A stretch of DNA of 64,000 bases from Lepidodermella squamata (lineage: Eukaryota; Animalia; Gastrotricha). Below the pieces are notes generated by a model. It was not told the DNA's origin. It was given only the letters and a program-made list of their open reading frames with translations, and did no database searches. Position 1 is the first letter of the stretch; each line of letters begins with the position of its first letter. Location of the stretch: positions 1,922,001 to 1,986,000 of the forward strand of contig JBLDXI010000032.1 of assembly GCA_047495785.1 (NCBI GenBank). Direction: 5' to 3'. A program made the translations under genes and the position numbers. This document shows positions 1 to 64,000 of the stretch, in pieces.

Positions 1-2080
1 AATCAACAACAAAGACGCTCCTATTACTTGGCTTCCGATGAACCCAGCTCCAAATGTCAGGTTAGTCGTCTCGTCGATACCCGAATGTGGCCAGTATCAG
101 CAAATGAAAAAGGTATATTCCTCGTGGGTCTTCACGCAAATTCCACCGCTGGCTGTTGCGGCAAAACAGCAAATGGTGTCTTGCATTGCGTCACAGTAAG
201 TTCGATTTTGAGATAGTTATTCTATAGATATTTGAGATATTGAGATGCAAGCAATGTTTTTAAAAATTAGGCGGCTCGCCCTCAAGAGCGAAATTTTGCA
301 AGCTTTATTCTCGAAGCCGATATCTGACAACGCAATGTGGCTTACATTAGCTACCGAAGAGCTATGCCATACGAAATTTCAAACCAGCGAAGAGTATTTG
401 CGCCTTATTGCCTCTTTTCCTGACTCATTGGAAGAAATGTGCGAGATGGTTTTGGAAAGACTCGAGAAAAGTACGAACTCTAGAATGAAAGTATCAGTTT
501 TGTGCATGCTCGAATGCGCGGTCAACGGTCTCGTCTTGGAGGAAATTTTCGAATTGCTGGCTGTTCCAAACCTTCTTCCCAGTGCTCTTGTTAAAATAAT
601 TCAAGCAAAGGGCGGCCTCAGCGAACCGGAGCAACCTTATGATCTCGCCTCATTGACAGAGAAAAAGCAGGTTGACTTCGGAGTATGGAAACAAGTAGAA
701 GAATCGATCAGCTTTTACGTTCGTACTTTCGTCATCAATGCGAAAAACAGATTAGACTTCTGTCATCCATCTTTCAGCCGAGCTGTCCGTCAGCGTTACC
801 TGCTCTCAACGCGCAAAGTTGACTCGATGTATCGAAATAAAATAATTTTGTACTGGTTTCACAACCGCTTGGGATCTTACTTCAAATCTCAATGTCCAGA
901 TATAAAGCGCCGATGCGAGTGTTTCCCAATTCATGCCCACCGTTCAAACGACTCTGCTAGCCTCATCACATTTCTTTCGGACTGGGCCAACTTTGACACG
1001 ATGTACGACAAGGAGTTCTCCAGACCATTAAATAAGGCGTGGACTTACGTCTATGATCTAATTACCAAGGCCAATCGCAGAGATAAGCGTGGTAAAGTTG
1101 ATCAGACCTCTTCATCGGAGAAGTCGCCATCAAGCGTTGAACTGTTCAAACCAATGTGTGAGGCATACCTGGCTGAACTCTCAAAGAAATATCCCCTCAG
1201 CGGCGATGAATCACTAGCAAAAGCTAGTAAACCACAAAGGGATGCGTTTTCGGACCGATGTGAACGTGTGGCAACAATATTCTGTCAGAACGGTTGCTTT
1301 GATTTGGCGGTCAGCATCGTGGACCGAGTGTTGATCTTCGTGCAGATGGGGGGCAGAAGTGGAGACGATGTTGAATATCAACTGCAGTATGCCTCACTGA
1401 TGAACCTCAAAGGTGTGATCATTGATAAGAAAAATCGATCTATCGATTATATGTCGAGCGATCAGCTTCCTATCCTTCTGGCAGCACGCGTCTGCTTCGA
1501 AGAGTCAATAGCTATTTTCAGAGACAAAGCTCCAGCTGATGACAGAATCGGGAAAAGCCTCAATCGCTTGGCTTTCACTTACAGCGGAATACAACTACGT
1601 GGGGGTCATGATACTATCAGTGAAGGTGACGCCCATCAGGCTGCTCTAAGATCAATCGACAGTGCATTGGCGTTTTTCATGCCGCTCAAAAATCAGCATG
1701 CAAACTTGGCGGATTGCTATATTACTCGAGGTGTGTGCGAAGGAAAGGCGTGCGATGCCCAGATCGATTTTTATTTGCGTGCCTTCAATGTTATAGTGGA
1801 AGAATTTGGATACTATCACATTCTGTTGGATCGGCTTTATTGCAACATGGCAATTTATTATGAAGAAAGCGGTAACGCGGATAAAGCCTTCGAATTTTTC
1901 CGGAGATGGTATGAGCTTGCTACGATATTGTACGGTCCTACACACCCAACTTCACTTCGTACGATTCGAACCCTCCAAGAAGAAACGTATGCTAAGCTAG
2001 CAGCTGAGAAAGGTCTCGACGTTCCCGAAGTTCCGGAGGAAATACAGAACGATGTCGATAGTGATAGTGATATTGAATGA
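1..2080 (+). CDS. 3' part of a STAND (NACHT-like)-TPR protein of the TEP1/NPHP3-like type; 5'-truncated by the window
   Basis: Frame-2 exon 2-195 reads ..TWLPMNPAPNVRLVVSS.., a WLP..P.NVR-VVS motif typical of TEP1/NPHP3-like NACHT domains. GT-AG intron 196-270 splices in frame (CA|G) into ORF 245-2080. That ORF has a winged-helix-like segment (LDFCHPSFSRAVRQRYL) and C-terminal TPR-like repeats (LDRLYCNMAIYYEESGNADKAFEFF..LYGPTHP). Confidence 0.75.
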
Positions 2081-2540
2081 TATGCCTCTAATAACGAAGC
2101 TACTTTTTCTGCTTAATTTATCCTAATTTTGAACAAGCGAAATCGTAGGATAGATAATTTGCATGCCTGAGAATAGAATTCTTGAAAGACCTAGCAATCC
2201 TTAATAAAATGGAGAGAAATTGGCAGATCGATTTATCGTGCCAACTGCTTATTAACAGGCTTTTCTGTTATTCAATCAGATAGGCCATCGATGTGCAGAA
2301 GTAAATTAAGGGAAGAGTGACCCAACCCTTGGACCTATAGCCCATGACTTATGGGATGGTTACGACTCGCCTATTTTTATTTTATTTTATTTATTTAATG
2401 AGCATTGATCCCATTGTTGAGAGCTCGACATGGAAAATTAGGTGCAAGTATCAAAAAAATTTTGCAGAGAGCCGTTAGATGTGTCAGTCCGTTTCGTTAA
2501 TGGTCTAAACAAAGAGATGTATTAGCATCCGAAAGACCCG

Positions 2541-3205
2541 AAAGACGCAAGGTCATGCATTTCGAGGTGTTGGTTCGGACGAAGTGAGTGCTAATCAGAA
2601 CAAAAAAGTCGAGGATAAGCTGTGGGGATCCTTGCTGCTTTCCCTGTCAAAACCTTCCTCCCAGCGCCGTCTCCAATTTGATAACAAAAAGCTATGGTGC
2701 AACCATGGGTTTTTTCGCAAAAAGCGCGACTGAAAACACCAAATTTTCACTTTTTAACCCATTTGCAAGCCGGGAGGGAAACGACTGAAAAGCCGTGGAT
2801 AACCACCATATTAACTAGCTATTTCTTGGTTCCCTACAAAGCCTTTTATGTGCTCTACTAGGGAATGTGACAAACCTGTGTTTGAACCCATTCTGCTTCT
2901 TGAAGAAGCGCCCCCAAAAACGCCAGTGGGTGCATTTTTTCAAGGTTTTTGCGCTTTCAGGTCGCTATTAGGTCACCTAGCGGCAGAAAACCCACGGTTA
3001 CACATGCATTTTTATCAATTTCTGGATACGTTCGGCTGTTCTCTACCAGGTAAACCGAACATTTCATGGAAACATCCACAAAAAGCTCAGTATATTTGTT
3101 CGTCAATTGTCCAGAGCATTCATTTTTTTCACAAAATTGCGGGCCAAGTATATTTTATCGTATTCTGTGCGCGTAGTACTTCTTATAGTGCGCAGTACTC
3201 CGTAT
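2541..3205 (+). repeat. Diverged solo fragment of the arm of the foldback element at 31180-35072
   Basis: Collinear similarity to ~34360-35025, e.g. aaaaagctatggtgcaaccatggg, gactgaaaagccgtggat, ccagtgggtgcatttttt/ccaaggtttttgcgctttcag, gcgcgtagtacttcttat. Confidence 0.85.
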
Positions 3206-3760
3206 ACGCGCTAGTAGCCCTGCACTTTTATGTATGCCTGTGTGATTTCCGACCTCGCCTGAAGCCTGCATGATTTCTTGAAATCCGAAATCTAACCTGG
3301 CTAAAAACTCAAATGAACAAAAAAATCATGTCGGGCCTTATGTCTTCATGCTGCTCCGGAAATCCTCTCTTCGCTTTCCAAAGTGTAGAGAAGCACCCCA
3401 AATGACACGCACTGAGTTTTGGAGACGACGTTGTAGGCGTAAGGAAGGCGGTCAACGTTACGCTTCGTCAACACGGACTCGCTTCGACAGATTATTTGGT
3501 TTGAAATATCCGAAAACATCCTGCTTCTAATTAAAACCTTTGATGCGTGATTTCTTTTCGAATATTAATTTTTATGAAATATTAGTTGATAAAATTTAGT
3601 TTTATAAATTACATAAAATTGACATTGACAGCGTGGAATCACCCGCGAAAATAGAAGAAGATCAGTTGCCTTGGTTCAACGTTTTAAGCCAGGCTTCGAG
3701 ACGTCTAAGCCTGAGCAGTGAAGACTTAGCGTTCTTAATCTCGGATTTTAGCTTATTTCA

Positions 3761-6700
3761 ATGACCGACAGCAACATTCTCAATGTATCTGCCAAAATCC
3801 GCGAAGACTCTCAGCGCTATTCGTCGCCCGAACCATTTCTAGTATGCGGAAGTCACTTTCCACTAACTTCATTGTTAATTTCATCCATTCGAGTTTAGAA
3901 GCTGTTTTCGGATTTCGATACTCTGTCGGAAATAAACTTCTCGGAGTCCGTATTTTTGACCAACTTACATTTGTCTTACATTTCAAATGCAACACGAACT
4001 CACCAATTTGACACAGTCCGCATTGTTAATATATCATTCTGTCCAAATATTGATGATTTCGGCGTCGAGTGCTTGGCGTCGGCTTTCTCCAAGTTAGAAA
4101 AGGTGAAAAAAATTCTCTGCTTATCAATCGCTTTCCAATATTCCCATTTTTTCCCAGATAATTGCGTCAGGATGCGTCTTGTTGACTGAGAATTCCATTC
4201 GATCTATCGCATCTCTTTGCCCCGGTATTCAGACTGCTGTATTCGATCACACGAGTGTTAGATTTGTTCCTGTGGGCACATTAGACTCCAACAAGCTATC
4301 GATTAATAGTTGCCCCCTACTCACTAAAGTCGTTTCGTCTGTGCCTATGACTATACCGCCGTATTTCTTTCATAGCAAGGTCCTTTTGATGAAGACAGTG
4401 GAAATGAAGGGTATCTCCTTGGCTCCGAAGTTGTTTCCAGATTCAATATCGCTAAAAGGCTCAGACTCGGTTGGGTGTGCGCTACATCGATCCAATGGTT
4501 TCGTTATCGTCGAATGTGTGGAAGGCAGCGATGTGGAATTATTTGTCACAGAAAATTGTATGGTAGTACTGCCATATGATACGACAACAACGATAAATCA
4601 GCAGTGGTATTCAGTTGAAAATCGTCTCAAGTTTTTAACATCATTTTCTGGTCATTTGAAAGTTGCGTGCATACCATACGCCGATTCTTCAAAGAAGGAA
4701 AAGCGAAATAAGTTAGTCAAGTCTATAAAGGAGGTAATCATGGATGAATTAGGTCGTGTAAATCTGCATGCAGATGAGCATTTGGCTAGGTATCGATCTG
4801 CTGTAGAAAAAAGGCTTCAGTTTGTTGCTGGGAAAACAGAGCTTATCAGTTGGCTAGATGCAAACAAACTTTGTTCCGATATACCTGAGTTTCTATCGCC
4901 TGACGATTTCGAAGCCATAGCTGAGGTGGCACAGAGGCCTTTTTTCTGCAAAGTGGAAGATTTTATCCCCAAAATTAAGGCTGTGGTTGAAGAATCGACA
5001 GATATTTGTTGGCTCTCATTAATTCAGCTATTAGTTGAGACTGGTAACTTGTGGCTTGAGAAATTCATAGGTCGTGAAGATAAAATGCCCGGCCCCAGCC
5101 ATGTTTTAACCTCGCTTTCTCGTTTCATTGAATTCATCGCTGCATTTCGTGGTGCCCACGAAACTAACGCAGGCAAAGAGGATGTCAGGTGTTTACCATC
5201 GTCTACAAGTTTGTGCTCAATGGCACAGCTTTGCGCTCATTTCAAGGACGAAAGCGGCGCAGAGCTTTCATCTCAAAACCAACAGCGTCTATTTAGGGAA
5301 TTCGAATTCGCTGGCCTGGGACTTTTTCGTGCTAAGAATGCTCTAGCCAGTTACACACTTCTTAATCTGAGTGAGCCCACCGTTGGCTTCGAGCATTTCA
5401 CGCAAATTTTCGACCAACATTCCAAAGCAAACACATTTTTCGCTATCATCGAATACCCGCTATTTACTTATCCGCAGTTTATGTTTCATCGTTTGCTTGC
5501 AGTTCTTGCAAGAGTGCACCAACCGTCGTTGATCTGGGACACCGGCGCGTTCTTTTACGATTCTTTTTACGTGGATATTCTAGTCAGAGCCCATAATATG
5601 GCGCAGTGCATTGCCGTGCAAATTTCATCAGATAATGTCTCATCCGATTCTGATCAAATGTCATGTATCCTCGGAACATGCTCGCTGATTCACACTATAT
5701 GTTGTGCTGTCCTGAACCCTTTCTCGCCAGACGACTTGCCAAAAATGAAACTGGATGGCATCCGATTTTTATCGCCAGGAAAAGTTGACCATTGTTTCTC
5801 GAATGTGACGCCTTTTTCGTTTTCTAGGCAGTTTGATGATGCAGCGACTAGATGTTTGAAATGCTTACTCGACCCATACTTTGTATCCGGCTTGAATCGT
5901 TTAGTAACAGGATGTCAGCCAAGTATGTGGCCTGTTTTGCTAAACAAACATAATGGAAGTGATAACGAATCGGTTATTCCAATAATTTTGGACGAAATTG
6001 GTAGCGATGTTGGAAAGGCTTGGCTTGGTCAAGAATTTGCTGATTTTTTCGTTCCCACTGGAATTAAAAAGCTGGCCATTCATTCTAACAGTTACGTAGA
6101 AGATAATGGTAGCTTCGAGCTTGATATTGCTAAAATTTTGAAAAATTTACCCGTGAGAGTAGAAGCAATGCATCCAGAGAGTGGCAAAGTCCTAGTCCAG
6201 ATCTCACAAAATGGGTCCAAATTGGCTGAGTCTCTCTTTGAAAGCTCAACTAAATTCATATCTGTTGTCTTGCGATTTGATGGCGACGAAAAGATCATCT
6301 TTCATCACAGATGTGCTGCTATTAATTGGCCGACTGAGGCCCCTAAAGATTCGTTGTGGCTAACTGAAGCAAAATATGTCGAAGACGCGAAGGTGGTCGG
6401 CGCGCTATGCTCAGAATCTCTGGGTGAGATGGCGGGAGTCTTTGAAATGGCATTCAAACAGAGCCAGTTCATGCGCGAAGTGACACCGTTTATTCCGTTT
6501 CAATTCCTAAATTTGACTTGGCCGTCGTGTTTGTGGCCGAATCGTTCGAAACTAACAGATTTCTCCAGTCTCAACATGCTGTGCGCATCTCCTGGCCTTC
6601 TGCATTTTGTTAATATGGCGCCAATTAAGGATAAATTCTTTAGGAAAAATCAAAATATGCTGTCTCGCATTGCGATATTGTTCATTATGAGGTTGATTGG

Positions 6701-9700
6701 CCAGGTCAGGATTATGCCCGATAAAACCACGAATTTGCTGCAGAACGTTCAAAACCCTTGCCCATATACCTACTCATCTACAAAGAAGCATGAGGAACTT
6801 GATGACCAGCAGAAGGTTGCCGATGCCTTGTCGGCGAAATTCAACGTACCCGGTCGATTATTTGCCCTTTTTAAACCCGCATCAATGGCGGTATACAATT
6901 TTGATACCAGGAAGTTAGCGAATATTCTGTCTGAGAAGTTCATGGTCGGAAGTGTTTTTCCCTGTCTTTTGGACTACTTGCTGGTTCATTGTTATTCCCG
7001 TGATAAGAGTGATCCGTGTGACATTTTCAACGAAATTCAGGCGTTTTTATCAGAAAATTCGCCTATTCTGAAACAACTGGTCGAGGAAAACTGCAAGCAG
7101 TTGATCAACGTTCCGTCGAGGGAAAACGATTACTTTGTCCGGCTCGACCAATGTCCACGGGTCATGTGCGAAGAACACCTGTTTCACTTCATTAGGTATG
7201 CCGAGGCTCGGTTGTCAGGTGGTGAAAATCGATTACTGGGCGATGTAGGTAGCATTAGCTGGTCTCCTAATGGAAAGCGCGCACACGACACGTTGCTTAC
7301 GCAGTGCGTATTCACAAAGGATGAATGGTCGGTACTAGCATCGACCATCCATGAAGCCCATCAATACATAACTGAACTGAATATTTCTCGTTGTGGCATC
7401 AGCGCGCTATCGAACGGGATTCACTACTACCTTCGCTACCTGACAGAATTAAATTTGAGCAATAATGACCTAGAAGAAATACAGTACCAATTACCAAAAA
7501 GCATTCGCAAGTTGGACATTTCTGGCAATAAATTCAAAAAAATACCACCCAGCGCATTTTGGCTTCAGGACCTTGTTGTTTTCCGGGCTGATAAAATGAA
7601 CCTGAAAGAGTTGGATAAAGAAATCGGAAAGTTGAAGAAACTAAAAATATTATCATTTAATACTAACGCTTTCACTTCGATACCGCCAGAACTTGGTAAT
7701 TTGGTTGATTTGGAAATTCTTGACTTGTCTGGCCCTGCGTTGCCTTCAGCCTCGGATTCTATGCATTACGACAAGATTGAAGAATTCTGTCAAGGTAATT
7801 CAATCCCTCTCGACGTGTTGCAGTCTTTCGAGAAGTGGACCAAATCATCTGGGCCGCGTAGTGGCTGGCTGGATAGAGACGGGGTCCAGCGGTTGAGGTC
7901 TCATTTGTTTGAAAACGTTGGCCGTCTCGATTTCTTGAAAGATAAAAGCGGCTTTCCATCGCTAATTCTTGGACTGAAAAAGCTTCGCGTCCTCAATTTA
8001 GCTCGGCAGAAAATCACAGCTGTGCCGGACGAAATTGGTCAACTTGAGCGATTAAGGCGGATCGATCTAAGTGATTGTTTACTGCTCGAAACAGTATCGC
8101 CAAAAATTGCAGTTGAAAACCTTGAAAGCCTGACTATGGAAGGTTGCTGTTGTTTGAAAACGCCACCTGAAGAGATTCAACGGCGCGGAATGTTGGCAGT
8201 TATGGCCTACTTCAAAAAACTAATCAGCGGGTCTGTTTCGTGCAGGCGGACCAAGTTGATGCTGGTTGGTCTTGGTGGGGCGGGTAAAACAACACTGGTT
8301 AAAGCAATAACTAGTCAGAATGACGCCTTTGATGCGAGTTCTGGAGATGTGAATATCACTGACGGGATTGATATCTCAACATGGCAGTCGGAAGGAATCG
8401 ATTTCAGGTAAAATATTTCAAATAAAAATGTACTTAATAATATAATTTGTTTTGCATATTCAGAATATGGGACTTTGCCGGTCAAGTTGTATATTATAAT
8501 ACTCACCAATTTTTTCTGTCAAATCGCGCTGTCTATTTGATCATGTGGAATATGCGGTTGGGTTACCAGCATGCTGGTCTTGATTTTTGGCTAAGTTCTA
8601 TAGCAGTACATGCCCCATCTGCGCCCGTTTTGATTGTCGGAACTCAGGCTGATTTGATCTCCCAAGAACGTGCTCTACTGCCTGAGACCGCTTTGCGAGA
8701 GCGATTCAGCTCTATTCGCGGCTTTCATTACATCAGCAGTCGAACCGGTGTCGGAATTGCGGAACTTCGCAATCAAATCGTCGAAGTTGCGAAGAGCCAA
8801 AAATACATGGGTGAGCACATTCCATCCGCCTGGATTGCGTTTGAAGGAAACTTATTGAAACAATATCCTGGCAATAATGACACAAATTCATCAAAGTCAG
8901 TCCTCATGTTCCCCGAGGTTCGGAAAATTGCCGACAACAGCGGAATTTTTGAGGTGGAAGAAACCTACGAAGCGCTTACTTTCCTCTCAGACCTCGGCTC
9001 GATTCAATTTTTTCAAGACGAGTCTCTACGCGATCGCGTTATCATCAACCCGCAGTGGATAATTGATGTCCTTTCGGCTCTTATTTCTGTGCAGAAAGCT
9101 TCTCATGTGAAGGGCGGTCGGTTGCAACACAAAGATATACCCGTTATCTGGGAGGCTTATCCCGCTGAATTGCATAGATGGCTCCTGAAATTAACAGAGG
9201 TGTTTGATTTGACATTCCCGCTCAGAAACGAGCCAAGCTCGATCATTCCCTGCTTGTTACCCGAAGACGCTCCGAAAACGCTTATTTGGCCCAGTTTGGA
9301 CCTATCCCTAACCAGCAATATTAAGGAGGTTCAAATGTTATTCACTTTCAAGTACCTGCCGAGCGGAATTTTCAATCGGGCTCAAGTTCGGTTATTCCAG
9401 TTCTCCGACGAGTCAATTATTTGGCGAATGGGTAGCTTACTGCGAAAGTCTGACCACAAGGCGTTGCTGTGTTTGAATGCAAACTCGTCCATTTCCGTAA
9501 AAATTCAAGGCCATCGCCCGGAAAATTTGGCCTTTTTGATCATGGAAGTTTTCGATACATTGATAAACGAGGCTTTCAAGGGTGTTAGGCCTGAATACTC
9601 ATTTTCCTGTCCGGAATGCGTGAACACGAAAGTTGCCGATCCCAGCATGTTTCAGCGGTCGACAATTTTACGCGCCTCTGAACTGCGGGTGCCATTTCTG

Positions 9701-11557
9701 CAATGTTCGAATTTGTTTCATTGCGTTTCTATTAAGGAGCTTCGCCAATTGTTACCGGCTGAGTCGGCCGTTGATTTCGATTCCCAGCTTGTTCGAAGCG
9801 TTAAACAGTTGAGTGGCTTGAGTAATACGCTGAAAATTGACGTCCTAATCGTTGGTTGTAAGAAAGATGACCAAATTTCAGGAGATATGATATCTCTGAA
9901 GCAGTTTTCGAGTGATTTGGAGAAAAATCTTGAAAAAACTGGTTTGAAATCGGTAACGATATCAGATCTAGATTCTATTCCTTTCGAGCAAATGGCGGTC
10001 ATGTTGAGGTCTTCTCGCTTGATTTTATTTTGTATCTCGCCGGATTTCATGGTTAACGAGCGCTGCCAGGCGGCGTTATTTTCCGCCCGAGAGACGTATA
10101 AAAAGCCTGTTTTAATCGCCTTTATTCGCGATTTCGATTGGAAAAATAATTCATCCCTAGCTTTTCTTTTGGGCAGTGATGTTTACATACGAGCAATCAA
10201 TAAGGCTAAATACCAGCCCAGCCAGGTTTTAGAAACTGTAAAACTTCGAGTTGAGCAATCGATAGCTCTTGAAATTTCAAACAAATCCGCGGTTGAAAAT
10301 CACCCGCCAGTTTTCATTTCATATTGTTGGCAAAATAGTCGTGATGCCGTTTCGAAGGGCACTCGAGCTAACGCCGGCTCTGTTGGTGCGCTGGACCCAA
10401 GAGATTTGAAAAAATTTCTCGGCGAAAACGGCATTCAATGCTGGCTGGATATTGAACAGGTTAGCCGAGGCGCCGGGGCTCTTTTCGAAAATATCGCTAT
10501 CGGTCTCCGCCAGTGTCGCGTTGTTATAGTTTGCATTTCAGACGAGTATTGTGCCTCTGAAAATTGCCTTCGTGAATTTCGGTTCGCAACCTCTGCATGT
10601 GGCTTACCTATAATCCTCTGCGCAGTGGGAACCGGATGCTTATGGAAACAGTCTGAGGTCACCCTAGTAGCGTCTCTCGCGGCTAGAATAAATTTCCAGA
10701 TTGATTCAAAGGAAAACTACGATGCTCTTCTTGCGGCTGTTAAAGAGCATGTAAAGGTTGAGGAAACGAGTGGGAATAATGAGCTGCAGCAAAAGCAGGC
10801 AACTAGTCCTTTGGAAACGTCGCTATTCTTCTCAGAAATGTTGGAATTGGCCCAGCGTAGATTTTTGCGGCAGCTGATATCCTACGGACCGGGTTCCAGA
10901 CCATACCCGAGACTTCTACTGCTCGACTTGGCTGCAAACGCGAAAATACCTGAGGTTGTCAATAGTGAGAATTTTGAGAAGATCATCAATTCTACGAATT
11001 GGTGCATCAGTTTTCTTTGCGAGAACGAAACCGGTTGGCATATTGTCGAGTCAAAGCTAACGATTGATAACACTTCGACGCCTGTTACTCAGCTATTACG
11101 AGATTCAGCTGCATATCTGAGTCGACTGTTGTATCTTACCCGGTATTGCAATACAGTTTTTCCGCAATTGCTGTCACCGAGCGACGAGAAATTGTCGAAG
11201 TTTTGCGGTGAAGTGGTTGCTTTTCTCGAAAAATTCGTTAAGCTTGAAGAGTCGTTCTCGAGCGAGTTTTTCACCTTGCGGCTTCTTGCGCTGTCACTGG
11301 ATCCAAAAATGACTTGTGGCGGTCTTCATCGCTGTCAACTCGCCGTGGGCAAGGAGCTGTGGCTGTGCCCGGTCCATGTTAAAACCGCTAATTTCAAAGT
11401 TCGTGAAAACGACGATGCAGAAACACCAGAAAACAATGCCGATAATTCAGCGGTGAAAAACGATATCAAGTTAGCAATTGAAGCTGGAGAAATTGAGGAC
11501 AGCGCTGCAAAACCAAGGATCACGGTTCGAACAAGCCGCGCTTGCGTGCTTCAATGA
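3761..11557 (+). CDS. Roco1: kinase-less LRR-ROC-COR-TIR-TIR protein with CaaX (CVLQ), multi-exon
   Basis: In-frame exons 3761-3841, 3899-4102, 4158-8407, 8464-11557 with GT-AG introns. Intron 8408-8463 joins ORFs 4179-8411 and 8447-11557 into GIDFR-IWDFAGQ. Motifs: ROC G1 GLGGAGKT, G2 TDGIDI, G3 WDFAGQ, G4 GTQAD; COR IINPQW; TIR VFISYCW..WLDIEQ..SENCLREF. The start codon is uncertain. Confidence 0.88.
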
Positions 11558-11740
11558 CACTGAAACCGTGCAATTTTCTTCTGTTATTTTTTTATTATTT
11601 TTCAGATCGTTGTAGCCTTTTTCAGTTTTCCATTCATTTTTTTGTCTTTCCTTTTCGATTAGATATTTTGAAGTTGCTGTGATATTTTATGTGACAATGA
11701 ATCTGGTTCGCTACCTGTTTTTATTCGTAGATTTTGTAAA

Positions 11741-14700
11741 ATGAGATCGACAGTTCGCAAGAAACTCAAGGTCAACTTTTCTACTGAAGTTGATGTGAAA
11801 GAATTACCGAAGGAGGAAGCTGCTAATGACGATAGTCAGCCATCAGGTTTGATTGATAGATTTTGACGAGATGAGATGTATTTAAATCCTTCTTATAGAA
11901 TCCGCGACAGATGTTGCTGTTCCGGAGAAAGAAGGTTGCTTACCATTTGCGACCGAATGAGAAAATATTAATATAATTTTTTTGAAAATTCAGAAATTGA
12001 GGTAGAAAACGAATCTAAACAGAGCAATGCGAAAGCAATGGACTTCGAAAAAGCAAGAATATCGAAAATTAAAAATGTATATATATAATTTAATTTAATT
12101 TTAAGGATTTGATTGCTGCCAAAGGGAAGCTCAAGCCCCCAAGCGAAAATTCGAAACATAGTAAGTTGATGAGGCTATAGGTAGTGTCTACTAAGCGAAT
12201 TTTGTATGGCTAGTGCGCATCATTTCCATCCTACCTCTTGTCGAAAAGCGCGACATGATACCAAGCGATTATTTGGTAAATAACCAAATTTTAATTTGGA
12301 ACGATACGACATTGAATTCTGTGTTTTACGACAGCAACTATTCCAAGATAAAAATGCGTCTGCCGCAAATGGCCTGGATTTTTCGAACGTTGAAGACATT
12401 CATGATTACCATTTTTACTTCTGGCCTCCGTTTCAATCAATTACAATTCTAAGCATATCGTTCTGCGTGAAGGTTTCTGACGTTGGAATTACGCAGATTG
12501 GCTACGGATTTCCGAATCTCGAAAAAGTTGGAGAAGAACTGAAAAATTGGGTTAAGTTATATTTTTACGTTTAGATAACAGCAATCGGTTGTCGACTTAT
12601 CACCGAGTCTTCTCTATCGTTTCTCTTCAACAAATGCGAAAAGCTTAAATATTTTAACGCAAATTTTACCTCAGTCCGTTACATTCCAACCAACCTACTG
12701 GAAAATGCCAACATTTTCGTCGAAGGCTGTCCACTTATACTTCCGGCTGAGACGTTGCGCAGACCAGAAGGTTCATATATCCTTTCATTTTATATTTTAT
12801 TGAAGTAATTTTTATTTTTATATGCAGAAATTCCTGACTCTGTGACAAAAAAATTGACCCTTGCAAAAGTGTTGATTTTGAAATCAAAAGAAATGCGTAA
12901 GGTTTTCGTTGGTCCTCACCTATTTCCTCCTGATAGTAAGAACCGCTTAGAGCTAACACAGCCTGTTTGCTCGTATCGATCAGGACCTTATTGCGTTGTT
13001 GAAATTTGCGAAGATGGTCCTCTTCATGCGATAATAACGGAAAATTGCTTTGTTGTTGTTCCGTATTATCCAGGTCCGTTTCCTCCATTCAGCTCAGTTG
13101 AATGTCGGATTAATCTCGTAGCATCGTTTATTTGCAATTTTAAAGTGGCTGCGGTGCCAATTAAGCTCAGCAAAGTCGATCCAGTGGTTGTTGAACTTAT
13201 AGGAAAAAACGACGTAGACTACACGGCTGTAAACAATTTGGTTATAAATTACGGAATTAAAACGGCAAATCCCAAACTGGCGAATGCGGGCAATAGGAGA
13301 CTCTTGATCACCGCTTTTTCGCCTCATTCGTTTCCGAATACAATTTTCGCTGCCCAAGACGGGTTGAAGCAGTGGCTTGAGACGAACCGTCCACATGCAA
13401 CTTTGCCGACATCTGTAATATCCACACTTTTCGCGGCTTATTCTAAAATCAATCATGAAGGAATTAGTATTAACGATTTCGGTATTCTGATGAAATCTCA
13501 GCTACCAAATGCCTTCAACGCCGTCTCATTCGCCGAAATTCTCGCAGAAACTGGCAATGTTTGGATTGAGCCGTGCGAAGGCTTTGACGGACCTTTACAC
13601 AGCGCCTCACATGTCCTCCTTAATTTTGCTTCTATCGTCGAATTCATCGTCAAATTCGCGTCGGCTAAAGATACATTCCCCTCAAAATGTCAAGTGGCAT
13701 GCTTACCGGACTCGACCCCATTGTGTAATATGGAGCCATTGAAAACTGAATTTTTCAGAGGGTTGGACGAAGATCAGATCGAGAGGCTACTTCTCAAACT
13801 CGAATTGGCAGGTATAGGGGTACTCAGTAAGGATTTCGCGCTTAGTTTGAGTAATTTGCCTCCAGAGCCAGTCGCTTTGTTGGATGCATTCATTTCGAAA
13901 AATCATTCGAATCCTCATTACTTGGAAATCCGGTATCACCTGTTTTGCCGACCCACTGCAGCGTTTCATCACCTCGTCGCGGTGATTTCAAAAATGACTA
14001 TGCCTACGCTATTATGGGCTGATGGAATGCTGTTAAACGAGCTATCCCATTTGACAGTTTCGATTCAATGCGAAGATCATTATCGAGTTGTCGCAGCTAG
14101 ATTTTTTGGCATTAATTCCGATGCAGCCCGTTGTTCCGCCTCAATATTTCATTGTTTGATGGCCACTACATTGGCGAGATTTTCTTTGGATAATCTGGAT
14201 GATTTGGGAGCTGAATCAGGAATTCGCTCCTTATCCCCTCGAAAGATTCGACATGAGATTACAAATTACCTAGAATTTAAACCAAAGTCATTTTCTCGAG
14301 AATTCGACCAGACCATCGCCAGATGCCAACATTGCTTGTTAAACGTCAGAGTACTGTCAATAGTACAAGCTTTGTACGCCCATCATGCCTCTCACTCATC
14401 TCATTCTGTCTCAAACATCTCACCAGGCTTTCCGAAAGTGTTCAAGCTGCCCGGTTTCACATTTTTTCCCGGACAGCAAGCCTCGTCGATCAATATATAC
14501 CGATTGCCTTCAACGGGAAGTTTTACTTTGAATATTTCTGCTGAAGATGAGGTCAAAAATGGAATGATGATTGGATTTTTGGACGGCTTTTTTGTGCTGC
14601 CAGATCGTGAAATGAAGATATCGACTTCGTGTGGAATTCACGTTGAGTTACAGCGCATAAAATCGGGTGGAATGAAAATAATTGCATCTGTAAATGGATT

Positions 14701-17700
14701 CGTTGTCAAAGAAACAATTTTGCTGGCTTACAGTGATATTTGCACGATATCTGTTAGTCAGAGCGATGCCTTTCCGCCAATAAGTTCAGCAAGAATGAGT
14801 GTTTTCGGGCGGTTTCTTCATTTCTCGCTGTTTACAGAAACTGACGTTCGTCCTTTGATAAAGGTCTGCTGCGATCAGTATGATAATGTAGTTCAAAACG
14901 CTCAGGCCAGTTTCGAAGACCTGAGGTATAATCGGAATCTCCTGTTAATTCCTCTGCCTGAATTGTCATGGCTTGAGGTTTGCTATCCGACTTATCGAAC
15001 TGTAGTCAAAAGCCCCGCATATCCTCATTTTCTATGTGGCTTTTTCGAGATGATCCATTTTGTCAATGAATCGGCAAAAGATATACTGAATATGTCGCGG
15101 CTACCGATTCAGACTCGCTCGGCTGTAACCATCGCTATGCTTTTCAAAATGCTCCAGCAACCTCGATTCGTGCCAGACAAATGCGATAAACTATTCCCGT
15201 CTTTGCAGGAAAATTGCTCTTACCCTGCGAGTGAATTTTCTACCAGTCAGTCGCTGAGTGAAAATATTGAGGCAATTTTGAAATCCCGGCTCTTCCCGGC
15301 GTTGTTAGATTACCTTGTTGTGGGCGAGGCTTTGTTTAAAGAATCACCTGATTTTAAGGGTGGATTTCTGGGTCCTTTGGCTAGCGAAGATGAACTGAAG
15401 AAACCATCGCCGAAAACTCTCATATACCGTGATTACCGAGCGTGTATGACGGCTTATGAAAATCATTTGAGAGGCATTGGAGATGCTAAGGATTCCACGC
15501 CCAAGCTTTCAACCTGGGACCGCGTTTCTCTGCCGGACCCTCCTTGCCGCCTGATGTTGCTCTCCGAAGCCGAGAAAGGTTTTTACACTAGCAATGAGAG
15601 TTGCCCCAAATTGATTTGCGCTCAACATGCTTATCACTTGATCCAATTTTCCGAGGCGATATCTTCAACAACTTCTAAAAATCGGGCTCTTGACAGCAAG
15701 GTGGGAGCTAGTGCAAAAAATTATGGAAATTTCCACGATTCTCTTGTAACATCGTATTGCTTCAATGCCGAAGAAAGCAGTAGTTTTGGGGAAATTGCAA
15801 CAGCTCATCCTCTCCTCCGCCATTTGATCGTTTCGAATTCGATTGGAAAGCCTGTTGCATCGGATATTATTTCGTTCAAATACCTCCGCGATCTAATCCT
15901 GAGTGGCAACAAACTGACATCTCTACCCGATTGTCTAGAGAATCTTTCATCTGTGTTGAGAAATCTAGACATTTCGTTGAACAATTTCGCAGAAATACCC
16001 AAAGTCATTTATAAATTAACCTCTTTGGAATCTCTCCTGGCTAATTTTTTGAATATAAAATATCTTGACGAGTCAATTGGTCAACTTGAAAACTTGCGAC
16101 TTCTATCACTGAGGCATAATTCTTTGAAAAATCTACCTGCAGCCTTCTCGAACTTGGCGAATCTCGAGGTATTGGACCTAAGTGCGCTGCCCTTACTCTG
16201 TACAACTATCAGTTTTGCTGATGAGATCGAGGCGTTCTTCTTACAGAATAATTTTCCTGATGAAATGAGTGAGTTGATCGAGGCTAAAACTTACAATAAG
16301 GAGGATATTGCCAAATTGAACCACGCGCTTATGTCGAAATTCGATCGATTTTCGGGCGAAGATTTGCCGCCACAGATATTTAAGTTGACCAGATTGAAAG
16401 AACTTGGCCTGGCTTTTCAAGGTTTTCGTTCGATATCTGATGAAATCGGGAATTTGAAAGACCTCATGCGCTTGAATCTCCAGGGTTGCATTAAATTGGA
16501 AACAATTTCTCCCCAAATCGCGTTGACATCGCTGAAGCACCTAAAGATATCAGACTGCCCTGAACTTCGAACTCCGCCTGTTGAAATTCAAAAGCGAGGT
16601 TTCGACGCGACGTTCGCGTATTTTAGACGGCTGATTTTGGGCTCGGTAAAATGTCAACGAACTAAGCTAATGTTTGTCGGCTTGGGTGGTGCTGGGAAGA
16701 CCAGTTTGGTCGCGTCGCTTGTGAACGATAAATCAGTTGATTCTACATCTCAAAAAACTGCCCCAGCCGTTACAGATGGCATTGATATCGCTGAGTGGAA
16801 AGTTGAGGCACCAGGAAATCGAGGCGATATAGATTTTCGTCTATGGGACTTTGCCGGGCAAGTCGTTTACTACAACACTCATCAATTTTTTCTATCAAGT
16901 CGGGCTATCTACCTAATTGTTTGGAATATTCGATTGGGGCACGAATATGCTGGCCTCGATTTTTGGCTCAGTTCCATCGCTTGCCACGCGCCCAACGCGC
17001 CCGTTTTAGTGGTAGGGACCCACGCAGACCAGATTTCGCAAGACAGATCATTCCTACCAGAATCGAATTATCGGAAGCGATTTAATAATATTTCCGGATT
17101 TCATTACACGTCCTGTTTCGATAATCGAGGAATATCTGACCTGAGAAACCGTATTATCGACTTGGCCTTACAGCAAAAGCATATGGGTGAGTTGATCCCC
17201 CATATTTGGCTCAATTTTGAGCAAGCGCTGACTAAGGCGGGCGAGATAACTTCGACGACTCCTGAAGATAAAAACACCAAAATGTCAGTTGAAATGTTGG
17301 ACGATGTGGCTAGAATTGCCGAATCAAGTGGAATTTACGAGCGACAGGAGTTGATTGAAGCCCTTCAATTCCTATCCGATATCGGCTCGATTCAGTATTT
17401 CCGGACCGATTTTCTCAGCGACCGTGTCATCATAAATCCGCAATGGATCGTTGACGTTTTATCGTGCCTTGTTTCCGTTCAAAAAGGCTCGGAAATAGCA
17501 GACGGTTGGCTAAAACACGGCGATGTTTCGAAAATCTGGCAATCTTATCCGGCTGAACTTCACGAATGGCTGCTCAAATTGACACAGGCTTTCGACCTCA
17601 CGTTTCCATTAAGCGATGGAGCCACCTCAATTGTGCCTTGTTTATTGCCTGAAAACGCGCCTGATGACCTAAATTGGCCGGATTTGGAGGAGAATCTAAA

Positions 17701-19972
17701 TCATCGCCGTATTATTAATGAAATTAGTTTTAAATACCTCCCGACCGGATTGTTCAATCGGGCGCAAGTTCGACTGCAAACCTACTCGGACGTGTCGGTC
17801 ATTTGGCGAAGGGGCAGTTTACTGAAGAAAAGCAGCCATTTAGCGTTAATAACCCAGTTGCAGGCGAATAGCGTGATTAGCATTCAGGTGCAAGGCCCGC
17901 GTCCTGAAAATTTGTCATTTCTCATCCTGGAAGTTTTCAATAGTTTAATTGCAGATAGCTTCAATGGGCTTCAGCATGACGTGTCGTTTTCTTGCCCTGA
18001 GTGCGTAAATTTGCGTATGGCCGAGCCTAGTATGTTTGAAAGTTCTCGAATTCGCCGAGCTATAGAACTGAAAATTCCGTCCCTTCAGTGTTATTCTTAC
18101 TTTCATCTGGTCCCGACACAAGAGCTTCGCTTGTTGGGTCCTAACCTTGAATCATCGGGAGATTTCGATCTGCATTGGGAGAGAACGCTGCATCAATTGA
18201 ATGGCCTATCTCAATCATTGCAAACTGACGTTGTTGTCATGGGCTGTCCATTAGATTCGGACAGTAAGGATTTTGTAAGCGCTGACGTCATAGCCAGAGA
18301 TTTGGGTGCAACCAATAGCTCGCTTTCGATCAAAGCCATCTCAGACGCTTCCGCGATGACTTTCGAGCAGCTAGCAATAATTATTCGAGCCACTCGAGTA
18401 GTAATTTGCTGCATTTCATCATCATTCATGGCAGATACTTCTTGCCAATCCGCCTTAATTTACGGCCATGAGACGTTGCAAAAACCTATGGTTACAGTCT
18501 TGGTGCGGGATATGGACGTGAAACAACACCCTTCCTTAGCGTTCATGATTGGCGATGAGGTGTATATCAAAGCTATTAATCGAACGAAATACAAAATTGA
18601 AGACATTTCTGCTGCAATACAACTCCGCCTTAACAAAAATGATCAGAAATCTCAGAAAAGTCCCCTGGTTTTTCTTTCGTATTGTTGGCAAAACAGTAAA
18701 GAAGCAGTAGAAAAAGGGACGAAGGGCAAATCTGGCTCTTGTGGCGTTACTGACCCTCGAAAATTGAAGCGATTTTTGAGTGATGAAAACGGAATCGAAA
18801 CCTGGCTCGACATTGAGCAGGTCGGGCGTGGTGGTTTATTCGAAGAAATTGCCAACGGTCTTCGGAAATCGAAGCTCGTCATTGTGTGCGTTTCAGATGA
18901 GTATGTCGAGTCGAAAAATTGCCTACGTGAATTTCATTTCGCAACAACGGTTTGCCAGTTGCCGATTGTTATGTGTGTGGTGGGTACCGGTTGCCAGTGG
19001 AAACAGTCGGAAGTGACGTTTGTAGCGGCTCAATCTGCCCATAGCATCAATTTCCAACTAAATTTGCCTGAAAATTACACCCGTTTACTCGAGATTGTCA
19101 AATCGTTTATTCATGTGAAAAAGCCGCCGTTATTAAGGCGGAAATCGGGCATTATTCGGAAATCAGAATCTGAACGAGATGAAGGGGTTTCAACGGAAAG
19201 TGTATCGATCATGTTCGAAGAAATGATTGAGCTTGGCCAATCAAGGTTTCTAAAGCAGATTTCCGAATTTCCCAGCTCTACTAGGTCTAAGCCTTTCCCA
19301 AGACTTGTCATTTTCGATATTGACAAATCGAATGTCCCGAGAGTTAACGAAGAGTCTTTGGTCGAATTTATCAACCGATTACCTTGGTCATGTCGTTTTC
19401 TATGTGAATCCGAATCTGGTTGGCATTCAACAGATGTGAATATGAAATTGAGCGAGAAAAATCAAATCGCCCCCGATTCATTATTGGCCAAAAGCTCGGC
19501 CTATCTTGGCCGCGTTTTCTCCCTAGTGTCCCACGGAACAAGAGAAAAGCCGCGAATTCTCCAAAATTCGACTTATCAACTGATTGCTGAGTATATAAAC
19601 ACCTTTGTAAAACTGGAAGAGTCTTTCGAGAGCGAATATAGATTTCTCATTGATCTCGCAATTTCCTCTGGTCGAGATCACGGCCTATTCCAGTGCCACC
19701 TACCTCTTGGCAGAGACGTGTGGTTGTGCAGGGAACATCGAAATGTGAATCGGGCAACAAATTTGAGTCAAAATATATCTGATACAAGCAACTCATCGCC
19801 TGCAAATATCTCAAATTCGAAGGCTGAAAGAAGCCCATTTATCAATGATGCTGTGATAGCTCGTCAATTCGCTAGTCAGGTTACATCGCCAGATATCGGC
19901 CTTGGCGAAAAAATTGTGCCCAGTGGCCAAGTAAAGGCCGCAAAGACGAGTCGTGCTTGTGCGATACAGTGA
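11741..19972 (+). CDS. Roco2: kinase-less LRR-ROC-COR-TIR-TIR protein with CaaX (CAIQ), multi-exon
   Basis: Several small in-frame exons in 11741-12770 (MRSTVRKKLKVNF...; LRR exon ISFCVKVSDVGITQIGYGFPNLEK), then intron 12771-12827 and a 7.1-kb terminal exon containing ORF 12842-19972. Motifs: GLGGAGKTS, WDFAGQ, GTHAD, IINPQW, VFLSYCW, SKNCLREF. Confidence 0.9.
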
Positions 19973-20203
19973 TGCGATATTTTCAATTAACAAATGTTTG
20001 TAATTTTTATTTTTCAATAAATTGAATAATTTGAACAAATTTTATTAAAATGTTGCGAAAAGCAGTCGATTTAACGTTTAACCTTTGCCTTCTTCATTCC
20101 TGTGACCTTCGTTTCTCTTCTCGCCGCTTAGATTTGTTATTTTATGTTCATTTTTAAATTTTGCTTCAATTTATGTTTCAAAATAGGGCTCTTAAATTTC
20201 GAT

Positions 20204-23200
20204 ATGAGCAAGGGCCCTCCGAAAGCCCCCATCACAGGGTCAAATGCTGTAAGACGGACCATCGTCATGCGTCCCAAGGCTCGGCCTAATGAAAGCGAAG
20301 CGGAACGTCAGGAGCAAGGTAGGGTAAGATTAATGGGAACTAATCGAACTTGATTTCTCTATTCTTTATAGAGAGGATTGCAAACGAAAATGCTGAAGCA
20401 TTTGGCCGATTGGCTGAAATGGAGAAGCACTTTGATAAGAAAAGCCCAGAACCTGAACAGAAGACTGCCGGCAATAAAGATGACTTTCTAAGCGAGATAA
20501 GGCAGGGTGTCCGACTGCGGTCTGTTAATGAACCGCGGAAAGGTAAAATTGTCAACTTGATTCTAAATTTCAACCGAAAGGATTTTTTCTATCAGCTGTA
20601 AAGGCTGTTGATGTAACCGCTGCGATCAACGCCAATCCGAACGGGTTCGGTAGTGCTGCTGCTTATTCCGTTTGTTTATTTTCCTGGAGAATAAAGAAAT
20701 GCTTAATTTTGAAATTGTAGTCGGTATTTAAAACCGGCAAAGGCGAAGAAGTTGGTTCAATAAACTTCTGCGGCACGGTCAGATTGGTGGACACTCACTT
20801 CTACTACTGGCCTGACTTCAAAACAGTTACCACCCTAAATGTCTCGTACTGCCCTAATATCACTAATTTTGGCATACGGTTGATTAAAGACGCATTTCCC
20901 AAGCTAAAAAAGGTAATTTGATGACAATTAAAGTGGGTTTTTTTAAATTCTGATGAATTTTAGTTGGACGCTTCCGGATGTCGATTAGTTACCGAATCAG
21001 TCGTCGAAACTATTTCTGACCCTGCATTCACTGCGATTTTCAACTGGACTGGTATTCGTTACATCCCTCATAAAACACGGTTCCTGAGGTTGGAAACGAA
21101 GGGATGTCCGTTAATTATCAAGAAAGAAACCAGTGATCTCATTGCCAATTCACCTGATGGTATAATTTGTTGTTATCGTAAATTTGTATCTGAAGTTTCG
21201 TTTAGGAACTATCAAACAGAAGTCTCTAGGAGAAAAATCTGCGGCGGCTTCTGAGTTTACCCAACTGACAGCCATGTTAAGTGAATATTCTTTCGCTAAA
21301 ATTGTTGTCATCAAACCCGAGTCGCATGCAGCTAAATCAATCGCCATTGGCTGGCTGAAACCCGACGGCCCGGTGGAAGGTGTCTCACAGTGCGCCATTT
21401 CTTATCGCTCAGGGCCTTATCGTGTTATTGAATGTGATTTTCATGCGCCTCTTTCGCTTTTCCTTACAAACAATTGCATTGTGGTGATACCTTTTGACAA
21501 TGATTCGGCATCAGCTGTTTTGCAATCGGTCGAGAGTCGTTTGTCGTTCATTTCCTCGATTTTGACTGACTTTCAGGCCATAGCCGTTCCCGTTTCGCTC
21601 GAGAGTCCGGTTGAATTCGACGAAAGCGCCCTTTCCAGTGTGAAAATTGAGCAGGCTAAGGCATCTCTGCAAGGCACCACAGTGGAGGAATCTGAAAAGG
21701 AGAAACGGAAGCCCGAGGAAAATCCCAAGGCTGCTAGGCGTTATTACTATTTATCGAACCATTTAACGTTTTTGCCGAGTTTTGAATCAGCTAATGCTTG
21801 GTTGGTTGCGAAGAAGTCTTATTTAAACATTCCGCCTACAATTTTTCCATTGTTGGAATATTTGACAAAATCAAATATTTTCGATATGACTGAAAAACTA
21901 TTCATCACCTCGGAGGACTTGGGTTCAATCCTCCCTCAATCGCTGCTTGAAAGTTTGGCTGAGAAGTCAATAATGCCTAACTGGGCATCATTCGCGTCAG
22001 TTTTAGCTGAAACCGGAAATATTTGGAGTGAATACTCAAGCAGCCATGATGACCCAAATCTGAATAATTCGTTTTCCTACTTGACAAGTACGTCGAATTT
22101 GATGAAAATTGTCAAAATACTCACTACCACCGATGACATGGAAAGTAGCATAGAGAATGTGAAATGCCTTCCCCCAGGTACCAAGCTGTGTAGAATCGAT
22201 GCGATAGCCCATTTGTTAACTGGCGTTGCCGCGTCTGATAAAATTCGCTTGTTTTCTGAATTCGAACGCAGCGGAATCGGAATCTTCAATTTGAAGCAAA
22301 ACCTGGCATTATCAGCTGTTAACCTAGCTACCAGTCCCGCTATCTCTGACGGACATTTTTCGAGTAGTTCTGAGCTCAATCTGAACTCGGAGCATTATGA
22401 CATTGCTTGCCACCCAGATTTGGTCATTCACAATCTGTTATCTCGCTTATGCAAGGTGTTCAAACCCGTTTTGATTTGGAAGCACGGTGCGGTCTTTGAT
22501 GAATGCTCCTCCTTGATAATTAAAGTCAGGTCGAACCTTCCTGCGCCGAGCCATAACCAATATTCGGTTTTTGTCTCGATGTCGAGTGATATTCGTGGCT
22601 TTGGCGATTATCAAGTTCAGCGGCGCGAGTTGATTCAAGCGACCTGTGGGGTGGTCGCACAAATTTGTACCGCTGTCTTAGCGCCTTATTCTATCAATGA
22701 TTCGTACAAAAATCCTCCGAATTCGTATTTTCACCCATTGCTCCAGTTCGATCCCAAAACTGCAGTTATCCGAACTTTCTCGCGAGATTTTGATATGTCG
22801 CTACCTCGTTGCGCCCGTTGCTTATTGACCGCTGATATCATCGGTCTGCTGAGACAAGCGAATTGGCGATACACTGCTAATAGCTTCAACATGATCGGAA
22901 AGGCCAGCGAAGAGTTCGAGATTCCGATTCCAATCGACCTAACTGTACCGTCCAATTTCATTGAGATCTTAACCAATTCAGGATTCGAATTTTGCCGATT
23001 TCATGTCAGCAATGAACTAGGTCAGTGCGACGGTAATACCAGTATAAAAATGTACTTCAAAGAGAAACATATTTGCGCGATCGAAGAGCAAGAAATGATT
23101 CACGAGACTAGCGGCCACGGCAAGTTCAGTAAAACCAAACAATCTGCGGCGATCAATATCGAAAATCTGTATCCTGTCGTTCGATTCGATGCTCGTTTGA

Positions 23201-26200
23201 TTGATAGCAGAGTTGAAATAGTGGTGGCATTCAACGGCCGCGCTCTTATGACATCAATTATTAAGGTGGCTGATACAAATTTGTTATCGCATTTGATTAT
23301 GACAGTTAAGCCTGACTCGCATCAGAATCCTTTCTACTCATATGGGGCGAGGAAGTGGGACAGGCCACCACTCGCTAGCAAAGCCGAGTTATTCGCCGAT
23401 ATTAAGGTGGATATGATAGTGGAAATTATAATGCCGAATGGGGTGATACGCCCCGCTCTTGTATTCGATTACGACGAGAACAATGCTACAGTTGAAATGT
23501 CAGTACGGCTATCACACAGCAGATTTGTCATTGAAAAGCGTGATATGAATTCTCCGAATTTGTTGCCAGTCGGGTTTTGTAAGTACTTGATGTCAGACGA
23601 CTTAATTTTCAGCCGTTTCCGAACTTTAGTTTTAGAAAAGCTTAACGTTGAGCTCAGCGATAAGCTTGAAGACCCCTGGGACAATGATCTACATATTTAT
23701 ATGTTCAAGGCAAAGAAACTAGTGAAAGGCACAATGGTACAGTACCACTATAGTGACGATGTAAATGAACGGGAAAGAGAGCTAGCCGAAATAAGAAATG
23801 AGGCGGATGACCCTAAAAAAGTGTTAAAATACGATGGCGAGCGTTATCGTATTTTCGAAAGTGAAAGCATCTTTGATAACCCCATATCCTACCCGTTCAG
23901 CCTATTTGACCGCTCGCTATTGGTCGGATTTTCGCCTCTAGTCGTTTCTCAGCTGAAGAATCCATGCCCAGTAGCCCTATCGCGAAAATTGGCTAAAGCT
24001 CGAAGCGAACTTGACAGAACCACTCTGGACGCCGAATTGCAAAATTTCATCAGATTGAATGTTTTGACTCTGCCGCTTCGTCAATTGTTTGAGGTGCACA
24101 ACTGTTTATTTCCGTCGTTTTCACTCGTTTATCGCGATGATTCGTCGCCACTAACATCCCACGTGCTGTGTGGAGCTTCAATGATTCATTTTACAAATGA
24201 AATGTTGCCTCCATTTGGGGACATCAACACAAATTCAGTTATTCCACGAATAATAATCGCCGTTATTCTTCGAATGATTGACCAGCCTCACTTTATTCCA
24301 CCAAATGTTGAGAACATATTTCCGAATTTGAAAACCGACTCTTTTGCGAAGAAAGATATAGTCTCACCTAGAGTCTTCTTGGAGAGGACGTTTCGCGAGA
24401 CGGTTTTTCCGTTCCTATTAGATTTTTACCTATCTCATGTGAATGTGAAAAATGATTGGAAAAAAGTTGTCCTTCTGAATGACAGCTACGAACTGCACAT
24501 CAAGGAGAAGGATGACGGTAAAAATTGCCACATTGTGTTCGCGAAGTGGCTTGCATCCGAGTACGACCTCTACAACTCAAACACCGAATGTCCCTTGGTG
24601 ATGTGTGCAAAACATGCTTACATCAATTCTGAGTATGACAGACGGAAACGTACTCAACTGCTCGATGAAATGCATGAAAAACTAGAGCCAACACTTGATA
24701 TGATAGGGTCGAATTACGACGATTTTATCACCTGTCGCGCTTTGAAAGCCGATCCTGCCAAACTGGATTCAGTCGCACCCACTCTGTCCCCTTATCTACG
24801 GGGTTTTTATGTTACAAGCTGGAATGTGTTTCAACTAGAGCGATTGCATTTGAGGCAAGTACCTAAGTTCATCTTCTCATTTCGTCACTTGACCGAGCTC
24901 TTGTTGTGTTACAACAAATTGGAAGATTTACCTGACGAATTAGCCGCCTTGAAACCTACTCTTCATCTGTTGGACGTGTCTCATAATACTTTCACTGAAT
25001 TGCCAAAAGTTGTCTATCAACTCACTGAATTACGGTCTTTGAGAGCTGACTATTTGAATATTTCGCAGGTTGATGACAATTTAAGCGAGCTTAAATTTCT
25101 CCAACTGCTTTCTCTACGCTCGAATTGTCTGACAAATTTTCCGGCAGTGATCTCTAAACTGGAGTATCTTGAAGTGCTTGATCTATCAGGAACGCCCCTG
25201 TTTCCATCAAATGTTCGCTATATGGAAGACATTTACAGTTATACTTATAAATGGAACATGCGTAACGAATTCTTCCTAAAGGATATTTCAAACTACTTTG
25301 CGAATATTCCGTTCTCCAATACTGGAGTAATTGACGTCGAACCTTTCAATGCATATATCTTTGATAGCATACCCAGAATGAAGTTTGAAAAGGGTTTCCC
25401 GGCGGAAATATTCAGCTTGACCAGACTGAAAGAGTTGAGTCTCGCCTATCAACACGTTACCGACATACCTGATGAAGTAGGTCAATGCAATTTGTTGGCC
25501 AGATTTGATTTGATGGGCTGTTTAGCTCTAAAAAGAATTACACCGTCAATAGCTCAGGTTCCGCTGAAAATGCTAAATCTATCGAATTGCCCCATGCTGC
25601 AAACCCCGCCCGCAGAAATTCGTAAACGCGGTTTTGCGGCGACAACCGCGTATTTTCGCCGGCTTTCAATGGGCTCTACCAATGTCCAGCGGACTAAATT
25701 GATGTTCGTCGGGTTGGGCGGGGCGGGCAAAACCAGTCTAGTCAGTGCGTTAATTAACCAAAACGGGAAAATGACCCGCCCAAACGGGAGAGACACCGTT
25801 GTAACCGATGGAATCGATATCACCGATTGGGAATTAGACGCTGGAAACCGGTCGAAGGTTCAGTTCAAAATGTGGGATTTTGCGGGCCAGGTTGTTTACT
25901 ACAACACGCATCAGTTTTTCCTGTCGAATCGAGCCGTTTACCTGATTATGTGGAACATTCGATTGGGCCACGAACATGCCGGTATCGATTTTTGGCTGAG
26001 TTCGATCGCAGTTCATGCCCCACTGGCTTCGGTTATCGTTGTTGGAACTCATGCTGACCAAGTCCCAGAGGAGCGCTCGTTTCTACCCGAGGCGAGTTAC
26101 CGCGATCGTTTCTCTAATGTTTGTGGTTTCCATTACGTGAGTAGCCATACCGGTAAAGGAATCGCAGAACTTCGCGAGCATATTCGCCAGGTGGCGTTGA

Positions 26201-29028
26201 AGCAAAAGCACATGGGCGAAGCGATTCCCCAGGGTTGGCTTACTTTGGAGACAGATTTGACGTCGAAACGGAAAAACAAAAAAGACGAAGCCAACGAGTC
26301 TTCCATCTTAATGATTGATGAAGTGATGGAATTAGCAGATTCTGTCGGAATTTATGATGAGGACGAATTAGACCAGGCCTTGCAATTCTTCACAGATTTA
26401 GGGTCTATCCAGTATTTTAAAACGGACTTTTTACGCGATCGTGTCATCATCAACCCGCAATGGATCGTTGACGTTTTAGCTTGTCTGGTTTCGATCAACG
26501 ATAGTCCGATAGTTGATGGTAAGATGTATCATAAAGACCTGGCAAAAATATGGCAAAAATACCCGCTTTCACTCCATCCGTGGCTTCTTAAGTTAACTGA
26601 AGCGTTCGATTTGACTTACCCTCTTACAAATGAACCTGCATCTATCGTGGCGTGTATGTTGCCTGAAAACGCGCCGCCTGACCTAGCGTGGCCTGATTTG
26701 GAGGAAAACCCAGATTGGCGGCAAACTGAGCTAATTTTATCGTTTAAATACCTGCCAACTGGCCTTTTCAACCGTGCCCAGGTACGCATTTGCCAACTCT
26801 CAGACGCTAAAATGTGGCGGAAGGGTAGCATGCTGGTCAAAAACAAGCATATCGCTTTAATTGCTCAACCGGACGCTTCAACTGTCCACGTGAAGGTCAT
26901 TGGGCCGCGGCCGGATAACATCTCATTTTTGATACTCGAAGTGTTCGATAATTTGATAAACGAATCATTCAACGGCCTTCATTGCGAGTACAAGTTCGCA
27001 TGCCCAGAGTGCGTTAATGCAAGGGCTAGCCAAGTGTCCATGTTTGAAAGGTCGCGAATAAGACGCGCGACTGAACTTCACATTCCAACTATCCAATGCT
27101 TTCACTATTTCCATCAAATCCCGACCAGAGAATTGAGGCAGATGCTACCAGCTGAAAATGTCGGCGATTTCGACTATCAGCTGAGTCGAACTGTTCAGCA
27201 GTTATCAGGGATAAAGAATTCAGTCGCGAATGATGTTTTAATCATCGGTAGTTCTGCCGATAACACCGAAAATTCGCATGAATTTGTTGGAATCGACGAA
27301 ATAGCGAAAAATCTTTGTGAAAATTTGCCGGATTTGAAAATCAACTCAATTAATAACCCGGATTCGATGCAATTCGAGCAAATCAGTTTGTTGATTCGCT
27401 CATCGCGGGTTGTCGTCTGTTGCCTTTCTCCTAATTTTCTCCTCAGTGAACATTGCCAAGCAGCCCTTTTGAGTGCAAGAGAAACTCTGAGGAAGCCTCT
27501 TGTCATCGTTTTACTCCGAGATTTGGACATTCAAGCCAGCGATGCGTTAGCTTTCACAATCGGCGACCAGGTCTACGTTAAAGCCATTAATAGAGGCCGA
27601 TATAAGCCGCTTGATGTGGCTGAAATTGTCAAAATGCGGCTGAGGGAGGCGGAGCGGGTTTCATCGGCCGGTCGGGCCCGTCATCCGCCTATTTTCATCT
27701 CCTATTGCTGGCTTAATAGCAAAGACGCGATTGAACGAGGCTCGAAAGCGAAAGAAGGATCTGTTGGCGTAACAGACCCAAGGTACCTGAAACGTTATCT
27801 GGTCGAAAAGGGCTATGAATGTTGGATTGATATTGAACAGGTCGGTCGGAATGGGTTGTTTGAGGACATTGCGGTCGGCCTGCGTCATGCTCGTTGCGTG
27901 ATTGTTTGCGTCTCTGACGAGTACGTCGAGTCGAAAAATTGCTTACGTGAGTTTCGTTTTGCAACCTCAGCGTGTACTGTCCCGATTATTCTATGCGTTG
28001 TTGGCACTGGAATCGCCTGGAAGCAGTCCGAGGTTAACCTGGTTTTACCTCCCACAGCTCCTGTCATCCATTTTCAGTTCGATTCACCTGCTAATTACGA
28101 TAAGTTAGTCTCAGCTGTTGAGCAAATTCTGGGCAAAAAAGTGGATGAGGCTAAACAACCAGCTAACTTAGCTAGTCTAGGCCGAAATAAAACGATGGAG
28201 GAGATTAAAATGTCCCATGCGGACCAGGCTATTTCCAGCCGAGAAACCTTCACGGATGTTTACCGAGAAATTCGCGAGCTTGAACAGCGACGATTTCTGC
28301 GTCAAATCGCCTCGTTTTCCGAACAAACAACGTGCCCTCGGCTAGTTGTAATTGATGTCGACGAAACTAGCTCGCCTGTTCATAGCGAAGCTGATCCGTC
28401 ATTAGCATCGAAAATTTTCCGTTTTAGTAAGCTTTCATGGTGTTTGAAGTTTCTGTGTGAAAACGAGGATGGTTGGCATTATACCGATAATTCGTTGCCT
28501 ATCGACGCTGATAAGGTGGATGATTTGATTTCGAGGAGTGCGCCGTATTTGGGCCGAGTTTTTTCACTGATGAAACACTCCGATAACCCTCCGCGGCTCA
28601 TGTCAGCCAAGGACCCGGCATTGAGTGAGGTATACGAAACCGCACTGCAAGAAATCGAGAAAATGAAAAAGTTCGAGGAAAGTTTCGAGGCGGATTATCA
28701 TCACTTGGTTCAATTCGCTGTTAAAGTCAATGATCAAGCTACTCTTGGCGGCTTGCGGCTTTGTCAGTTAGCTGTTGGAAAAGAACTTTGGCTTTGCAGC
28801 GAGCATTCAGAAGCGATGAAATCGAAGCTGAAAGGGGTTTCGAGTGATGTTAAGCGCCGGAATAAGAATGCGGACGCGATGACCGGTATCGGCATGGGCG
28901 ACAGCTTCACTGTGAAACATCAGCCGATCAAAGTAGATGCACCCGGTAGACCATTTTCTTCATTGTCGACCAGTGGCAGAGCGCAGTCAGCTAAAGCAAA
29001 AACTAGTCGAGCATGTATTTTGCAATAA
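20204..29028 (+). CDS. Roco3: WH2-LRR-pseudoROC/COR-MBT-like-LRR-ROC-COR-TIR-TIR protein with CaaX (CILQ)
   Basis: ATG 20204 (MSKGPPKAP..) is followed by five short in-frame introns, the last at 21160-21205, and a 7.8-kb terminal exon (ORF 21184-29028) with intact ROC G1-G4 motifs, COR and two TIRs. AATAAA at 29091-29096. Confidence 0.9.
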
Positions 29029-29315
29029 CTGCTATAATGCCAATTTTACTGTGATTTTCTGTGGAAATGTGAGGCTGTGATATCTGAAATAATAAATTTG
29101 TTAGTTTTGATGAATAATGTGATCATCGTTTACTCCTATTTTTCTATTTTTTATGTTATTGTATATTTTCGTTTTGTTTCGTTCTTTGTTGCAGATATTT
29201 TCAACTTTTTTTTAGCCGGTGAATGTTTTTACATTTTATTGTAGATTCTATTCTATTTCCCTTCCCATTTTTCTGTTCTAGTTTTTTATAAAAATTAAGA
29301 AAAAGTAACTCTTGG

Positions 29316-29460
29316 ATGGGTTGCGGCTTTAGTCCACGTCCACGTGCAAAGATTTCGACTCTGAACGCGAGGTTCTTCTCAAGAAAGTCTTACCTGATTT
29401 GAGAGTTTGGTGCCATCGAGACGTCTTCATCTTATCGAATGTTTTCAGCGCCGGGTTTGC
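29316..29460 (+). pseudogene. Deleted 5' stub of the DUF4062-STAND gene (paralogous to 63288+)
   Basis: gtaactcttggATGGGTTGCGGC, then aaagatttcgactctgaacgcgag..ctgatttgagagtttggtgcc..tcttcatcttatcgaatg, matches 63288-63610 with a large internal deletion and frameshifts. Confidence 0.85.
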
Positions 29461-29499
29461 TATTTCATATTTTGTTTGAATTTTATCTTGAATTTTACC

Positions 29500-30392
29500 T
29501 TGTCACGATATCATTGCTTTCCGCGAAATATTGGTTAGATGCGATCGCGTTTTTTGTTGTTGCAAAAGTCGCGCAAATACCAAAAAGAGACTGGTTTTCA
29601 TACCTTCGAATTCACTGAAGAGCGGATAAGATAAAAGTTGGGTTAAAAAACAAGCGAATACACACAAAATCAAATAAGCAAGTCAAGAAGACAGTATAGT
29701 GCCATGTTTCTCGGAAGTTCCTTGTAATTAGCCTTCACAAAAGCTGATGGGCCTTGCAACAAAATCGAGGCAAAATAATTATAGGGGAAAGTTTTCACAA
29801 AGTCGCCAATGCTGTTTCTGAAGGCAAATCGTCTTTCAGTGGCTGAATATCCCGCAACAAGAGCTAGCAAATAATTCCAATTCGAGGACCGGGGAATTTG
29901 GGGGCTTGTATCAATTTTCAACAAAGTTTTGGCCGCGCGCGCTGATGTCAAATGCCTACTTCCCAATATCGCGGCGGATTTTATACCGAAATAAAATATA
30001 AACATTTCTCTGTCAAATGAATGGGGCTTCTCGCGCGAAAAATAACAATGAAGCCTTTACACCTAGTATTGAGTCCGAATAAACCAGTGGTTTTCGTGGT
30101 CACGATTTGATCTTGAGCAGGCGGGCGGTTTATTATTAAACCAACTTGTCGCGTTGTCGCGCCCCAAAACAGACGATTTTCACCCTCGCGAAGCTACACG
30201 CGACAAAATTCATTGTTCTTTCTGTCGCTCGCTGTAACGCGAAGGCCGCCCAGCCCTATTGTTCGGGCGCCTGTCGCGTCGCCAAGTCCGTGAACACCTT
30301 ATCGTTTCGTTGCGCGCGACATTGATGCGAAATCGCCAATTCCGTGTACAATTGCGCGACTGTCGCGCTACAAATCGCGAGTCCTTGAACGC
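29500..30392. mobile_element. Probable truncated non-autonomous DNA transposon (Harbinger-like end, tgtcgcg-rich)
   Basis: Dense tgtcgcg/cgcgaca motifs like the MITE at 45606-46411. The right end tacaaatcgcgagtccttgaacgcag resembles that MITE's terminus (gacaaatcgcgcattagtgaatccag). No matching left TIR or TSD was found. Confidence 0.4.
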
Positions 30393-30893
30393 AGAGTCAG
30401 ATAATTTGATGTAGTATAATGTAGGAGTGGGCTTAGAGGTTCATGTTGTTGTGACACCACCACGCCGGCTTCGACTCCCTTCGCGCCCACCGCCAGGGGC
30501 TGATGTTGAAGAACCAGGGGGTGTGAATGAGAGTTGTTGGCAGTGAATGGCCATCTTTACTGCCGTTTTCGTTTCATCTGAAAGGTTTTAAAATTAGAAT
30601 GCACTTTGTTTTCACGATTCTATCTTATCACCCTCAGGCCAAATCCTTGTCGGACCGCTGCTGGTGCTCCATGATGTAAGCAGTTCCATATCAATGTTCG
30701 ATTTCGATGTGGATAGCGTATTTGTGATTCACATCAACCTTCGTGCCGCATGGCTCGGTCTTGACTTTACTGCAATTTAGCTAGCGTACTCGGCGCTGCC
30801 TGACCCAACGTGATATCGCCGTAGTTTTAATGGCTAGATACCAGTACATTAGCCATCATGACCGCCGTCCTTCGATCGACTTCAGCTAGCCTC

Positions 30894-31179
30894 AGCGCGT
30901 AAAGCCCTCTTCTCGCCTTTGGCGCGCCGGCCAGTCGATAGCGTCGCGATTCGCGATGAGGAGAAGCTTCAAGACGAACATGTAAATAGCGTCTATGCTA
31001 TCGGTTAAGTTCATCAACCGATTCCTAGTCAACCAACGAACTGGGGCGCCGCGAATTTCAACCGTATTCCGGCCGTTGCACTTTGAACGTGACAAAGTCT
31101 GGATTATTTGCCGGTTTGCGGCTTCCATAGTCATCGTCACGTATCGTCATCGTCGCATCGTCACGCATCAGTGTCGCTG
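30894..31179 (+). pseudogene. Adenylate cyclase (AC9-like) relic, part 1 (pre-C1a segment)
   Basis: Frameshifted translations RAGQSIASRF / EEKLQDEHVNSV / VFRPLHFERDKVWI-(L)FA-.-CGF resemble AC9-type KVGQS..EKALKERMIHSVMP..FRPF....VSILFADIVGF. Confidence 0.5.
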
Positions 31180-34100
31180 ATATCGATGATTTTGCGCTAA
31201 AGCCGACCAACAAGAAAAAAATTCCTATACAGAGTACTGCGCACAATAAGAAGTACTACGCGCGCATAATATTATAAGATATACTTATAGCCCGCATTCT
31301 GTGTGAAAAAAATGAATGTACTGGACAAATGACCAACAAATATAAGTGCGCTTTTGTGGATGTTACCATGAAATCTTCTGCTTACCTGGTAGAGAACTGT
31401 CGAAAGTATCAGGAAATCGATAGAAAAGCATGTGCAACCGTGGGTTATTCACCGCTAGGCGACTTGAAAATGATCTGAAAGCGCAAAAACCTTGGAAAAA
31501 TGCACCCACTGGTGTCTTGAGCGGCGTTTCTGCGAAAACCAAAATGGGTTCACCCACAGTTTTTCACATTCCCTAGCCGAGCACATGGATAGCTTATTAG
31601 GGAAGTAAGAAATAGCCAGTTAATATGGAGGACATCCACGGCTTTTCAGTATTTTCCCTCCCGGCTTGAAAATCGTGGAAAAAGCGAAAATTGTATGTTT
31701 TTAGTCGCTCTTATCTCGAAAACACCCATGGTTGCACCATAGCTTTTTGTAGTCAAATAGGAGAAGGCACTAGGAGGAAGGTTTTAACAGGGAAAACAGC
31801 AAGAACCACCCCAACTTATCCAAGACTTTTTCGTCCTGATTAGCACTCACTACGTCACACCCAACACCTCGAAAATGCATGGCCTGGCGTCTTTTGGGGC
31901 ATTGCTGCAAGAAAGAGCATGGGTTCAACCACAGTTTTTCACGTTCTTTAGTAGAGCACAAGAAGATCTTACTCAGGAAGTAAGAAATTGCCAGTAAATG
32001 CGGTGTTTATCCACGGGTTAAGAGTCTTTTCTCTCCACATCCGATTCAAGTCCGAATCGAAGAGAAAGTGAGGATTTTTCATCTTTCATGGCACTTATCT
32101 TGAAAAAACCCATGGCTGCACCATAAGTTTTTGTATTCAAACAGTAGAGGAGATTGAGAAGAAGGTTTCAAAAGAGAAAACAGCACGAACCACGACAACT
32201 TATCCACGACTTTTTCGCCTTGATGGACAATCACATTTTAAGCTCAAAATCGAACTTCAAAACTGGGCTATTCACCTTACCTTACGCGGCAGAGCCCTTA
32301 TTTCACCTGTAACAAGTTGAATGAAGCGCATACTTCTTATAAAATAGCAAATATGCGGGTGCTACCATGATTTGCCATGATTTTCCATTCGGTCCCAGAC
32401 CGCGGTAACAAGACGGTTATGGTAAGGAGTCATCCGATTTCAATTTCTCAATGAAGTCATGGTATCTATGGACTGACGTATTAAAGATGCATTTTCGATC
32501 ATTTTTATCAACGGTAATTGCTTCCTTGTATCTGGTGCGTCGTTCTTTTCGTATTCTCAAAAACTTCCATGCAAGTTGCAACTTGATTTTGCTCATTCCT
32601 TTTGCGAATGCTCCTTATGGAGCGCTAATTGCTGGGCTCAACTTAGCTTTTGTTATCCTTCCATTTGTAGGGTGTAGAGTGGAGTGTGGTTCGGAAGTGC
32701 AAGAAGCCGTGGATAATAACAATTTGAATCAGCATTTCACCTCCAAAGAAAGATTGCCTTGTTCCCCTCATTAGAAGGAAATGAGAGAAAACTTGGCTTA
32801 CATAGTCTGAGTGATAGAGGAAAAGAAAAACCGCCGACAGCGCCATCTGCTTCATCATGTCGGTGTATTGTGTGGTATTCAAGAGAATCAGCTGGAGTGA
32901 ACACTTTTGCAACGATGGATCGAAACTTTTTCAAGTCGGATTAGCGGTTGTTATAGAAAGAAAAGATGTTCCTTGAAACCTCTATCGACGGAGCGGTCGA
33001 CAGTAGGTGGGTCAATCGCACAATAGAGGCCGGCGCGGGACACGCAAGAAATCGTTTGTGTTGTGCAATAATGTAGCTTAACGACAGCATTCTCTTCCGG
33101 CAGACTCCCGTAGCCCGATACCTCCACGCCCATCTCTAGCTTTTCTAGACGATCGTTTTGCACTCGTTGAGAGTCCGCTTTCGACGACAGCAGGGCGTAC
33201 GCGACGCGACCCAACGTTTGCCGTGAATTACGTTGCCCGCTACCGCCACGGGGAGGCTGCCGTTGTCGCTTGAACAGCAGTCAGCTCTACGATCTAACAC
33301 TCATTTTGGTAATTTTGTCAATAGGGCTTTCCATATTAGCAGTGTGGAACTTTAGCTCAGGGGATGGAAGGTTTTAGCGAACTGAATCGTTCAACCAAAC
33401 AATGGCTGAAACTCGAAGGCGAGAGAATTAGCCGGTGGCTAGTAGTACAGCCTCGCATGTAGGCACTCATACCGCTGCAAAATCCAGTCCAAGGGCCAAC
33501 CGAGGCCGCTACAATGAATCGCTACAATGAATGAGGGCCATTGTGGGCCATTACGGTGATACTTTTCCGCGTTCACGGAACAGTGTGATGAAATCAACAA
33601 CAGTATAGGTATGATACCATTCTATCAGAATCCTTCCAGATCAAAGAAAAACCAACTCGGGTTGTTACTTCTGCTATCATCTCACGAAGAGCACTCCGTA
33701 TGAGCAATTAGAGACCTAATGGTTTCACCCCCAAAATGTCTGGGATACGATCTAAGTGAAGGCGGGTGTCGATAATTACGATGGGAAACGCATCTTTACT
33801 ACGCAGGTCAACGGAAATCGGACTCCTTACCATAACCGTCTTGTTACCGCGGTCTGGGACCGAATGGAAAATCATGGCAAATCATGGTAGCACCCGCATA
33901 TTTGCTATTTTATAAGAAGTATGCGCTTCATTCAACTTGTTACAGGTGAAATAAGGGCTCTGCCGCGTAAGGTAAGGTGAATAGCCCAGTTTTGAAGTTC
34001 GATTTTGAGCTTAAAATGTGATTGTCCATCAAGGCGAAAAAGTCGTGGATAAGTTGTCGTGGTTCGTGCTGTTTTCTCTTTTGAAACCTTCTTCTCAATC

Positions 34101-35072
34101 TCCTCTACTGTTTGAATACAAAAACTTATGGTGCAGCCATGGGTTTTTTCAAGATAAGTGCCATGAAAGATGAAAAATCCTCACTTTCTCTTCGATTCGG
34201 ACTTGAATCGGATGTGGAGAGAAAAGACTCTTAACCCGTGGATAAACACCGCATTTACTGGCAATTTCTTACTTCCTGAGTAAGATCTTCTTGTGCTCTA
34301 CTAAAGAACGTGAAAAACTGTGGTTGAACCCATGCTCTTTCTTGCAGCAATGCCCCAAAAGACGCCAGGCCATGCATTTTCGAGGTGTTGGGTGTGACGT
34401 AGTGAGTGCTAATCAGGACGAAAAAGTCTTGGATAAGTTGGGGTGGTTCTTGCTGTTTTCCCTGTTAAAACCTTCCTCCTAGTGCCTTCTCCTATTTGAC
34501 TACAAAAAGCTATGGTGCAACCATGGGTGTTTTCGAGATAAGAGCGACTAAAAACATACAATTTTCGCTTTTTCCACGATTTTCAAGCCGGGAGGGAAAA
34601 TACTGAAAAGCCGTGGATGTCCTCCATATTAACTGGCTATTTCTTACTTCCCTAATAAGCTATCCATGTGCTCGGCTAGGGAATGTGAAAAACTGTGGGT
34701 GAACCCATTTTGGTTTTCGCAGAAACGCCGCTCAAGACACCAGTGGGTGCATTTTTCCAAGGTTTTTGCGCTTTCAGATCATTTTCAAGTCGCCTAGCGG
34801 TGAATAACCCACGGTTGCACATGCTTTTCTATCGATTTCCTGATACTTTCGACAGTTCTCTACCAGGTAAGCAGAAGATTTCATGGTAACATCCACAAAA
34901 GCGCACTTATATTTGTTGGTCATTTGTCCAGTACATTCATTTTTTTCACACAGAATGCGGGCTATAAGTATATCTTATAATATTATGCGCGCGTAGTACT
35001 TCTTATTGTGCGCAGTACTCTGTATAGGAATTTTTTTCTTGTTGGTCGGCTTTAGCGCAAAATCATCGATAT
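31180..35072. mobile_element. Foldback-type element, 3893 bp, with 1252-bp inverted arms (31180-32431 / 33821-35072) and a 1389-bp loop
   Basis: The arms are reverse complements with coordinate symmetry (sum 66252) at every checked point. Mirrored ORFs 31770-31961(-)/34291-34482(+) and 31363-31557(-)/34695-34889(+) translate identically. Termini are ATAT-CGATG...CATCG-ATAT. Confidence 0.92.
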
Positions 35073-35250
35073 TTTGCAATGGATAGTTCGTTTGAGAATT
35101 TCGATAAAATTTGCGCGATAACCGCACTAAAGCGTATTTCAACTCATGGCGATAACTATTTCGCCGTTGCTGGTTGTGCCGATTCGCACCCTGAATATGC
35201 GCATCGCTGCGGGTAGACTGGCCGGGCCATGAAAGCGTTGCCGAAAAATC
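35073..35250 (+). pseudogene. Adenylate cyclase (AC9-like) relic, part 2 (C1a catalytic segment)
   Basis: Translates FENFDKICAITALKRISTHGDNYFAVAGCADSHPEYAHRCG*TGRAMK, which aligns with the AC9-type FGRFDRLC....[32 protein letters not shown]. Contains an in-frame stop. Confidence 0.7.
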
Positions 35251-35255
35251 GGAGT

Positions 35256-35315
35256 GAAATGGTTGAACTTGGCCAATCAAGGTTTCTTAAGCAGATTTCT
35301 GAATTTCCCGGCTCT
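35256..35315 (+). pseudogene. 60-bp remnant of the Roco2 3' coding region
   Basis: 55/60 nt identical to 19220-19279 (EMIELGQSRFLKQISEFPSS), followed by AT-rich sequence resembling the Roco2 3' UTR. Confidence 0.85.
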
Positions 35316-35514
35316 TCAATAAATATTTTCTTTTTTTGTAAGATTTTTTATTGTTTAAAAATTGAATGCTATCGAAAACAGTAAAGTCTCTTTTCTTCAT
35401 CTACCGTATTCCGTAAAATTGCGAGTTAATAGAAATATCAGTTGTAGATGACCACAAATAAATGTGCGAATTTGACTTGAAGGAGGAAAAGGCAAATAAT
35501 CCTAAACATTTTTA

Positions 35515-35836
35515 TTTGAGGAGTTCGACATCACTGTCGTCAGTGATGCCGGCGGGTTCAGGGGCGGGCTCTTCATCTTCGGACTCGCTTTCGAGGATTT
35601 GGCGCAGTCGAGAATGAAATTCGGTGATGTCTTAGGCCTTAGGAGTCTCCTATTAGCTTCAAAATGACGCCATAATCACTTGTGATGCTGAAAAGTGAGT
35701 GCCATTACAGCATTAATCATCATGATTGAAATTTCAAAAAATTCCCAATTTACTCCATCCATTATTGGCGGACCGGTGTCCACCGGGTTATAGTTGCATG
35801 CCAGCTCGCTTCTTGTATAACGGCAGTGAGACAGTT
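35515..35836 (-). mobile_element. Possible truncated 5' end of a piggyBac-like element
   Basis: The minus strand begins actgtctcactgcc (piggyBac-like end) and encodes a broken acidic peptide RLRQILESESEDEEPAPEPAGITDDSDVELL resembling piggyBac transposase N-termini. No catalytic region or partner TIR. Confidence 0.25.
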
Positions 35837-35953
35837 TTGCAAGGGAATACGGTTTGACTTTTTCTCTTCTCGTCGCATAGATTCGCTGTTTTAGGTTCCT
35901 TTTTTTAATTTTGTTTTATTTCATGTTTATAAAATAGGGCTCTAAATCTTGAA

Positions 35954-38900
35954 ATGAGCAAGGGCCCTCCGAAGGCCCCTATCACTGGGTCAAATACTGT
36001 AAGACGGACCATCGTCATGCGTCCCAAGCCTCGACCTGATGAAAGCGAAGCGGAACGTCAGGATCAAGGTGGAATTTGATAAGTGGAAACTAATCGGACT
36101 TTATTTTCTATTTTTTTATAGAGAGGACTGCGAAAGAAAATACTGAAAAAGAAGCTGAAGCATTTGCTCAATTGGCTGCAATGGAGAAACACTTTGATAA
36201 GAAAAGCCCAGAACCTGAACAGAAGACTGCCGGCAATAAGGATGACTTCCTTAACGAGATAAGACAGGGCGTCCGACTGCGGCCTGCAAATGAACCACGG
36301 AAAGGTAGAATTGTCAAACTGATTCTAAATTTCAACCGAAAGGACTTTTTCAAACAGCTTTAAAGACTGCTGATGTAACCGCTGCAGTCAACGCCAGTCC
36401 GAACGCGTTCGCTACTGCTGCTGCTTATTCTGTTCGTTTTTGACTTTGAGATTACAAATATATTCTTATTTTCAAAATTTTAATTTCAGTCTTTATTTAA
36501 AACCGACAACGGCGAAGAGGTTGGTTCAATAACCTTCTGTGGCACGGTCAAGTTGGTGGACTCTCATTTCTACTACTGGCCTGACTTCAAAACAGTCACT
36601 ACCCTAAACATCTCCTATTGCCCTAATATCACTAACTTCGGAATACGGCTGATCAAAGAGGCATTTCCCAAGCTAAAAAAGGTAACATGATCACAATTAA
36701 GGCGGATTGTTTCATTTTCGATTAATTATAGTTAGACGCTTCCGGGTGTAGATTGGTTACCGAATCAGTTCTCGAAGCTATTTCTGACCCTGCACTCACT
36801 GCCATTTTGAGCTGGACCGGAATTCGTTACGTCCCTCATAAAGCACGTTTTCTGAGGCTTGACATCAGGGGCTGTCCGTTAATCATAAAAAAAGAAGCGG
36901 CTGATCTCATTGCCAACTCCTTCGATGGTAAAATTTGATGACGTATGCGGCATTTTTTTTAACTTAACAACCAGAAAATTTCCTTATTTCGGCGAATCTT
37001 TCAATCTGTAGCACTGATTTCAGGATTTCAGGATTTCAGGAGGAGCAAAAAAAAATTCTTGATTTGAGGAATCTTTCGGCAAACTTCACATTAAAAAAGC
37101 ATATGGGAATCGTGCGATATCGTCAGACGCGCGCATCGCAAAGTTGCCTTTTTTATCCAAGGAGCCCTATTATTTTTGTCCGAAATTCGTCGCTACTTTT
37201 ATTCTGGCTGAAAAATAAAGAGCTCTCAGTGCTGGAATTTTAGTTTTGTGCTCATTCTCTTACATAGAAGCTCAAAAAATCGCTTAAATTCCGAAATGGC
37301 GCAATTTTGATCCACAGTGAAAATCGCCTGAAAATCTAACATCGCGCACTAGATCGACGACAGCTCCAGTTAGGAGGGTTGAATTGAAGCTTATTTACTC
37401 TTATATGCCTTCGAGAAAAACTCAGTAATAAGAAATTCATTGCACGATTGCAATCCAAGCTTTTAACAATTGTAATTGACTCCCTGGTCCGTTTCCAACC
37501 ATTTTACATGCAGTAAAATCCTGCAATCCGGGCTGCAGATTGATGTCAGTTTTGTCGAAAGATTCGCCGTAATAAGCAAATTGTTGCTTTCAAAGTTTGA
37601 AAAATCATGCTGCATACGTTACTATCATGTATTTTAATCTGAAAATTCGTGTAGGAACCATCGAACGGAAATCTCCAGGAGAAGCATCTGCGGCGGCGTC
37701 ATCTACCCAACTTGAAGCCCTGTCAAGTGAATATTCGTTCACTAAAATTGTTGTCATCAAACCCGTCTCGCATGCAGCTAAATCAATCGCCATTAGCTGG
37801 CTGAAACCCGACGGCCCGATAGAAGGTGTTCCACAATGCGCCATTTCGTATCGCTCAGGGCCTTATCGTGTTATTGAATGCGATTTTCACGCGCCTCTAT
37901 CGCTTTTCCTTACCAACAATTGCATTGTGGTGATACCTTTTGACAACGATTCGGCATCAGCTGTTTTACAATCAGTCGAGAGTCGTTTTTCGTTCATTTC
38001 CTCGATTTTGACTGATTTTGAGGCCATAGCTGTGCCTGCTTCGCTCGAAGGTCCAGTTGAATTTGACGAAAGTATGCTTTCCGCTCTTAAAGCTGAGCAG
38101 GCTAAGGCATCTCTGCAAGGCACCTCAGTTGAGGAATCTGAAAGGGAGAAACGGATGCCCGAGGAAAATCCCAAAGCTGCAAGGCGTTATTACTATTTAT
38201 CGAACCATCTAACGTTTTTGTCGAGTTTTGAAGCAGCTAATGCTTGGTTGGTTGCGAAAAAGTCGTATTTAAATATTCCGCCTACAATTTTTCCTTTGTT
38301 GGAATATTTGAAAAAATCAAATATTTTCAATATGACTGAAAAACTATTCATCACCTCAGAGGACTTGGGTTCAATCCTCCCTCAATCGCTGCTTGAAAGT
38401 TTGGCTGAGAAGTCAATAATGCCTAACTGGGCATCATTCGCGTCAGTTATAGCTGAAACCGGAAATATTTGGAGTGAATACTCAAGCAGCCATGATGACC
38501 CAAATCTGAATAATTCATTTTCCTACCTGACAAATACGTCGAATCTGATGAAAATTGTCAAAATACTCACGACCACCGATGACGTGGAAAGTAGCAGTGA
38601 GAATGTGAAATGCCTTCCCTCAGGTACAAAACTGTGTAGAATCGATGCAATCGCCCATTTGTTAACTGGCGTTGCTGAGTCTGATAGAATTCGCCTATTT
38701 TCTGAATTCGAACGCAGCGGAATCGGAATCTTTAATTTGAAGCAGAACATGGCATTATCAGCTGTGAACCTAGCCAGTAGTCCTGCTATTTCTGTTGGGC
38801 ATTTCTCAAGCAGTTCTGAACTGAAACTTAGCTCGGAGTATGGCGAAATTGTTTGCCATCCAGATTTGGTTGTTCAAAATCTGATATCTCGCCTATGCAA

Positions 38901-41900
38901 GGTGTTCAGACCCATTTCGATTTGGAAGCATGGGGCTGTATTCGATGAATGCTCCTCCTTAATAATTAAAGTCAGCTCGAATCTTTCTGGCCCAAGTCGC
39001 AAACAGTATTCGGTTTTTGTCTCGATGGCAAGTGATTCTCCTGACTTTGGGGACAAGGATAATCAAGCTCAACGGCGCGACGTCATTCAAGCATCGTGTG
39101 GGGTTGTCGCACAAATTTGCACCGCTGTTCTAGCGCCTTTCTCCATCAACGATTTGTACAAAAATCCTCCGAATTCGTATTTTCACCCATTGCTCCAGTT
39201 CGATCCCAAAACTGCAGTTATCCGAACTTTCTCGCGAGATTTTGATATGTCGCTACCTCGTTGCGCCCGTTGCTCATTGACCGCTGATATCATCGGTCTG
39301 CTGAGACAAGCGAATTGGCGATACACTGCAAATAGCTTCAACATGATCGGAAAGGCCAGTGAAGAGTTCGAGATTCCGATTACACTTGACCTGACTGTGC
39401 CGTCAAATTTCATTGAGATCTTAACGAATTCAGAATTCGAATTTTGCCGATTTTACGTCAGCAATGAAGTTGGTCAGTGTGACAGTAATACTAGCATAAA
39501 AATGTACTTCAAAGAGAGGAATATTTGCGTAATCGAAGAGGAAGAAATTGTCCACGAATCAAACGGCCACGGTACATTCAGTACGTGCAAGCAATCCGCG
39601 ATGATCAATATCGCAAATCTGTATCCTGTCGTTCGATTCGATGCTCGATTGGTAGATAACAGCGTTGAAATTGCAGTGGCAGTTAACGGCCGCGTAGTGT
39701 TGAAATCTATCGTTAAGGTGGCTGATATCAACTTATTATCGCATTTGATTATGACAGTTAAGCCTGACTCGCATCAGAACCCATTCTACTCATATGTGGC
39801 GAGGAAGTGGGATAGACCACCGCTTGCTAGCAAAGCCGAGCTATTCGCCGATATTAAGGTGGATATGATATTGGAAATTATTATGCCGAGTGGAGTGATT
39901 TGTCCGGCTCTTGTAATCAATTACGATGAGAGCAATGCTACAGTCGAGATGTCAGTACGGTTGTCGGACGTTGAAATTGTCATCGAAACGCGTGAAATAA
40001 AATCTCCGACTTTGTTGCCTGTCGGGTTTTGTAAGTACCTACTGTCAGACGACGTAATTCTCAATCGATTCCGAACGTTGTTCCTGGAAAGGTTTAGCGT
40101 AGAGCTCAGCGATAAGCTCGAAGACCCTTGGGACAATGATGAGCCAAGTCTCTATTTATTCAAGGTAAAAAACATAGGGAAAGGCCCCTCAAGTAAAGAG
40201 GAAGCCGAAATGAGGAAAGATGCGGCGGATGCTAAAAAAGTTATAAAATACAATGCCGGGCGTTACCGTGTTTTCTATACAAGTAGCAAATTCGATAACC
40301 CCGTGCGATACCCTTTCAGCCGATTTGACAGTTCGCTGTTGGTCGGATTTTCGCCTGCTGTTGCTTCACAGCTAAAGAACCCATGCCCAGTAGTCCTACC
40401 GCGAAAGCTGGCAAAAGCTCGACGTGAACTTGACAGGCCTACTCTCGACAACGAATTGCAAACATTTATCAGAGCGAATGTTTTGACTCTGCCGCTTTGT
40501 CAGTCGTTTAGCGTGCAGGACTGCTTTTTTCCTTCGTTTTCACTCGTTCATGGTAAAGAGGAGGCGCCATTGACAAACCACGTGTTGTGTGGAGCATCTC
40601 TGATTCATTTCACAAATGAAACTTTGCCTCAATCCGTAATTACCAAGGGTGCATTTATGCCCCGAACATTCATCGCCACCATTCTTCGAATGATTGACCA
40701 GCCTCATTTCATTCCAGCGAATTTTGAGAACATATTCCCCAATGTGAACACGGACTCTTTTGCGAAGAAATATGTAGTTTCTCCAAGAGTTTTCTTGGAG
40801 ACAACCTTCCGCGAGACGGTTTTTCCGTTTCTATTAGATTTTTACTTATCTCATGCGGATGCTAAACAAAATTGGAAGAAGGCCACTCTGTTGACTGAAA
40901 GCTACGAAATTCACCTCAAGGATAAGGGTGAAGTTAACAATTGTCAGATTGTTTTCGCGAAGTGGCTTGCATCCGAGTACAATCTCTACAACTTAAACAG
41001 CGAATGTCCCTTGGTGATGTGTGCAAAACATGCTTACGTCAATTCTGAGTATGACAGGCGAAAACGAACTCAACTCCGCGATAAAATCCATGATAAACTA
41101 GCGCCAACACTCGATATGATCGGGTCGAATTACGACGATTTTATTACCTGTCAGGCTTTGGTTGATGCCAAACAGATCCGTTCCGATTCAGTTGTGGCAA
41201 CTAACTCACCTTATATTCGACATTTGCACGTTGGAAACTGGGATTTGCCGGAAGTGCTGCCGTTTATTCTCTCATTTCGTCATTTGACCGAGCTCCTGTT
41301 GTGTTACAACCGCTTGAATGATTTGCCTGACGACTTGGCCGCCTTGAAACCAACTCTTCATCTGTTGGACGTGTCTCAAAATGCTTTCACTGAATTGCCA
41401 AAAGTTGTCTATCAACTCACGGAATTGCGGTCCTTGAGGGCTGACTATTTGAATATTTCACATGTCGATGACAATTTAAGCGAGCTTAAATTTCTTCAAC
41501 TACTTTCTCTACGATCGAATTGTCTGACAACTTTTCCGGCAGTGATCTCTAAACTGAAGCATCTTGAAGTGATTGATCTATCAGGAACGCCCCTGTTTCC
41601 TTCGTATGCTAGCCATGCGGACTACATCTACGGTTATGTTAGAAAATGGAACATGACTATTCTATTCTCTCATATTTCATCCTACATCCAGGCGAACAGG
41701 GCGGATAAAGGGCGGCGAACAGGAAGATATTGATGTCGAATCATTCAATGCATATATCTTTGATAGCATACCTAGAATGAAGTTTGAAAAGGGCTTCCCG
41801 GCGGAAATATTCGGCCTGACCAGACTGAAAGAGTTGAGTCTCGCCTATCAGCATGTAACCGACATACCCGATGAGGTAGGTCAATGCAAATTCTTGGCAA

Positions 41901-44900
41901 AATTCGATTTAATGGGCTGTTTGGCTCTAAAAAGAATTTCGCCTTTAATAGCTAAGACCCCGGTGGAGATGTTGAATCTTTCTAATTGCCCCTTGCTGCA
42001 AACCCCCCCTGCGGAAATTCGAAAACGCGGTTTGGCTGCAACAACCGCGTATTTTCGTAGGCTTTCAATGGGCTCTACTAATGTCCAGCGAACAAAACTG
42101 ATGTTCGTTGGATTGGGCGGGGCGGGCAAAACAAGTCTAGTGAGTGCGTTGATCAATCAAAACGGAAAAACAGCCCGCCCGAACGGGAAAGACACCGTTG
42201 TAACCGATGGCATCGATATCACTGATTGGGAACTGGACGCGGGAAACGGGTCGAAGGTTCAGTTCAAAATGTGGGATTTTGCGGGCCAGGTTGTTTACTA
42301 CAATACGCATCAGTTTTTTCTGTCAAATCGCGCTGTTTACCTGATTATGTGGAACATTCGATTAGGCCACGAACATGCAGGTATCGATTTTTGGCTGAGT
42401 TCGATTGCAGTTCATGCCCCACTGGCTTCGGTTATCGTTGTTGGAACTCATGCTGACCAAGTCCCAGAGGAGCGGTCGTTTCTACCAGAGACGAGTTACC
42501 GCGATCGTTTCTCTAATGTTTGTGGTTTCCATTACGTAAGTAGCCATACCGGTAGGGGAATCGCAGAACTTCGCGAGCATATTCGTCAGGTGGCGTTGAA
42601 GCAAAAGTACATGGGCGAAGCGATTCCCCAGGGTTGGCTTACTTTGGAGACGAATTTGACGTCAAAAAATGGAAAACGGAAAAACAAAAAAGAAGACCTG
42701 ACCGACTCGTCCATCCTAATGTTGGATGAGGTGATTGAAATAGCAGATTCTGTCGGAATTTACGAGGAGGACGAATTAGACCAGGCCTTGCAATTCTTCA
42801 CTGATTTAGGGTCTATCCAGTATTTTAAGTCGGATTTTTTACGCGACCGTGTCATCATCAACCCGCAATGGATCGTTGACGTTTTAGCTTGTTTAGTTTC
42901 GATCAACGACAGCCCGATAGTTGATGGGAAAATGTCCCATAAAGACCTGGCAAAATTATGGGAAAAATACCCGATTTCGCTTCATCCATGGCTCCTGAAG
43001 TTAACTGAGGCGTTCGATTTGACTTACCCTCTTAAAAATGAACCTGCATCTATCGTGGCGTGTATGTTGCCAGAAAACGCGCCACCCGACCTAGCGTGGC
43101 CTGATTTGGAGGAAAACCCAGATTGGCGGCAAACTGAGCTAATTTTATCGTTTAAATACCTGCCAACTGGACTATTCAACCGCGCCCAGGTACGCATTTG
43201 CCAGCTTTCGGACGCTAAAATGTGGCGAAAGGGTAGTATGCTGGTCAAAAACAAACATAGCGCTTTAATTTCACAACCAGACGCTTCGACTGTCCATGTG
43301 AAGGTCATTGGGCCGCGGCCGGATAACATCTCATTTTTGATACTCGAAGTTTTCGATAATTTGATAAACGAGTCGTTCAACGGCCTTCATTGCGAGTACA
43401 AGTTCGCATGCCCAGAGTGCGTTAATGCAAGGGCTAGCCAAGTGTCCATGTTTGAAAGGTTGCGAATAAGACGCGCGACGGAACTTCACATTCCAACTAT
43501 GCAATGTTTCCATAATTTCCACCAAATCCCGACCAGAGAATTAAGGCAGATGCTGCCGGCTGAAACTGTCGGCGATTTCGACTATCAGCTAAGTCGAACT
43601 GTTCAGCAGTTGTCAGGGATAAAGAATTCAGTCGCGAATGATGTTTTAATCATCGGTACATTTGCCGATAACACCGAAAATTCGCATGAATTTGTTGGAA
43701 TCGACGAAATAGCGAAAAATCTTTGTGAAAATTTGCCGGATTTGAAAATCAACTCAATTAATAACCCAGATTCGATGCAATTTGAGCAAATCAGTTTGTT
43801 GATTCGTTCATCGCGGGTTGTCGTCTGTTGCCTTTCTCCTAATTTTCTACTCAGTGAACATTGCCAAGCAGCTCTTTTGAGTGCAAGAGAAACTCTGAGG
43901 AAGCCTCTGGTCATCGTTTTAATCCGAGATTTGGACATTCAAGCCAGCGATGCGTTAGCTTTCACAATCGGCGATCAGGTCTACATTAAAGCCATTAATA
44001 GAGGCCGATATAAGTCGTTGGATGTGGCCGAAACGGTCAAAATGCGGCTGAGGGAGGCGGAGCGGGTTTCATCGGCCGGTCGAGCCCGTCATCCGCCGAT
44101 TTTCATCTCCTATTGCTGGCTCAATAGCAAAGACGCAATTGAACGAGGCTCGAAAGCGAAAGAAGGATCAGTTGGCGTGACAGACCCTAGGTACCTGAAA
44201 CGTTATCTAGTCGAAAAGGGCTATGAATGCTGGATTGATATCGAACAGGTCGGTCGGAATGGGTTGTTTGAGGACATTGCGGTCGGCCTGCGTCATGCTC
44301 GTTGCGTGATTGTTTGCGTCTCTGACGAGTACGTCGAGTCGAAAAATTGCTTACGTGAGTTCCGTTTTGCAACCTCCGCGTGTACTGTTCCAATTATTCT
44401 ATGCATTGTTGGCACCGGAATTGACTGGAAGCAGTCCGAGGTATACCTGGTTTTACCTCCTACAGCCCCTGTCATAAATTTCCAGGTCGATTCACCTGCT
44501 AATTACGATAAGCTGGTTTCAGCTATCGAGAAAAGTTTCGGCAAAAAAGACGAGGAAACTAAACAAACAGCCAATTTAGCTAGCATTGGCCGAATGAAAA
44601 CGATAGAGGAGATTAAAATGTCCCATGCGAACCAGGCTATTTCTAGCCAAGAAATGTCCACGGATGTTTACCGAGAAATTCGTGAGCTTGAACAGCGGCG
44701 ATTTCTGCGTCAAATCGCCTCGTTTTCCGAACAAACAACGTGCCCTCGGCTTGTTGTAATTGATGTCGACGAAAACAGCCCGCCTAATACCGAAAGTGAT
44801 TCGACATCCGAGTCTAAAATTTTCCGTTTCAGTAAACTTTCGTGGTGTTTGAAGTTTCTGTGTGAAAACGAGGATGGTTGGCATTATGCCGATAATTTGT

Positions 44901-45433
44901 TGCCTATCGACGCTGATAAGGTGGATGATTTGATTTCGAGGAGTGCGCCGTATTTAGGCCGAGTTTTTTCGCTAATGAAACACTCCGATAACCCTCCGCG
45001 GCTCATGTCAGCCAAAGACCCGGCATTGAGTGAGGTATACGAAACAGCCCTGCAAGAAATCGAGAAAATGATCAAGTTCGAGGAAAGTTTTGAGGCAGAT
45101 TATCGTCACTTAGTTCAAATCGCTATTGAACTCGATAGTGAAACTTCTTTTGGCGGCTTACGGCTTTGTCAGTTAGCTGTTGGTAAAGAACTTTGGCTTT
45201 GTCGCGAGCATTCAGAAGCGATAAAATCGAAGCTGAAAGGGGTTTCGAGTGATGTTAAGCGCCGGAATAAGAATGCGGACGCGATGACCGGCATCGGCAT
45301 AGGCGACAGCTTCACTGTGAAACATCAGCCCATCAAAGTAGATGCTCCCGGTAGACCATTTTCTTCAATATCGACCAGTGGCAGAGCGCAGTCAGCTAAA
45401 TTAAAAACTAGTCGAGCATGTATTTTGCAATAA
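35954..45433 (+). pseudogene. Roco4: paralog of Roco3/5 with a +1 frameshift in the LRR island (possible pseudogene or assembly error); ends CILQ
   Basis: Same exon structure as Roco3 from ATG 35954. ORF 37597-41733 (frame 1) and ORF 41777-45433 (frame 2) are collinear with Roco3/5. The break sits at a micro-duplicated GGCGAACAGG (41691-41700, 41714-41723). Confidence 0.8.
36941..37619. mobile_element. MITE (~680 bp) inside the Roco4 intron 36928-37654
   Basis: ~60-bp imperfect TIRs (acgtatgcggcat..ttatttcggcgaatctttc / gaaagattcgccgtaataag..atgctgcatacgt). The homologous intron is only 46-47 nt in Roco3 (21160-21205) and Roco5 (54943-54989). Confidence 0.8.
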
Positions 45434-45605
45434 CTGCTATACTGCAAATTTTACTGTGATTTTTTTTTTAATTAAATGTGAGGCTGTGATATCTGAAAAA
45501 ATAAATGTGTTAGTTCTTATGAATAGTGAATGATGTGATTCATCGTTCACTCCTAATTTTTCTACTGTTTATTGTGCTGTTTATTTTCGTTTAGTTTCAC
45601 ATTTA

Positions 45606-46411
45606 AGTTGGATTCGCTAATGTGCGACAGCGGCGACAAAATCGCGCGCGACATTTTATTTGTCGCGTGGCAGTTTTACAAATCCGCGGAGCGACAGTCC
45701 CGTGATAGTCACAGTCGCGCGCGCACACAACAATAGCAGGGCAATAATCGTTTTCAGCAGCGCTCGAGTAATAAAAAGAAACATCGTCGATAACTTGGGG
45801 TAATATTCTTCGGATGAAATTTTACACATCGAATTCGTGAGTTTTACAATAATTTACCCCAAACCTCGCGAGATGGCGTAAAATGGGCGGTTTTTAAATT
45901 GTGATTAATTGTGTGATTTTCATCATTAAAATTACGCGCGTGGTCGCGCGGAGCTATAGAGCTTATTCGCTAATTACGTTTTCAAAGCGCGCAAATTGTG
46001 GCTTAAGTTTGGCATGAAATAAGTAACACCGGTTTGCCGTCGTATTCGCGATCCAAATATCTTTTTCAAAACACCGCAAATGTCACCTTGCGCGGCTTGA
46101 TTTCAAGAGTAACTCGTGACGTCTTCCGCCTGGCGCGCGGCTGGAATTGTCGCGTCGCGCGGTCGAAATTCCTGCGCTCGCGACAATTTCTATTGTTTGT
46201 GTGCGCGCCCGACCGTTGAACGCGCGCATTGTTTCGAGCTCGACTTTGTGAATAGTAGGAGCGACAGTCGCGCGCGACACTGATTCGACGCCCGCGACAC
46301 GCGACTTTGTCGGGAGTTAGTGAACACAGCCGCGATTGTCGCGTGCAACAGCGTGACTGTCGCGCACTCAAGTTGTCGCGCGCGACAAATCGCGCATTAG
46401 TGAATCCAGCT
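45606..46411. mobile_element. PIF/Harbinger-type MITE, 806 bp, TTA target-site duplication
   Basis: TIRs agttggattcgctaatgtgcga / tcgcgcattagtgaatccagct; TTA on both sides (45603-45605, 46412-46414); absent from the homologous Roco3/5 3' regions. Confidence 0.85.
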
Positions 46412-46548
46412 TTAGTTTTAAAATTTTCAACTTTGATTTAGCATGTCAATGTTTTCATATTTTCTTTGAAGATTTTATTGTACCTATTTCAGTTTCATTT
46501 TTTTCTGTTCTAGTATTTTTATTAAAATGAAGAAGGCGTAACTCTTGG

Positions 46549-46934
46549 CTGGTTTGCGGCTCTAGTAGTCGGTGGCAACCTGGTGTCACTGTCCGCACAC
46601 TGTGAAACGTTGAAGATCTGGTTTACACAGATATTGAAACAGCCTGGGTCGTTGTCAATCAAACCGGTATCTTCCACGTTCAAAGATTTCGACTCCGAAC
46701 GCAAGATTGAGGGTCTTGTGCCAATCGAGACACTTCATCTTATCGAATGCGGTTTGCGCTGGGTTTGCACTGTGATATTGTTTTGGAAAAATACGGATTT
46801 TGCGTCATTTTATCGAGTAGTTCTCATCGATGCAACGACTGGAACTAACCTTCGAACCTGTTTGGGAGAAATTGATCTTGATGTTATTCGGAAAACGACA
46901 TGCCTTTTCGTGAATATGACTGCAGAAAGAATAG
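46549..46934 (+). pseudogene. Degenerate 5' stub (exons 1-2) of the DUF4062-STAND gene
   Basis: Matches 63288-63780 (ATG mutated to CTG; SSTFKDFDSER, LHLIECGLRW, DATTGTNLRTCLGEID, FVNMTAERI) with deletions and frameshifts. Confidence 0.88.
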
Positions 46935-47322
46935 AGTTGTTTGTCGAACAGCTTGGTCGAAATTTGCTTCTAAATGAAACTATTCGTTTCTCATTTTTAA
47001 AGTTGATGAATTCGTTTTGCCAAACGATGCCGCTCCTGCTTTAATTTTCGGCGGCCCTGGTCTCCGGAAACTTCGTGTTGGCAGATCGATGCGTTACCAT
47101 GGCTGCCTCAAATCCTCTACAAAAGTATGAAATTATTATCTTCTAATTTCAGAAGGATGGACATTTTCTTGTCTCTATTTAGATGGATTCGTCACTCGTC
47201 GTTTTTACACTAGTGGAGGGGTCTAGTGGCCCTCCTTAACGCAGTATCTAATATAGCGCATTGTTCGGACAGATTGCGATTTAAAAAAATTGAATTTCCG
47301 ATTTTGTTTTTATTTAGTGAAA

Positions 47323-48576
47323 GGAAGTGGCTATTTGCACCCTACTCGGGTACAACAAAGTTGCTATGTGTACCCAGCGGGTACAACTAACTTGCTATGT
47401 GCACCCAGTTGAAGGTACAACAAAGTTGCTGCGTGTACCCGGTGGGTACAATCAAGATGCTATGTGCACCCGCTATTAATATAGTATCGTGTCTATTTCG
47501 TGCTGAGGAAAGTCATAATACTGTTGGTTTGAAGTTAATAGTGTACATAGTTGGGCATGATAATTCTCAGAAAAATGTATTTGTCAGTTTTTGCGGAAGA
47601 TGTTCGTAGGTCATTTTCAGAAAAATTAACTGCTTGCCTGACTGAAATCCGTGAAAAATCTGTCTCAAATCTCAAGGGGGTGTCAGACTAGTGTGCGAAG
47701 TAGGATCCTGAAACTAAGGTATTTTCCTACACCCAGCCGAAAATCCCAAAGGCCCCCTCCCACCTGTGGTTTTCTCACCCTTCCTTTGTTCGGAATCCCG
47801 GAGCTGGGGTGTTGCGACACCCCAGCACCCATGTACTTCGCACCCTTCGAAGGCCTTCGATCTTCGCTAATAACTTGGTACTTACTGTCAATCTAATAGT
47901 GATTTCGTCAAATTCGAAGGAAGTCGAGTTCAAACAATCGTTTGGAATCATCATCTCTGCGTTAGCCTTTCACCCTGTCCAAGCCTCATTGCGTAGAAAA
48001 ACACCTCCCGGGTCATCATGAAGAACGATGATTTCGGTCAGGTTTTCAATAACGGAAACCTTTTGTTTCATGTTAACAGCCGGTGCACAAATCCAAAAGA
48101 GGCCGCTATCATAAGATATTTGACCCCTTGGTAACAGTGGTTGAACAAACCCAGAATAGTTCGAGGCTAGTTTCGGCTATGCCACCGTGCTCTCGAACAT
48201 CTTCCAATAGCGGCCTATTGGATTTGAGCTACAGTTGTTCGGAAATCGAAAAGCACTAACCAGTTGCTGGAGTTGTTTTTTCGATGCACTTCTCATTGGG
48301 CTTGGACATGGTTTGGCATATGCGGCGCTGTCAATAACTATTTCTAAAAATGCCTAATCGCTAATTACGATCGTTTCTGATAATTTCGGATCGTTTTCGA
48401 TATTTTTCAAACGATTTCCGGAGTGGGTACGCATAGCAACTTTAATGTACCCTCAAATGGGTGCACACAGCAAATTGGTTACACCCGCTGGGTACACATA
48501 GAAACTTCATTGTACCCACCGGGTACACATAGCAACTTAGTTGTACCTTTTTAAGGCGGTGCACATAGCCTCGACC
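47323..48576. mobile_element. Non-autonomous Mutator/foldback-like element, 9-bp TSD
   Basis: TTAGTGAAA on both sides (47314-47322, 48577-48585); GG..CC termini; TIRs built of ~30-bp tandem subrepeats (tgctatgtgtacccagcgggtacaac), inverted at the right end. Confidence 0.85.
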
Positions 48577-48827
48577 TTAGTGAAATGCTCTCCTTGTAAA
48601 TTACCGCCAAAATGAGTCGTAATCAAATAAATCAGGTTGACATTCTAAGGATTGCTTTGACCTAAAAGTCACTTGTCAGGTCACTCGATATAGACAAAGC
48701 CAAAATTAACCGAATATCATTTGCCTTTTAATAAAAAGTAACTTACTTAAGCTATTAAACAGGCCCCGAAGTCTGACTCGATCAATAAGTCAAGTTTTGA
48801 AATTATGAAATTTGTTGAGCTCTTATA

Positions 48828-50462
48828 GGTCAATTCCCGTGAGCGCAACCTCAAGAGCGTAACCGCGCGTGCGTAACCTTATTTGCGTAACTTTTGCTGA
48901 GCGCAACCTGTGTGCGCAACCTTTTGTATTTAAGCTGGAAAATTGTTAGAAGCCGATAGAAATTTATTTCGACTGCAAAACAGGGAGGAAAATATATACC
49001 CTATATGCTCGGGTTATAAACCCCTACATTACACACATTTTCGGTAATTGTTTCATTAGTCAAAAACGTGTATGTTACGACTTTAAAATTAATTTTGAAA
49101 CGCCGCTGACGAAATGAGACGCCGATTTCACAAAAAGATTCCTCTCGGTGATATCTTTCAAACACACCTTGAATTCAGAAAACTGATGTCTCAATCGCGA
49201 GCGGTAATTACCTGAATTTTGTGAGGTAACTTGGCCGATTTTCAACGTGCGTATTCGCAGTAAAATGTGGCCTAGACATGGAGAGGGCGTGATGAATCAT
49301 TGTTCTAGTTTGTGCCAGATCGACACAAGTAAAATAGCCATGCGGCCAAGTTACCCCACTTGGTCAAGATCACTTCAATTGATTTTATCGGTCGTCAACC
49401 GGGTGTTGACTAGTCGATCGAGAATTGAACGGGGATTTTTTGGTAAAAAATTTAAAGCGAAACAAGTTACCCCACACCACGGTAATTCCATCCCTAATTT
49501 CGTATTATTTTCACCTGTTTCTTTAAGGAAGAAAACCGTTAATGAGCGCCTCATTTTTATGAGCCTGCAATAAAAGGTACGCTTTTGTATTAGAGCGATT
49601 AATGTGCGCAAACATCAAGGTGTGATCACGGAAGATCAATTATTTCAAGTGGCGGTAAGCTAGACCATGGGGTGTCGTAGAGAGGCGACGAGGATGGCGA
49701 GGGTGACTCTACGTGTGAGTGCGCGCTTTACGCACAGCGGCTTGTTTGCTTTAGTATAGCCCGTTGTGATTTGAGCCCCACAAGGACTTGACGCTTTTCC
49801 GCTGTCAGCAGATACTATTCATCCGTGATTACTTTTTTATTTTTATTAAGGTGGATCGTAAAAATCATTGCATTAATATTAACGCGAGCATCGACTTCGT
49901 CAAGAGAGCCTAAAAGCGTGGCCTCGCAGTAATTCAAAAATTTTCTCGCTGTCCATCTACAGTTAAAAACCACATTTCAAAATCTATCTTGATATTGATT
50001 CATTTTGAGTCTTCAGAGGCCTGCTGCGTCCGCTTAGTGGTTCTTCGTCCTCACAGCTGCGGCCGAGGTGCTATTCATCTTAAGGTGGATCATGTTGTCA
50101 ACAGGTTAAGTAATACATTTTCGCTAGCAAACGGTTTAAGATGCTGATGAAAAATGTTGCTTCGTTTATCATCTGCAATAAATTTTCATACAAATCGTGG
50201 ATAATTAAATCTATTTTTTTTTTAATTTTTGGCGGATTGGTTAGCAAATACACGGTTGGGTGAAAATTCCGTGAACGTGCGCTTTTGAGCAACAATTGTG
50301 CGATTGAACTAATGAGAATTACCTTGGTATTTTGACTTATTTATTTACACAGCAGGTTTCGCCCAATAGTTGCGCACGTCGGTCGCGCACACAGGTTACG
50401 CACACGAAAAGTTACGCACAAGCGAGGTTACGCTCATGAGGTTGCGCTTACGGGACATAACC
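48828..50462. mobile_element. Non-autonomous TIR element, 8-bp TSD (Merlin/MULE-like)
   Basis: CTCTTATA on both sides (48820-48827, 50463-50470); TIRs ggtcaattcccgtgagcgcaacctcaagagcgtaacc / ggttacgctcatgaggttgcgcttacgggacataacc, with ~15-bp gcg(c/t)aacc subrepeats. Confidence 0.82.
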
Positions 50463-50604
50463 CTCTTATATACTCTTATTAATCACCATTAACCAACTGC
50501 AATTAATCCGAGAGATTGCATTGAAAGGGGCATTTTTTTGCTTAAAGATATCACACTTTAGCCGAAAGTGGACGATCAATAAAAATTATTTCTCTGCCAA
50601 TTAA

Positions 50605-51162
50605 CCCTTTCACGGCGGAATTTTTTTCAGCCAAGCAAAAAAAATCCAATTTTTTAAATTTCCAGCAAATTAAGGAAGGAATCGGAAAATCGGCAACCAC
50701 ATGCTATTCTTAGGCCTGATGCGCATGTTTCCCACCAGTTACTGATTTCACTGAAATTTTCAATCCCGCTATTTTTTCAAATATAGATTCATCCGGATGA
50801 ATTCATAGAAATCGTCAGCCAGTCTATTTTGCTGTCAGTTTTTCGTGGAATTTCGAAAAAACGTATTGGGTAGTCAATTAGACCCTGCCGGACACGCCTG
50901 TGAAGTCAGATACACCAGGAAAAATATCCAAGACTTTGTTTTACTCGATTGAAAAAAATAAGAAAAACGTGCATCGGTTTGAAATTTTAAAATTGATCGT
51001 ATTTCAAGAGGGGAAGTGATAACTAAATTTGGCTTTCAGATTCTTGTAGGCAACATCCGAAAGTAGTATTTTGCCAATTATGATGAAAGAATTCGTTAAA
51101 CTGATGGAACTGTGAATTAGCAAAGTCGAAATTCCGAAATCGTCCTTCCCGCCGTGAAAGGG
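50605..51162. mobile_element. piggyBac-like MITE A
   Basis: TTAA-CCCTTTCACGGCGG...CCGCCGTGAAAGGG-TTAA. Confidence 0.85.
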
Positions 51163-51166
51163 TTAA

Positions 51167-51944
51167 CCCTTTCACGGCGGGAAGGACGATTTCGGAATTT
51201 CGACTTTGAAAATTCACAGAAAATTGAATTCGATGAATTTTTGATCGCCCTTTTCAGGAATATTGCTTTTCGATGTTGGCTACAAGGTTTTGAGACCAAG
51301 GCGCCGTTATCTTGCATGGTCAGGACATACAAGCAAATTGAAAATAGTCAACCTGAGATTGAAATTTCGATTTTTTTCAACTTGAAATCTCATAGGTTTC
51401 TGATGATTTTTTGATCCAACAAAAAATACCACCGTGTCCGCCATAGTCTCATTGACCTCTGTGTAAATTTGTTCGAGTTGGAAATTAAAAATGACGACGC
51501 TATTGAGATTTAATCAAACCGGCCGAAATCGTCCTATCCGCCAGGACTCATACAGGCGGAGTGCGTGGTTTTTGTGCTGCAAAAACTGTCGCGAGCAAAA
51601 ACTGAAAAAGCTGAATTCAGATCTGAATGCTGAGCCTCTGAAACTTTTTTAAACTGAATGTTTTCGGCGATTTAAGTGAGGGAGAATCTTGGGGGCATTC
51701 ACGGGAGTAATTTATAATCTAAAATTCCAAAGCTGGAGGCACCTGACACAGAAATTAGGGTGTTCGAAAAATCTGCTGAAATCAGCTGGGCGGATAGGAC
51801 GATTTCGGCCAGTTTTTGTACAGCATTAACGGTGATAGATAGAGATAAACGGGTTTCAAAATCGTGATCAGGGCCCTTTAAAACCCCTAGAACTGCCGTC
51901 AAATATTTTTTCTCCCGCAGATAAATAATTCCGCCATGAAAGGG
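51167..51944. mobile_element. piggyBac-like MITE B, head-to-head with A and sharing one TTAA
   Basis: TTAA-CCCTTTCACGGCGG...CCGCCATGAAAGGG-TTAA (TTAA at 51163-51166 and 51945-51948). Confidence 0.85.
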
Positions 51945-53958
51945 TTAATAAATGTTGCCGTGGTAGAGATTGAAATTTCTTATGTGCTTTTGCTTTTTAC
52001 TCAGCTTTACTCACATTAAAAATTGTTACTCCTGACGCCCGATGCCGAAAGGGTTGGTTCTATTTATTTTGCTTTTATTTTGTTGTGGTTATTCGGATTT
52101 TTGAGAACGAACACATTTACATTTGAATTTTGTAAATTTTGGGAGTGGTTTTTCATCAGACTTCTACCTTTTCAGGGGTCTCATCAGTGCTGGTAAGTTG
52201 TTATCATTTGATAGTTGACAGAAATAAAAGTTACAGCTGTATCGTGTATTGCCTTCCATTGGCGAGCTGCCAACTCTGACTGCTAATTTCAGTTTTGACT
52301 AAAATGAAAACTCAAAGCCCCTTCTTTGGCCTATTTTCTCTAAAAAAATGGCTAAAATTGCTTTTGACGTGAGTCAAATGTTTGCGAAATTCCCACAATT
52401 TTCTCGCTACGCTCGAAGGCTTCTAGGAAACAATAGTGTCGATGTCTCCTACTGAAATCAGCACTCTTTGACCTAGGATTCTCCTCAGAAAAAAGAAAAT
52501 GCCCCTCTCTCAGATCCACAACAACTACCAAAATATGTTCCTGGTTCGCCCCTGGTTGTTAGGTAACATTTCTAAGGATAAAAAAAATGATGAACAGTTT
52601 TTAGACAAATTAAATATAAATATACAAATCTACGGCACAATCTAAGATCTAAGGAACACCGCGTGCTCAATTATTCAAGAGTAATTCATCAGCCGAAAAA
52701 GCAGTGAAAAAGGGGCTTCATAATGCGTGGCGCCGCTCAAGTGGCCTAAAGCCCTGGTACTGAAATCCAGAGGTAAAAAACGGGAGCAGATTTTGTAGAC
52801 CAGACTGAGCTAACATAATTTGAGCAAATGTGTCCTATTTTCGCAAAAATTATTAGAATTGAGAAATTCGATGGCACTTTGCTGGGGCTGTTCCTGGCTC
52901 AACTGACCTTCTCAATGCCCTTTGCCACCTTATATTCGAGTTGAATATTGTCTCAAAAGCTGCCATCGGGTCTTGAGGAATACATGGGCCTAGTTCGATC
53001 TTCGCTTTCAAAATCAGCAACTCTTTATGCGATAATTATTGTTGATGCATTGAACTGATTTGACGAAACGTTCTGACCCCTATTTCTTGGCTGCCAACAC
53101 GGCTTCTGTTTCTTCAGCTCCAATCTAAATCGCGTAAATTTTCATATTATTATATGGGTATTTTTTAATTTAAAATATTTAGATTTGTCACTTGACCTTC
53201 AACACATTAAAAGTGGGATTTGGCTTAATGCCGAGTGAAACCCGGTACTATAAAGTCAAAACGGACTGTCCGTCTGTCTGAAGCCCTGCCCGCACTTGAC
53301 CCGCACACCTTCAATATCGTCAGCGAATTAGCGGATTTTAATGCTATCAGGTAGATTTTCGTGGATGTCATTTAAAAAGAAGGGGCCCTAGTAACCTCGA
53401 GTTACGTCGCATTTCTCGCTTTTTTCTTGTTGACTGCGTTTGATCAATTACGATTTGAGCTTGGCAATGAGGTTTTGTGTGACGCAGAGTCGAATGCCTT
53501 CGCGAAATCCAATTAAATTATATCAACCAGCACATATTTGTCAATCACATACAATCAATCAAAATTGCTTTCAAGTAGCTGGGTGAGAGTGGATTTTTTG
53601 GATACGACTTCTTCGACTCCACACTGCTTAGTTATCCTGGTCCTAATACCATATATCCCTCGTCCAAAAATGAAAGATCATTAGCCTAATTTTTTAAAAC
53701 CAGTCGAACTCCGCGAAAGGTTGCAGCGACAGGTGAAAATAGAGAGCAATTTTCGCACTGGAAATGACATTGGAGTGATGTTTACTCGTAATATTCACTC
53801 GTTTTTCTGCATTTTCTGCGTTGGCTAATTTTTTACTCCGGTTTTTGTCTCGCAAGTTTCCGAACGTGGACCGCACTGGCGGCTTAGATTCGCCGTGTTA
53901 TGTTCATTTTTTATTTTGTTTCATTTCATGTTTTGAAAATAGGGCTTTACATTCTGAA

Positions 53959-56900
53959 ATGAGTAAGGGCCCTCCGAAGCCCCCTATCACAGGGTCAAAT
54001 GCTGTAAGACGGACCATCGTCATGCGTCCCAAGCCTCGACCTGATGAAAGCGAAGCTGAACGTCAGAATCAAGGTTGAATTTGCTTACTGGGAACTAGTC
54101 AGACTTGATTTGTTTATTATTTATAGAGGTTATTGCGTCTATTATTGCGAAAGAAAATGCTGAAAAGGAAGCCGAAGCATTTGCTCGATTGGCTGCAATG
54201 GAGAAACACTTTGATAAGAAAAGCCCAGAACCTGAACAGAAGACTGCCGGCAATAAGGATGACTTCCTTAGCGAGATAAGTCAGGGCGACCGACTGCGGC
54301 CAGTAAATGAACCGCAGACAGGTAAAATTGTCTCCTTTATGTTGAATTTCAACCGAAAATATTTTCCACCAGCTTTAAAGACTGTTGATGTAACCGCTGC
54401 AGTCAACGCCAGTCCGAACGCATTCGCTACTGCTGCTGCTTATTCTGTTCGTTTTTGGCTTTGAGATTACAAATATATTCTTATTTTCAAAATTTTAATT
54501 TCAGTCTTTATTTAAAACCGACAACGGCGAAGAGGTTGGTTCAATAACCTTCTGTGGCACGGTCAAGTTGGTGGACTCTCATTTCTACTACTGGCCTGAC
54601 TTCAAAACAGTCACTACCCTAAACATCTCCTATTGCCCTAATATCACTAACTTCGGAATACGGCTGATCAAAGAGGCATTTCCCAAGCTAAAAAAGGTAA
54701 CATGATCACAATTAAAGCGGATTGTTTCATTTTAGATTAATTATAGTTAGACGCTTCCGGATGTCGGTTGGTTACCGAATCAGTACTTGAGGCTATTTCT
54801 GACCCTGCATTCACTGCCATTTTCAATTGGACCGGAATTCGATATATTCCTCATAAAACACGGTTTCTAACACTAGAAACCAGGGGCTGTCCGTTAATTA
54901 TCAAAAAAGAAGCGACTAATCTTATCGTCAATTCACCGGATGGTAATATCTGAAATTATTCATGAATTGTTATCTAAAGTTTCATTTAGGAACCATCGAT
55001 CGGAATTCTCTACAAGAAAAATTCGCTGCAGCAGCAGCATCTGAGTCATCTGCCCAGCTTGAAACCCTGTTAAGTGAATACTCGTTCACTAAAATTGTTG
55101 TCATCAAACCGGTGTCGCATGCAGCTAAATCAATCGCCGTTGATTGGCTGAAACCCGACGGCCCGGTAGAGGGTATTTCACAAAGCGCCATTTCGTATCG
55201 ATCAGGGCCTTATCGTGTTATTGAATGCGATTTTCATGCGCCTCTTTCGCTTTTTCTTACCAACAATTGCATTGTAGTCATACCTTTTGTCAACGATTCG
55301 GCATCAGCTCTTTTGCGATCGGTTGATTGTCGCTTTTCGTTCGTTTCATCGATTTTGACTGATTTTCACGCCATAGCTGTGCCTGTTTCGCTCGAAGGTC
55401 CCGTAGAATTTGACGAAACTACGCTTTCGGCTGTTAAAGCTGAGCAGACCAATGCATCTCTGCAAGGCTCCTCAGTTGACGAATCTGAGAAGGAGAAACG
55501 AAAGCCCGAGGAAAACCCAAAGGCTGCTAGACGTAATTTCTATTTATCGAACCACCTAACTTTTTTGCCGAGTTTTGAATCGGCTAAAGCATGGTTGATT
55601 GCAAATAAGCCTCGTTCTAGTTTTCCACTTGAAGTTTTTCCATTGCTGGAATATTTGACAAAATCAAATATTTTTAATTCGACGGAAAAACTATTCATCA
55701 CCTCGGAAGACTTGAGTTCAATCCTCCCACAACCTCTGCTTGAAGGCTTGACTGAGAAGTCATTACTGCCGCATTGGGCATCATTCGCCTCCGTTTTAGC
55801 TGAAACCGGAAATATTTGGAGTGAGTACTCAAGCAGCCAGGATGATCCAAATCTGAATAATTCGTTCTCCTACTTGACAAGCACGTCGAATTTGATGAAA
55901 ATTGTTGAAGTACTCACGACCACCTGTGACGTGGAAAGTAGCAGTGAGAATGTGAAATGTCTTCCCCCAGGTACCAAGCTGTGTAGAATCGATGCGATAG
56001 CCCATTTGTTAACTGGCGTTGCCGAGTCTGATAAAATTCGGCTGTTTTCCGAATTCGAGCGCAGCGGAATCGGAATCTTCAATTTGAAGCAAAGCATGGC
56101 ACTGTCGGCTGTGAACCTAAGTAGCAGCCCCACTATTTCTGATGGGCATTTTTCGAGTAGTTCTGAGCTTAACCTGAACTCGGAACATCGGACTATTGCT
56201 TGCCACCCAGATATGGTTATTCAACATCTGATATCTCGCCTAAGCAAGGTGTTCAGACCCGTTTTGATATGGAAGCACGGCGCGGTCTTTGATGAATGCT
56301 CCTCCTTGATAATTAAAGTCAGGTTGAATGTAACGGTCAGGTCGAGTGACATCCAATATTCGATTTTGGTCTCGACGTCGAGTGATATTCGTGGCTTTGG
56401 CGATAATCAAGTTCAGCGGCGCGAGCTCATTCAAGCATCGTGTGGAATTGTCTCACAAATTTGCACCGCTGTCCTTGCGCCTTACGCCCTCAACGAATGG
56501 TACAAAAATCCTCCGAAATCGTATTTTCACCCATTGCTCCAGTTTGATCATAAAACCGAAGTAATCCGAACTTTCTCGCGTGATTTTGATTTGTCATCAC
56601 CTCGTTGCGCTCGTTGCTTATTGACCCCTGGTATAATCGGTCTGCTGCGACAAGCGAATTGGCGATATGCTGCAAACAGCTACAACATGATAGAAAAGGC
56701 CAGCGATGAGTTCGAGATTCCGATTCCACTTGACCTGACTGCGCCGTCAAATTTCATCGAGATTTCGACGAATTCAGGATTTGAATTCTGCCGATTTCAT
56801 GTCAGCAACGAAGTCGGTCTTTGCGACAGTAATACCAGCCTAAAAATGTATTTCAAAGAGAGGAATATTTGCGCGATCGAAGAGCAAGAAATTGTTCACG

Positions 56901-59900
56901 AGCCGAACGGCCACGGTACATTTAGTACGTGCAAGCAAGCTGCTCTGATCAATATTGAAAATCTGTTTCCTATCGTCCGATTCGACGCGCGTTTGCTCGA
57001 TAACGGCGTTGAAATTGTGGTGGCAGTCGACGGCCGCGTTGTTTTGAGATCAATCGTTAAGGTGGCTGATACCAATTTATTATCGCATTTGATTATGACA
57101 GTTAAGCCTGACTCGCATCAGAACCCATTCTACTCATATGTGGCGAGGAAGTGGGATAGACCACCGCTTGCTAGCAAAGCCGAGTTGTTCGCCGATATTA
57201 AGGTGGATATGATATTGGAAATTATTATGCCGAGTGGACTGATTTGTCCGGCTCTTGTAATCAATTACGACGAGACCAATGCTACAGTCGAGATGTCAGT
57301 ACGGTTGTCGGACGTTGAAATTGTCATTGAAACGCGTGAAATAAAATCTCCGACGTTGCTGCCTGTCGGCTTTTGTAAGTACCTACTGTCAGATGACGTA
57401 ATTCTCAATCGATTCCGAAATTCTATACGAGAGAAAGTTGGTATCGAGCTCAGCGATGAGCTTAAAGACTGTTGGGACAAAGAGCCAAATCTCTATTTAT
57501 TCAAGGAATTGTTACTGGTGGAGCAAGGCAAGATTGTCGGATTCCCTCTTAGTGAACGTGTAAGGAAACGGGAAAAAGAGCTAGCCGAGATGAGAGAAGC
57601 GAAGAAGGAGGAGGATGAAACAGTGGTGAGATCCGATGGCAAGCTTTACCGTGTCGTCGACGAAAAGAACGATTTCGATAACCCCGTTCGCTACCCTTTT
57701 AGCCGATTTGACAGTTCGCTGATGGTGGGATTTTCGCCTGTTGTTGCTTCCCAGCTGAAGAACCCATGCCCAGTAGTCCTACCGCGAAAGCTGGCAAAAG
57801 CTCGACGCGAACTTGACAGGCCCACTATCGACAACGAATTGCAAACATTTATCAGATCGAATGTTTTGACTCTGCCGCTTTGTCAGTCGTTTAGCGTGCA
57901 GGACTGCCTTTTTCCGTCGTTTTCACTCGTCTATCGTAAAGAGGAGGCGCCATTGACAACCCACGTGTTGTGTGGAGCATCTCTGATTCATTTCACGAAT
58001 GAAACTTTGCCTCAATCCGTAATTACCAAGGGTGCATTTATGCCACGAACATTCATGGCCACCATTCTTCGAATGATTGACCAACCTCACTTTATTCCAC
58101 CAAATGTTGAGAACATATTTCCGAATTTGAAAACCGAATCTTTTGCGACGAAAGATCTAGTCTCGCCTAGAGTTTTCTTGGAGACAACATTCCGCGAGAC
58201 GGTTTTTCCGTTCCTATTAGATTTTTACTTATCTCATGCGGATGCTAAACAAAATTGGAAGAAGGCCACTCTGTTGACTGAAAGCTACGAAATTCACCTC
58301 AAGGAGAAGGGTGAAGTTAACAATTGTCAGATTGTGTTCGCGAAGTGGCTTGCATCCGAGTACGACATCTACAACTCAAACACCGAATGTCCCTTGGTTA
58401 TGTGTGCAAAACATGCTTACATCAATTCTGAGTATGACAGGCGAAAACGAACTCAACTTCTCGATAAAATCCATGAAAAACTTGCGCCGACACTTGATAT
58501 GATAGGGCCGAATTATGACGATTTTATTACTAGTCGGGCTTTGGTTGATGCCGTACAAATCACTTCGGATTTAGTTGTGGCCACTCACTCTCCTTACTTA
58601 CGAGATTTGTACGTTGGCAACTGGAATTTGTCGGAAGTGCCGCCGTTTATTCTGTCATTTCGTCATTTGACCGAGCTCCTGTTGTGTTATAACCGCTTGT
58701 ATGATTTGCCTGGCGAATTAGCGGCTTTGAAACCTACTCTTCATCTGTTGGACGTGTCTCATAATGGATTTACCGAATTGCCAAGAGTTGTCTATCAACT
58801 CACGGAATTGCGGTCCTTGAGGGCTGACTATTTGTATATTTCGCAGGTCGATGACGGTTTGAGCCAGCTTAAATTTCTCCAACTACTTTCTCTACGCTCG
58901 AATTGTCTTACAACTTTTCCGGCGGTAATAACAAAACTGGAATATCTTAAAGTAATTGATCTATCAGGAGCGCCCCTGTTTCCATCGAATGCTCGCTACC
59001 CGGAGGAAATCCACGCTTATGCTAGAAAATGGAACATGTATAGTGTGCTCTCTTATATTACATCCTACTTAATGTCAATCTCGACAGAAGATGTTGATAT
59101 CGAATCATTCAATGCGTATGTCTTTGATAGCATACCTAGAATGAAGTTTGAAAATGGCTTCCCGACGGAAATATTTAGCCTAACCAGACTGAAAGAGTTG
59201 AGTCTTGCCTATCAACACGTTACCGACATACCTGATGAAGTAGGTCAATGCAAGTTGACTAGATTCGATTTAACGGGCTGTTTAGCTCTGAAACGAATTT
59301 CGCCTTTAATAGCTCAGACCCCGGTGGAAATATTGAATCTCTCGAATTGCCCCATGCTGCAAACCCCGCCTGCGGAAATTCGAAAACTCGGTTTCGCGGC
59401 GACAACCGCGTATTTTCGTAGGCTTTCAATGGGCTCTACTAATGTCCAGCGGACTAAATTGATGTTCGTGGGGTTAGGTGGGGCGGGCAAAACCAGTCTA
59501 GTGAGTGCGTTGATCAATCAAAACGGAAAAACAGCCCGCCCGAACGGGAAAGACACCGTTGTAACCGATGGCATCGATATCACTGATTGGGAACTGGACG
59601 CGGGAAACGGGTCGAAGGTTCAGTTCAAAATGTGGGATTTCGCCGGTCAAGTTGTTTACTATAACACGCATCAGTTTTTCCTGTCAAATCGAGCTGTTTA
59701 CCTGATTATGTGGAACATTCGATTGGGCCACGAACACGCCGGTATCGATTTTTGGCTGAGTTCGATCGCAGTTCATGCTCCACTGGCTTCGGTTATCGTT
59801 GTTGGAACTCATGCTGACCAAGTCCCAGAGGAGCGGTCATTTCTACCAGAGGCGAGCTACCGCGATCGTTTCTCTAATGTTTGCGGTTTTCATTACGTGA

Positions 59901-62794
59901 GTAGCCATACCGGTAAAGGAATCGCAGAACTTCGCGAGCATATTCGCCAGGTGGCGTTGAAACAAAAGCACATGGGCGAAGCTATTCCGCAGGGTTGGCT
60001 CACTTTCGAGACGAATTTGACGTCAAAAAATGGAAAACGGAAAAACAAAAAAGAAGACCTGACCGACTCGTCCATCCTAATGTTGGATGAGGTGATTGAA
60101 ATAGCAGATTCTGTCGGAATTTATGAGGAGGACGAATTAGACCAGGCCTTGCAATTCTTCACAGATTTAGGGTCTATCCAGTATTTCAAGTCGGATTTTT
60201 TACGCGACCGTGTCATCATCAACCCGCAATGGATCGTTGACGTTTTAGCTTGTTTGGTTTCGATCAACGATAGTCCGATAGTTGATGGGAAAATGTTCCA
60301 TAAAGACCTGGCAAAATTATGGGAAAAATACCCGATTTCGCTTCATCCATGGCTCCTGAAGTTAACTGAGGCGTTCGATCTGACTTACCCTCTGAAAAAC
60401 GAGCCAGCGTCCATCGTTGCGTGTATGTTGCCAGAAAACGCGCCACCCGACTTAGCGTGGCCTGATTTGGAGGAAAACCCTGATTGGCGTCAAGCTGAGC
60501 TAATTTTATCTTTCAAATATCTACCGACTGGACTATTCAACCGTGCCCAGGTACGCATTTGCCAGCTTTCGGACGCTAAAATGTGGCGAAAGGGTAGTAT
60601 GCTGGTCAAAAACAAGCATAGCGCTTTAATTTCGCAACCAAACGCTTCGACTGTCCACGTGAAGGTCATTGGGCCGCGGCCGGATAACATCTCATTTTTG
60701 ATACTCGAAATTTTCGATAATTTGATAAACGAATCGTTCAACGGCCTACATTGCGAGTACAAGTTCGCATGTCCTGAGTGCATTAATGCAAGGGCGAGCC
60801 ATGTTTCGATGTTTGAAAGGTCGAGAATAAGACGCGCGGCTGAGCTTCACATTCCAACTATGCAATGCTTTCACTATTTCCATCAAATCCCGACCAGAGA
60901 ATTGAGGCAGATGCTACCAGCTGAAAATGTCGGCGATTTCGACTATCAGCTGAGTCGAACTGTTCAACAGTTGTCAGGGATAAAGAATTCAGTCGCGAAT
61001 GATGTTTTAATCATCGGTACATTTGCCGATAACACCGAAAATTCGCATGAATTTGTTGGAATCGACGAAATAGCGAAAAATCTTTGTGAAAATTTGCCGG
61101 ATTTGAAAATCAACTCAATTAATAACCCGGATTCGATGCAATTCGAGCAAATCAGTTTGTTGATTCGTTCATCGCGGGTTGTCGTTTGTTGCCTTTCTCC
61201 TAATTTTCTCCTCAGTGAACATTGCCAGGCAGCTCTTTTGAGTGCAAGAGAAACTCTGAGGAAGCCTCTGGTCATCGTTTTAATCCGAGATTTGGACATT
61301 CAAGCCAGCGATGCGTTAGCTTTCACCATCGGCGATCAGGTCTACGTTAAAGCCATTAATAGAGGCAGATATAAGCCGTTAGATGTGGCTGAAACGGTCG
61401 AAATGCGGCTGAGGGAGTCGGAGCGGGTGACCTCGGCCGGTCGAGCCCGTCATCCGCCTATTTTCATCTCCTATTGCTGGCTTAATAGCAAAGACGCAAT
61501 TGAACGAGGCTCGAAAGCGAAAGAAGGATCAGTTGGCGTGACAGACCCTAGGTACCTGAAACGTTATCTAGTCGAAAAGGGCTATGAATGCTGGATTGAT
61601 ATCGAACAGGTCGGTCGAAACGGGTTGTTTGAGGACATTGCGGTCGGCCTACGTCACGCTCGTTGCGTGATTGTTTGCGTCTCTGACGAGTATGTCGAGT
61701 CGAAAAATTGCTTACGTGAGTTCCGTTTTGCAACCTCGGCGTGTACTGTCCCGATTATTCTATGCATTGTTGGCACTGGAATTGCCTGGAAGCAGTCCGA
61801 GGTTAACCTGGTTTTACCTCCCACGGCCCCTGTCATAAATTTTCAGGTTGATTCACCTGCTAATTACGATAAGCTGGTTTCAGCTGTCGGGCAGATTCTG
61901 GGCAAAAAGGTGGATGAGGCTAAACAACCAGCTGATTTAGCAAGTCTAGGCCGAAATAAAACGATGGAGGAGATTAAAATGTCCCATGCGGACCAGGCTA
62001 TTTCAAGCCAAGAAACCTTCACGGATGTTTACCGTGAAATTCGTGAGCTTGAACAGCGGCGATTTCTGCGTCAAATCGCCTCGTTTTCCGAACAAACAAC
62101 GTGCCCTCGGCTAGTTGTAATTGATGTCGACGAAAACAGCCCGCCTAATACCGAAAGTGATTCGACATCCGAGTCTAAAATTTTACGTTTCAGTAAACTT
62201 TCGTGGTGTTTGAAGTTTCTGTGTGAAAACGAGGATGGTTGGCATTATACCGATAATTCGTTGCCTATCGACTCTGATAAGGTGGATGATTTGATTTCGA
62301 GGAGTGCGCCGTATTTAGGCCGAGTTTTTTCGCTAATGAAACACTCCGATAACCCTCCGCGGCTCATGTCAGCCAAAGACCCGGCATTGAGTGAGGTATA
62401 CGAAACCGCCCTGCAAGAAATCGAGAAAATGATCAAGTTCGAGGAAAGTTTTGAGGCAGATTATCATTACTTAGTTCAATTCGCTATTGAACTCGATAGT
62501 GAAACTTCTTTTGGCGGCTTGCGGCTTTGTCAGTTAGCTGTTGGAAAAGAACTTTGGCTTTGCAGCGAGCATTCAGAAGCGATTAAATCGAAGCTGAAAG
62601 GAGTTTCGAGTGATTTCAAGGGCCGGGATAAGAAAATGGACGCGATGACCGGCATCGGCATAGGCGACAACTTCACTGTGAAACATCAGCCGATCAAAGT
62701 AGATGCGCCCGGTAGACCGTTTTCTTCAATGTCGACCAGTGGCAGAGCGCATTCAGCTAAAGCAAAAACTAGTCGAGCATGCAGTCTACAATAG
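53959..62794 (+). CDS. Roco5: paralog of Roco3 (degenerate WH2-LRR-pseudoROC/COR-MBT-like-LRR-ROC-COR-TIR-TIR) with CaaX (CSLQ)
   Basis: ATG 53959 (MSKGPPKPP..), same five introns as Roco3 (last at 54943-54989), terminal exon in ORF 54962-62794 with intact GLGGAGKTS, WDFAGQ, GTHAD and SKNCLREF. Confidence 0.9.
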
Positions 62795-63287
62795 CCTCTA
62801 TGCACACACTCGTGTTTTATTTCGAAAACATATTGTAGATAGATCTTAACTGCTTGAGAACTAAAAATAGCTATTTTATTATAATTAATTATGATTTGAT
62901 GAGAGGTGCATGTAAGATACTGTGCTACTTGTTATTGTACAAGTGGTAGTGCAAAATTTGGCACGAGTCCTTAACTACAGATAACACGATGTCATTTAAA
63001 GATTTGCTAAAATTGTGCTGTGATATTTTTGTTGAAATTTGATGCTGTGATATCTGAATACAAATAAATGATGATTACTTTTCGAGTAGTTCTTATAAGA
63101 AAGCAATGTGATTCATCGTTAACTCGTTTTACTAATATTTTCTGTTTTTTATTTATTTTCGTTGTTTCTGTTATAGGTTTTGTAAATTTGATCTCCGCTG
63201 TGAACATTTTTATATTTTGTTATATAGATTTTATTTTATTTCCATTTTTCTGTTCTCTAGTTTTTTAATTAAAAGCGTAACTCTCGG

Positions 63288-64000
63288 ATGGGTTGCGGCT
63301 CTAGTAGTCAGTTGGTGGTGACAAGCGCAGCACCAGGTGTCGCTGTCCGCCAGCTGCGAAGCGTTGAAGACCTAACTTTCACTGATATTGAAACAGCCTG
63401 GGTCGTCGCTAATCAAACCGCGTCGAATAAGCCGATAAGCCCGCCTGTGATTAAACGAGCCGGTTGGCGTACAATCCGCATATTCGTGTCTTCCACATTC
63501 AAAGATTTCGACTCGGAACGCGAGATTCTTGTCAAGAAGGTCTTCCCTGATTTGAGGGTTTGGTGCCAATCGAGACGCCTTCATCTTATCGAATGTGATT
63601 TGCGCTGGGTTTGCAATTTCATATTTTCTTGAATTTTCGAATTTTGTAAAAAATTTGTAGGGAGTTCCCATCGATGCAACTACCGAAACTACCCTTCGAA
63701 CTTGTTTGGGAGAAATCGATCGTTGTTACTCGGAAAACGTCATGCCTTTTTTCGTGAATATGACCTCAGAAAGGATAGGCTGGGTCCCACTAGGTATATA
63801 TTTTTCTACAGTAAAATTGCATGATTAATGTTTCCATTTAAAGGAGAGGACATTCCCGAAGCAGTAAAGTCAGAATATAAATGGGTCGATGGTCTTTCAG
63901 TTACCGAAATGGAAATAATGCATGGTGCTTATAGACCAGACAATCCAAATGGTATGCGAATTTTTGTTTTAAAAAATCCATTTTAACGTTTTTAATAATA
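63288..64000 (+). CDS. 5' part of a DUF4062 (NPHP3/TEP1-like N-terminal domain) protein, probably STAND-TPR; predicted N-myristoylated; 3'-truncated by the window
   Basis: MGCGSSS start; WRTIRIFVSSTFKDFDSEREILVKKVFPDLR..C......LIECDLRW|GV; in-frame introns 63609-63660 and 63794-63843; TCLGEIDRC, SERIGWVP and SVTEMEIMHG are DUF4062 hallmarks. Confidence 0.85.

What the first reader, a model, noticed from the sequence alone, without database searches (positions are those of the whole stretch)
1..64000. Candidate membrane-anchored innate-immune locus: five prenylated Roco-TIR-TIR genes bracketed by STAND-TPR/DUF4062 genes
Seen: five co-oriented kinase-less Roco genes, each ending in two TIRs and a CaaX box. 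A NACHT-like/TPR gene lies upstream and an MGCGSS-DUF4062 gene downstream. There are recent duplications, one broken copy and many transposons. Established: ROC-COR is a GTP-dependent dimerisation switch; TIRs are immune signalling or NADase domains; STAND-TPR proteins are NLR-like; expanded Roco and NB-ARC-TPR families have been proposed as immune receptors in brown algae. Inference: an NLR-analogous system in which a ROC-COR switch, rather than a STAND ATPase, gates TIR assembly at a membrane, possibly alongside an acylated STAND partner, and evolves by birth-and-death.
Basis: partly seen in the sequence, partly recalled or inferred. Interest (0 to 1): 0.9.

Follow-up and report, generated by a model that had tools for sequence, protein, structure and literature searches.

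The report
Tandem farnesylated Roco-TIR GTPase gene cluster
The window holds five tandem copies (four intact, one frameshifted) of a giant kinase-less Roco GTPase with two TIR domains and a lipid-anchor signal. The protein family is old, widespread in invertebrates and functionally unstudied, and here it sits next to NLR-like genes, so an immune role is plausible but untested.

Summary
Five same-strand genes (R1-R5, about 2,400-2,800 aa) encode LRR, ROC, COR-A/B and two TIR domains. A conserved Cys/His domain and a disordered tail follow, ending in CaaX; there is no kinase.

- **State of the copies:** R1, R2, R3 and R5 are intact. The split in R1 is a 56-nt intron. R4 carries a real frameshift.
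- **Flanking genes:** both belong to the DUF4062(NIR)-NACHT-WH-TPR kind. Decayed DUF4062/NACHT remnants also follow R3 and R4. The recent duplication unit was therefore Roco plus a downstream STAND gene. One related metagenome contig shows the same pair.
- **Already known:** the LRR-ROC-COR-TIR architecture has been described, as 'NG1' in sea anemones and as ROCO 'TLRs' in Aplysia. The Trichoplax LRR-TIR giants classed ecTIR-DC 14 look like the same family.
- **Added here:**
  - The CaaX is family-wide (97 of 120 homologs).
  - TIR1 lacks the catalytic Glu, while TIR2 keeps it invariantly.
  - The N-terminal ~1,200 aa is a lineage-restricted orphan.
  - R1-R5 form one local clade.
  - Selection is purifying (omega 0.25, no window above 1).
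  - Mollusc orthogroups are conserved.
  - No STAND neighbour was seen at seven loci in other taxa.
  - The acylation signal is not conserved in the relative.
  - No transposase was found.

Other first-reader notes report further ROCO genes elsewhere in this genome. Verdict: new members of a known but uncharacterised family; the immune and NADase roles are inferred.

The parts
2..2080 (+). 3' part of an NLR-like STAND gene (end of NACHT, winged helix, TPR). It is cut by the window edge and has a short intron at about 197-244.
   Evidence: Pfam TPR_12 4e-10 and HTH_NWD1 21.8 bits. It is 33-36% identical to the NACHT and TPR ORFs of L001. Translation from position 2.
3917..11557 (+). R1: an intact Roco-TIR-TIR-CaaX gene of 2,440 aa counted from the main ORF. 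Parts: CC-type LRR 5' exons at 3917-4340, main exon to 8407, a 56-nt intron at 8408-8463, then 8464-11557. Ends CVLQ.
12344..19972 (+). R2: an intact Roco-TIR-TIR-CaaX gene. The main ORF is 12842-19972 (2,376 aa) and conserved 5' exons lie at 12344-12754. Ends CAIQ.
20204..29028 (+). R3: an intact gene with a 5-exon model of about 2,824 aa. Exons: 20204-20318, 20372-20542, 20743-20912, 20964-21159, 21206-29028. Ends CILQ.
   Evidence: A GT-AG model that stays open in all three copies; Pfam.
24859..25623 (+). R3 LRR region. It contains an indel-variable island near 25201-25350.
   Evidence: Pfam LRR_8/LRR_14; DNA alignment of the island.
25696..27135 (+). R3 ROC GTPase plus COR-A and COR-B. The motifs are G1 GLGGAGKT at 25711-25734, G3 WDFAGQ at 25873-25890 and G4 GTHAD at 26044-26058.
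   Evidence: Pfam Roc 2.6e-18, COR-A 1.8e-26, COR-B 1e-22; motifs.
27232..27675 (+). R3 TIR1: a scaffold-type TIR with no Glu at the catalytic position (motif SPNFLLSEHCQAAL at 27427-27468).
   Evidence: AF2 fold; the family profile matches TLR1 TIR at 1.3e-3, with Leu where the Glu would be; alignment A1.
27688..28134 (+). R3 TIR2: a catalytic-type TIR. The motif SDEYVESKNCLREF lies at 27913-27954 and its Glu (residue 2256) is invariant in 45 aligned homologs.
28228..28830 (+). R3 family-specific C-terminal alpha/beta domain with conserved Cys/His residues (C..LCExExGWH, RCxLP, WLCxxH). A zinc site is possible but inferred.
   Evidence: pLDDT about 90; invariant C436, E437, W442, H443, W547, C549 and nearly invariant H552 in A1; no Pfam or fold match.
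29014..29025 (+). R3 CaaX box (CILQ), preceded by TSRA. The equivalent boxes lie at 11543-11554, 19958-19969, 45419-45430 and 62780-62791.
   Evidence: 97 of 120 homologs end in S[QRK]AC-aaX.
29321..29472 (+). Frameshifted DUF4062 (NIR) remnant just after R3.
   Evidence: tblastn with the 63288 exon gives two HSPs in different frames, 69-79% identical.
31180..35072 (.). Perfect inverted duplication with 1,252-nt arms at 100% identity and a 1,389-nt spacer. An 83% related copy lies at 2537-3206. The element class is unknown.
   Evidence: no Pfam hit in its ORFs.
35954..45433 (+). R4: the broken copy. It has 5' exons, a last intron of about 700 nt, and ORFs 37597-41733 and 41777-45433 separated by a frameshift in the LRR island (19 nt more than R5). 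Both halves are otherwise open. Ends CILQ.
   Evidence: omega 0.12-0.30.
46555..47044 (+). Degenerate DUF4062 (NIR) pseudogene piece after R4. The stretch 46707-46934 is 81% identical in DNA to 63552-63778.
   Evidence: no Pfam hit.
47325..48549 (.). MITE-like element with terminal inverted arrays of 31-bp subrepeats.
52875..53105 (+). NACHT remnant of the decayed STAND copy between R4 and R5.
   Evidence: tblastn with the L001 NACHT ORF, 33% identity, E 3e-4.
53959..62794 (+). R5: an intact gene with a 5-exon model of about 2,824 aa (main ORF 54962-62794). Ends CSLQ.
63288..64000 (+). 5' part of a DUF4062(NIR)-STAND gene. Exon 1 starts MGCGSS (Gly2, Cys3, Ser6) and runs to ...ECDLRW. Exon 2 carries CLGEIDRC...ERIGWVP and exon 3 carries SVTEMEI. 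The gene is cut by the window end.
   Evidence: Pfam DUF4062 8.8e-5 and NPHP3 domain 0.15; three-frame translation.

Best explanation
**What it is.** This is a lineage-specific tandem array of five paralogs of an ancient invertebrate protein family. The architecture is a variable N-terminal region, LRR, a ROC-COR GTPase, a scaffold TIR, a catalytic-type TIR, a Cys/His domain and a CaaX box. The LRR-ROC-COR-TIR core was reported before as 'NG1' in sea anemones and as ROCO 'TLRs' in Aplysia. It is probably also the ecTIR-DC 14 class assigned to Trichoplax LRR-TIR giants.

**What is shown here:**
- the domain order;
- intact GTPase motifs;
- the invariant TIR2 Glu;
- the family-wide CaaX;
- the fast-evolving orphan N-terminus;
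- local duplication with decay;
- a duplication unit that carried a downstream DUF4062(NIR)-NACHT-TPR gene.

**What is inferred about how it works.** The protein is cytosolic and farnesylated at its C-terminus, and so sits on a membrane. The N-terminal region and LRR bind a ligand or partner. That binding changes the nucleotide and dimer state of ROC-COR. The change brings the TIR pair into an active arrangement. The TIRs then either cleave NAD+, as SARM1 and plant or bacterial TIRs do, or recruit other TIR proteins.

An innate-immune or cell-death role is the most likely biological context, at roughly even odds. Functional coupling to the neighbouring STAND gene is possible but unproven.
For: - **Domains:** Pfam finds the domains and no kinase.
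- **Structure:** AF2 gives two TIR folds plus a confident C-terminal domain. SARM1 TIR is the nearest solved TIR.
- **TIR types:** the TIR2 part of the family profile matches the TIR protein Cat1 at 1.5e-6, with the family Glu on the Glu of Cat1's WCWDEL motif. The TIR1 part matches TLR1 TIR without a Glu. Glu267 of alignment A1 is invariant in 45 sequences.
- **Lipid anchor:** 97 of 120 homologs end in CaaX, and the L001 relative ends CLIQ. No transmembrane helix is present, and all motifs are intact in all five copies.
- **Family spread:** 120 listed homologs at 36-42% identity over ROC to the C-terminus. They come from molluscs, annelids, nemerteans, a brachiopod, rotifers, a flatworm, a nematode, amphioxus, a hemichordate and Trichoplax.
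- **Earlier descriptions:** PMC5094078, PMC9334734, which names my hit P0029 (LOC101848126), and PMC6321704.
- **Variable N-terminus:** it is 25% identical among R1, R2 and R3, against 63% in ROC and TIR2. Its profile finds only P0001 among 1.84 billion representatives.
- **Local expansion:** R1-R5 are monophyletic.
- **STAND remnants and the L001 pair:**
- **DUF4062 as a TIR-like NADase of NLR-like proteins:**
Against: - No expression, localisation or enzymatic data exist.
- Selection is purifying: omega is 0.25 overall and at most about 0.65 in any 100-codon window.
- In molluscs, annelids and nemerteans the family falls into at least four conserved orthogroups with species-tree-like topology. 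That pattern fits a conserved signalling component better than a fast-evolving receptor.
- Most animal TIRs act as scaffolds. Of the human DUF4062 proteins only TEP1 was an active NADase in vitro.
- The STAND adjacency was not seen at seven loci from other phyla, nor in 64 metagenome loci by similarity to this STAND.
Confidence: 0.6

Rival explanations
1. The Roco-TIR proteins are conserved intracellular adaptors or regulators, for example of TLR or other TIR signalling, much as kinase-less MFHAS1 modulates TLR signalling. They would be neither receptors nor NADases. The array here would then be a neutral local duplication.
For: - Conserved orthogroups across molluscs, annelids and nemerteans.
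- Purifying selection.
- The surveys suggest adaptor or regulator roles for ecTIR-DC proteins and a 'GTPase TLR signalling cascade'.
- One amphioxus homolog is annotated MFHAS1.
Against: - The catalytic-type Glu of TIR2 is invariant in 45 diverse sequences. A pure scaffold has no obvious need for it.
- The N-terminal half is extremely variable and lineage-restricted. That looks more like a recognition or targeting module than a fixed adaptor.
Confidence: 0.25
2. Roco-TIR and the downstream DUF4062(NIR)-NACHT-TPR gene form a functional two-gene module: a sensor/helper pair or two cooperating NADase-type effectors. The two may be co-transcribed.
For: - DUF4062 sequence follows R3, R4 and R5 on the same strand. 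For R5 the gap from stop to start is 494 bp.
- The same order occurs on L001. There the Roco is only about 40% identical overall and the STAND 33-36% identical.
- Both partners carry TIR or TIR-like domains.
- In the window both carry lipid-anchor signals.
Against: - R3, R4 and R5 derive from one duplication lineage, so the window counts as one observation. L001 is the only independent case.
- R1 and R2 have no STAND behind them, and two of the three STAND copies after R3-R5 have decayed while R3 stayed intact.
- No STAND neighbour was found at seven loci in other phyla.
- The L001 STAND starts MNCSG (no Gly2), and its DUF4062 N-terminal motif is degenerate.
Confidence: 0.2
3. The family has a non-immune, housekeeping-type role at membranes or the cytoskeleton, like LRRK1/2 in trafficking. 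The neighbouring STAND genes would be NPHP3-like ciliary proteins that are merely syntenic.
For: - Deep conservation and purifying selection.
- A WH2-like actin-binding motif in the 5' exon of R3-R5, below the Pfam cutoff.
- A weak NPHP3-domain hit on the STAND.
- Human NPHP3 is N-myristoylated and ciliary (my own knowledge, not tested here).
Against: - A tandem TIR pair with an invariant catalytic Glu is not a known feature of trafficking machinery.
- The family is absent from the vertebrate and insect hits, which is unusual for core cell biology.
- Local expansion, pseudogenisation and an orphan variable N-terminus.
Confidence: 0.12

Closest known systems
Invertebrate LRR-ROC-COR-TIR proteins: actiniarian 'NG1' (PMC5094078) and Aplysia ROCO-containing 'TLRs' such as LOC101848126 (PMC9334734). 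Probably also 'ecTIR-DC 14' of Gerdol et al. 2017, as cited in PMC6321704.
   Same: Direct homologs at 36-42% identity over ROC to the C-terminus, with the same LRR-Roc-COR-TIR order. They have no kinase, transmembrane segment or signal peptide, and there are often several per genome.
   Different: - The window genes form their own clade.
- They have an orphan N-terminal 1,200 aa in place of the MBT, SPRY or PLAT modules seen in many homologs.
- They are nearly intronless and lie in a five-gene array paired with STAND genes.
- The passages I read in those surveys do not mention the conserved CaaX, the scaffold/catalytic TIR pair or the Cys/His domain. I did not read the papers in full, and I could not read Gerdol et al. 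2017 at all.
- The ecTIR-DC 14 link rests on the description of roughly 3,000-aa LRR-TIR proteins in Trichoplax sp. H2. My hit P0096 is from T. adhaerens.
MFHAS1/MASL1 and LRRK1/2, DAPK1 (animal ROCO proteins)
   Same: LRR plus the ROC-COR tandem. MFHAS1 also lacks a kinase.
   Different: They have no TIR domains. The output domain is a kinase or is absent. Whether they carry a CaaX box was not examined here.
SARM1 (animal TIR NADase)
   Same: It is the nearest solved TIR to this model (TM by target 0.64-0.67, 19-20% identity). The catalytic-type Glu is present in TIR2.
   Different: SARM1 is regulated by ARM/SAM octamerisation rather than a GTPase. It has a single TIR and a mitochondrial targeting sequence rather than prenylation (my own knowledge).
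Plant TIR-NLRs (e.g. RPP1, ROQ1) and bacterial TIR-STAND (Avs-type) systems
   Same: The logic matches: a repeat sensor, a nucleotide switch and a TIR effector. RPP1 appears among the fold hits.
   Different: The switch is a ROC-COR GTPase, not a STAND ATPase. The TIRs lie at the C-terminal side and in tandem. These genes are not members of the NLR family.
Brown-algal LRR-ROC-COR candidate immune receptors (PMC11378527)
   Same: Expanded kinase-less ROCO genes with variable LRRs that have been proposed as immune receptors.
   Different: The algal proteins are described as LRR-ROC-COR, with no TIR effector. They represent an independent expansion.
DUF4062/NIR-NACHT NLR-like proteins (NWD1, NWD2, TTC41, NPHP3, TEP1)
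   Same: The flanking genes have an N-terminal DUF4062, a NACHT, an NWD1-type winged helix and TPRs. DUF4062 is reported as a TIR-like NADase effector.
   Different: - Only partial genes lie in the window.
- The sensor is TPR rather than WD40.
- The MGCGSS dual-acylation signal is not conserved in L001.
- NADase activity has been shown only for TEP1 among the human members.

Membership tests
ROCO proteins | A Roc GTPase domain followed directly by a COR domain | tested here: met
   Pfam Roc (E 2.6e-18 to 4.7e-20 in R2, R3 and R5; 3e-11 for the part of Roc in R1's second exon), COR-A (1e-24 to 3e-27) and COR-B (1e-22 to 4e-26), in order.
ROCO proteins | Intact nucleotide-binding motifs (G1 P-loop, G3 DxxG, G4) | tested here: met
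   GLGGAGKT, WDFAGQ and GT[HQ]AD are present in all five copies. GTP binding itself was not tested.
Invertebrate LRR-ROC-COR-TIR family (NG1 / Aplysia ROCO-TLR; probably ecTIR-DC 14) | The LRR, Roc, COR, TIR order in one cytosolic protein, with sequence homology to described members | tested here: met
   Homology to Aplysia LOC101848126 (P0029), which PMC9334734 names, and to Trichoplax adhaerens TRIADDRAFT_57945 (P0096). There is no transmembrane helix.
Invertebrate LRR-ROC-COR-TIR family (NG1 / Aplysia ROCO-TLR; probably ecTIR-DC 14) | Formal classification as ecTIR-DC 14 in Gerdol et al. 2017 | not testable with these tools
   The original paper is not in the searchable library. The link rests on how PMC6321704 describes the Trichoplax sp. 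H2 proteins.
TIR NADases (SARM1-, plant- or bacterial-type) | A TIR fold | tested here: met
   The AF2 model and Foldseek matches to SARM1, SPARTA TIR-APAZ and RPP1.
TIR NADases (SARM1-, plant- or bacterial-type) | The catalytic Glu in the alphaC motif | tested here: met
   TIR2 has an invariant Glu in SDEYxxSxNCxxEF, aligned to the Glu of Cat1's WCWDEL motif. TIR1 has no Glu there.
TIR NADases (SARM1-, plant- or bacterial-type) | NAD+ hydrolase or cyclase activity | not testable with these tools
   This needs an enzyme assay.
NLR / STAND receptors (for the Roco genes) | A central NACHT or NB-ARC ATPase | tested here: not met
   No NACHT or NB-ARC hit in any Roco ORF. The Roco genes are analogous to NLRs, not members.
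CaaX-prenylated proteins | A C-terminal Cys-aliphatic-aliphatic-X motif | tested here: met
   CVLQ, CAIQ, CILQ, CILQ and CSLQ. The motif is conserved in 97 of 120 homologs. The modification itself is not testable here.
DUF4062(NIR)-NACHT NLR-like proteins (the flanking genes) | An N-terminal DUF4062 followed by a NACHT and a repeat sensor | tested here: inconclusive
   The window holds only the DUF4062 start of one gene (23.1 bits against a cutoff of 24.7) and the NACHT-end/WH/TPR of another. The full order is seen only on L001, with weak Pfam scores (NACHT E 0.012) and a P-loop.
N-myristoylated/palmitoylated proteins (the downstream STAND) | The Met-Gly-x-x-x-Ser/Thr start with a neighbouring Cys | tested here: met
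   MGCGSS at 63288. It is not conserved in the L001 STAND, which starts MNCSG.

The most novel reading that the evidence does not exclude
In this lineage a farnesylated Roco-TIR protein and an acylated DUF4062(NIR)-NACHT-TPR protein are encoded as a conserved, tightly spaced head-to-tail gene pair. They would act together at a membrane as a two-component NAD+-consuming immune or cell-death module. A GTPase-switched sensor would pair with a STAND-switched partner, comparable to paired plant NLRs. The pair would duplicate as a unit.
Probability: 0.2. Interest if true: 0.8.

Novelty: new member of a known kind. Interest (0 to 1): 0.5.

Why it matters
Apart from SARM1, little is known about animal TIR domains that keep the catalytic glutamate. 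Almost nothing is known about ROCO proteins whose output is not a kinase.

This family joins a GTPase switch to a scaffold-TIR/catalytic-TIR pair and a conserved prenyl anchor. It occurs across most invertebrate phyla, yet my library searches found no functional study of it. The nearly intronless genes here give clean full-length sequences for expression, for NADase, GTPase and farnesylation assays, and for structural work.

The adjacency to DUF4062(NIR)-NACHT-TPR genes gained interest in 2026, when DUF4062 was reported to be a TIR-like NADase. It offers a testable case of two NADase-type immune-like proteins that may cooperate.

If the family turns out to be a plain adaptor, the result still settles what these often mis-annotated 'LRRK-like kinases' or 'TLRs' are.

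Tried and rejected
   - hhalign of the N-terminal alignment against a ROC-COR alignment gave probability 0.2% and E 0.34.
   - Atlas features pointed only weakly to GTPases (score 0.6).
   - AF2 on a 6-sequence alignment failed (pLDDT 39.8).
   - The idea stays unresolved and is not supported by sequence.
3. **Repeated Cys/His domain.** hhalign of the N-terminal parts against the C-terminal domain gave probability 0.1%.
4. **MBT-like repeat in R3-R5.** Pfam found no family in residues 1-1205 at E<=1, although many homologs do carry MBT.
5. **Fold of the C-terminal domain.** Foldseek against PDB and the Atlas shape search returned only TIR matches. Atlas features pointed to unnamed rotifer proteins (score 0.8, a lead only).
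6. **STAND homologs.** A search restricted to proteins of 336-1069 aa found nothing, which is uninformative for longer relatives.
7. **The TIR-TIR-Cys/His module as a stand-alone protein.** Only one Roco fragment was found.
8. **Transposases.** Ten intergenic ORFs had no transposase family.
9. **Synteny elsewhere.**
   - Seven homolog loci and 64 metagenome loci showed no similar STAND.
   - The Rotaria 'Roco-TPR' protein P0106 appears to be an annotation fusion. It skips the genomic CSIV end, and only a small TPR piece lies downstream.
10. **R4 break as an intron.** No GT-AG pair spans the frameshift.
11. **Rfam and tRNA scans.** Nothing was found.

Full report
**What is in the window**

All long ORFs lie on the + strand. 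Five of them are giant genes, here called R1 to R5.

| Gene | Main ORF(s) | State |
|---|---|---|
| R1 | 4179-8411 and 8447-11557 | intact; the split is an intron |
| R2 | 12842-19972 | intact |
| R3 | 21184-29028 | intact |
| R4 | 37597-41733 and 41777-45433 | frameshifted |
| R5 | 54962-62794 | intact |

Pfam finds LRR, Roc, COR-A, COR-B and TIR_2 in this order, and no kinase at E<=0.01. All five keep the G1 (GLGGAGKT), G3 (WDFAGQ) and G4 (GT[HQ]AD) motifs. All five end in a CaaX box with X = Gln. None has a hydrophobic stretch that is not part of the TIR fold.

The R1 split is a 56-nt GT-AG intron (8408-8463). Removing it restores IDFR|IWDFAGQ and gives an open 2,440-aa product.

The R4 split is a true frameshift. 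It lies in an indel-variable island inside the LRR region, where R4 has 19 nt more than R5. No GT-AG pair could remove it.

**Gene models**

The roughly 1 kb upstream of R3, R4 and R5 is conserved at 83-89% DNA identity. It contains four short exons with canonical GT-AG borders. These join the main exon in frame in all three copies, and the indels between copies are in-frame. R3 and R5 then encode about 2,824 aa starting MSKGPPK.

The second exon has a WH2-like motif, at 20 bits and below the Pfam cutoff. The last two small exons encode cysteine-containing LRRs. These two are also conserved upstream of R2 (12344-12754), upstream of R1 (3917-4340) and on the related contig L001.

The models are inferred.

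**The C-terminal effector half**

I aligned the last 625 aa of R3 with R1, R2 and 42 homologs (alignment A1) and predicted the structure (pLDDT 80.7). The model has four parts, numbered within this 625-aa segment:
- a first TIR fold, about residues 28-175;
- a second TIR fold, about residues 180-328;
- a confident alpha/beta domain, about residues 360-560;
- a disordered tail that ends in the CaaX box.

Foldseek's best TIR matches are SARM1 TIR domains (TM by target 0.64-0.67), followed by SPARTA TIR-APAZ and RPP1.

A profile of A1 searched against PDB sequences splits the two TIRs.
- **TIR2** matches the CRISPR-associated TIR protein Cat1 at E 1.5e-6. The family's invariant Glu, in SDEYxxSxNCxxEF, sits on the Glu of Cat1's WCWDEL motif. 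That is the catalytic position in TIR NADases generally.
- **TIR1** matches TLR1 TIR at E 1.3e-3 and has Leu at that position.

The pair is therefore one scaffold-type and one catalytic-type TIR.

The domain after TIR2 carries invariant or nearly invariant Cys, His and Trp residues (C..LCExExGWH, WLCxxH). It matched nothing in Pfam, PDB or the Atlas. A zinc site is my inference.

**The family**

A search with the ROC-to-C-terminus part of R3 listed 120 proteins at 36-42% identity. They come from molluscs, annelids, nemerteans, a brachiopod, rotifers, Macrostomum, Plectus, amphioxus, Ptychodera and Trichoplax. Many carry MBT, SPRY or PLAT modules at the N-terminus.

The architecture is already in the literature:
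- as 'Novel Gene 1' (LRR-Roc-COR-TIR_2) of sea anemones (PMC5094078);
- as ROCO-containing 'TLRs' of Aplysia, including LOC101848126, which is my hit P0029 (PMC9334734).

PMC6321704 classes two roughly 3,000-aa LRR-TIR proteins of Trichoplax sp. H2 as 'ecTIR-DC 14', citing Gerdol et al. 2017. These are probably the same family. I could not read the original classification.

No paper in the library links ROCO, the TIR domain and NADase.

One result stands out, and I did not see it in the passages I read: 97 of the 120 homologs end in CaaX, usually preceded by S[QRK]A. This holds from Trichoplax (CSVM) to amphioxus (CSLM) and rotifers (CSIM). Such conservation makes prenylation very likely.

**Evolution of the array**

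R1, R2 and R3 are 38-40% identical to one another. R3 and R5 are 84% identical. Identity varies strongly along the protein:

| Region | R1/R2/R3 identity | R3-R5 identity |
|---|---|---|
| N-terminal ~1,200 aa | about 25% | 72-81% |
| ROC | 63-64% | 98% |
| TIR1 | 36-42% | 95% |
| TIR2 | 62-64% | 97% |
| Cys/His domain | 37-41% | 88% |

A profile of the N-terminal 1,200 aa found only one protein among 1.84 billion representatives. That protein is P0001, from metagenome contig L001. The N-terminal half is therefore a fast-evolving, lineage-restricted region.

In a 100-sequence tree R1-R5 form one clade with full support, in the order R1,(R2,(R3,(R4,R5))). In molluscs, annelids and nemerteans the family instead falls into at least four conserved orthogroups whose topology follows the species. 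Dimorphilus has its own five-gene clade.

For R3 against R5, Nei-Gojobori estimates give dS 0.36 and omega 0.25.
- The N-terminal half averages about 0.3, with peaks of about 0.6 at residues 800-900.
- ROC, COR and the TIRs run from 0.0 to 0.35, mostly below 0.2.
- The last window, near residue 2467, reaches 0.65.
- No 100-codon window exceeds 1.

The two halves of R4 show omega 0.12-0.30. Its break is therefore recent, or possibly an assembly error.

**The STAND neighbours**

The upstream gene (2-2080) is the end of a NACHT plus a winged helix and TPRs.

The downstream gene starts at 63288 with MGCGSS. It continues through three short exons with DUF4062 motifs: IFVSSTFKDFDSERE, CLGEIDRC...ERIGWVP and SVTEMEI.

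tblastn with these pieces found further remnants:
- a frameshifted DUF4062 remnant just after R3 (29321-29472);
- a degenerate DUF4062 piece after R4 (46555-46933);
- a NACHT remnant before R5 (52875-53105).

The unit that duplicated to give R3, R4 and R5 therefore included a downstream STAND gene. Two of those three copies have since decayed.

On L001 the Roco gene is about 40% identical overall and 63% over ROC to TIR. It also ends in a CaaX box, CLIQ. On the same strand it is followed by DUF4062-like sequence, a P-loop/NACHT ORF and a TPR ORF. These are 33-36% identical to the window's upstream gene.

Two 2026 preprints report that DUF4062 ('NIR') is a TIR-like NADase. It is the N-terminal effector of NLR-like proteins such as NWD1, NWD2, TTC41, NPHP3 and TEP1. 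Only TEP1 was active in vitro.

Against a general coupling:
- R1 and R2 have no STAND behind them.
- The L001 STAND starts MNCSG, without Gly2, and its DUF4062 start is degenerate.
- No STAND was called or detected next to homologs in Dimorphilus, Trichoplax, Adineta, Macrostomum, Lineus, Rotaria or Brachionus.
- None of 64 metagenome loci contained similar STAND sequence.

**Repeats**

No transposase was found. The intergenic DNA holds three repeat features:
- a perfect inverted duplication (31180-32431 / 33821-35072), with an 83% related copy at 2537-3206;
- a MITE-like element with 31-bp subterminal repeats (47325-48549);
- a short palindrome at 51087-51242.

Rfam and tRNA scans were empty.

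**Interpretation**

Shown:
- the identity of the genes and of their family;
- intact switch and effector motifs;
- the conserved lipid-anchor signal;
- the variable N-terminus;
- local birth and decay of copies;
- a lineage-level Roco/STAND pairing.

Inferred: the protein is a membrane-tethered, GTPase-gated TIR signalling or NADase protein. Its context is innate immunity or cell death, at about even odds.

Its predictions of diversifying selection and of general STAND linkage are not borne out.

Other first-reader notes report further ROCO genes, one with a CaaX box, on other pieces of this genome.

Noticed in passing
window 31180-35072 and 2537-3206: A 3.9-kb structure with 1,252-nt arms that are 100% complementary, plus a third copy at 83% identity between the upstream STAND gene and R1. 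It is a repeat family of unknown class with no coding hit. The perfect identity could also be an assembly artefact.
   Followed up: partly
window 47325-48549: A MITE-like element whose ends are inverted arrays of a 31-bp subrepeat. It sits inside the decayed STAND copy between R4 and R5.
   Followed up: partly
window 27000-29000 versus 60800-62800 (R3 against R5): dS falls to 0.04-0.2 in parts of the 3' half (around residues 1966-2100 and 2366-2500), against 0.4-0.7 elsewhere. R4b-R5 dS is 0.21 while R4a-R5 dS is 0.35. This suggests gene conversion that homogenises the signalling half.
   Followed up: no
window 20372-20542, 36122-36304, 54127-54321: The second 5' exon of R3-R5 encodes a WH2-like motif (DDFL.EI.QG..LR). 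Pfam WH2 gives 20 bits, below the 23.1 cutoff. No equivalent was detected upstream of R1, R2 or the L001 gene.
   Followed up: partly
window 8408-8463: R1 alone has a 56-nt intron inside the ROC domain, just before the G3 motif. R2-R5 read straight through at this point.
   Followed up: yes
window 11557-12344, 19972-20204, 62794-63288; L001 9411-9590: Same-strand genes are very closely spaced. R2 stop to R3 ATG is 232 bp, R5 stop to the STAND ATG is 494 bp, and the gap on L001 is about 180 bp. This is operon-like spacing. Whether the organism trans-splices is unknown.
   Followed up: no
L007 23661-23750 and 25861-26673 (Rotaria sp. Silwood1, protein P0106): The public gene model fuses the Roco-TIR gene to downstream NPHP3-type TPR exons. 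It skips the genomic end of the Roco ORF, which does encode a CaaX box (CSIV). This is probably an annotation fusion, and no DUF4062 or NACHT lies between.
   Followed up: yes
L001 8425-8450: The related Roco gene changes frame between TIR2 and the rest of the protein. The next ORF continues the homology and ends CLIQ. This is either a frameshift in the metagenome contig or a very short intron.
   Followed up: partly
L009 6123-11293 and L010 (metagenome contigs of 95 kb and 74 kb): A distant LRR-Roc-COR-TIR-TIR-Cys/His gene (26% identity), with few introns, in an unidentified compact eukaryote. The downstream ORFs have no Pfam family.
   Followed up: partly
window 23392-23880 (R3 residues about 736-900): R3-R5 and P0001 share an insertion of about 250 aa that is absent from R1 and R2. 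It contains the highest dN of the gene (0.30-0.38, omega about 0.6). Pfam does not recognise MBT there.
   Followed up: partly

What the first reader, a model, noticed from the sequence alone, without database searches (positions are those of the whole stretch)
21290..22830. Hidden N-terminal pseudo-ROC-COR: each protein seems to carry a dead second GTPase module
Seen: the unannotated N-terminal region aligns in order with the protein's own ROC-COR. FAKIVVIKPESHAAKSIA ~ RTKLMFVGLGGAGKTSLV (P-loop destroyed). YRVIECD ~ FKMWDF. SLFLTNNCIVVIPFD..VESRLSFISSI..AIAVPV ~ QFFLSNRAVYLIMWN..IDFWLSSIAVH..VIVVGT. LAETGNIW ~ FTDLGSIQ. LFSEFERSGIG ~ LLKLTEAFDLT. HPDLVIHNLLSRL..IWKHGAV ~ LPTGLFNRAQVRI..MWRKGSM. 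RCARC ~ CPEC. The same pattern is present in Roco1 (~4370-5870) and Roco2 (~12860-14340). Established: Roco proteins work through ROC-COR dimers. Inference: an intramolecular pseudo-GTPase/GTPase heterodimer that autoinhibits the protein or acts as a decoy for GTPase-targeting effectors.
Basis: inference. Interest (0 to 1): 0.85.

Follow-up and report, generated by a model that had tools for sequence, protein, structure and literature searches.

The report
Dead second Roc-COR in Roco-TIR proteins
Each of the five giant Roco-TIR immune-type genes in this window starts with a hidden, degenerate copy of its own GTPase-plus-COR module that has lost every nucleotide-binding motif, and the same unannotated module occurs in related proteins of many invertebrate phyla.

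Summary
Window 21274-22860 (gene R3), and the matching stretches of the four paralogs, encode a ~530-aa module that is a remote homolog of the protein's own Roc-COR.

- **Sequence searches at first:** pairwise BLASTP, Pfam and a 5-sequence profile found nothing.
- **Wider family:** I then found the module in the pre-Roc regions of about 80 invertebrate Roco-TIR proteins (molluscs, annelids, nemerteans, brachiopods, amphioxus, hemichordate, a nematode).
- **Profile comparison:** a 38-sequence profile aligns collinearly with Roc-COR (hhalign Prob 97%, E 5e-11, 448 columns). The halves tested apart give ψRoc-Roc P 8e-4 and ψCOR-COR 6e-10. The crossed controls give 0.4-0.5.
- **Structure:** a template-free AlphaFold model (pTM 0.77) matches only LRRK1, LRRK2 and C. 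tepidum Roco Roc-COR at the top (Foldseek E 6e-13, Z 16).
- **Dead GTPase:** none of the ψRoc sequences examined keeps a P-loop, DxxG or NKxD motif.
- **Selection and context:** the module is under purifying selection (dN/dS 0.2-0.26). It is preceded by its own cysteine-type LRR exons.

The proposed mechanism (a cis pseudo-dimer that autoinhibits, or a decoy) is untested. I found no description of this module in the papers searched.

The parts
21286..21843 (+). ψRoc of gene R3: a small-GTPase-fold domain (module residues ~5-190) without P-loop, DxxG or NKxD motifs
   Evidence: hhalign of this half alone against Roc gave P 7.8e-4 over 102 columns, beta1 to beta5 in register. It scored 32.6 against a maximum of 29.8 in 300 shuffles. 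VIA gave Z 10-11 to Rab/Rag GTPases over model 1-190. The top PDB sequence hit was the M. barkeri Roco2 Roc domain 4wnr_A, E 0.12. Motif loss is shown.
21844..22368 (+). ψCOR-A of R3 (module residues ~191-365)
   Evidence: hhalign ψCOR against COR gave E 6e-10. The 'LG' winged-helix motif and the LP..P....W end are aligned. VIA gave Z 11.3 to the C. tepidum COR domain 3dpt_B over model 191-486.
22369..22860 (+). ψCOR-B of R3 (module residues ~366-529). It holds the invariant W402 and G405. The last ~50 residues, with the CxxC motif, are modelled at low confidence.
   Evidence: Sub-threshold Pfam COR-B hits occur in 17 of 38 family members, best E 2.3e-4. The COR-B start is aligned by hhalign. 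The AlphaFold sheet plus long helix span residues 368-472.
20742..21131 (+). Two short upstream exons of R3 (20742-20915 and 20973-21131) that encode cysteine-containing (FBXL-type) leucine-rich repeats directly before ψRoc
   Evidence: An HMM of the 37 homolog regions upstream of ψRoc (A5; Pfam LRR hits) matched these stretches at E 2.7e-10 and 1e-3.
4347..5903 (+). ψRoc-ψCOR of paralog R1. Its upstream LRR exons are at 3920-4108 and 4155-4325.
   Evidence: Alignments (28% identity to R3). jackhmmer E 4.5e-179. LRR exons.
12842..14374 (+). ψRoc-ψCOR of paralog R2. Its upstream LRR exons are at 12350-12529 and 12587-12775.
37720..39312 (+). ψRoc-ψCOR of paralog R4. Its upstream LRR exons are at 36508-36684 and 36741-36890.
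55067..56656 (+). ψRoc-ψCOR of paralog R5. Its upstream LRR exons are at 54523-54699 and 54756-54911.
25681..27168 (+). The genuine Roc-COR of R3, with an intact P-loop (GLGGAGKT) and DFAGQ. It was the reference for all comparisons.
   Evidence: Pfam Roc 2.6e-18, COR-A 1.8e-26, COR-B 1e-22. P-loop scan.

Best explanation
**Shown.** The first ~530 residues encoded by each Roco-TIR gene in the window are a degenerate second copy of the Roc-COR tandem (ψRoc-ψCOR-A-ψCOR-B). The overall order is LRR(CC-type)-ψRoc-ψCOR-(MBT-like/linker)-LRR-Roc-COR-TIR-TIR. ψRoc keeps the small-GTPase fold but has lost the P-loop, the DxxG Asp/Gly (a conserved Glu sits at the Asp position) and the NKxD-type motif, so it is a pseudo-GTPase. 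The module is old: it occurs in spiralian, deuterostome and nematode Roco-TIR proteins. It is kept by purifying selection.

**Inferred.** Its most likely role is as a non-catalytic, COR-type interaction scaffold. Genuine Roco proteins dimerise through COR-B and couple their GTPase cycle to a monomer-dimer change. The dead copy would therefore pair with an active Roc-COR, in cis or between chains, and set whether the C-terminal TIR domains can assemble.

I give ~0.9 to the structural identity and ~0.35 to this specific mechanism.
For: **Homology.**
- hhalign Prob 95-97%, E 2.7e-8 to 5e-11, collinear over 448 columns.
- Halves tested apart: P 7.8e-4 for ψRoc against Roc and 6e-10 for ψCOR against COR. 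Crossed controls: 0.53 and 0.43.
- Shuffle and reversal controls were all below the real score.
- Pfam COR-B sub-threshold hits in 17 of 38 members and COR-A in 1.
- The best PDB sequence hit is a Roco Roc domain.

**Fold.**
- AlphaFold2 without templates, on an alignment that holds no genuine Roc-COR: pLDDT 73.5, pTM 0.77.
- The top 36 Foldseek PDB hits are all LRRK1, LRRK2 or CtRoco; the best is E 6.4e-13.
- VIA Z 16.4 to LRRK2 1331-1916 and Z 16.3 to CtRoco 451-891.
- AFDB cluster hits are all Roc/COR proteins.

**Dead motifs.** No G1, G3 or G4 motif in any ψRoc sequence whose motif region is aligned. Relics remain, such as a near-Walker-A stretch in the Ptychodera protein P0004.

**Constraint.** dN/dS is 0.20-0.26 among R3-R5, against 0.04-0.09 for the real Roc-COR.

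**Spread.** ψCOR is in 78 of 120 database homologs. ψRoc lies directly upstream in ~47 of them.

**Context.** A cysteine-type LRR lies upstream in the homologs and as exons in the window.

**Dimerisation of genuine Roc-COR through COR.** Review PMC6337361.
Against: - The window proteins themselves give no Pfam, BLASTP or PDB sequence hit. The homology is visible only through profiles built from distant relatives.
- The ψRoc half alone is modestly significant (P ~1e-3 to 1e-4).
- The AlphaFold model is of medium confidence. It is poor at residues 135-147, 256-266 and 479-529.
- Nothing here tests nucleotide binding, dimerisation or any contact between the dead and live modules.
- About a third of related Roco-TIR proteins show no detectable ψ module, so it is not essential to the family's core function.
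Confidence: 0.85

Rival explanations
1. Integrated decoy. The dead Roc-COR mimics a host GTPase or Roco target, so that pathogen effectors which attack GTPases bind it and trigger the TIR domains. This would resemble the integrated decoys of plant NLR receptors.
For: The proteins look like innate-immune receptors: LRR plus TIR, in an expanded tandem array. ψ evolves 3-5 times faster than the real Roc-COR.
Against: dN/dS of 0.2-0.26 indicates purifying rather than diversifying selection. The module is conserved across phyla with the same invariant core residues. A decoy would be expected to keep the surface of a working GTPase, switch regions included, and these are degenerate here. No effector is known.
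Confidence: 0.1
2. Different origin. The N-terminal LRR-ψRoc-ψCOR is not an internal duplicate of the C-terminal unit. It is instead a second, separate Roco gene (one with FBXL-type LRRs) that fused to a Roco-TIR gene and then decayed.
For: The LRR before ψRoc is the cysteine-containing FBXL type, unlike the LRR before the real Roc. An unchecked note of this scan reports a kinase-less Roco with FBXL-type LRRs and a degenerate G3 motif elsewhere in this genome (s1-380230).
Against: The ψ module is too diverged (10-14% identity to any Roc-COR) to place on a Roco tree with the data in hand. Foldseek scores LRRK1, LRRK2 and CtRoco about equally. I could not read the other locus.
Confidence: 0.4
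3. ψRoc is still a working nucleotide-binding switch that uses non-canonical residues, so the protein has two live G domains.
For: Some proteins classed as pseudo-GTPases still bind nucleotide (general knowledge). A Glu is conserved at the Walker-B Asp position, and Lys/Ser relics remain near the P-loop site.
Against: There is no glycine-rich loop, no DxxG Gly and no NKxD-type base-recognition motif in any of the aligned family members. In the model the alpha1 helix after beta1 is reduced to two short turns.
Confidence: 0.06
4. Chance or convergent resemblance. The N-terminal region is an unrelated alpha/beta domain plus a helical domain that only looks like Roc-COR.
For: BLASTP and Pfam find nothing for the window protein. 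Rossmann-like alpha/beta folds are common.
Against: Both halves match in the right order and spacing, with E 5e-11. The COR fold is specific to Roco proteins, and all top 36 PDB hits are Roco proteins that align over ~500 columns. The controls are clean.
Confidence: 0.03

Closest known systems
Roc-COR tandem of Roco proteins (human LRRK2 and LRRK1, Chlorobium tepidum Roco; PDB 8e05, 6hlu, 3dpu, 8tzh)
   Same: Same two-part fold in the same order: a small-GTPase domain, then COR-A and COR-B. Foldseek E down to 6e-13 and Z 15-16 over ~350-400 aligned residues. An LRR lies directly upstream, as in LRRK2 and CtRoco.
   Different: All nucleotide-binding motifs are lost. Sequence identity is only 10-14%. 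It falls below the Pfam thresholds. It sits in the same chain as a second, intact Roc-COR.
Invertebrate MBT-LRR-Roc-COR-TIR proteins noted in immune-gene surveys (for example Aplysia LOC101848126 = P0058; PMC9334734)
   Same: This is the same protein family as the window genes: 44-66% identity in Roc-COR, with the same C-terminal architecture.
   Different: The survey lists only the annotated ROC, COR, MBT, LRR and TIR domains. It does not describe the N-terminal ψRoc-ψCOR module. I found no paper that does, though the library is incomplete.
Pseudo-GTPase domains next to a live G domain, such as the pG1/pG2 domains of p190RhoGAP (from my own knowledge, not checked here)
   Same: A G-domain fold that has lost its nucleotide motifs and is kept as a structural or regulatory part of a large multidomain protein that also holds a real GTPase domain.
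   Different: Here the dead copy includes the whole COR dimerisation device, not just the G domain. The family is Roco rather than Rho-related.
JAK kinases: pseudokinase (JH2) plus kinase (JH1) tandem (an analogy from general knowledge)
   Same: An internal duplicate of the catalytic module that lost catalysis and, in JAKs, regulates the live copy in cis. This is the model for the proposed mechanism.
   Different: A different fold and different chemistry. Regulation in cis is shown for JAKs and only conjectured here.

Membership tests
Roco (Roc-COR tandem) superfamily | A small-GTPase (Roc) fold followed directly by the COR-A and COR-B folds in one chain | tested here: met
   The AlphaFold model (pTM 0.77) aligns over both parts to LRRK1, LRRK2 and CtRoco: Foldseek E 6e-13 to 1e-5 and VIA Z 13-16.4. 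AFDB hits are all Roc/COR proteins.
Roco (Roc-COR tandem) superfamily | Detectable sequence homology to Roc and COR profiles | tested here: met
   Profile-profile: E 5e-11 for the whole module, 7.8e-4 for Roc and 6e-10 for COR, with clean crossed controls.
Roco (Roc-COR tandem) superfamily | Passes the curated Pfam thresholds for Roc, COR-A and COR-B | tested here: not met
   The window module has no Pfam hit at E<=10. Relatives give only sub-threshold COR-B hits (17 of 38, best 2.3e-4) and one COR-A hit (6.8e-5). None gives a Roc hit.
Roco (Roc-COR tandem) superfamily | Intact G1 (GxxxxGK[ST]), G3 (DxxG) and G4 ([NT]KxD) motifs | tested here: not met
   All three are absent from the five window copies and from every other ψRoc sequence whose motif region is aligned. 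The genuine Roc in the same proteins keeps them.
Roco (Roc-COR tandem) superfamily | GTP binding and hydrolysis, and COR-mediated dimerisation | not testable with these tools
   This needs purified protein, or at least a multimer prediction.
Pseudo-GTPase (pseudoenzyme class) | A G-domain fold with the catalytic and nucleotide motifs lost, retained under selection | tested here: met
   Fold: Z 10-11 to Rab/Rag GTPases over model 1-190. Motif loss. dN/dS 0.20-0.26. Conserved across phyla.
Pseudo-GTPase (pseudoenzyme class) | Shown lack of nucleotide binding or hydrolysis | not testable with these tools
   This needs a biochemical assay.

The most novel reading that the evidence does not exclude
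The dead and live Roc-COR modules of one chain pack against each other through their COR-B domains. This would form a built-in pseudo-dimer that replaces or gates the homodimer used by other Roco proteins, so that GTP turnover in the single live Roc decides when the C-terminal TIR pair is released to signal. It would be a natural, single-chain version of the Roco monomer-dimer switch, comparable to the JH2-JH1 arrangement of JAK kinases.
Probability: 0.25. Interest if true: 0.8.

Novelty: new variant of a known kind. Interest (0 to 1): 0.62.

Why it matters
Roco proteins, which include the Parkinson's disease kinase LRRK2, are thought to work through Roc-COR dimers. How the GTPase cycle is tied to dimerisation is still debated (PMC6337361).

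A large and widespread invertebrate family that carries one live and one dead Roc-COR in the same chain would be a new architecture for this superfamily. It is also a candidate natural experiment on that question, because one half of the 'dimer' is frozen.

The finding assigns a fold to ~530 residues that are currently unannotated in scores of the database Roco-TIR proteins retrieved here. Together with the upstream LRR, it shows that these proteins contain two LRR-Roc-COR units. This bears on how these presumed TIR-based immune receptors are regulated.

Tried and rejected
- BLASTP of the module against its own Roc-COR gave nothing (best E 4).
- Pfam at E<=10 on the module of R1, R2 and R3 gave nothing.
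- A PDB sequence search with the 5-paralog profile gave only chance hits, such as ribosomal uL22 at E ~1.
- hhalign with 5-sequence profiles gave Prob 0.3%.
- The language-model atlas search returned low-scoring aminotransferase clusters (0.64). I treat these as noise.
- The word-indexed search with residues 1-530 returned no hit at all.
- The exhaustive search of 1.84 billion representatives found only one relative, P0001 from a metagenome, at database-wide significance. The family was recovered only by searching the pre-Roc parts of Roc-COR homologs as a small local database.
- The first AlphaFold run, on 6 sequences, was too poor to use (pLDDT 52).
- Literature searches for a second or pseudo Roc-COR returned nothing relevant.
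- I considered and rejected a TIR remnant directly after ψCOR in the window proteins. Pfam finds none there (member 1), although the amphioxus relatives have a TIR_2 hit at that place.
- In the shuffle test some hhalign runs printed format errors. These runs could only repeat a previous shuffle's score, so the conclusion is unaffected, but the distribution is approximate.

Full report
**What is in the window.** The window holds five large + strand genes of one family: R1 (4179-8411 plus 8447-11557), R2 (12842-19972), R3 (21184-29028), R4 (37597-41733 plus 41777-45433) and R5 (54962-62794). A short GT-AG intron splits R1 inside its Roc domain, so the genome is eukaryotic. Pfam finds LRR, Roc, COR-A, COR-B and two TIR domains in the C-terminal half of each. 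It finds nothing in the first ~1200 residues. The finding concerns the first ~530 residues of R3 (window 21274-22860).

**First tests were negative.**
- BLASTP of this stretch against the protein's own Roc-COR gave nothing (best E 4).
- The five paralog copies align with each other: 25-29% identity for R1 and R2 to R3, and 83-88% for R4 and R5. So the stretch is a real conserved domain.
- A profile of those five against a profile of the five Roc-COR regions gave Prob 0.3%, E 0.19.
- A PDB sequence search and a language-model atlas search gave only noise.
- An exhaustive HMM search of 1.84 billion representative proteins found one relative, P0001. It is a 2328-aa protein with the same architecture, from a metagenome contig.

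**Enlarging the family.** A search with the genuine Roc-COR returned 339 invertebrate Roco-TIR proteins at 44-66% identity. They come from molluscs, annelids, nemerteans, brachiopods, rotifers, flatworms, amphioxus, Ptychodera, Trichoplax and a nematode. The window's own organism is not among them. I cut each of the 120 listed proteins before its genuine Roc domain, so no real Roc-COR could contaminate the search. I then searched these pre-Roc parts locally.
- The module profile hit many of them.
- jackhmmer converged on 84 targets for the second half of the module, query residues ~263-520. That is 78 of the 120 database proteins.
- A separate jackhmmer with the first half (1-262) found it directly upstream in ~47 proteins at E<1e-20.

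So the two-part module is conserved across phyla. A 38-sequence alignment (A4) was built from it.

**Homology to Roc-COR.**
- A4 against the 5-sequence Roc-COR alignment: Prob 95.2%, E 2.7e-8, 217 columns covering COR-A and COR-B.
- A4 against a 125-sequence Roc-COR alignment: Prob 97.1%, E 5.2e-11, 448 columns, collinear from module residue 5 to 528 and Roc-COR 2 to 488.
- Halves tested separately: ψRoc against Roc P 7.8e-4 (102 columns, beta1 to beta5 in register) and ψCOR against COR 6.2e-10. The crossed comparisons gave 0.53 and 0.43.
- The ψRoc-Roc score (32.6) exceeded all shuffles: 150 column shuffles (mean 12.6, max 20.3) and 150 block shuffles (mean 15.4, max 29.8). It also exceeded the reversed alignment, which scored 13.3.
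- As a separate check, Pfam scanning of each A4 member gave sub-threshold COR-B hits in 17 of 38 (best 2.3e-4) and one COR-A hit at 6.8e-5.
- The best of all PDB sequences for the A4 profile was the Roc domain of Methanosarcina barkeri Roco2 (4wnr_A, E 0.12).

The last one (RCARC ~ CPEC) is not reproduced consistently.

**Structure.** AlphaFold2 used no templates and used A4, which holds no genuine Roc-COR. It gave mean pLDDT 73.5 and pTM 0.77. The earlier 6-sequence run gave pLDDT 52.
- Foldseek against the PDB: the 36 hits with E<=1e-3 are all LRRK1, LRRK2 or C. tepidum Roco. Most align over ~450-600 columns, and the best is 8e05_A at E 6.4e-13. Small GTPases follow.
- VIA-align: Z 16.4 to LRRK2 1331-1916, 16.3 to CtRoco 451-891 and 15.0 to LRRK1 638-1299.
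- VIA-align also matched the domains singly. The COR domain alone (3dpt_B) matched model 191-486 at Z 11.3, and Rab/Rag GTPases matched model 1-190 at Z 10-11.
- AFDB cluster hits are all Roc/COR proteins.

**It is a dead GTPase.** Not one ψRoc sequence whose motif region is aligned has a Walker A loop, a DxxG motif or an NKxD/THxD motif. A conserved Glu sits where the Walker-B Asp would be. Relics of the P-loop helix survive in some bivalve members, and the Ptychodera protein has a near-Walker-A stretch. The genuine Roc in the same proteins is intact.

**Selection.** Among R3, R4 and R5, dN/dS is 0.20-0.26 for the module and 0.04-0.09 for the real Roc-COR, at similar dS. The module is therefore constrained, but less tightly than the real one.

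**Context.**
- In the homologs, the ~250-350 residues before ψRoc have the consensus of cysteine-containing (FBXL-type) LRRs. Pfam finds LRR families in many of them.
- An HMM of that region finds two short exons upstream of every gene in the window. The long ORFs therefore lack their 5' exons.
- The architecture is LRR-ψRoc-ψCOR ... LRR-Roc-COR-TIR-TIR.
- Downstream of ψCOR, 14 of 40 relatives have an MBT repeat. The amphioxus proteins have a weak TIR hit.
- About a third of the related proteins show no detectable ψ module. Many of these have short N-termini.

**Mechanism.** This part is inference. Genuine Roc-COR modules dimerise mainly through the C-terminal part of COR, and a monomer-dimer change accompanies GTP turnover (review PMC6337361). 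A dead copy that keeps the full COR fold is best explained as a COR-type interaction scaffold. It would pair with a live Roc-COR in cis or in trans and so control TIR assembly. I rate this at about 0.35. I rate the decoy idea at about 0.1 and residual nucleotide binding at about 0.06.

**Origin.** Internal duplication and fusion with a separate FBXL-LRR Roco gene cannot be told apart with the present data.

**Novelty.** The family has been listed in immune-gene surveys with only its annotated domains (PMC9334734). Searches for a second or pseudo Roc-COR found nothing, within an incomplete library. I file it as a new variant of a known kind: a Roco protein with an extra, catalytically dead Roc-COR.

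Noticed in passing
window 3920-4325, 12350-12775, 20742-21131, 36508-36890, 54523-54911: Each of the five genes has two short upstream exons that encode cysteine-containing (FBXL-type) leucine-rich repeats. The long ORFs are therefore not the true 5' ends, and ψRoc has its own LRR in front of it, as the real Roc does.
   Followed up: partly
window ~41690-41777: R4 changes reading frame inside the variable non-LRR stretch of its LRR region. The text upstream continues in frame 0 to a stop at 41733, and the conserved text resumes in frame +1. This is a frameshift (pseudogene or assembly error) or a very small intron. R3 and R5 read through the same place.
   Followed up: partly
window 8409-8460: A short (~50 nt) GT...AG intron splits R1 inside its genuine Roc domain, between the P-loop and switch II. 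The other paralogs have no intron there.
   Followed up: no
P0010, P0011, P0012 (Branchiostoma), residues ~764-865 of P0010: The amphioxus relatives give a weak Pfam TIR_2 hit (1.2e-4) right after, or inserted into, ψCOR-B. This hints that the ancestral N-terminal unit may have been a whole LRR-Roc-COR-TIR. Pfam finds no such TIR hit in the window's R3.
   Followed up: partly
P0004 (Ptychodera flava), residues ~385-400: At the P-loop position of ψRoc this protein has a three-residue insertion that makes a near-Walker-A string (G-x3-G-K-K-S). It is the closest thing to a surviving P-loop in the family.
   Followed up: no
window 22861-23850 and homologs: An MBT repeat follows ψCOR in 14 of 40 relatives (best E 9e-25). 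Pfam finds none in the equivalent 330 residues of R3, so any MBT-like repeat in the window proteins is degenerate.
   Followed up: partly
window 245-2080: A 611-aa ORF lies upstream of the array on the + strand. It is unrelated to the Roco genes by eye, and I did not examine it.
   Followed up: no
another piece of the same genome (note s1-380230): An unchecked note of this scan reports a kinase-less Roco with FBXL-type LRRs and a degenerate G3 motif. It could be a free-standing relative of the N-terminal LRR-ψRoc-ψCOR unit.
   Followed up: no

What the first reader, a model, noticed from the sequence alone, without database searches (positions are those of the whole stretch)
23392..23589. MBT-like methyl-lysine reader repeat integrated in Roco3-5 but not Roco1-2
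Seen: IKVDMILEIIMPSGVICPALV....SPTLLPVGFCKY (Roco4 ~39844-40041, Roco5 ~57188-57385, variant in Roco3). No equivalent is evident in Roco1 or Roco2. Established: the MBT repeat consensus is FKVGMKLEA..ICPATV..SPDIFPVGWC and it is normally found in nuclear Polycomb-type readers. Inference: a single degenerate MBT in a prenylated protein behaves like the integrated sensor/decoy domains of plant NLRs; the aromatic-cage residues look poorly retained.
Basis: partly seen in the sequence, partly recalled or inferred. Interest (0 to 1): 0.75.

Follow-up and report, generated by a model that had tools for sequence, protein, structure and literature searches.

The report
Worn-out MBT repeat in Roco-TIR genes
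Three of eight neighbouring giant immune-type switch genes in this invertebrate keep a worn-down copy of a methyl-lysine-reading (MBT) domain that the gene family has carried since early animals. Three sister genes keep it intact and two have deleted it, so it is an inherited relic and not a new acquisition.

Summary
The 66-residue segment sits at 23392-23589 (Roco3), 39844-40041 (Roco4) and 57188-57385 (Roco5), and nowhere else in the 121-Mb genome.

It is a true but degenerate MBT repeat.
- Three further paralogs just upstream of the window (RA, RB, RC) carry Pfam-significant MBT repeats in the same alignment slot.
- So do more than 20 MBT-LRR-Roc-COR-TIR-CaaX proteins from molluscs, annelids, amphioxus, a rotifer and Trichoplax.
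- A profile comparison gives 92.7% probability (E 4e-7; shuffled controls score far lower).
- A PDB-wide search with the cage-less profile returns only SCML2 MBT repeats.
- The AlphaFold model is a five-strand Royal-family barrel.

All four cage positions (D/F/W/Y, intact in 20 of 21 canonical relatives) are replaced in Roco3-5 and in their metagenomic relative P0001. The core still evolves under purifying selection (dN/dS 0.11-0.25).

The "integration in Roco3-5" reading is wrong in direction. The MBT is ancestral, Roco1-2 deleted it, and the cage was lost before Roco3-5 duplicated.

MBT in Roco proteins has already been drawn for Trichoplax and Aplysia, so novelty is modest. The scan holds no earlier follow-up of this stretch.

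The parts
21184..29028 (+). Roco3 open reading frame: N-terminal region, degenerate MBT, LRR, Roc, COR-A, COR-B, two TIR hits, C-terminal CILQ
23317..23391 (+). Arm-like stretch before the core, ending in ...PPLASKAELF; the most conserved part among Roco3-5 (dN/dS 0.02-0.09)
   Evidence: the likeness to an MBT arm is inference from sequence
23392..23589 (+). Roco3 degenerate MBT core (the finding): five predicted strands, with the cage positions read as gap/M/R/S
23590..23706 (+). Post-core linker that keeps the L-x-x-P...W...Y motif found after the canonical Roco MBT cores
   Evidence: nearly invariant columns L117, P120, W121, Y128
23707..23871 (+). Lineage-specific variable insert, absent from canonical relatives; it evolves about neutrally (dN/dS 0.8-1.4) and is 12 aa shorter in Roco4
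23872..23934 (+). Second half of the trailing arm (..YPFSLFDRSLLVGFS), which aligns with ..VPLHLFGKSHLLGF of the canonical paralogs
39844..40041 (+). Roco4 degenerate MBT core
57188..57385 (+). Roco5 degenerate MBT core
6261..6512 (+). Roco1: short linker occupying the slot where the MBT module is missing
14723..14935 (+). Roco2: short linker occupying the slot where the MBT module is missing
37597..45433 (+). Roco4 gene in two reading frames; a net 19-nt length difference from Roco5 near 41690-41730 shifts the frame
54962..62794 (+). Roco5 open reading frame, with the same architecture as Roco3

Best explanation
The segment is a single, degenerate MBT repeat inherited by descent. The window's five genes, plus three more just upstream, belong to an old animal family built as N-terminal region, MBT, LRR, Roc GTPase, COR, TIR and a CaaX farnesylation box. 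In most members, including paralogs RA, RB and RC, the MBT keeps the Asp/Phe/Trp/Tyr cage that binds mono- or di-methyl-lysine in L3MBTL1. All four cage residues were replaced on the branch leading to Roco3-5 and their metagenomic relative P0001, so this copy almost certainly no longer reads methyl-lysine. The residues that shape the barrel are kept (the Glu of the G-M-x-L-E motif, the P-A of strand 2, and S-x-x-L-x-P-V-G-F-x-K-Y), and the core is under purifying selection. It is therefore most likely retained as a structural or docking module within the large N-terminal regulatory region of the Roco-TIR switch. Cage-less repeats of multi-MBT proteins are thought to serve in a similar way as scaffolds. 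Roco1 and Roco2 removed the whole module, which shows that it is dispensable for the Roc-COR-TIR core. Shown here: homology, position, cage loss, sequence constraint and ancestral presence. Inferred: loss of methyl-lysine binding and the scaffold or docking role.
For: RA, RB and RC give Pfam MBT hits of 47.4, 107 (two repeats) and 51.8 bits against a cut-off of 22, in the same alignment slot as the finding. Many homologs (38 of 83 hits in the table carry PF02820 or a hit with my MBT profile) place the MBT 706-786 aa before the P-loop, against 756-768 aa in Roco3 and Roco5. hhalign of {Roco3-5 + P0001} against the canonical repeats gives probability 92.7%, E 4.3e-7 over 102 columns; the reversed control scores 14.4 and 30 shuffles reach at most 20.1, against 43.8 for the real alignment. 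The P0001 segment matches Roco3-5 at E 9e-8 to 6e-6 and the canonical profile at E 3e-4. The cage-less profile searched against 177,635 PDB sequences returns only SCML2 MBT repeats, at E 0.014-0.021. The AF2 model has mean pLDDT 75.6 (79-89 in the core) and five strands. Its compact Foldseek matches are MBT repeats at 2.2-3.0 A over 64-65 residues and 23-25% identity, and VIA-align gives Z 5.8-6.2 for MBT and Tudor domains. The cage table shows 20 of 21 canonical repeats with D-F-W-Y/F, Roco3-5 with gap/M/R/S or V, and P0001 with G/V/G/E; the mapping onto the ligand-binding repeat 2 of L3MBTL1 comes. dN/dS is 0.11-0.25 in the core and 0.02-0.09 in the preceding arm, against 0.8-1.4 in the neighbouring insert. 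In the tree without MBT columns, the clade of eight paralogs plus P0001 has support 100/100 and (P0001, Roco3-5) has 100/99.
Against: Direct sequence evidence without intermediates is weak: Pfam scores fall below the cut-off, and hhalign of Roco3-5 alone against the canonical repeats gives only 43.9% probability. The confident AF2 model used an alignment containing canonical MBTs, so the fold is partly inherited from them; with only the three paralogs the model was unusable (pLDDT 36). Foldseek E-values are all above 1e-3 and the VIA Z-scores are middling for so small a domain. The dN/dS values rest on 66 codons and three recent paralogs, with signs of gene conversion between Roco4 and Roco5. 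No binding, expression or structural data exist. A new ligand specificity cannot be excluded.
Confidence: 0.65

Rival explanations
1. Neofunctionalised reader: the barrel was remodelled to bind a different ligand, such as an unmodified peptide, a lipid head group near the membrane anchor, or a pathogen protein. It would then act as a sensor or bait that controls the Roco-TIR switch, in the spirit of the first reader's decoy idea.
For: Purifying selection persists on the core after cage loss, and the cage-less state is retained across a species split (P0001 against Roco3-5). A fast-evolving insert lies directly beside it, with dN/dS about 1 or above. The family has an immune-type architecture with TIR domains.
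Against: The residues conserved between P0001 and Roco3-5 are mainly the fold-determining MBT motifs and do not outline a new pocket. The domain is ancestral, not a recent integration. No ligand is known.
Confidence: 0.2
2. Functionless relic: the segment is a decaying remnant on its way to the deletion already seen in Roco1-2, and its apparent conservation only reflects the young age of the Roco3-5 duplicates.
For: All cage residues are gone. Two paralogs deleted the module and still keep long ORF pieces. Roco4 carries a frameshift. Expression could not be shown.
Against: dN/dS in the core (0.11-0.25) and the preceding arm (0.02-0.09) is as low as or lower than in the rest of the N-terminal region (0.20-0.24), while the adjacent insert drifts at about 1. 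The structural motifs survive in the much more distant P0001, which is 27-28% identical over the module.
Confidence: 0.12
3. Chance resemblance, or a different small barrel (Tudor or SH3-like) unrelated to MBT.
For: Pfam scores are below the cut-off. Tudor domains tie with MBT in VIA-align Z-scores. The atlas feature search gave only weak Tudor/Agenet leads, all under 0.9.
Against: MBT is the only family returned by both Pfam and the PDB sequence searches. Canonical MBTs occupy the same slot in eight-paralog and cross-phylum alignments. Shuffle controls score far lower than the real alignment.
Confidence: 0.03

Closest known systems
MBT repeat (Pfam PF02820) of Polycomb-type readers such as L3MBTL1, SCML2/Scm and Sfmbt
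   Same: Five-strand barrel core. It shares the motif pattern hydrophobic-K-V-x-M-x-x-E, then I-x-P-A-x-V, then S-P-x-L-x-P-V-G-F/W-C, with the same spacing. MBT is the only Pfam and PDB sequence match.
   Different: A single repeat instead of 2-4. All four cage positions are replaced. Scores fall below Pfam's cut-off. It sits in a CaaX-ended Roco-TIR protein instead of a chromatin protein.
Invertebrate MBT-LRR-Roc-COR-TIR-CaaX proteins, e.g. Aplysia LOC101848126 (PMC9334734), Trichoplax ROC-COR proteins drawn with MBT (PMC4104024, Fig. 1) and a Branchiostoma protein annotated 'MFHAS1'
   Same: Homologous over 63-91% of their length. They share the domain order, the MBT-to-P-loop distance and a C-terminal S-x-A-C-x-x-M/Q box. 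Roco3-5 are members of this family.
   Different: Those proteins, and the window's neighbours RA-RC, keep an intact D-F-W-Y/F cage, whereas Roco3-5 do not. Roco3-5 also have a roughly 45-57 aa variable insert in the trailing arm.
Cage-less MBT repeats inside multi-repeat proteins, e.g. repeat 1 of SCML2
   Same: The best PDB match of the cage-less profile is SCML2 repeat 1, which reads L-D-G-S-D-N in place of the F-D-G-W stretch (alignment). That repeat likewise keeps the fold motifs without that part of the cage. That such repeats do not bind ligand and serve as scaffolds is from my own knowledge.
   Different: Those repeats sit beside a ligand-binding repeat in the same protein. Roco3-5 have no intact partner repeat.
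Integrated decoy or sensor domains of plant NLRs
   Same: An unusual extra domain inside a large NTPase-LRR-TIR immune-type protein, whose presence varies among tandem paralogs.
   Different: Here the domain is ancestral and conserved across animal phyla, not a recent lineage-specific integration. No pathogen target resembling it is known.

Membership tests
MBT repeat (PF02820) | Score above Pfam's gathering threshold of 22 bits | tested here: not met
   12.8-13.6 bits at E 0.08-0.15; MBT is the only family listed. Paralogs RA, RB and RC score 47-107 bits.
MBT repeat (PF02820) | Demonstrable homology to bona fide MBT repeats | tested here: met
   hhalign gives 92.7% probability, E 4.3e-7 over 102 columns, with low controls. 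The PDB-wide profile search returns only SCML2 MBT. Canonical MBTs occupy the same alignment slot in paralogs and in other phyla.
MBT repeat (PF02820) | Five-strand Royal-family beta-barrel core | tested here: met
   The AF2 model has core pLDDT 79-89 and strands at 34-38, 44-53, 58-64, 70-76 and 82-84. MBT chains superpose at 2.2-3.0 A over 64-65 residues, with VIA Z 5.8-6.2. Caveat: the alignment used for the model contained canonical MBTs.
MBT repeat (PF02820) | Methyl-lysine cage: Asp plus three aromatic residues (L3MBTL1 D355/F379/W382/Y386; numbering from my own knowledge) | tested here: not met
   Roco3 reads gap/M/R/S, Roco4 and Roco5 read gap/M/R/V, and P0001 reads G/V/G/E. 20 of 21 canonical Roco MBTs read D/F/W/Y or F.
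MBT repeat (PF02820) | Two or more interdigitated arm-plus-core repeats | tested here: inconclusive
   There is one core, with arm-like stretches before and after it. Most Roco relatives also have one core; RB and the amphioxus proteins have two.
MBT repeat (PF02820) | Binding of mono- or di-methyl-lysine | not testable with these tools
   Needs peptide arrays or calorimetry.
MBT-LRR-Roc-COR-TIR-CaaX family of invertebrates | Full-length homology and the same domain order, including the C-terminal CaaX box | tested here: met
   Pfam finds LRR, Roc, COR-A, COR-B and TIR in Roco3 and Roco5. Family hits reach E down to 0 with 46-91% coverage of paralog RA. The tree clade has 100/100 support. The ...SRAC-x-x-Q ending compares with ...S-Q/K-A-C-x-x-M in other phyla.
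Integrated decoy of an NLR-like receptor | Recent, lineage-specific insertion of a foreign domain into one receptor lineage | tested here: not met
   The MBT is present at the same site from Trichoplax to amphioxus and in sister paralogs. Its absence in Roco1-2 is a deletion.

The most novel reading that the evidence does not exclude
The old MBT-Roco-TIR family may be a membrane-anchored sensor that couples recognition of methylated lysines, on host or microbial proteins, to Roc GTPase switching and TIR signalling. On this reading the eight-gene array has split into cage-intact readers (RA-RC), cage-less copies that bind a new ligand or act as non-reading partners or regulators (Roco3-5), and MBT-free copies (Roco1-2). 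That would give a natural allelic series for dissecting the sensor.
Probability: 0.1. Interest if true: 0.75.

Novelty: new variant of a known kind. Interest (0 to 1): 0.38.

Why it matters
MBT repeats are textbook nuclear chromatin readers. Here the same domain, with an intact cage, is a conserved part of a farnesylation-box-bearing Roco-TIR family from placozoans to amphioxus, and nobody has tested what it reads there. This locus shows three states side by side: intact, cage-less but still constrained, and deleted. That tells us the module is not needed for the Roc-COR-TIR core, and that its fold is worth keeping even without the cage. It also provides ready-made natural controls for binding and signalling experiments. 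As a stand-alone discovery it is modest, because the architecture has already appeared in published domain diagrams and the proposed "integration" did not happen.

Tried and rejected
- Word-indexed protein searches with the segment region and with the whole N-terminal region of Roco3 found nothing. An exhaustive HMMER search of 1.84 billion representatives with the three-paralog profile also found nothing, so the cage-less version has no detectable close relatives there.
- A metagenome scan with the cage-less profile found no relative.
- A PDB search with the wider 277-aa profile gave only spurious helical-repeat hits.
- The atlas feature search gave only weak Tudor/Agenet leads, all below 0.9.
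- AF2 with the three paralogs alone was unusable, at pLDDT 36.
I left that row out, rebuilt the alignment as A4, and did not send that row to any other tool afterwards.
- Sequencing runs: the two listed runs hold only short contigs and none is on record as RNA, so expression could be neither shown nor excluded.
- Whether Roco1 and Roco2 lost the MBT once or twice stays open. They are never sisters in the bootstrap trees, but the AU test does not reject a Roco1+Roco2 clade (p 0.30).
- For genes with a frame break (RB, RC, Roco1, Roco4) only the unbroken first piece was used.

Full report
**What is in the window.** The + strand carries five tandem genes for very large proteins. Pfam finds LRR, Roc, COR-A, COR-B and two TIR matches in each. 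About 1,200 residues with no Pfam annotation precede these domains, and the proteins end in ...SRAC-x-x-Q. Roco1 and Roco4 are each split over two reading frames. The window is G000:C32:1922001-1986000 of a 121-Mb genome. A search with the N-terminal region found three more paralogs directly upstream, which I call RA, RB and RC, so the array has eight genes.

**Checking the observation.** The three coordinate pairs translate to the quoted peptides. Roco4 and Roco5 share 64 of 66 residues, and Roco3 shares 50-51 of 66 with them. Only these three copies exist in the genome. Roco1 and Roco2 are homologous to Roco3-5 along the N-terminal region at 25-27% identity. In this slot, however, they have only 84 and 71 residues between the flanking conserved blocks, against 247 in Roco3. 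A canonical Roco-MBT profile finds nothing in them even at E<=10 with filters off.

**Is it MBT?**
- Pfam alone is not enough. On the full proteins nothing appears at E<=1. On 101-aa pieces MBT is the only family listed, at 12.8-13.6 bits and E 0.08-0.15, below the 22-bit cut-off.
- The decisive evidence came from relatives. In the eight-paralog alignment, RA, RB and RC show textbook MBT sequence (G-M-R-L-E-A-V-D ... F-D-G-W ... F-D-Y-W ... L-F-P-C-G-F-M-E-Y) in exactly the columns of the finding. Pfam scores them at 47.4 bits, 107 bits (two repeats) and 51.8 bits.
- A full-length search with RA returned 56 Roco-type proteins at E <= 5e-58. Many carry PF02820. They come from scallops, abalone, Aplysia, Biomphalaria, Mytilus, Owenia, Dimorphilus, Branchiostoma, Rotaria and Trichoplax.
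- In these proteins the MBT lies 706-786 residues before the Roc P-loop. The figures are 732 in RA, 756 in RC, 768 in Roco3 and 756 in Roco5.
- The closest hit, P0001, lies on a metagenomic contig and is an intermediate. Its segment matches the canonical profile at E 3e-4 and Roco3-5 at E 9e-8 to 6e-6.
- Profile against profile, {Roco3-5 + P0001} versus the canonical repeats gives probability 92.7% and E 4.3e-7 over 102 columns spanning the whole core. Roco3-5 alone versus the canonical repeats gives 43.9% and P 2.4e-4.
- Controls: the reversed alignment scores 14.4 and 30 column shuffles reach at most 20.1, against 43.8 for the real alignment.
- Independently of any canonical Roco sequence, the four-sequence cage-less profile searched against all 177,635 distinct PDB sequences returns only three entries at E<=10. 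All three are SCML2 MBT repeats, at E 0.014-0.021, aligned over the full core.

**Fold.** With three paralogs as the only alignment, AlphaFold gave pLDDT 36, although it already predicted five strands in the segment. With 25 sequences (A4) the model has mean pLDDT 75.6, pTM 0.71 and 79-89 in the core. Its strands lie at residues 34-38, 44-53, 58-64, 70-76 and 82-84 of the 130-aa piece.
- Foldseek finds no match at E<=1e-3. The compact matches are overwhelmingly MBT repeats (L3MBTL1, L3MBTL3, SCML2, SCMH1, MBTD1), at 2.2-3.0 A over 64-65 columns and 23-25% identity. Tudor domains follow.
- The Foldseek-independent search gives Z 5.0-6.2 for Tudor, MBT, PWWP and chromo-type barrels, with MBT entries at 6.2, 6.1 and 5.8.
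- Caveat: the alignment contained canonical MBTs, so the model is not independent of the homology argument.

**Cage.** RA's repeat aligns best with repeat 2 of L3MBTL1 (53 bits, against 24 and 32 for repeats 1 and 3). It matches that repeat's L-E-A-V-D, F-D-x-W and Y-D-Y-W positions. From my own knowledge these are D355, F379, W382 and Y386, the methyl-lysine cage; PDB titles such as 'D355A point mutation' agree. At these four columns, 20 of 21 canonical Roco repeats read D-F-W-Y/F. Roco3 reads gap/M/R/S, Roco4 and Roco5 read gap/M/R/V, and P0001 reads G/V/G/E. What stays invariant across all sequences is the Glu of the L-E motif and the P-x-G of the last strand. Between P0001 and Roco3-5, D-I-K, P-A, S-x-x-L-x-P-V-G-F-x-K-Y-L and F-R are also kept. 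These are fold motifs and do not outline a pocket.

**Gain or loss.** I built a tree of the region upstream of the P-loop with the whole MBT slot removed (18 rows, 1,152 columns, careful search).
- The eight paralogs and P0001 form one clade, with support 100/100.
- Inside it, (P0001, (Roco3, (Roco4, Roco5))) has support 100/99 and (RA, (RB, RC)) has 100/99. Roco1 and Roco2 are unresolved.
- The outgroups are molluscs, annelids, amphioxus, Rotaria and Trichoplax, and all carry a canonical MBT.

The ancestor of the array therefore had a canonical MBT. The cage was lost once, before P0001 and Roco3-5 separated. Roco1 and Roco2 deleted the module. They are never sisters in the bootstrap trees, but the AU test does not reject a single Roco1+Roco2 clade (p 0.30), so one or two deletions remain possible. 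A quicker 33-row tree that included the MBT columns agrees.

**Constraint (Nei-Gojobori, Roco3-5 pairs).**

| Region | dN/dS |
|---|---|
| N-terminal region | 0.20-0.24 |
| Arm before the core | 0.02-0.09 |
| Core | 0.11-0.25 |
| Lineage-specific insert (residues 848-902) | 0.8-1.4 |
| Trailing arm | 0.12-0.33 |

So the cage-less core is not drifting. The sample is small. Between Roco4 and Roco5, dS drops from 0.43 to 0.12 in this part, which suggests gene conversion.

**Mechanism.**
- Shown: homology, position, ancestral presence, cage loss and purifying selection.
- Inferred: the module no longer reads methyl-lysine and is kept as a structural or docking element of the N-terminal regulatory region. 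An earlier agent (s1-368345) read the first ~550 residues of that region as a dead Roc-COR copy. I did not test that claim beyond finding that invertebrate relatives align over the N-terminus.
- In the cage-intact members, the MBT probably binds a methylated lysine or a similar ligand in the cytoplasm or at a membrane. The S-x-A-C-x-x-M/Q ending is conserved across phyla.
- What that ligand is remains unknown.

**What is already known.** MBT repeats in ROC-COR proteins were drawn for Trichoplax in a 2014 review (PMC4104024, Fig. 1 legend). They were also reported for Aplysia LOC101848126, described as a ROCO-containing TIR protein with 'an accessory Mbt repeat region' (PMC9334734). That protein is my hit P0020. 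A 2026 preprint on catalytic animal TIR domains lists Roc, COR and LRR among the domain abbreviations in one figure legend on tested TIR domains (10.64898/2026.04.20.719644). I found no functional study of the MBT in this family. The new points here are the cage-less but constrained variant and the three-state series within one array.

**Verdict.** The MBT assignment and the cage loss are supported. The 'integration' or decoy reading is not. This is a new variant of a known kind and of modest interest.

Noticed in passing
G000:C32:1881331-1907797 (L004, L006, L005), upstream of the window: Three more paralogs (RA, RB, RC) of the same Roco-TIR family carry cage-intact MBT repeats; RB has two. 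RB and RC are each split over two reading frames.
   Followed up: yes
window 41690-41730: Roco4 differs from Roco5 by a net 19-nt length difference in a variable stretch between LRRs. This shifts the reading frame, so Roco4 is either a pseudogene or carries an assembly indel. It does not look like an intron.
   Followed up: partly
window 8409-8447: The Roco1 reading frame breaks inside the Roc domain, just after the P-loop. About 16 profile positions are unaccounted for. Whether this is a frameshift or a very short intron was not resolved.
   Followed up: no
C-termini of all paralogs (e.g. window 29005-29028) and of hits P0003-P0032: A C-terminal box S-Q/K/R-A-C-x-x-M/Q is conserved from this genome to molluscs, annelids, amphioxus and a rotifer. 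The putative prenylation signal is therefore as old as the MBT-Roco-TIR architecture. RA ends differently (..RRTCKW).
   Followed up: partly
window 23707-23871, 40162-40290, 57503-57673: A lineage-specific insert of about 43-57 aa lies inside the arm after the MBT core. It evolves at dN/dS 0.8-1.4 and Roco4 has a 12-aa deletion there. It may be a variable surface loop.
   Followed up: partly
window ~39700-40050 against ~57050-57400: Synonymous divergence between Roco4 and Roco5 falls to 0.12 across the MBT region, against 0.43 in the N-terminal region. This suggests gene conversion between the two copies.
   Followed up: no
window 35875-36938 and 53882-54953: About 1.07 kb directly upstream of Roco4 and of Roco5 is 89% identical. 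The rest of the 8.5-9.5 kb spacers, which contain few ORFs, is unrelated. The shared stretch may be a promoter region.
   Followed up: no
window 245-2080: An ORF with an NWD1-like winged-helix hit and TPR repeats, another NLR-like gene type, sits next to the Roco array.
   Followed up: no
L009 (ENA metagenome contig, P0001): The closest relative outside this genome is a single uninterrupted 2,328-aa ORF on a 14-kb metagenomic contig. It carries the same cage-less MBT variant, so an environmental relative of this animal shares the degenerate state.
   Followed up: partly

Follow-up and report, generated by a model that had tools for sequence, protein, structure and literature searches.

Which animal TIR domains act as enzymes, SARM1 apart, is under active study. 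The LRR-Roc-COR-TIR architecture considered here is not new: it belongs to an invertebrate family that has been catalogued in molluscs and probably in placozoans, to which the paralogues described below are added. A survey of Aplysia recorded 'ROCO TLR-like' genes, and such proteins have been treated there as TLR-like or MyD88-like. Judging by what Kamm et al. (2019) cite of the classification of Gerdol et al. (2017), the family is probably ecTIR-DC 14. It occurs in several invertebrate phyla and joins a catalytic-looking TIR (the second of two, hereafter TIR2, the first being TIR1) to a switch of the ROCO GTPase kind, machinery of the LRRK2 type, and not to a STAND ATPase.

Several systems show how TIR domains may cooperate. 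In Cat1, a CRISPR-associated TIR NADase (PDB 9mud), D33, S68 and E74 line the NADase site, and Ala mutants of these residues lose toxicity; K121 and Y122 are contributed by a neighbouring TIR, the active site being made of two TIR domains. Drosophila Raw needs both of the TIRs in its chain, and together they make up a single pocket. In the RRS1/RPS4 system, one TIR of the pair lacks the catalytic Glu and the other has it, and RRS1 restrains RPS4.

Two orthologues of TIR2 have been assayed in a preprint by Hurieva et al. (2026; bioRxiv 10.64898/2026.04.20.719644, Table S4), namely #136 from Rotaria sp. Silwood1 (a 2825-aa protein) and #137 from Dimorphilus gyrociliatus (a 2178-aa protein). Expressed in E. 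coli as isolated domains of 146-147 aa, both are left blank under 'Active', which signifies that neither a cADPR isomer nor depletion of NAD+ was seen. This negative result is weak, because the known plant enzymes RPP1 and RUN1, and also RPS4, are blank in the same screen. In the structural alignment of these authors, the same Glu as that of TIR2 is marked as catalytic in #136 and #137. They also call TIR1 a TIR in Capitella and Dimorphilus, their residue calls being Met for Capitella R7TDS1_1, Glu for R7TDS1_2 and Leu for the second Dimorphilus TIR, but their study neither tested nor discussed the TIR1-TIR2 tandem of #136 and #137.

The gene, its paralogues and its relatives

The window analysed is a stretch of 64,000 nucleotides from the gastrotrich Lepidodermella squamata (assembly GCA_047495785.1, contig JBLDXI010000032.1, positions 1,922,001 to 1,986,000), and all coordinates are positions within it. 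The features are as follows, with tblastn identities to copy 3 in brackets:

21184..29028, + strand: ROCO-TIR-TIR gene, copy 3; uninterrupted 2614-aa ORF with LRR, Roc, COR-A, COR-B, TIR1, TIR2, C-terminal domain and CaaX
27226..27654, + strand: TIR1 of copy 3, residues about 2015-2157; divergent TIR fold, no F-x-S-Y box; Ala2094 codon 27463-27465
27682..28125, + strand: TIR2 of copy 3, residues about 2167-2314; S2173-Y2174 (betaA), D2216 (betaB/BB loop), S2250 and E2256 (alphaC); Glu codon 27949-27951
28141..29025, + strand: C-terminal extension of copy 3, conserved after TIR2; long helix, alpha/beta domain, disordered tail and C-a-a-Q prenylation box (29014-29025)
9758..10747, + strand: TIR1-TIR2 of copy 1 (51 %); Ala codon 10073-10075, Glu codon 10574-10576
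18146..19120, + strand: TIR1-TIR2 of copy 2 (50 %); Ala codon 18452-18454, Glu codon 18929-18931
43559..44581, + strand: TIR1-TIR2 of copy 4 (94 %); Ala codon 43871-43873, Glu codon 44357-44359
60920..61942, + strand: TIR1-TIR2 of copy 5 (96 %); Ala codon 61232-61234, Glu codon 61718-61720

An earlier note on this DNA, made from the letters alone, had placed a tandem TIR pair at 27230-28120 and had reported it in all five copies of the gene. Both statements hold: an AlphaFold model puts two TIR folds at 27226-28125, at the C-terminal end of copy 3, and tblastn recovers the tandem five times within the window (range for copy 3, 27151-28173). Since the identities are 96 and 94 % for two of the other copies and 50 and 51 % for the remaining two, the 'five copies' are in fact three near-identical genes and two old paralogues. 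Three more tandem copies (44-48 %) lie upstream of the window on the same contig. Unlike in the other members of the family, there are thus eight tandem paralogues here in one 100-kb cluster, almost free of introns. The gene of copy 1 has a single GT..AG intron at about 8406-8456, within Roc, and copy 4 shows a change of reading frame in the LRR linker at about 41690-41730, where several introns are arithmetically possible and a search for a convincing GT..AG intron found none.

In the Pfam scan of the copy 3 ORF, an LRR region (residues 1226-1480) precedes Roc (1505-1625), which is followed directly by COR-A (1682-1826) and COR-B (1847-1984), the order that defines a ROCO protein (66.8 bits for PF08477, 93.2 for PF16095 and 80.9 for PF25497); two TIR_2 stretches occupy the C-terminal part. 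Homology with the invertebrate LRR-Roc-COR-TIR-TIR family is collinear over the full length and extends to the TIR pair and the CaaX-bearing C-terminal domain. Bivalve homologues annotated as 'uncharacterized protein' (2788-3825 aa) have the same Pfam set and match the TIR pair at E 1e-43 to 1e-54, and the bivalve and Aplysia LRR-Roc-COR-TIR proteins agree with it in domain order (MBT being present or absent) and have the same C-terminal domain and CaaX end. Over the TIR pair, identity to the homologues is 32-36 %, and in them the first TIR likewise lacks the Glu and the second has it. Across 10 sequences, the C-terminal domain and the CaaX Cys are invariant; for the alpha/beta domain of this extension, no matching known fold was found.

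The two TIR domains and their catalytic positions

Scanned alone against Pfam (TIR domain, PF13676/PF01582), TIR2 reaches 46.7 bits for TIR_2 (cut-off 28; E 5.4e-12), and the 28.0 bits of TIR1 (E 3.3e-6) are exactly equal to this cut-off. By fold, TIR2 matches many solved TIRs at VIA Z 12-16, the nearest being IL-1RAcPb (15.9), TRR-2 (14.9), MyD88 (14.4) and SARM1 (14.0); the nearest folds are mostly non-enzymatic adaptors that are effectively tied with SARM1. For TIR1, the top four structural matches are TIRs, led by the MAL and TIR-1 TIR domains at Z 13.2, with MAL, TIR-1 and SARM1 TIRs spanning Z 12-13 and REC and GTPase folds trailing closely at Z 11-12.5; its profile has no match in the PDB by sequence. 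The TIR1 and TIR2 families align to each other with hhalign at 98.6 % probability (E 1e-15, 124 columns), and in the model and this alignment all secondary-structure elements are in register. Although its Pfam score only reaches the cut-off, TIR1 is a true TIR homologue.

In the alignment, A105 of TIR1 stands opposite E267 of TIR2 (numbering of the tandem; in copy 3 of the protein, A105 is residue 2094 and E267 is E2256, and for TIR2 S184-Y185 is S2173-Y2174, D227 is D2216 and S261 is S2250). Across the window copies, TIR1 reads S-E-H-C-Q-A-A-L, T-S-C-Q-S-A-L or E-R-C-Q-A-A-L here, D-V-L-I-I-G replaces F-I-S-Y, and Ala is encoded by GCN in 5/5, bearing out the Ala and the missing FISY box to which the earlier note had drawn attention. 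Among 14 sequences, comprising paralogues and bivalve homologues, the catalytic position of TIR1 is A,A,A,A,A,A,A,T,A,I,I,I,M,I, that is, it holds Ala, Thr, Ile or Met, with an acidic residue in 0/14. TIR2 presents F-[IL]-S-Y-C-W, W-[IL]-D-I-E-Q and S-[KE]-N-C-L-R-E-F (more broadly W-x-D-[IV]-E and S-x-N-C-L-R-E-F), so that every motif quoted earlier for it (FISY/FLSY, WxDIEQ and S(K/E)NCLREF with the Glu intact) was found again, with GAG or GAA as the Glu codon in 5/5 copies. In the model, E267 lies on helix 262-274, which is alphaC. S184, Y185, D227, S261 and E267 are invariant in 14/14 sequences, down to about 30 % identity. TIR1 is kept by purifying selection (dN/dS 0.12-0.22), the values for TIR2 being 0.04-0.08. 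TIR2 is highly conserved overall, and an invariant Glu alone is thus not specific.

Comparison with the Cat1 and SARM1 active sites

Cat1 is the best sequence-profile match of TIR2 among solved TIRs (E 3.6e-5), with D227, S261 and E267 falling on D33, S68 and E74. TIR2 also has the other residues of the TIR pocket, a Ser with an aromatic residue or His on betaA, an Asp on betaB and a Ser on alphaC, the betaA equivalence being one of motif position only. Of a TIR NADase pocket, TIR2 retains the cis half, which consists of S-Y on betaA, Asp on betaB and both Ser and Glu on alphaC. The claim that its Glu occupies the catalytic position is supported by the alphaC location in the model, the alignment with Cat1 E74, the invariance in 14/14 sequences and the marking of the same residue by Hurieva et al. 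Unlike the protein studied here, Cat1 is bacterial and CARF-regulated, and it forms filaments of identical TIRs with no fused dead/live pair.

The SARM1 TIR has the same fold as TIR2 (9hq0: Z 14.0, rmsd 2.8 A over 128 residues), with 19 % identity, and E267 falls at SARM1 E642 within one residue, judging by the ends of the aligned ranges. Compared by eye and for short motifs only, the two have F-I-S-Y, I-D-[IV]-E and G-x-F-E-D in common, with the Glu on alphaC, but TIR2 has Asn where SARM1 has Trp four residues before the Glu. SARM1 is regulated by ARM and SAM domains, whereas the TIR2 protein has a ROCO GTPase instead. In the same kind of comparison, TIR2 is collinear with #136 and #137 in the motifs F-I-S-Y-C-W, D-P-R, C-W-x-D-I, V-S-D-E-Y and N-C-x-x-E-F.

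Cat1 K121/Y122 might map to the conserved V-Y-[VI]-K strand of TIR1, but this is a lead only, since the aligned ranges fix the correspondence no better than to +/-2-3 residues and oyster and unionid homologues lack the motif. Some other matches were set aside. RecA-fusion chains topped the TIR2 profile search, but each single stretch has E > 30, the score being summed noise from repeated fusions; an amino-acid transporter, the top phmmer match of TIR2 alone against the PDB, is spurious. Foldseek of the two-domain model against the PDB returned mostly unrelated double-Rossmann proteins (TM < 0.4, rmsd > 9 A), and with a pTM of 0.53 for the tandem the inter-domain geometry is uncertain. A word-index search with TIR2 alone gave four short fragments only, none of them linking it to named active TIRs. 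The best single-sequence PDB TIR match of TIR2 is MyD88, which has Gln at the position of the Glu.

Possible roles of the TIR pair

The best explanation, to which we would give an even chance as a whole, is that the segment is the output module of a predicted lipid-anchored LRR-Roc-COR switch protein, with a catalytic-type TIR2 and TIR1 as its non-catalytic partner, and that within this old invertebrate family TIR1 is an ancient duplicate whose catalytic residues were lost before the spiralian phyla split. In such a scheme, the LRRs would sense a ligand and GTP-dependent assembly of Roc-COR would gather the TIR modules; within an asymmetric TIR-TIR pair, TIR1 may be the fixed partner that helps the TIR2 site to open or to become complete, and TIR2 would cleave NAD+ to a cADPR-type signal or deplete NAD+. 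This activity, its product and the role of TIR1 are what we infer beside the observed folds, homology, residue equivalences, conservation and purifying selection. The earlier proposal that TIR2 is an NADase or signal producer is partly supported: the retained catalytic residues speak for it, and the isolated Rotaria and Dimorphilus domains, which gave neither cADPR isomer nor NAD+ depletion, against it. For TIR1, which the earlier note took as a scaffold or inhibitor, sequence alone would fit a scaffold, an activator or an inhibitor.

Those inactive isolated domains would also fit a second reading, possible but in our view doubtful, in which both TIRs are pure interaction modules: the ROCO protein would nucleate a TIR signalosome through MyD88-like or other adaptors without catalysis, and the Glu would be structural or serve binding. 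Adaptor and receptor TIRs are the top structural neighbours of TIR2, MyD88 is its best single-sequence match, at least 66 TIR stretches encoded in the genome are possible partners, and the Aplysia survey classes such proteins with TLRs or MyD88. Yet the Glu of TIR2 is replaced by Gln in MyD88, the three proven Cat1 site residues and the betaA S-Y are invariant in TIR2 and all relaxed in TIR1, and the blanks for RPP1, RUN1 and RPS4 weaken the negative assay. TIR1 might instead serve as an internal brake, a non-catalytic TIR of the RRS1 kind that would keep TIR2 inactive in a heterodimer, with release by the Roc-COR switch. That TIR1 lacks every catalytic residue and is nevertheless under purifying selection agrees with this, as does a structural match to the RPS4/RRS1 heterodimer (4c6t, Z 13.3), but a pure inhibitor predicts an active isolated TIR2, and two orthologues were inactive; we regard a brake as improbable. 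Finally, the idea that TIR1 is a generic flavodoxin-like (REC- or GTPase-like) spacer, with no pseudo-enzyme pairing at all, could draw on a Pfam score exactly at threshold, on REC/GTPase folds scoring almost as high as the best TIR and on the missing PDB sequence match, but it is close to refuted by the TIR1-TIR2 alignment with its elements in register, by the four top structural matches and by the TIR calls of Hurieva et al.

Within the preferred reading of a catalytic-type TIR2 and its non-catalytic partner, a stricter version, which we would call unlikely, is a hard-wired asymmetric pair: TIR2 would carry the cis half only, and TIR1 would give the trans half or an activating surface, making a self-contained enzyme unit that is Roc-gated at the membrane. 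If true, this would explain why the isolated TIR2 orthologues were inactive, and animals would have their first example of a TIR enzyme switched by a GTPase. For the preferred reading as a whole, Raw offers a precedent of two TIRs in one animal protein that share a pocket, although it hydrolyses cADPR and not NAD+ and belongs to a different TIR family with homology only in fold. The RPS4/RRS1 heterodimer (PDB 4c6t) is alike in pairing a Glu-less with a Glu-bearing TIR, but RRS1 and RPS4 are separate proteins, and here too homology is only in fold. The most useful idea may be that TIR2 needs TIR1 or assembly of the receptor for activity; a comparison of TIR2 alone with TIR1-TIR2 could turn the published negative into a positive and reveal how asymmetric TIR pairs are built. 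Also in favour of a catalytic-type TIR2, animal TIRs whose alphaC motif closely resembles its own proved active in the screen of Hurieva et al., namely those of Adineta (S-K-S-C-Q-Q-E-F) and Latimeria (S-R-N-C-K-K-E-L) and a Magallana TIR.

Degenerate and catalytic-type TIR domains in a ROCO gene cluster

TIR2, the second TIR domain of copy 3, retains the cis half of the TIR NADase pocket, and TIR1, the first, has lost that half yet is maintained. Copy 3 encodes a ROCO protein ending in a C-terminal double TIR, with domains assigned by Pfam:

21184..29028, + strand: copy 3 ORF, 2614 aa
residues 1226-1480: LRR
residues 1505-1625: Roc
residues 1682-1826: COR-A
residues 1847-1984: COR-B
C-terminal of COR-B: two TIR_2 stretches (TIR1, 27226..27654; TIR2, 27682..28125)

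The LRR-Roc-COR-TIR-TIR architecture is an invertebrate family already catalogued. An Aplysia immunome survey (PMC9334734) classed LRR-ROC-COR-TIR genes, among them one that carries an MBT repeat, as unusual 'TLR-like' proteins, and Kamm et al. (2019) described two 3000-aa LRR and TIR proteins in Trichoplax, which, where that paper cites Gerdol et al. (2017), correspond to ecTIR-DC 14 II, a family presented there as common in invertebrates and missing from vertebrates (PMC6321704).

Five long ORFs or ORF pairs, all on the same strand, lie in the window (G000:C32:1,922,001-1,986,000), and the 341-aa TIR-TIR segment of copy 3 gave five tblastn matches there. The earlier note had proposed a dead/live TIR tandem conserved in five copies, and the tandem is indeed present in all five, the candidate Glu of TIR2 being encoded by GAG or GAA and the Ala of TIR1 by GCN in 5/5; identities of 100, 96 and 94% versus 50 and 51% separate three recent duplicates from two old paralogues. 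Searching the eukaryotic assembly (121 Mb, 151 contigs) added three copies (44-48% identity) upstream on the same contig, giving eight ROCO-TIR-TIR genes within about 100 kb; elsewhere in the genome the search found no close copy. The three upstream paralogues (L006, L007 and L008; G000:C32:1885843-1908301) lie 14-36 kb from the window, and in two of them the open frame around the TIR pair is shorter (712 and 1027 aa), which points to introns or breaks.

Fold and catalytic position of the two domains

Scanned alone, residues 2161-2330 (TIR2) scored 46.7 bits (E 5.4e-12) with TIR_2, and residues 1990-2160 (TIR1) 28.0 bits (E 3.3e-6), exactly on the threshold. An AlphaFold2 model built from a 14-sequence alignment (pLDDT 79; pTM 0.53, the relative placement of the two domains being of low confidence) comprises two alpha/beta units of flavodoxin-like type whose elements follow the same order.

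Elements in the AlphaFold2 model (numbering of the 341-aa segment)
TIR1: betaA 27-32, betaC 85-92, alphaC 100-112
TIR2: betaA 181-185, betaC 249-254, alphaC 262-274

Against 48,161 PDB representatives (VIA-align), TIR2 (177-330) matched IL-1RAcPb (Z 15.9), Hydra TRR-2 (14.9), MyD88 (14.4) and SARM1 9hq0 (Z 14.0, rmsd 2.8 A, 128 residues, model 178-324 on chain 561-700), as well as the TIRs of RPS4/RRS1, oyster TIR-STING, RPP1 and ThsB. TIR1 (25-168) matched the TIRs of MAL (13.2), C. elegans TIR-1 (13.2) and SARM1 (12.2), and also Cat1, PdTIR and AbTIR, with receiver-domain and GTPase folds close behind (Z 11-12.5). This ambiguity is removed by profile-profile comparison of 14 TIR1 with 14 TIR2 sequences (probability 98.6%, E 1e-15, 124 columns), which pairs Ala105 of TIR1 with Glu267 of TIR2 (A2094 and E2256 of the protein).

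E267 lies on alphaC. The best genuine match of an eleven-sequence TIR2 profile among all PDB sequences was Cat1 (E 3.6e-5), a CRISPR-associated TIR NADase, and D227, S261 and E267 align with its D33, S68 and E74. The SARM1 range ends are consistent with E267 corresponding to E642, give or take one residue. The NADase site of Cat1 is lined by S7, H8, N9, N10, D33, S68 and E74, which belong to a single TIR, and is completed by K121 and Y122 of a neighbouring TIR, and toxicity was lost in each of the mutants N10A, D33A, S68A, E74A, K121A and Y122A (PMC12162218). Independently of our Cat1 alignment, Hurieva et al., who used ThsB as the reference for aligning about 16,000 eukaryotic TIR models, placed the catalytic residue at 2052 and 1833 in evident TIR2 orthologues of Rotaria sp. 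Silwood1 (2825 aa) and Dimorphilus gyrociliatus (2178 aa) (bioRxiv 10.64898/2026.04.20.719644). Counting along the printed construct puts Dimorphilus residue 1833 on the Glu of N-C-Q-M-E-F, the same position as in N-C-L-R-E-F of TIR2. At the residue level, the reading of TIR2 as catalytic-type and TIR1 as degenerate is thus well supported, in agreement with the earlier note, whose quoted motifs all recur in the alignment of the copies.

The contrast extends beyond the window. A word-index search with the TIR pair retrieved full-length homologues carrying an identical set of Pfam domains, namely a 2328-aa protein (58% identity to the pair) and proteins of the bivalves Pecten, Argopecten, Mizuhopecten, Crassostrea and Potamilus (32-36%). 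In TIR2, S184, Y185, D227, S261 and E267 do not vary among the eight paralogues and six homologues. The Glu-equivalent position of TIR1 is occupied, sequence by sequence, by A, A, A, A, A, A, A, T, A, I, I, I, M, I, and the TIR1 betaA box is D-[VI]-L-[IV]-I-G or a close variant. In their Table S3, Hurieva et al. give Met for Capitella R7TDS1_1 and Glu for R7TDS1_2, Leu for the second Dimorphilus TIR, and Glu in both TIRs of Trichoplax B3S268, a putative orthologue (bioRxiv 10.64898/2026.04.20.719644). The loss in TIR1 therefore looks old but possibly post-placozoan. For the three recent copies, few substitutions underlie the dN/dS estimates of 0.12-0.22 (TIR1) and 0.04-0.08 (TIR2); old paralogues have saturated dS, and their dN is 0.5-0.65 (TIR1) and 0.28-0.40 (TIR2). 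Judged by these rates, TIR1 is not decaying but maintained.

Enzyme, adaptor or brake

LRR sensing and Roc-COR dimerisation would lead to receptor assembly and bring the TIR modules together, TIR1 would serve as a fixed non-catalytic partner, and TIR2 would then cleave NAD+. TIR NADase sites depend on an adjoining TIR for completion, as in Cat1 (PMC12162218), and in Drosophila Raw the two TIRs of a single chain are both required and have been proposed to share one pocket (PMC13455253). We put the chance that TIR2 is catalytically competent in the right assembly at roughly even. That the pair has a purely adaptor role is somewhat unlikely, and that TIR1 is chiefly an RRS1-like brake is improbable.

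An enzymatic function predicted for TIR2 from sequence is plausible, although a first published assay, run on orthologous domains in isolation, gave a negative result. RPP1 and RUN1 are known plant TIR enzymes. In the E. coli screen of 150-odd TIR domains by Hurieva et al., the Rotaria and Dimorphilus TIR2 orthologues (#136 and #137), expressed as lone 146-147-aa domains, have blank entries for 'Active', cADPR isomers and NAD+ depletion, and RPP1, RUN1 and RPS4 are blank in the same table (bioRxiv 10.64898/2026.04.20.719644). The result is real negative evidence but weak, because the domains were isolated and these plant proteins were likewise blank. Four residues ahead of its Glu, TIR2 carries Asn where Trp is canonical, which is not disqualifying, since animal TIRs with very similar alphaC motifs were active in that screen, namely those of Adineta (S-K-S-C-Q-Q-E-F), Latimeria (S-R-N-C-K-K-E-L), Clupea and Magallana; the cADPR producers include at least one Roc-COR architecture (Figure 3 legend; bioRxiv 10.64898/2026.04.20.719644). 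The finding offers a sharp and cheap comparison, TIR2 alone versus TIR1-TIR2.

C-terminal extension and gene integrity

A 295-aa extension downstream of TIR2 (28141-29025), conserved out to bivalves, is modelled as a helix of 40 residues and an alpha/beta domain (pLDDT 80-90), the tail being disordered. It gave no match in a Pfam scan or a PDB fold search (best Z 2.7), and its ESM-Atlas neighbours are only unnamed, rotifer-dominated clusters; the extension may be a new domain. All five genes finish with a CaaX-type prenylation box before the stop, its Cys also being invariant in bivalve homologues, so the protein is probably anchored by its TIR end to a membrane, through predicted prenylation.

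CaaX-type boxes (gene ends read T-S-R-A-C-x-[LI]-Q)
11546-11557: copy 1
19961-19972: copy 2
29014-29025: copy 3
45422-45433: copy 4
62783-62794: copy 5

The ORFs of copies 2, 3 and 5 are uninterrupted. Copy 1 is split at about 8406-8456 by one clean GT..AG intron of roughly 51 nt, directly before the Roc D-x-x-G motif, a site through which the other copies read without a break. In copy 4 the reading frame shifts within the LRR linker (about 41,690-41,730) beside a short direct repeat (G-G-C-G-A-A-C-A-G-G, twice), and since no convincing intron was found there, this copy may be either a recent pseudogene or the product of an error in the assembly. Its identity to copies 3 and 5 is about 72-78% upstream of the frame change and about 92% downstream, which suggests a boundary of gene conversion or recombination; against copy 3 (41600-41900 versus 25200-25500), the step from about 72% to about 92% falls at about 41,729.

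The 121-Mb genome carries at least 66 TIR_2-matching stretches, many locally clustered (for example on contigs C19, C33, C6 and C20), a large repertoire for a small invertebrate.
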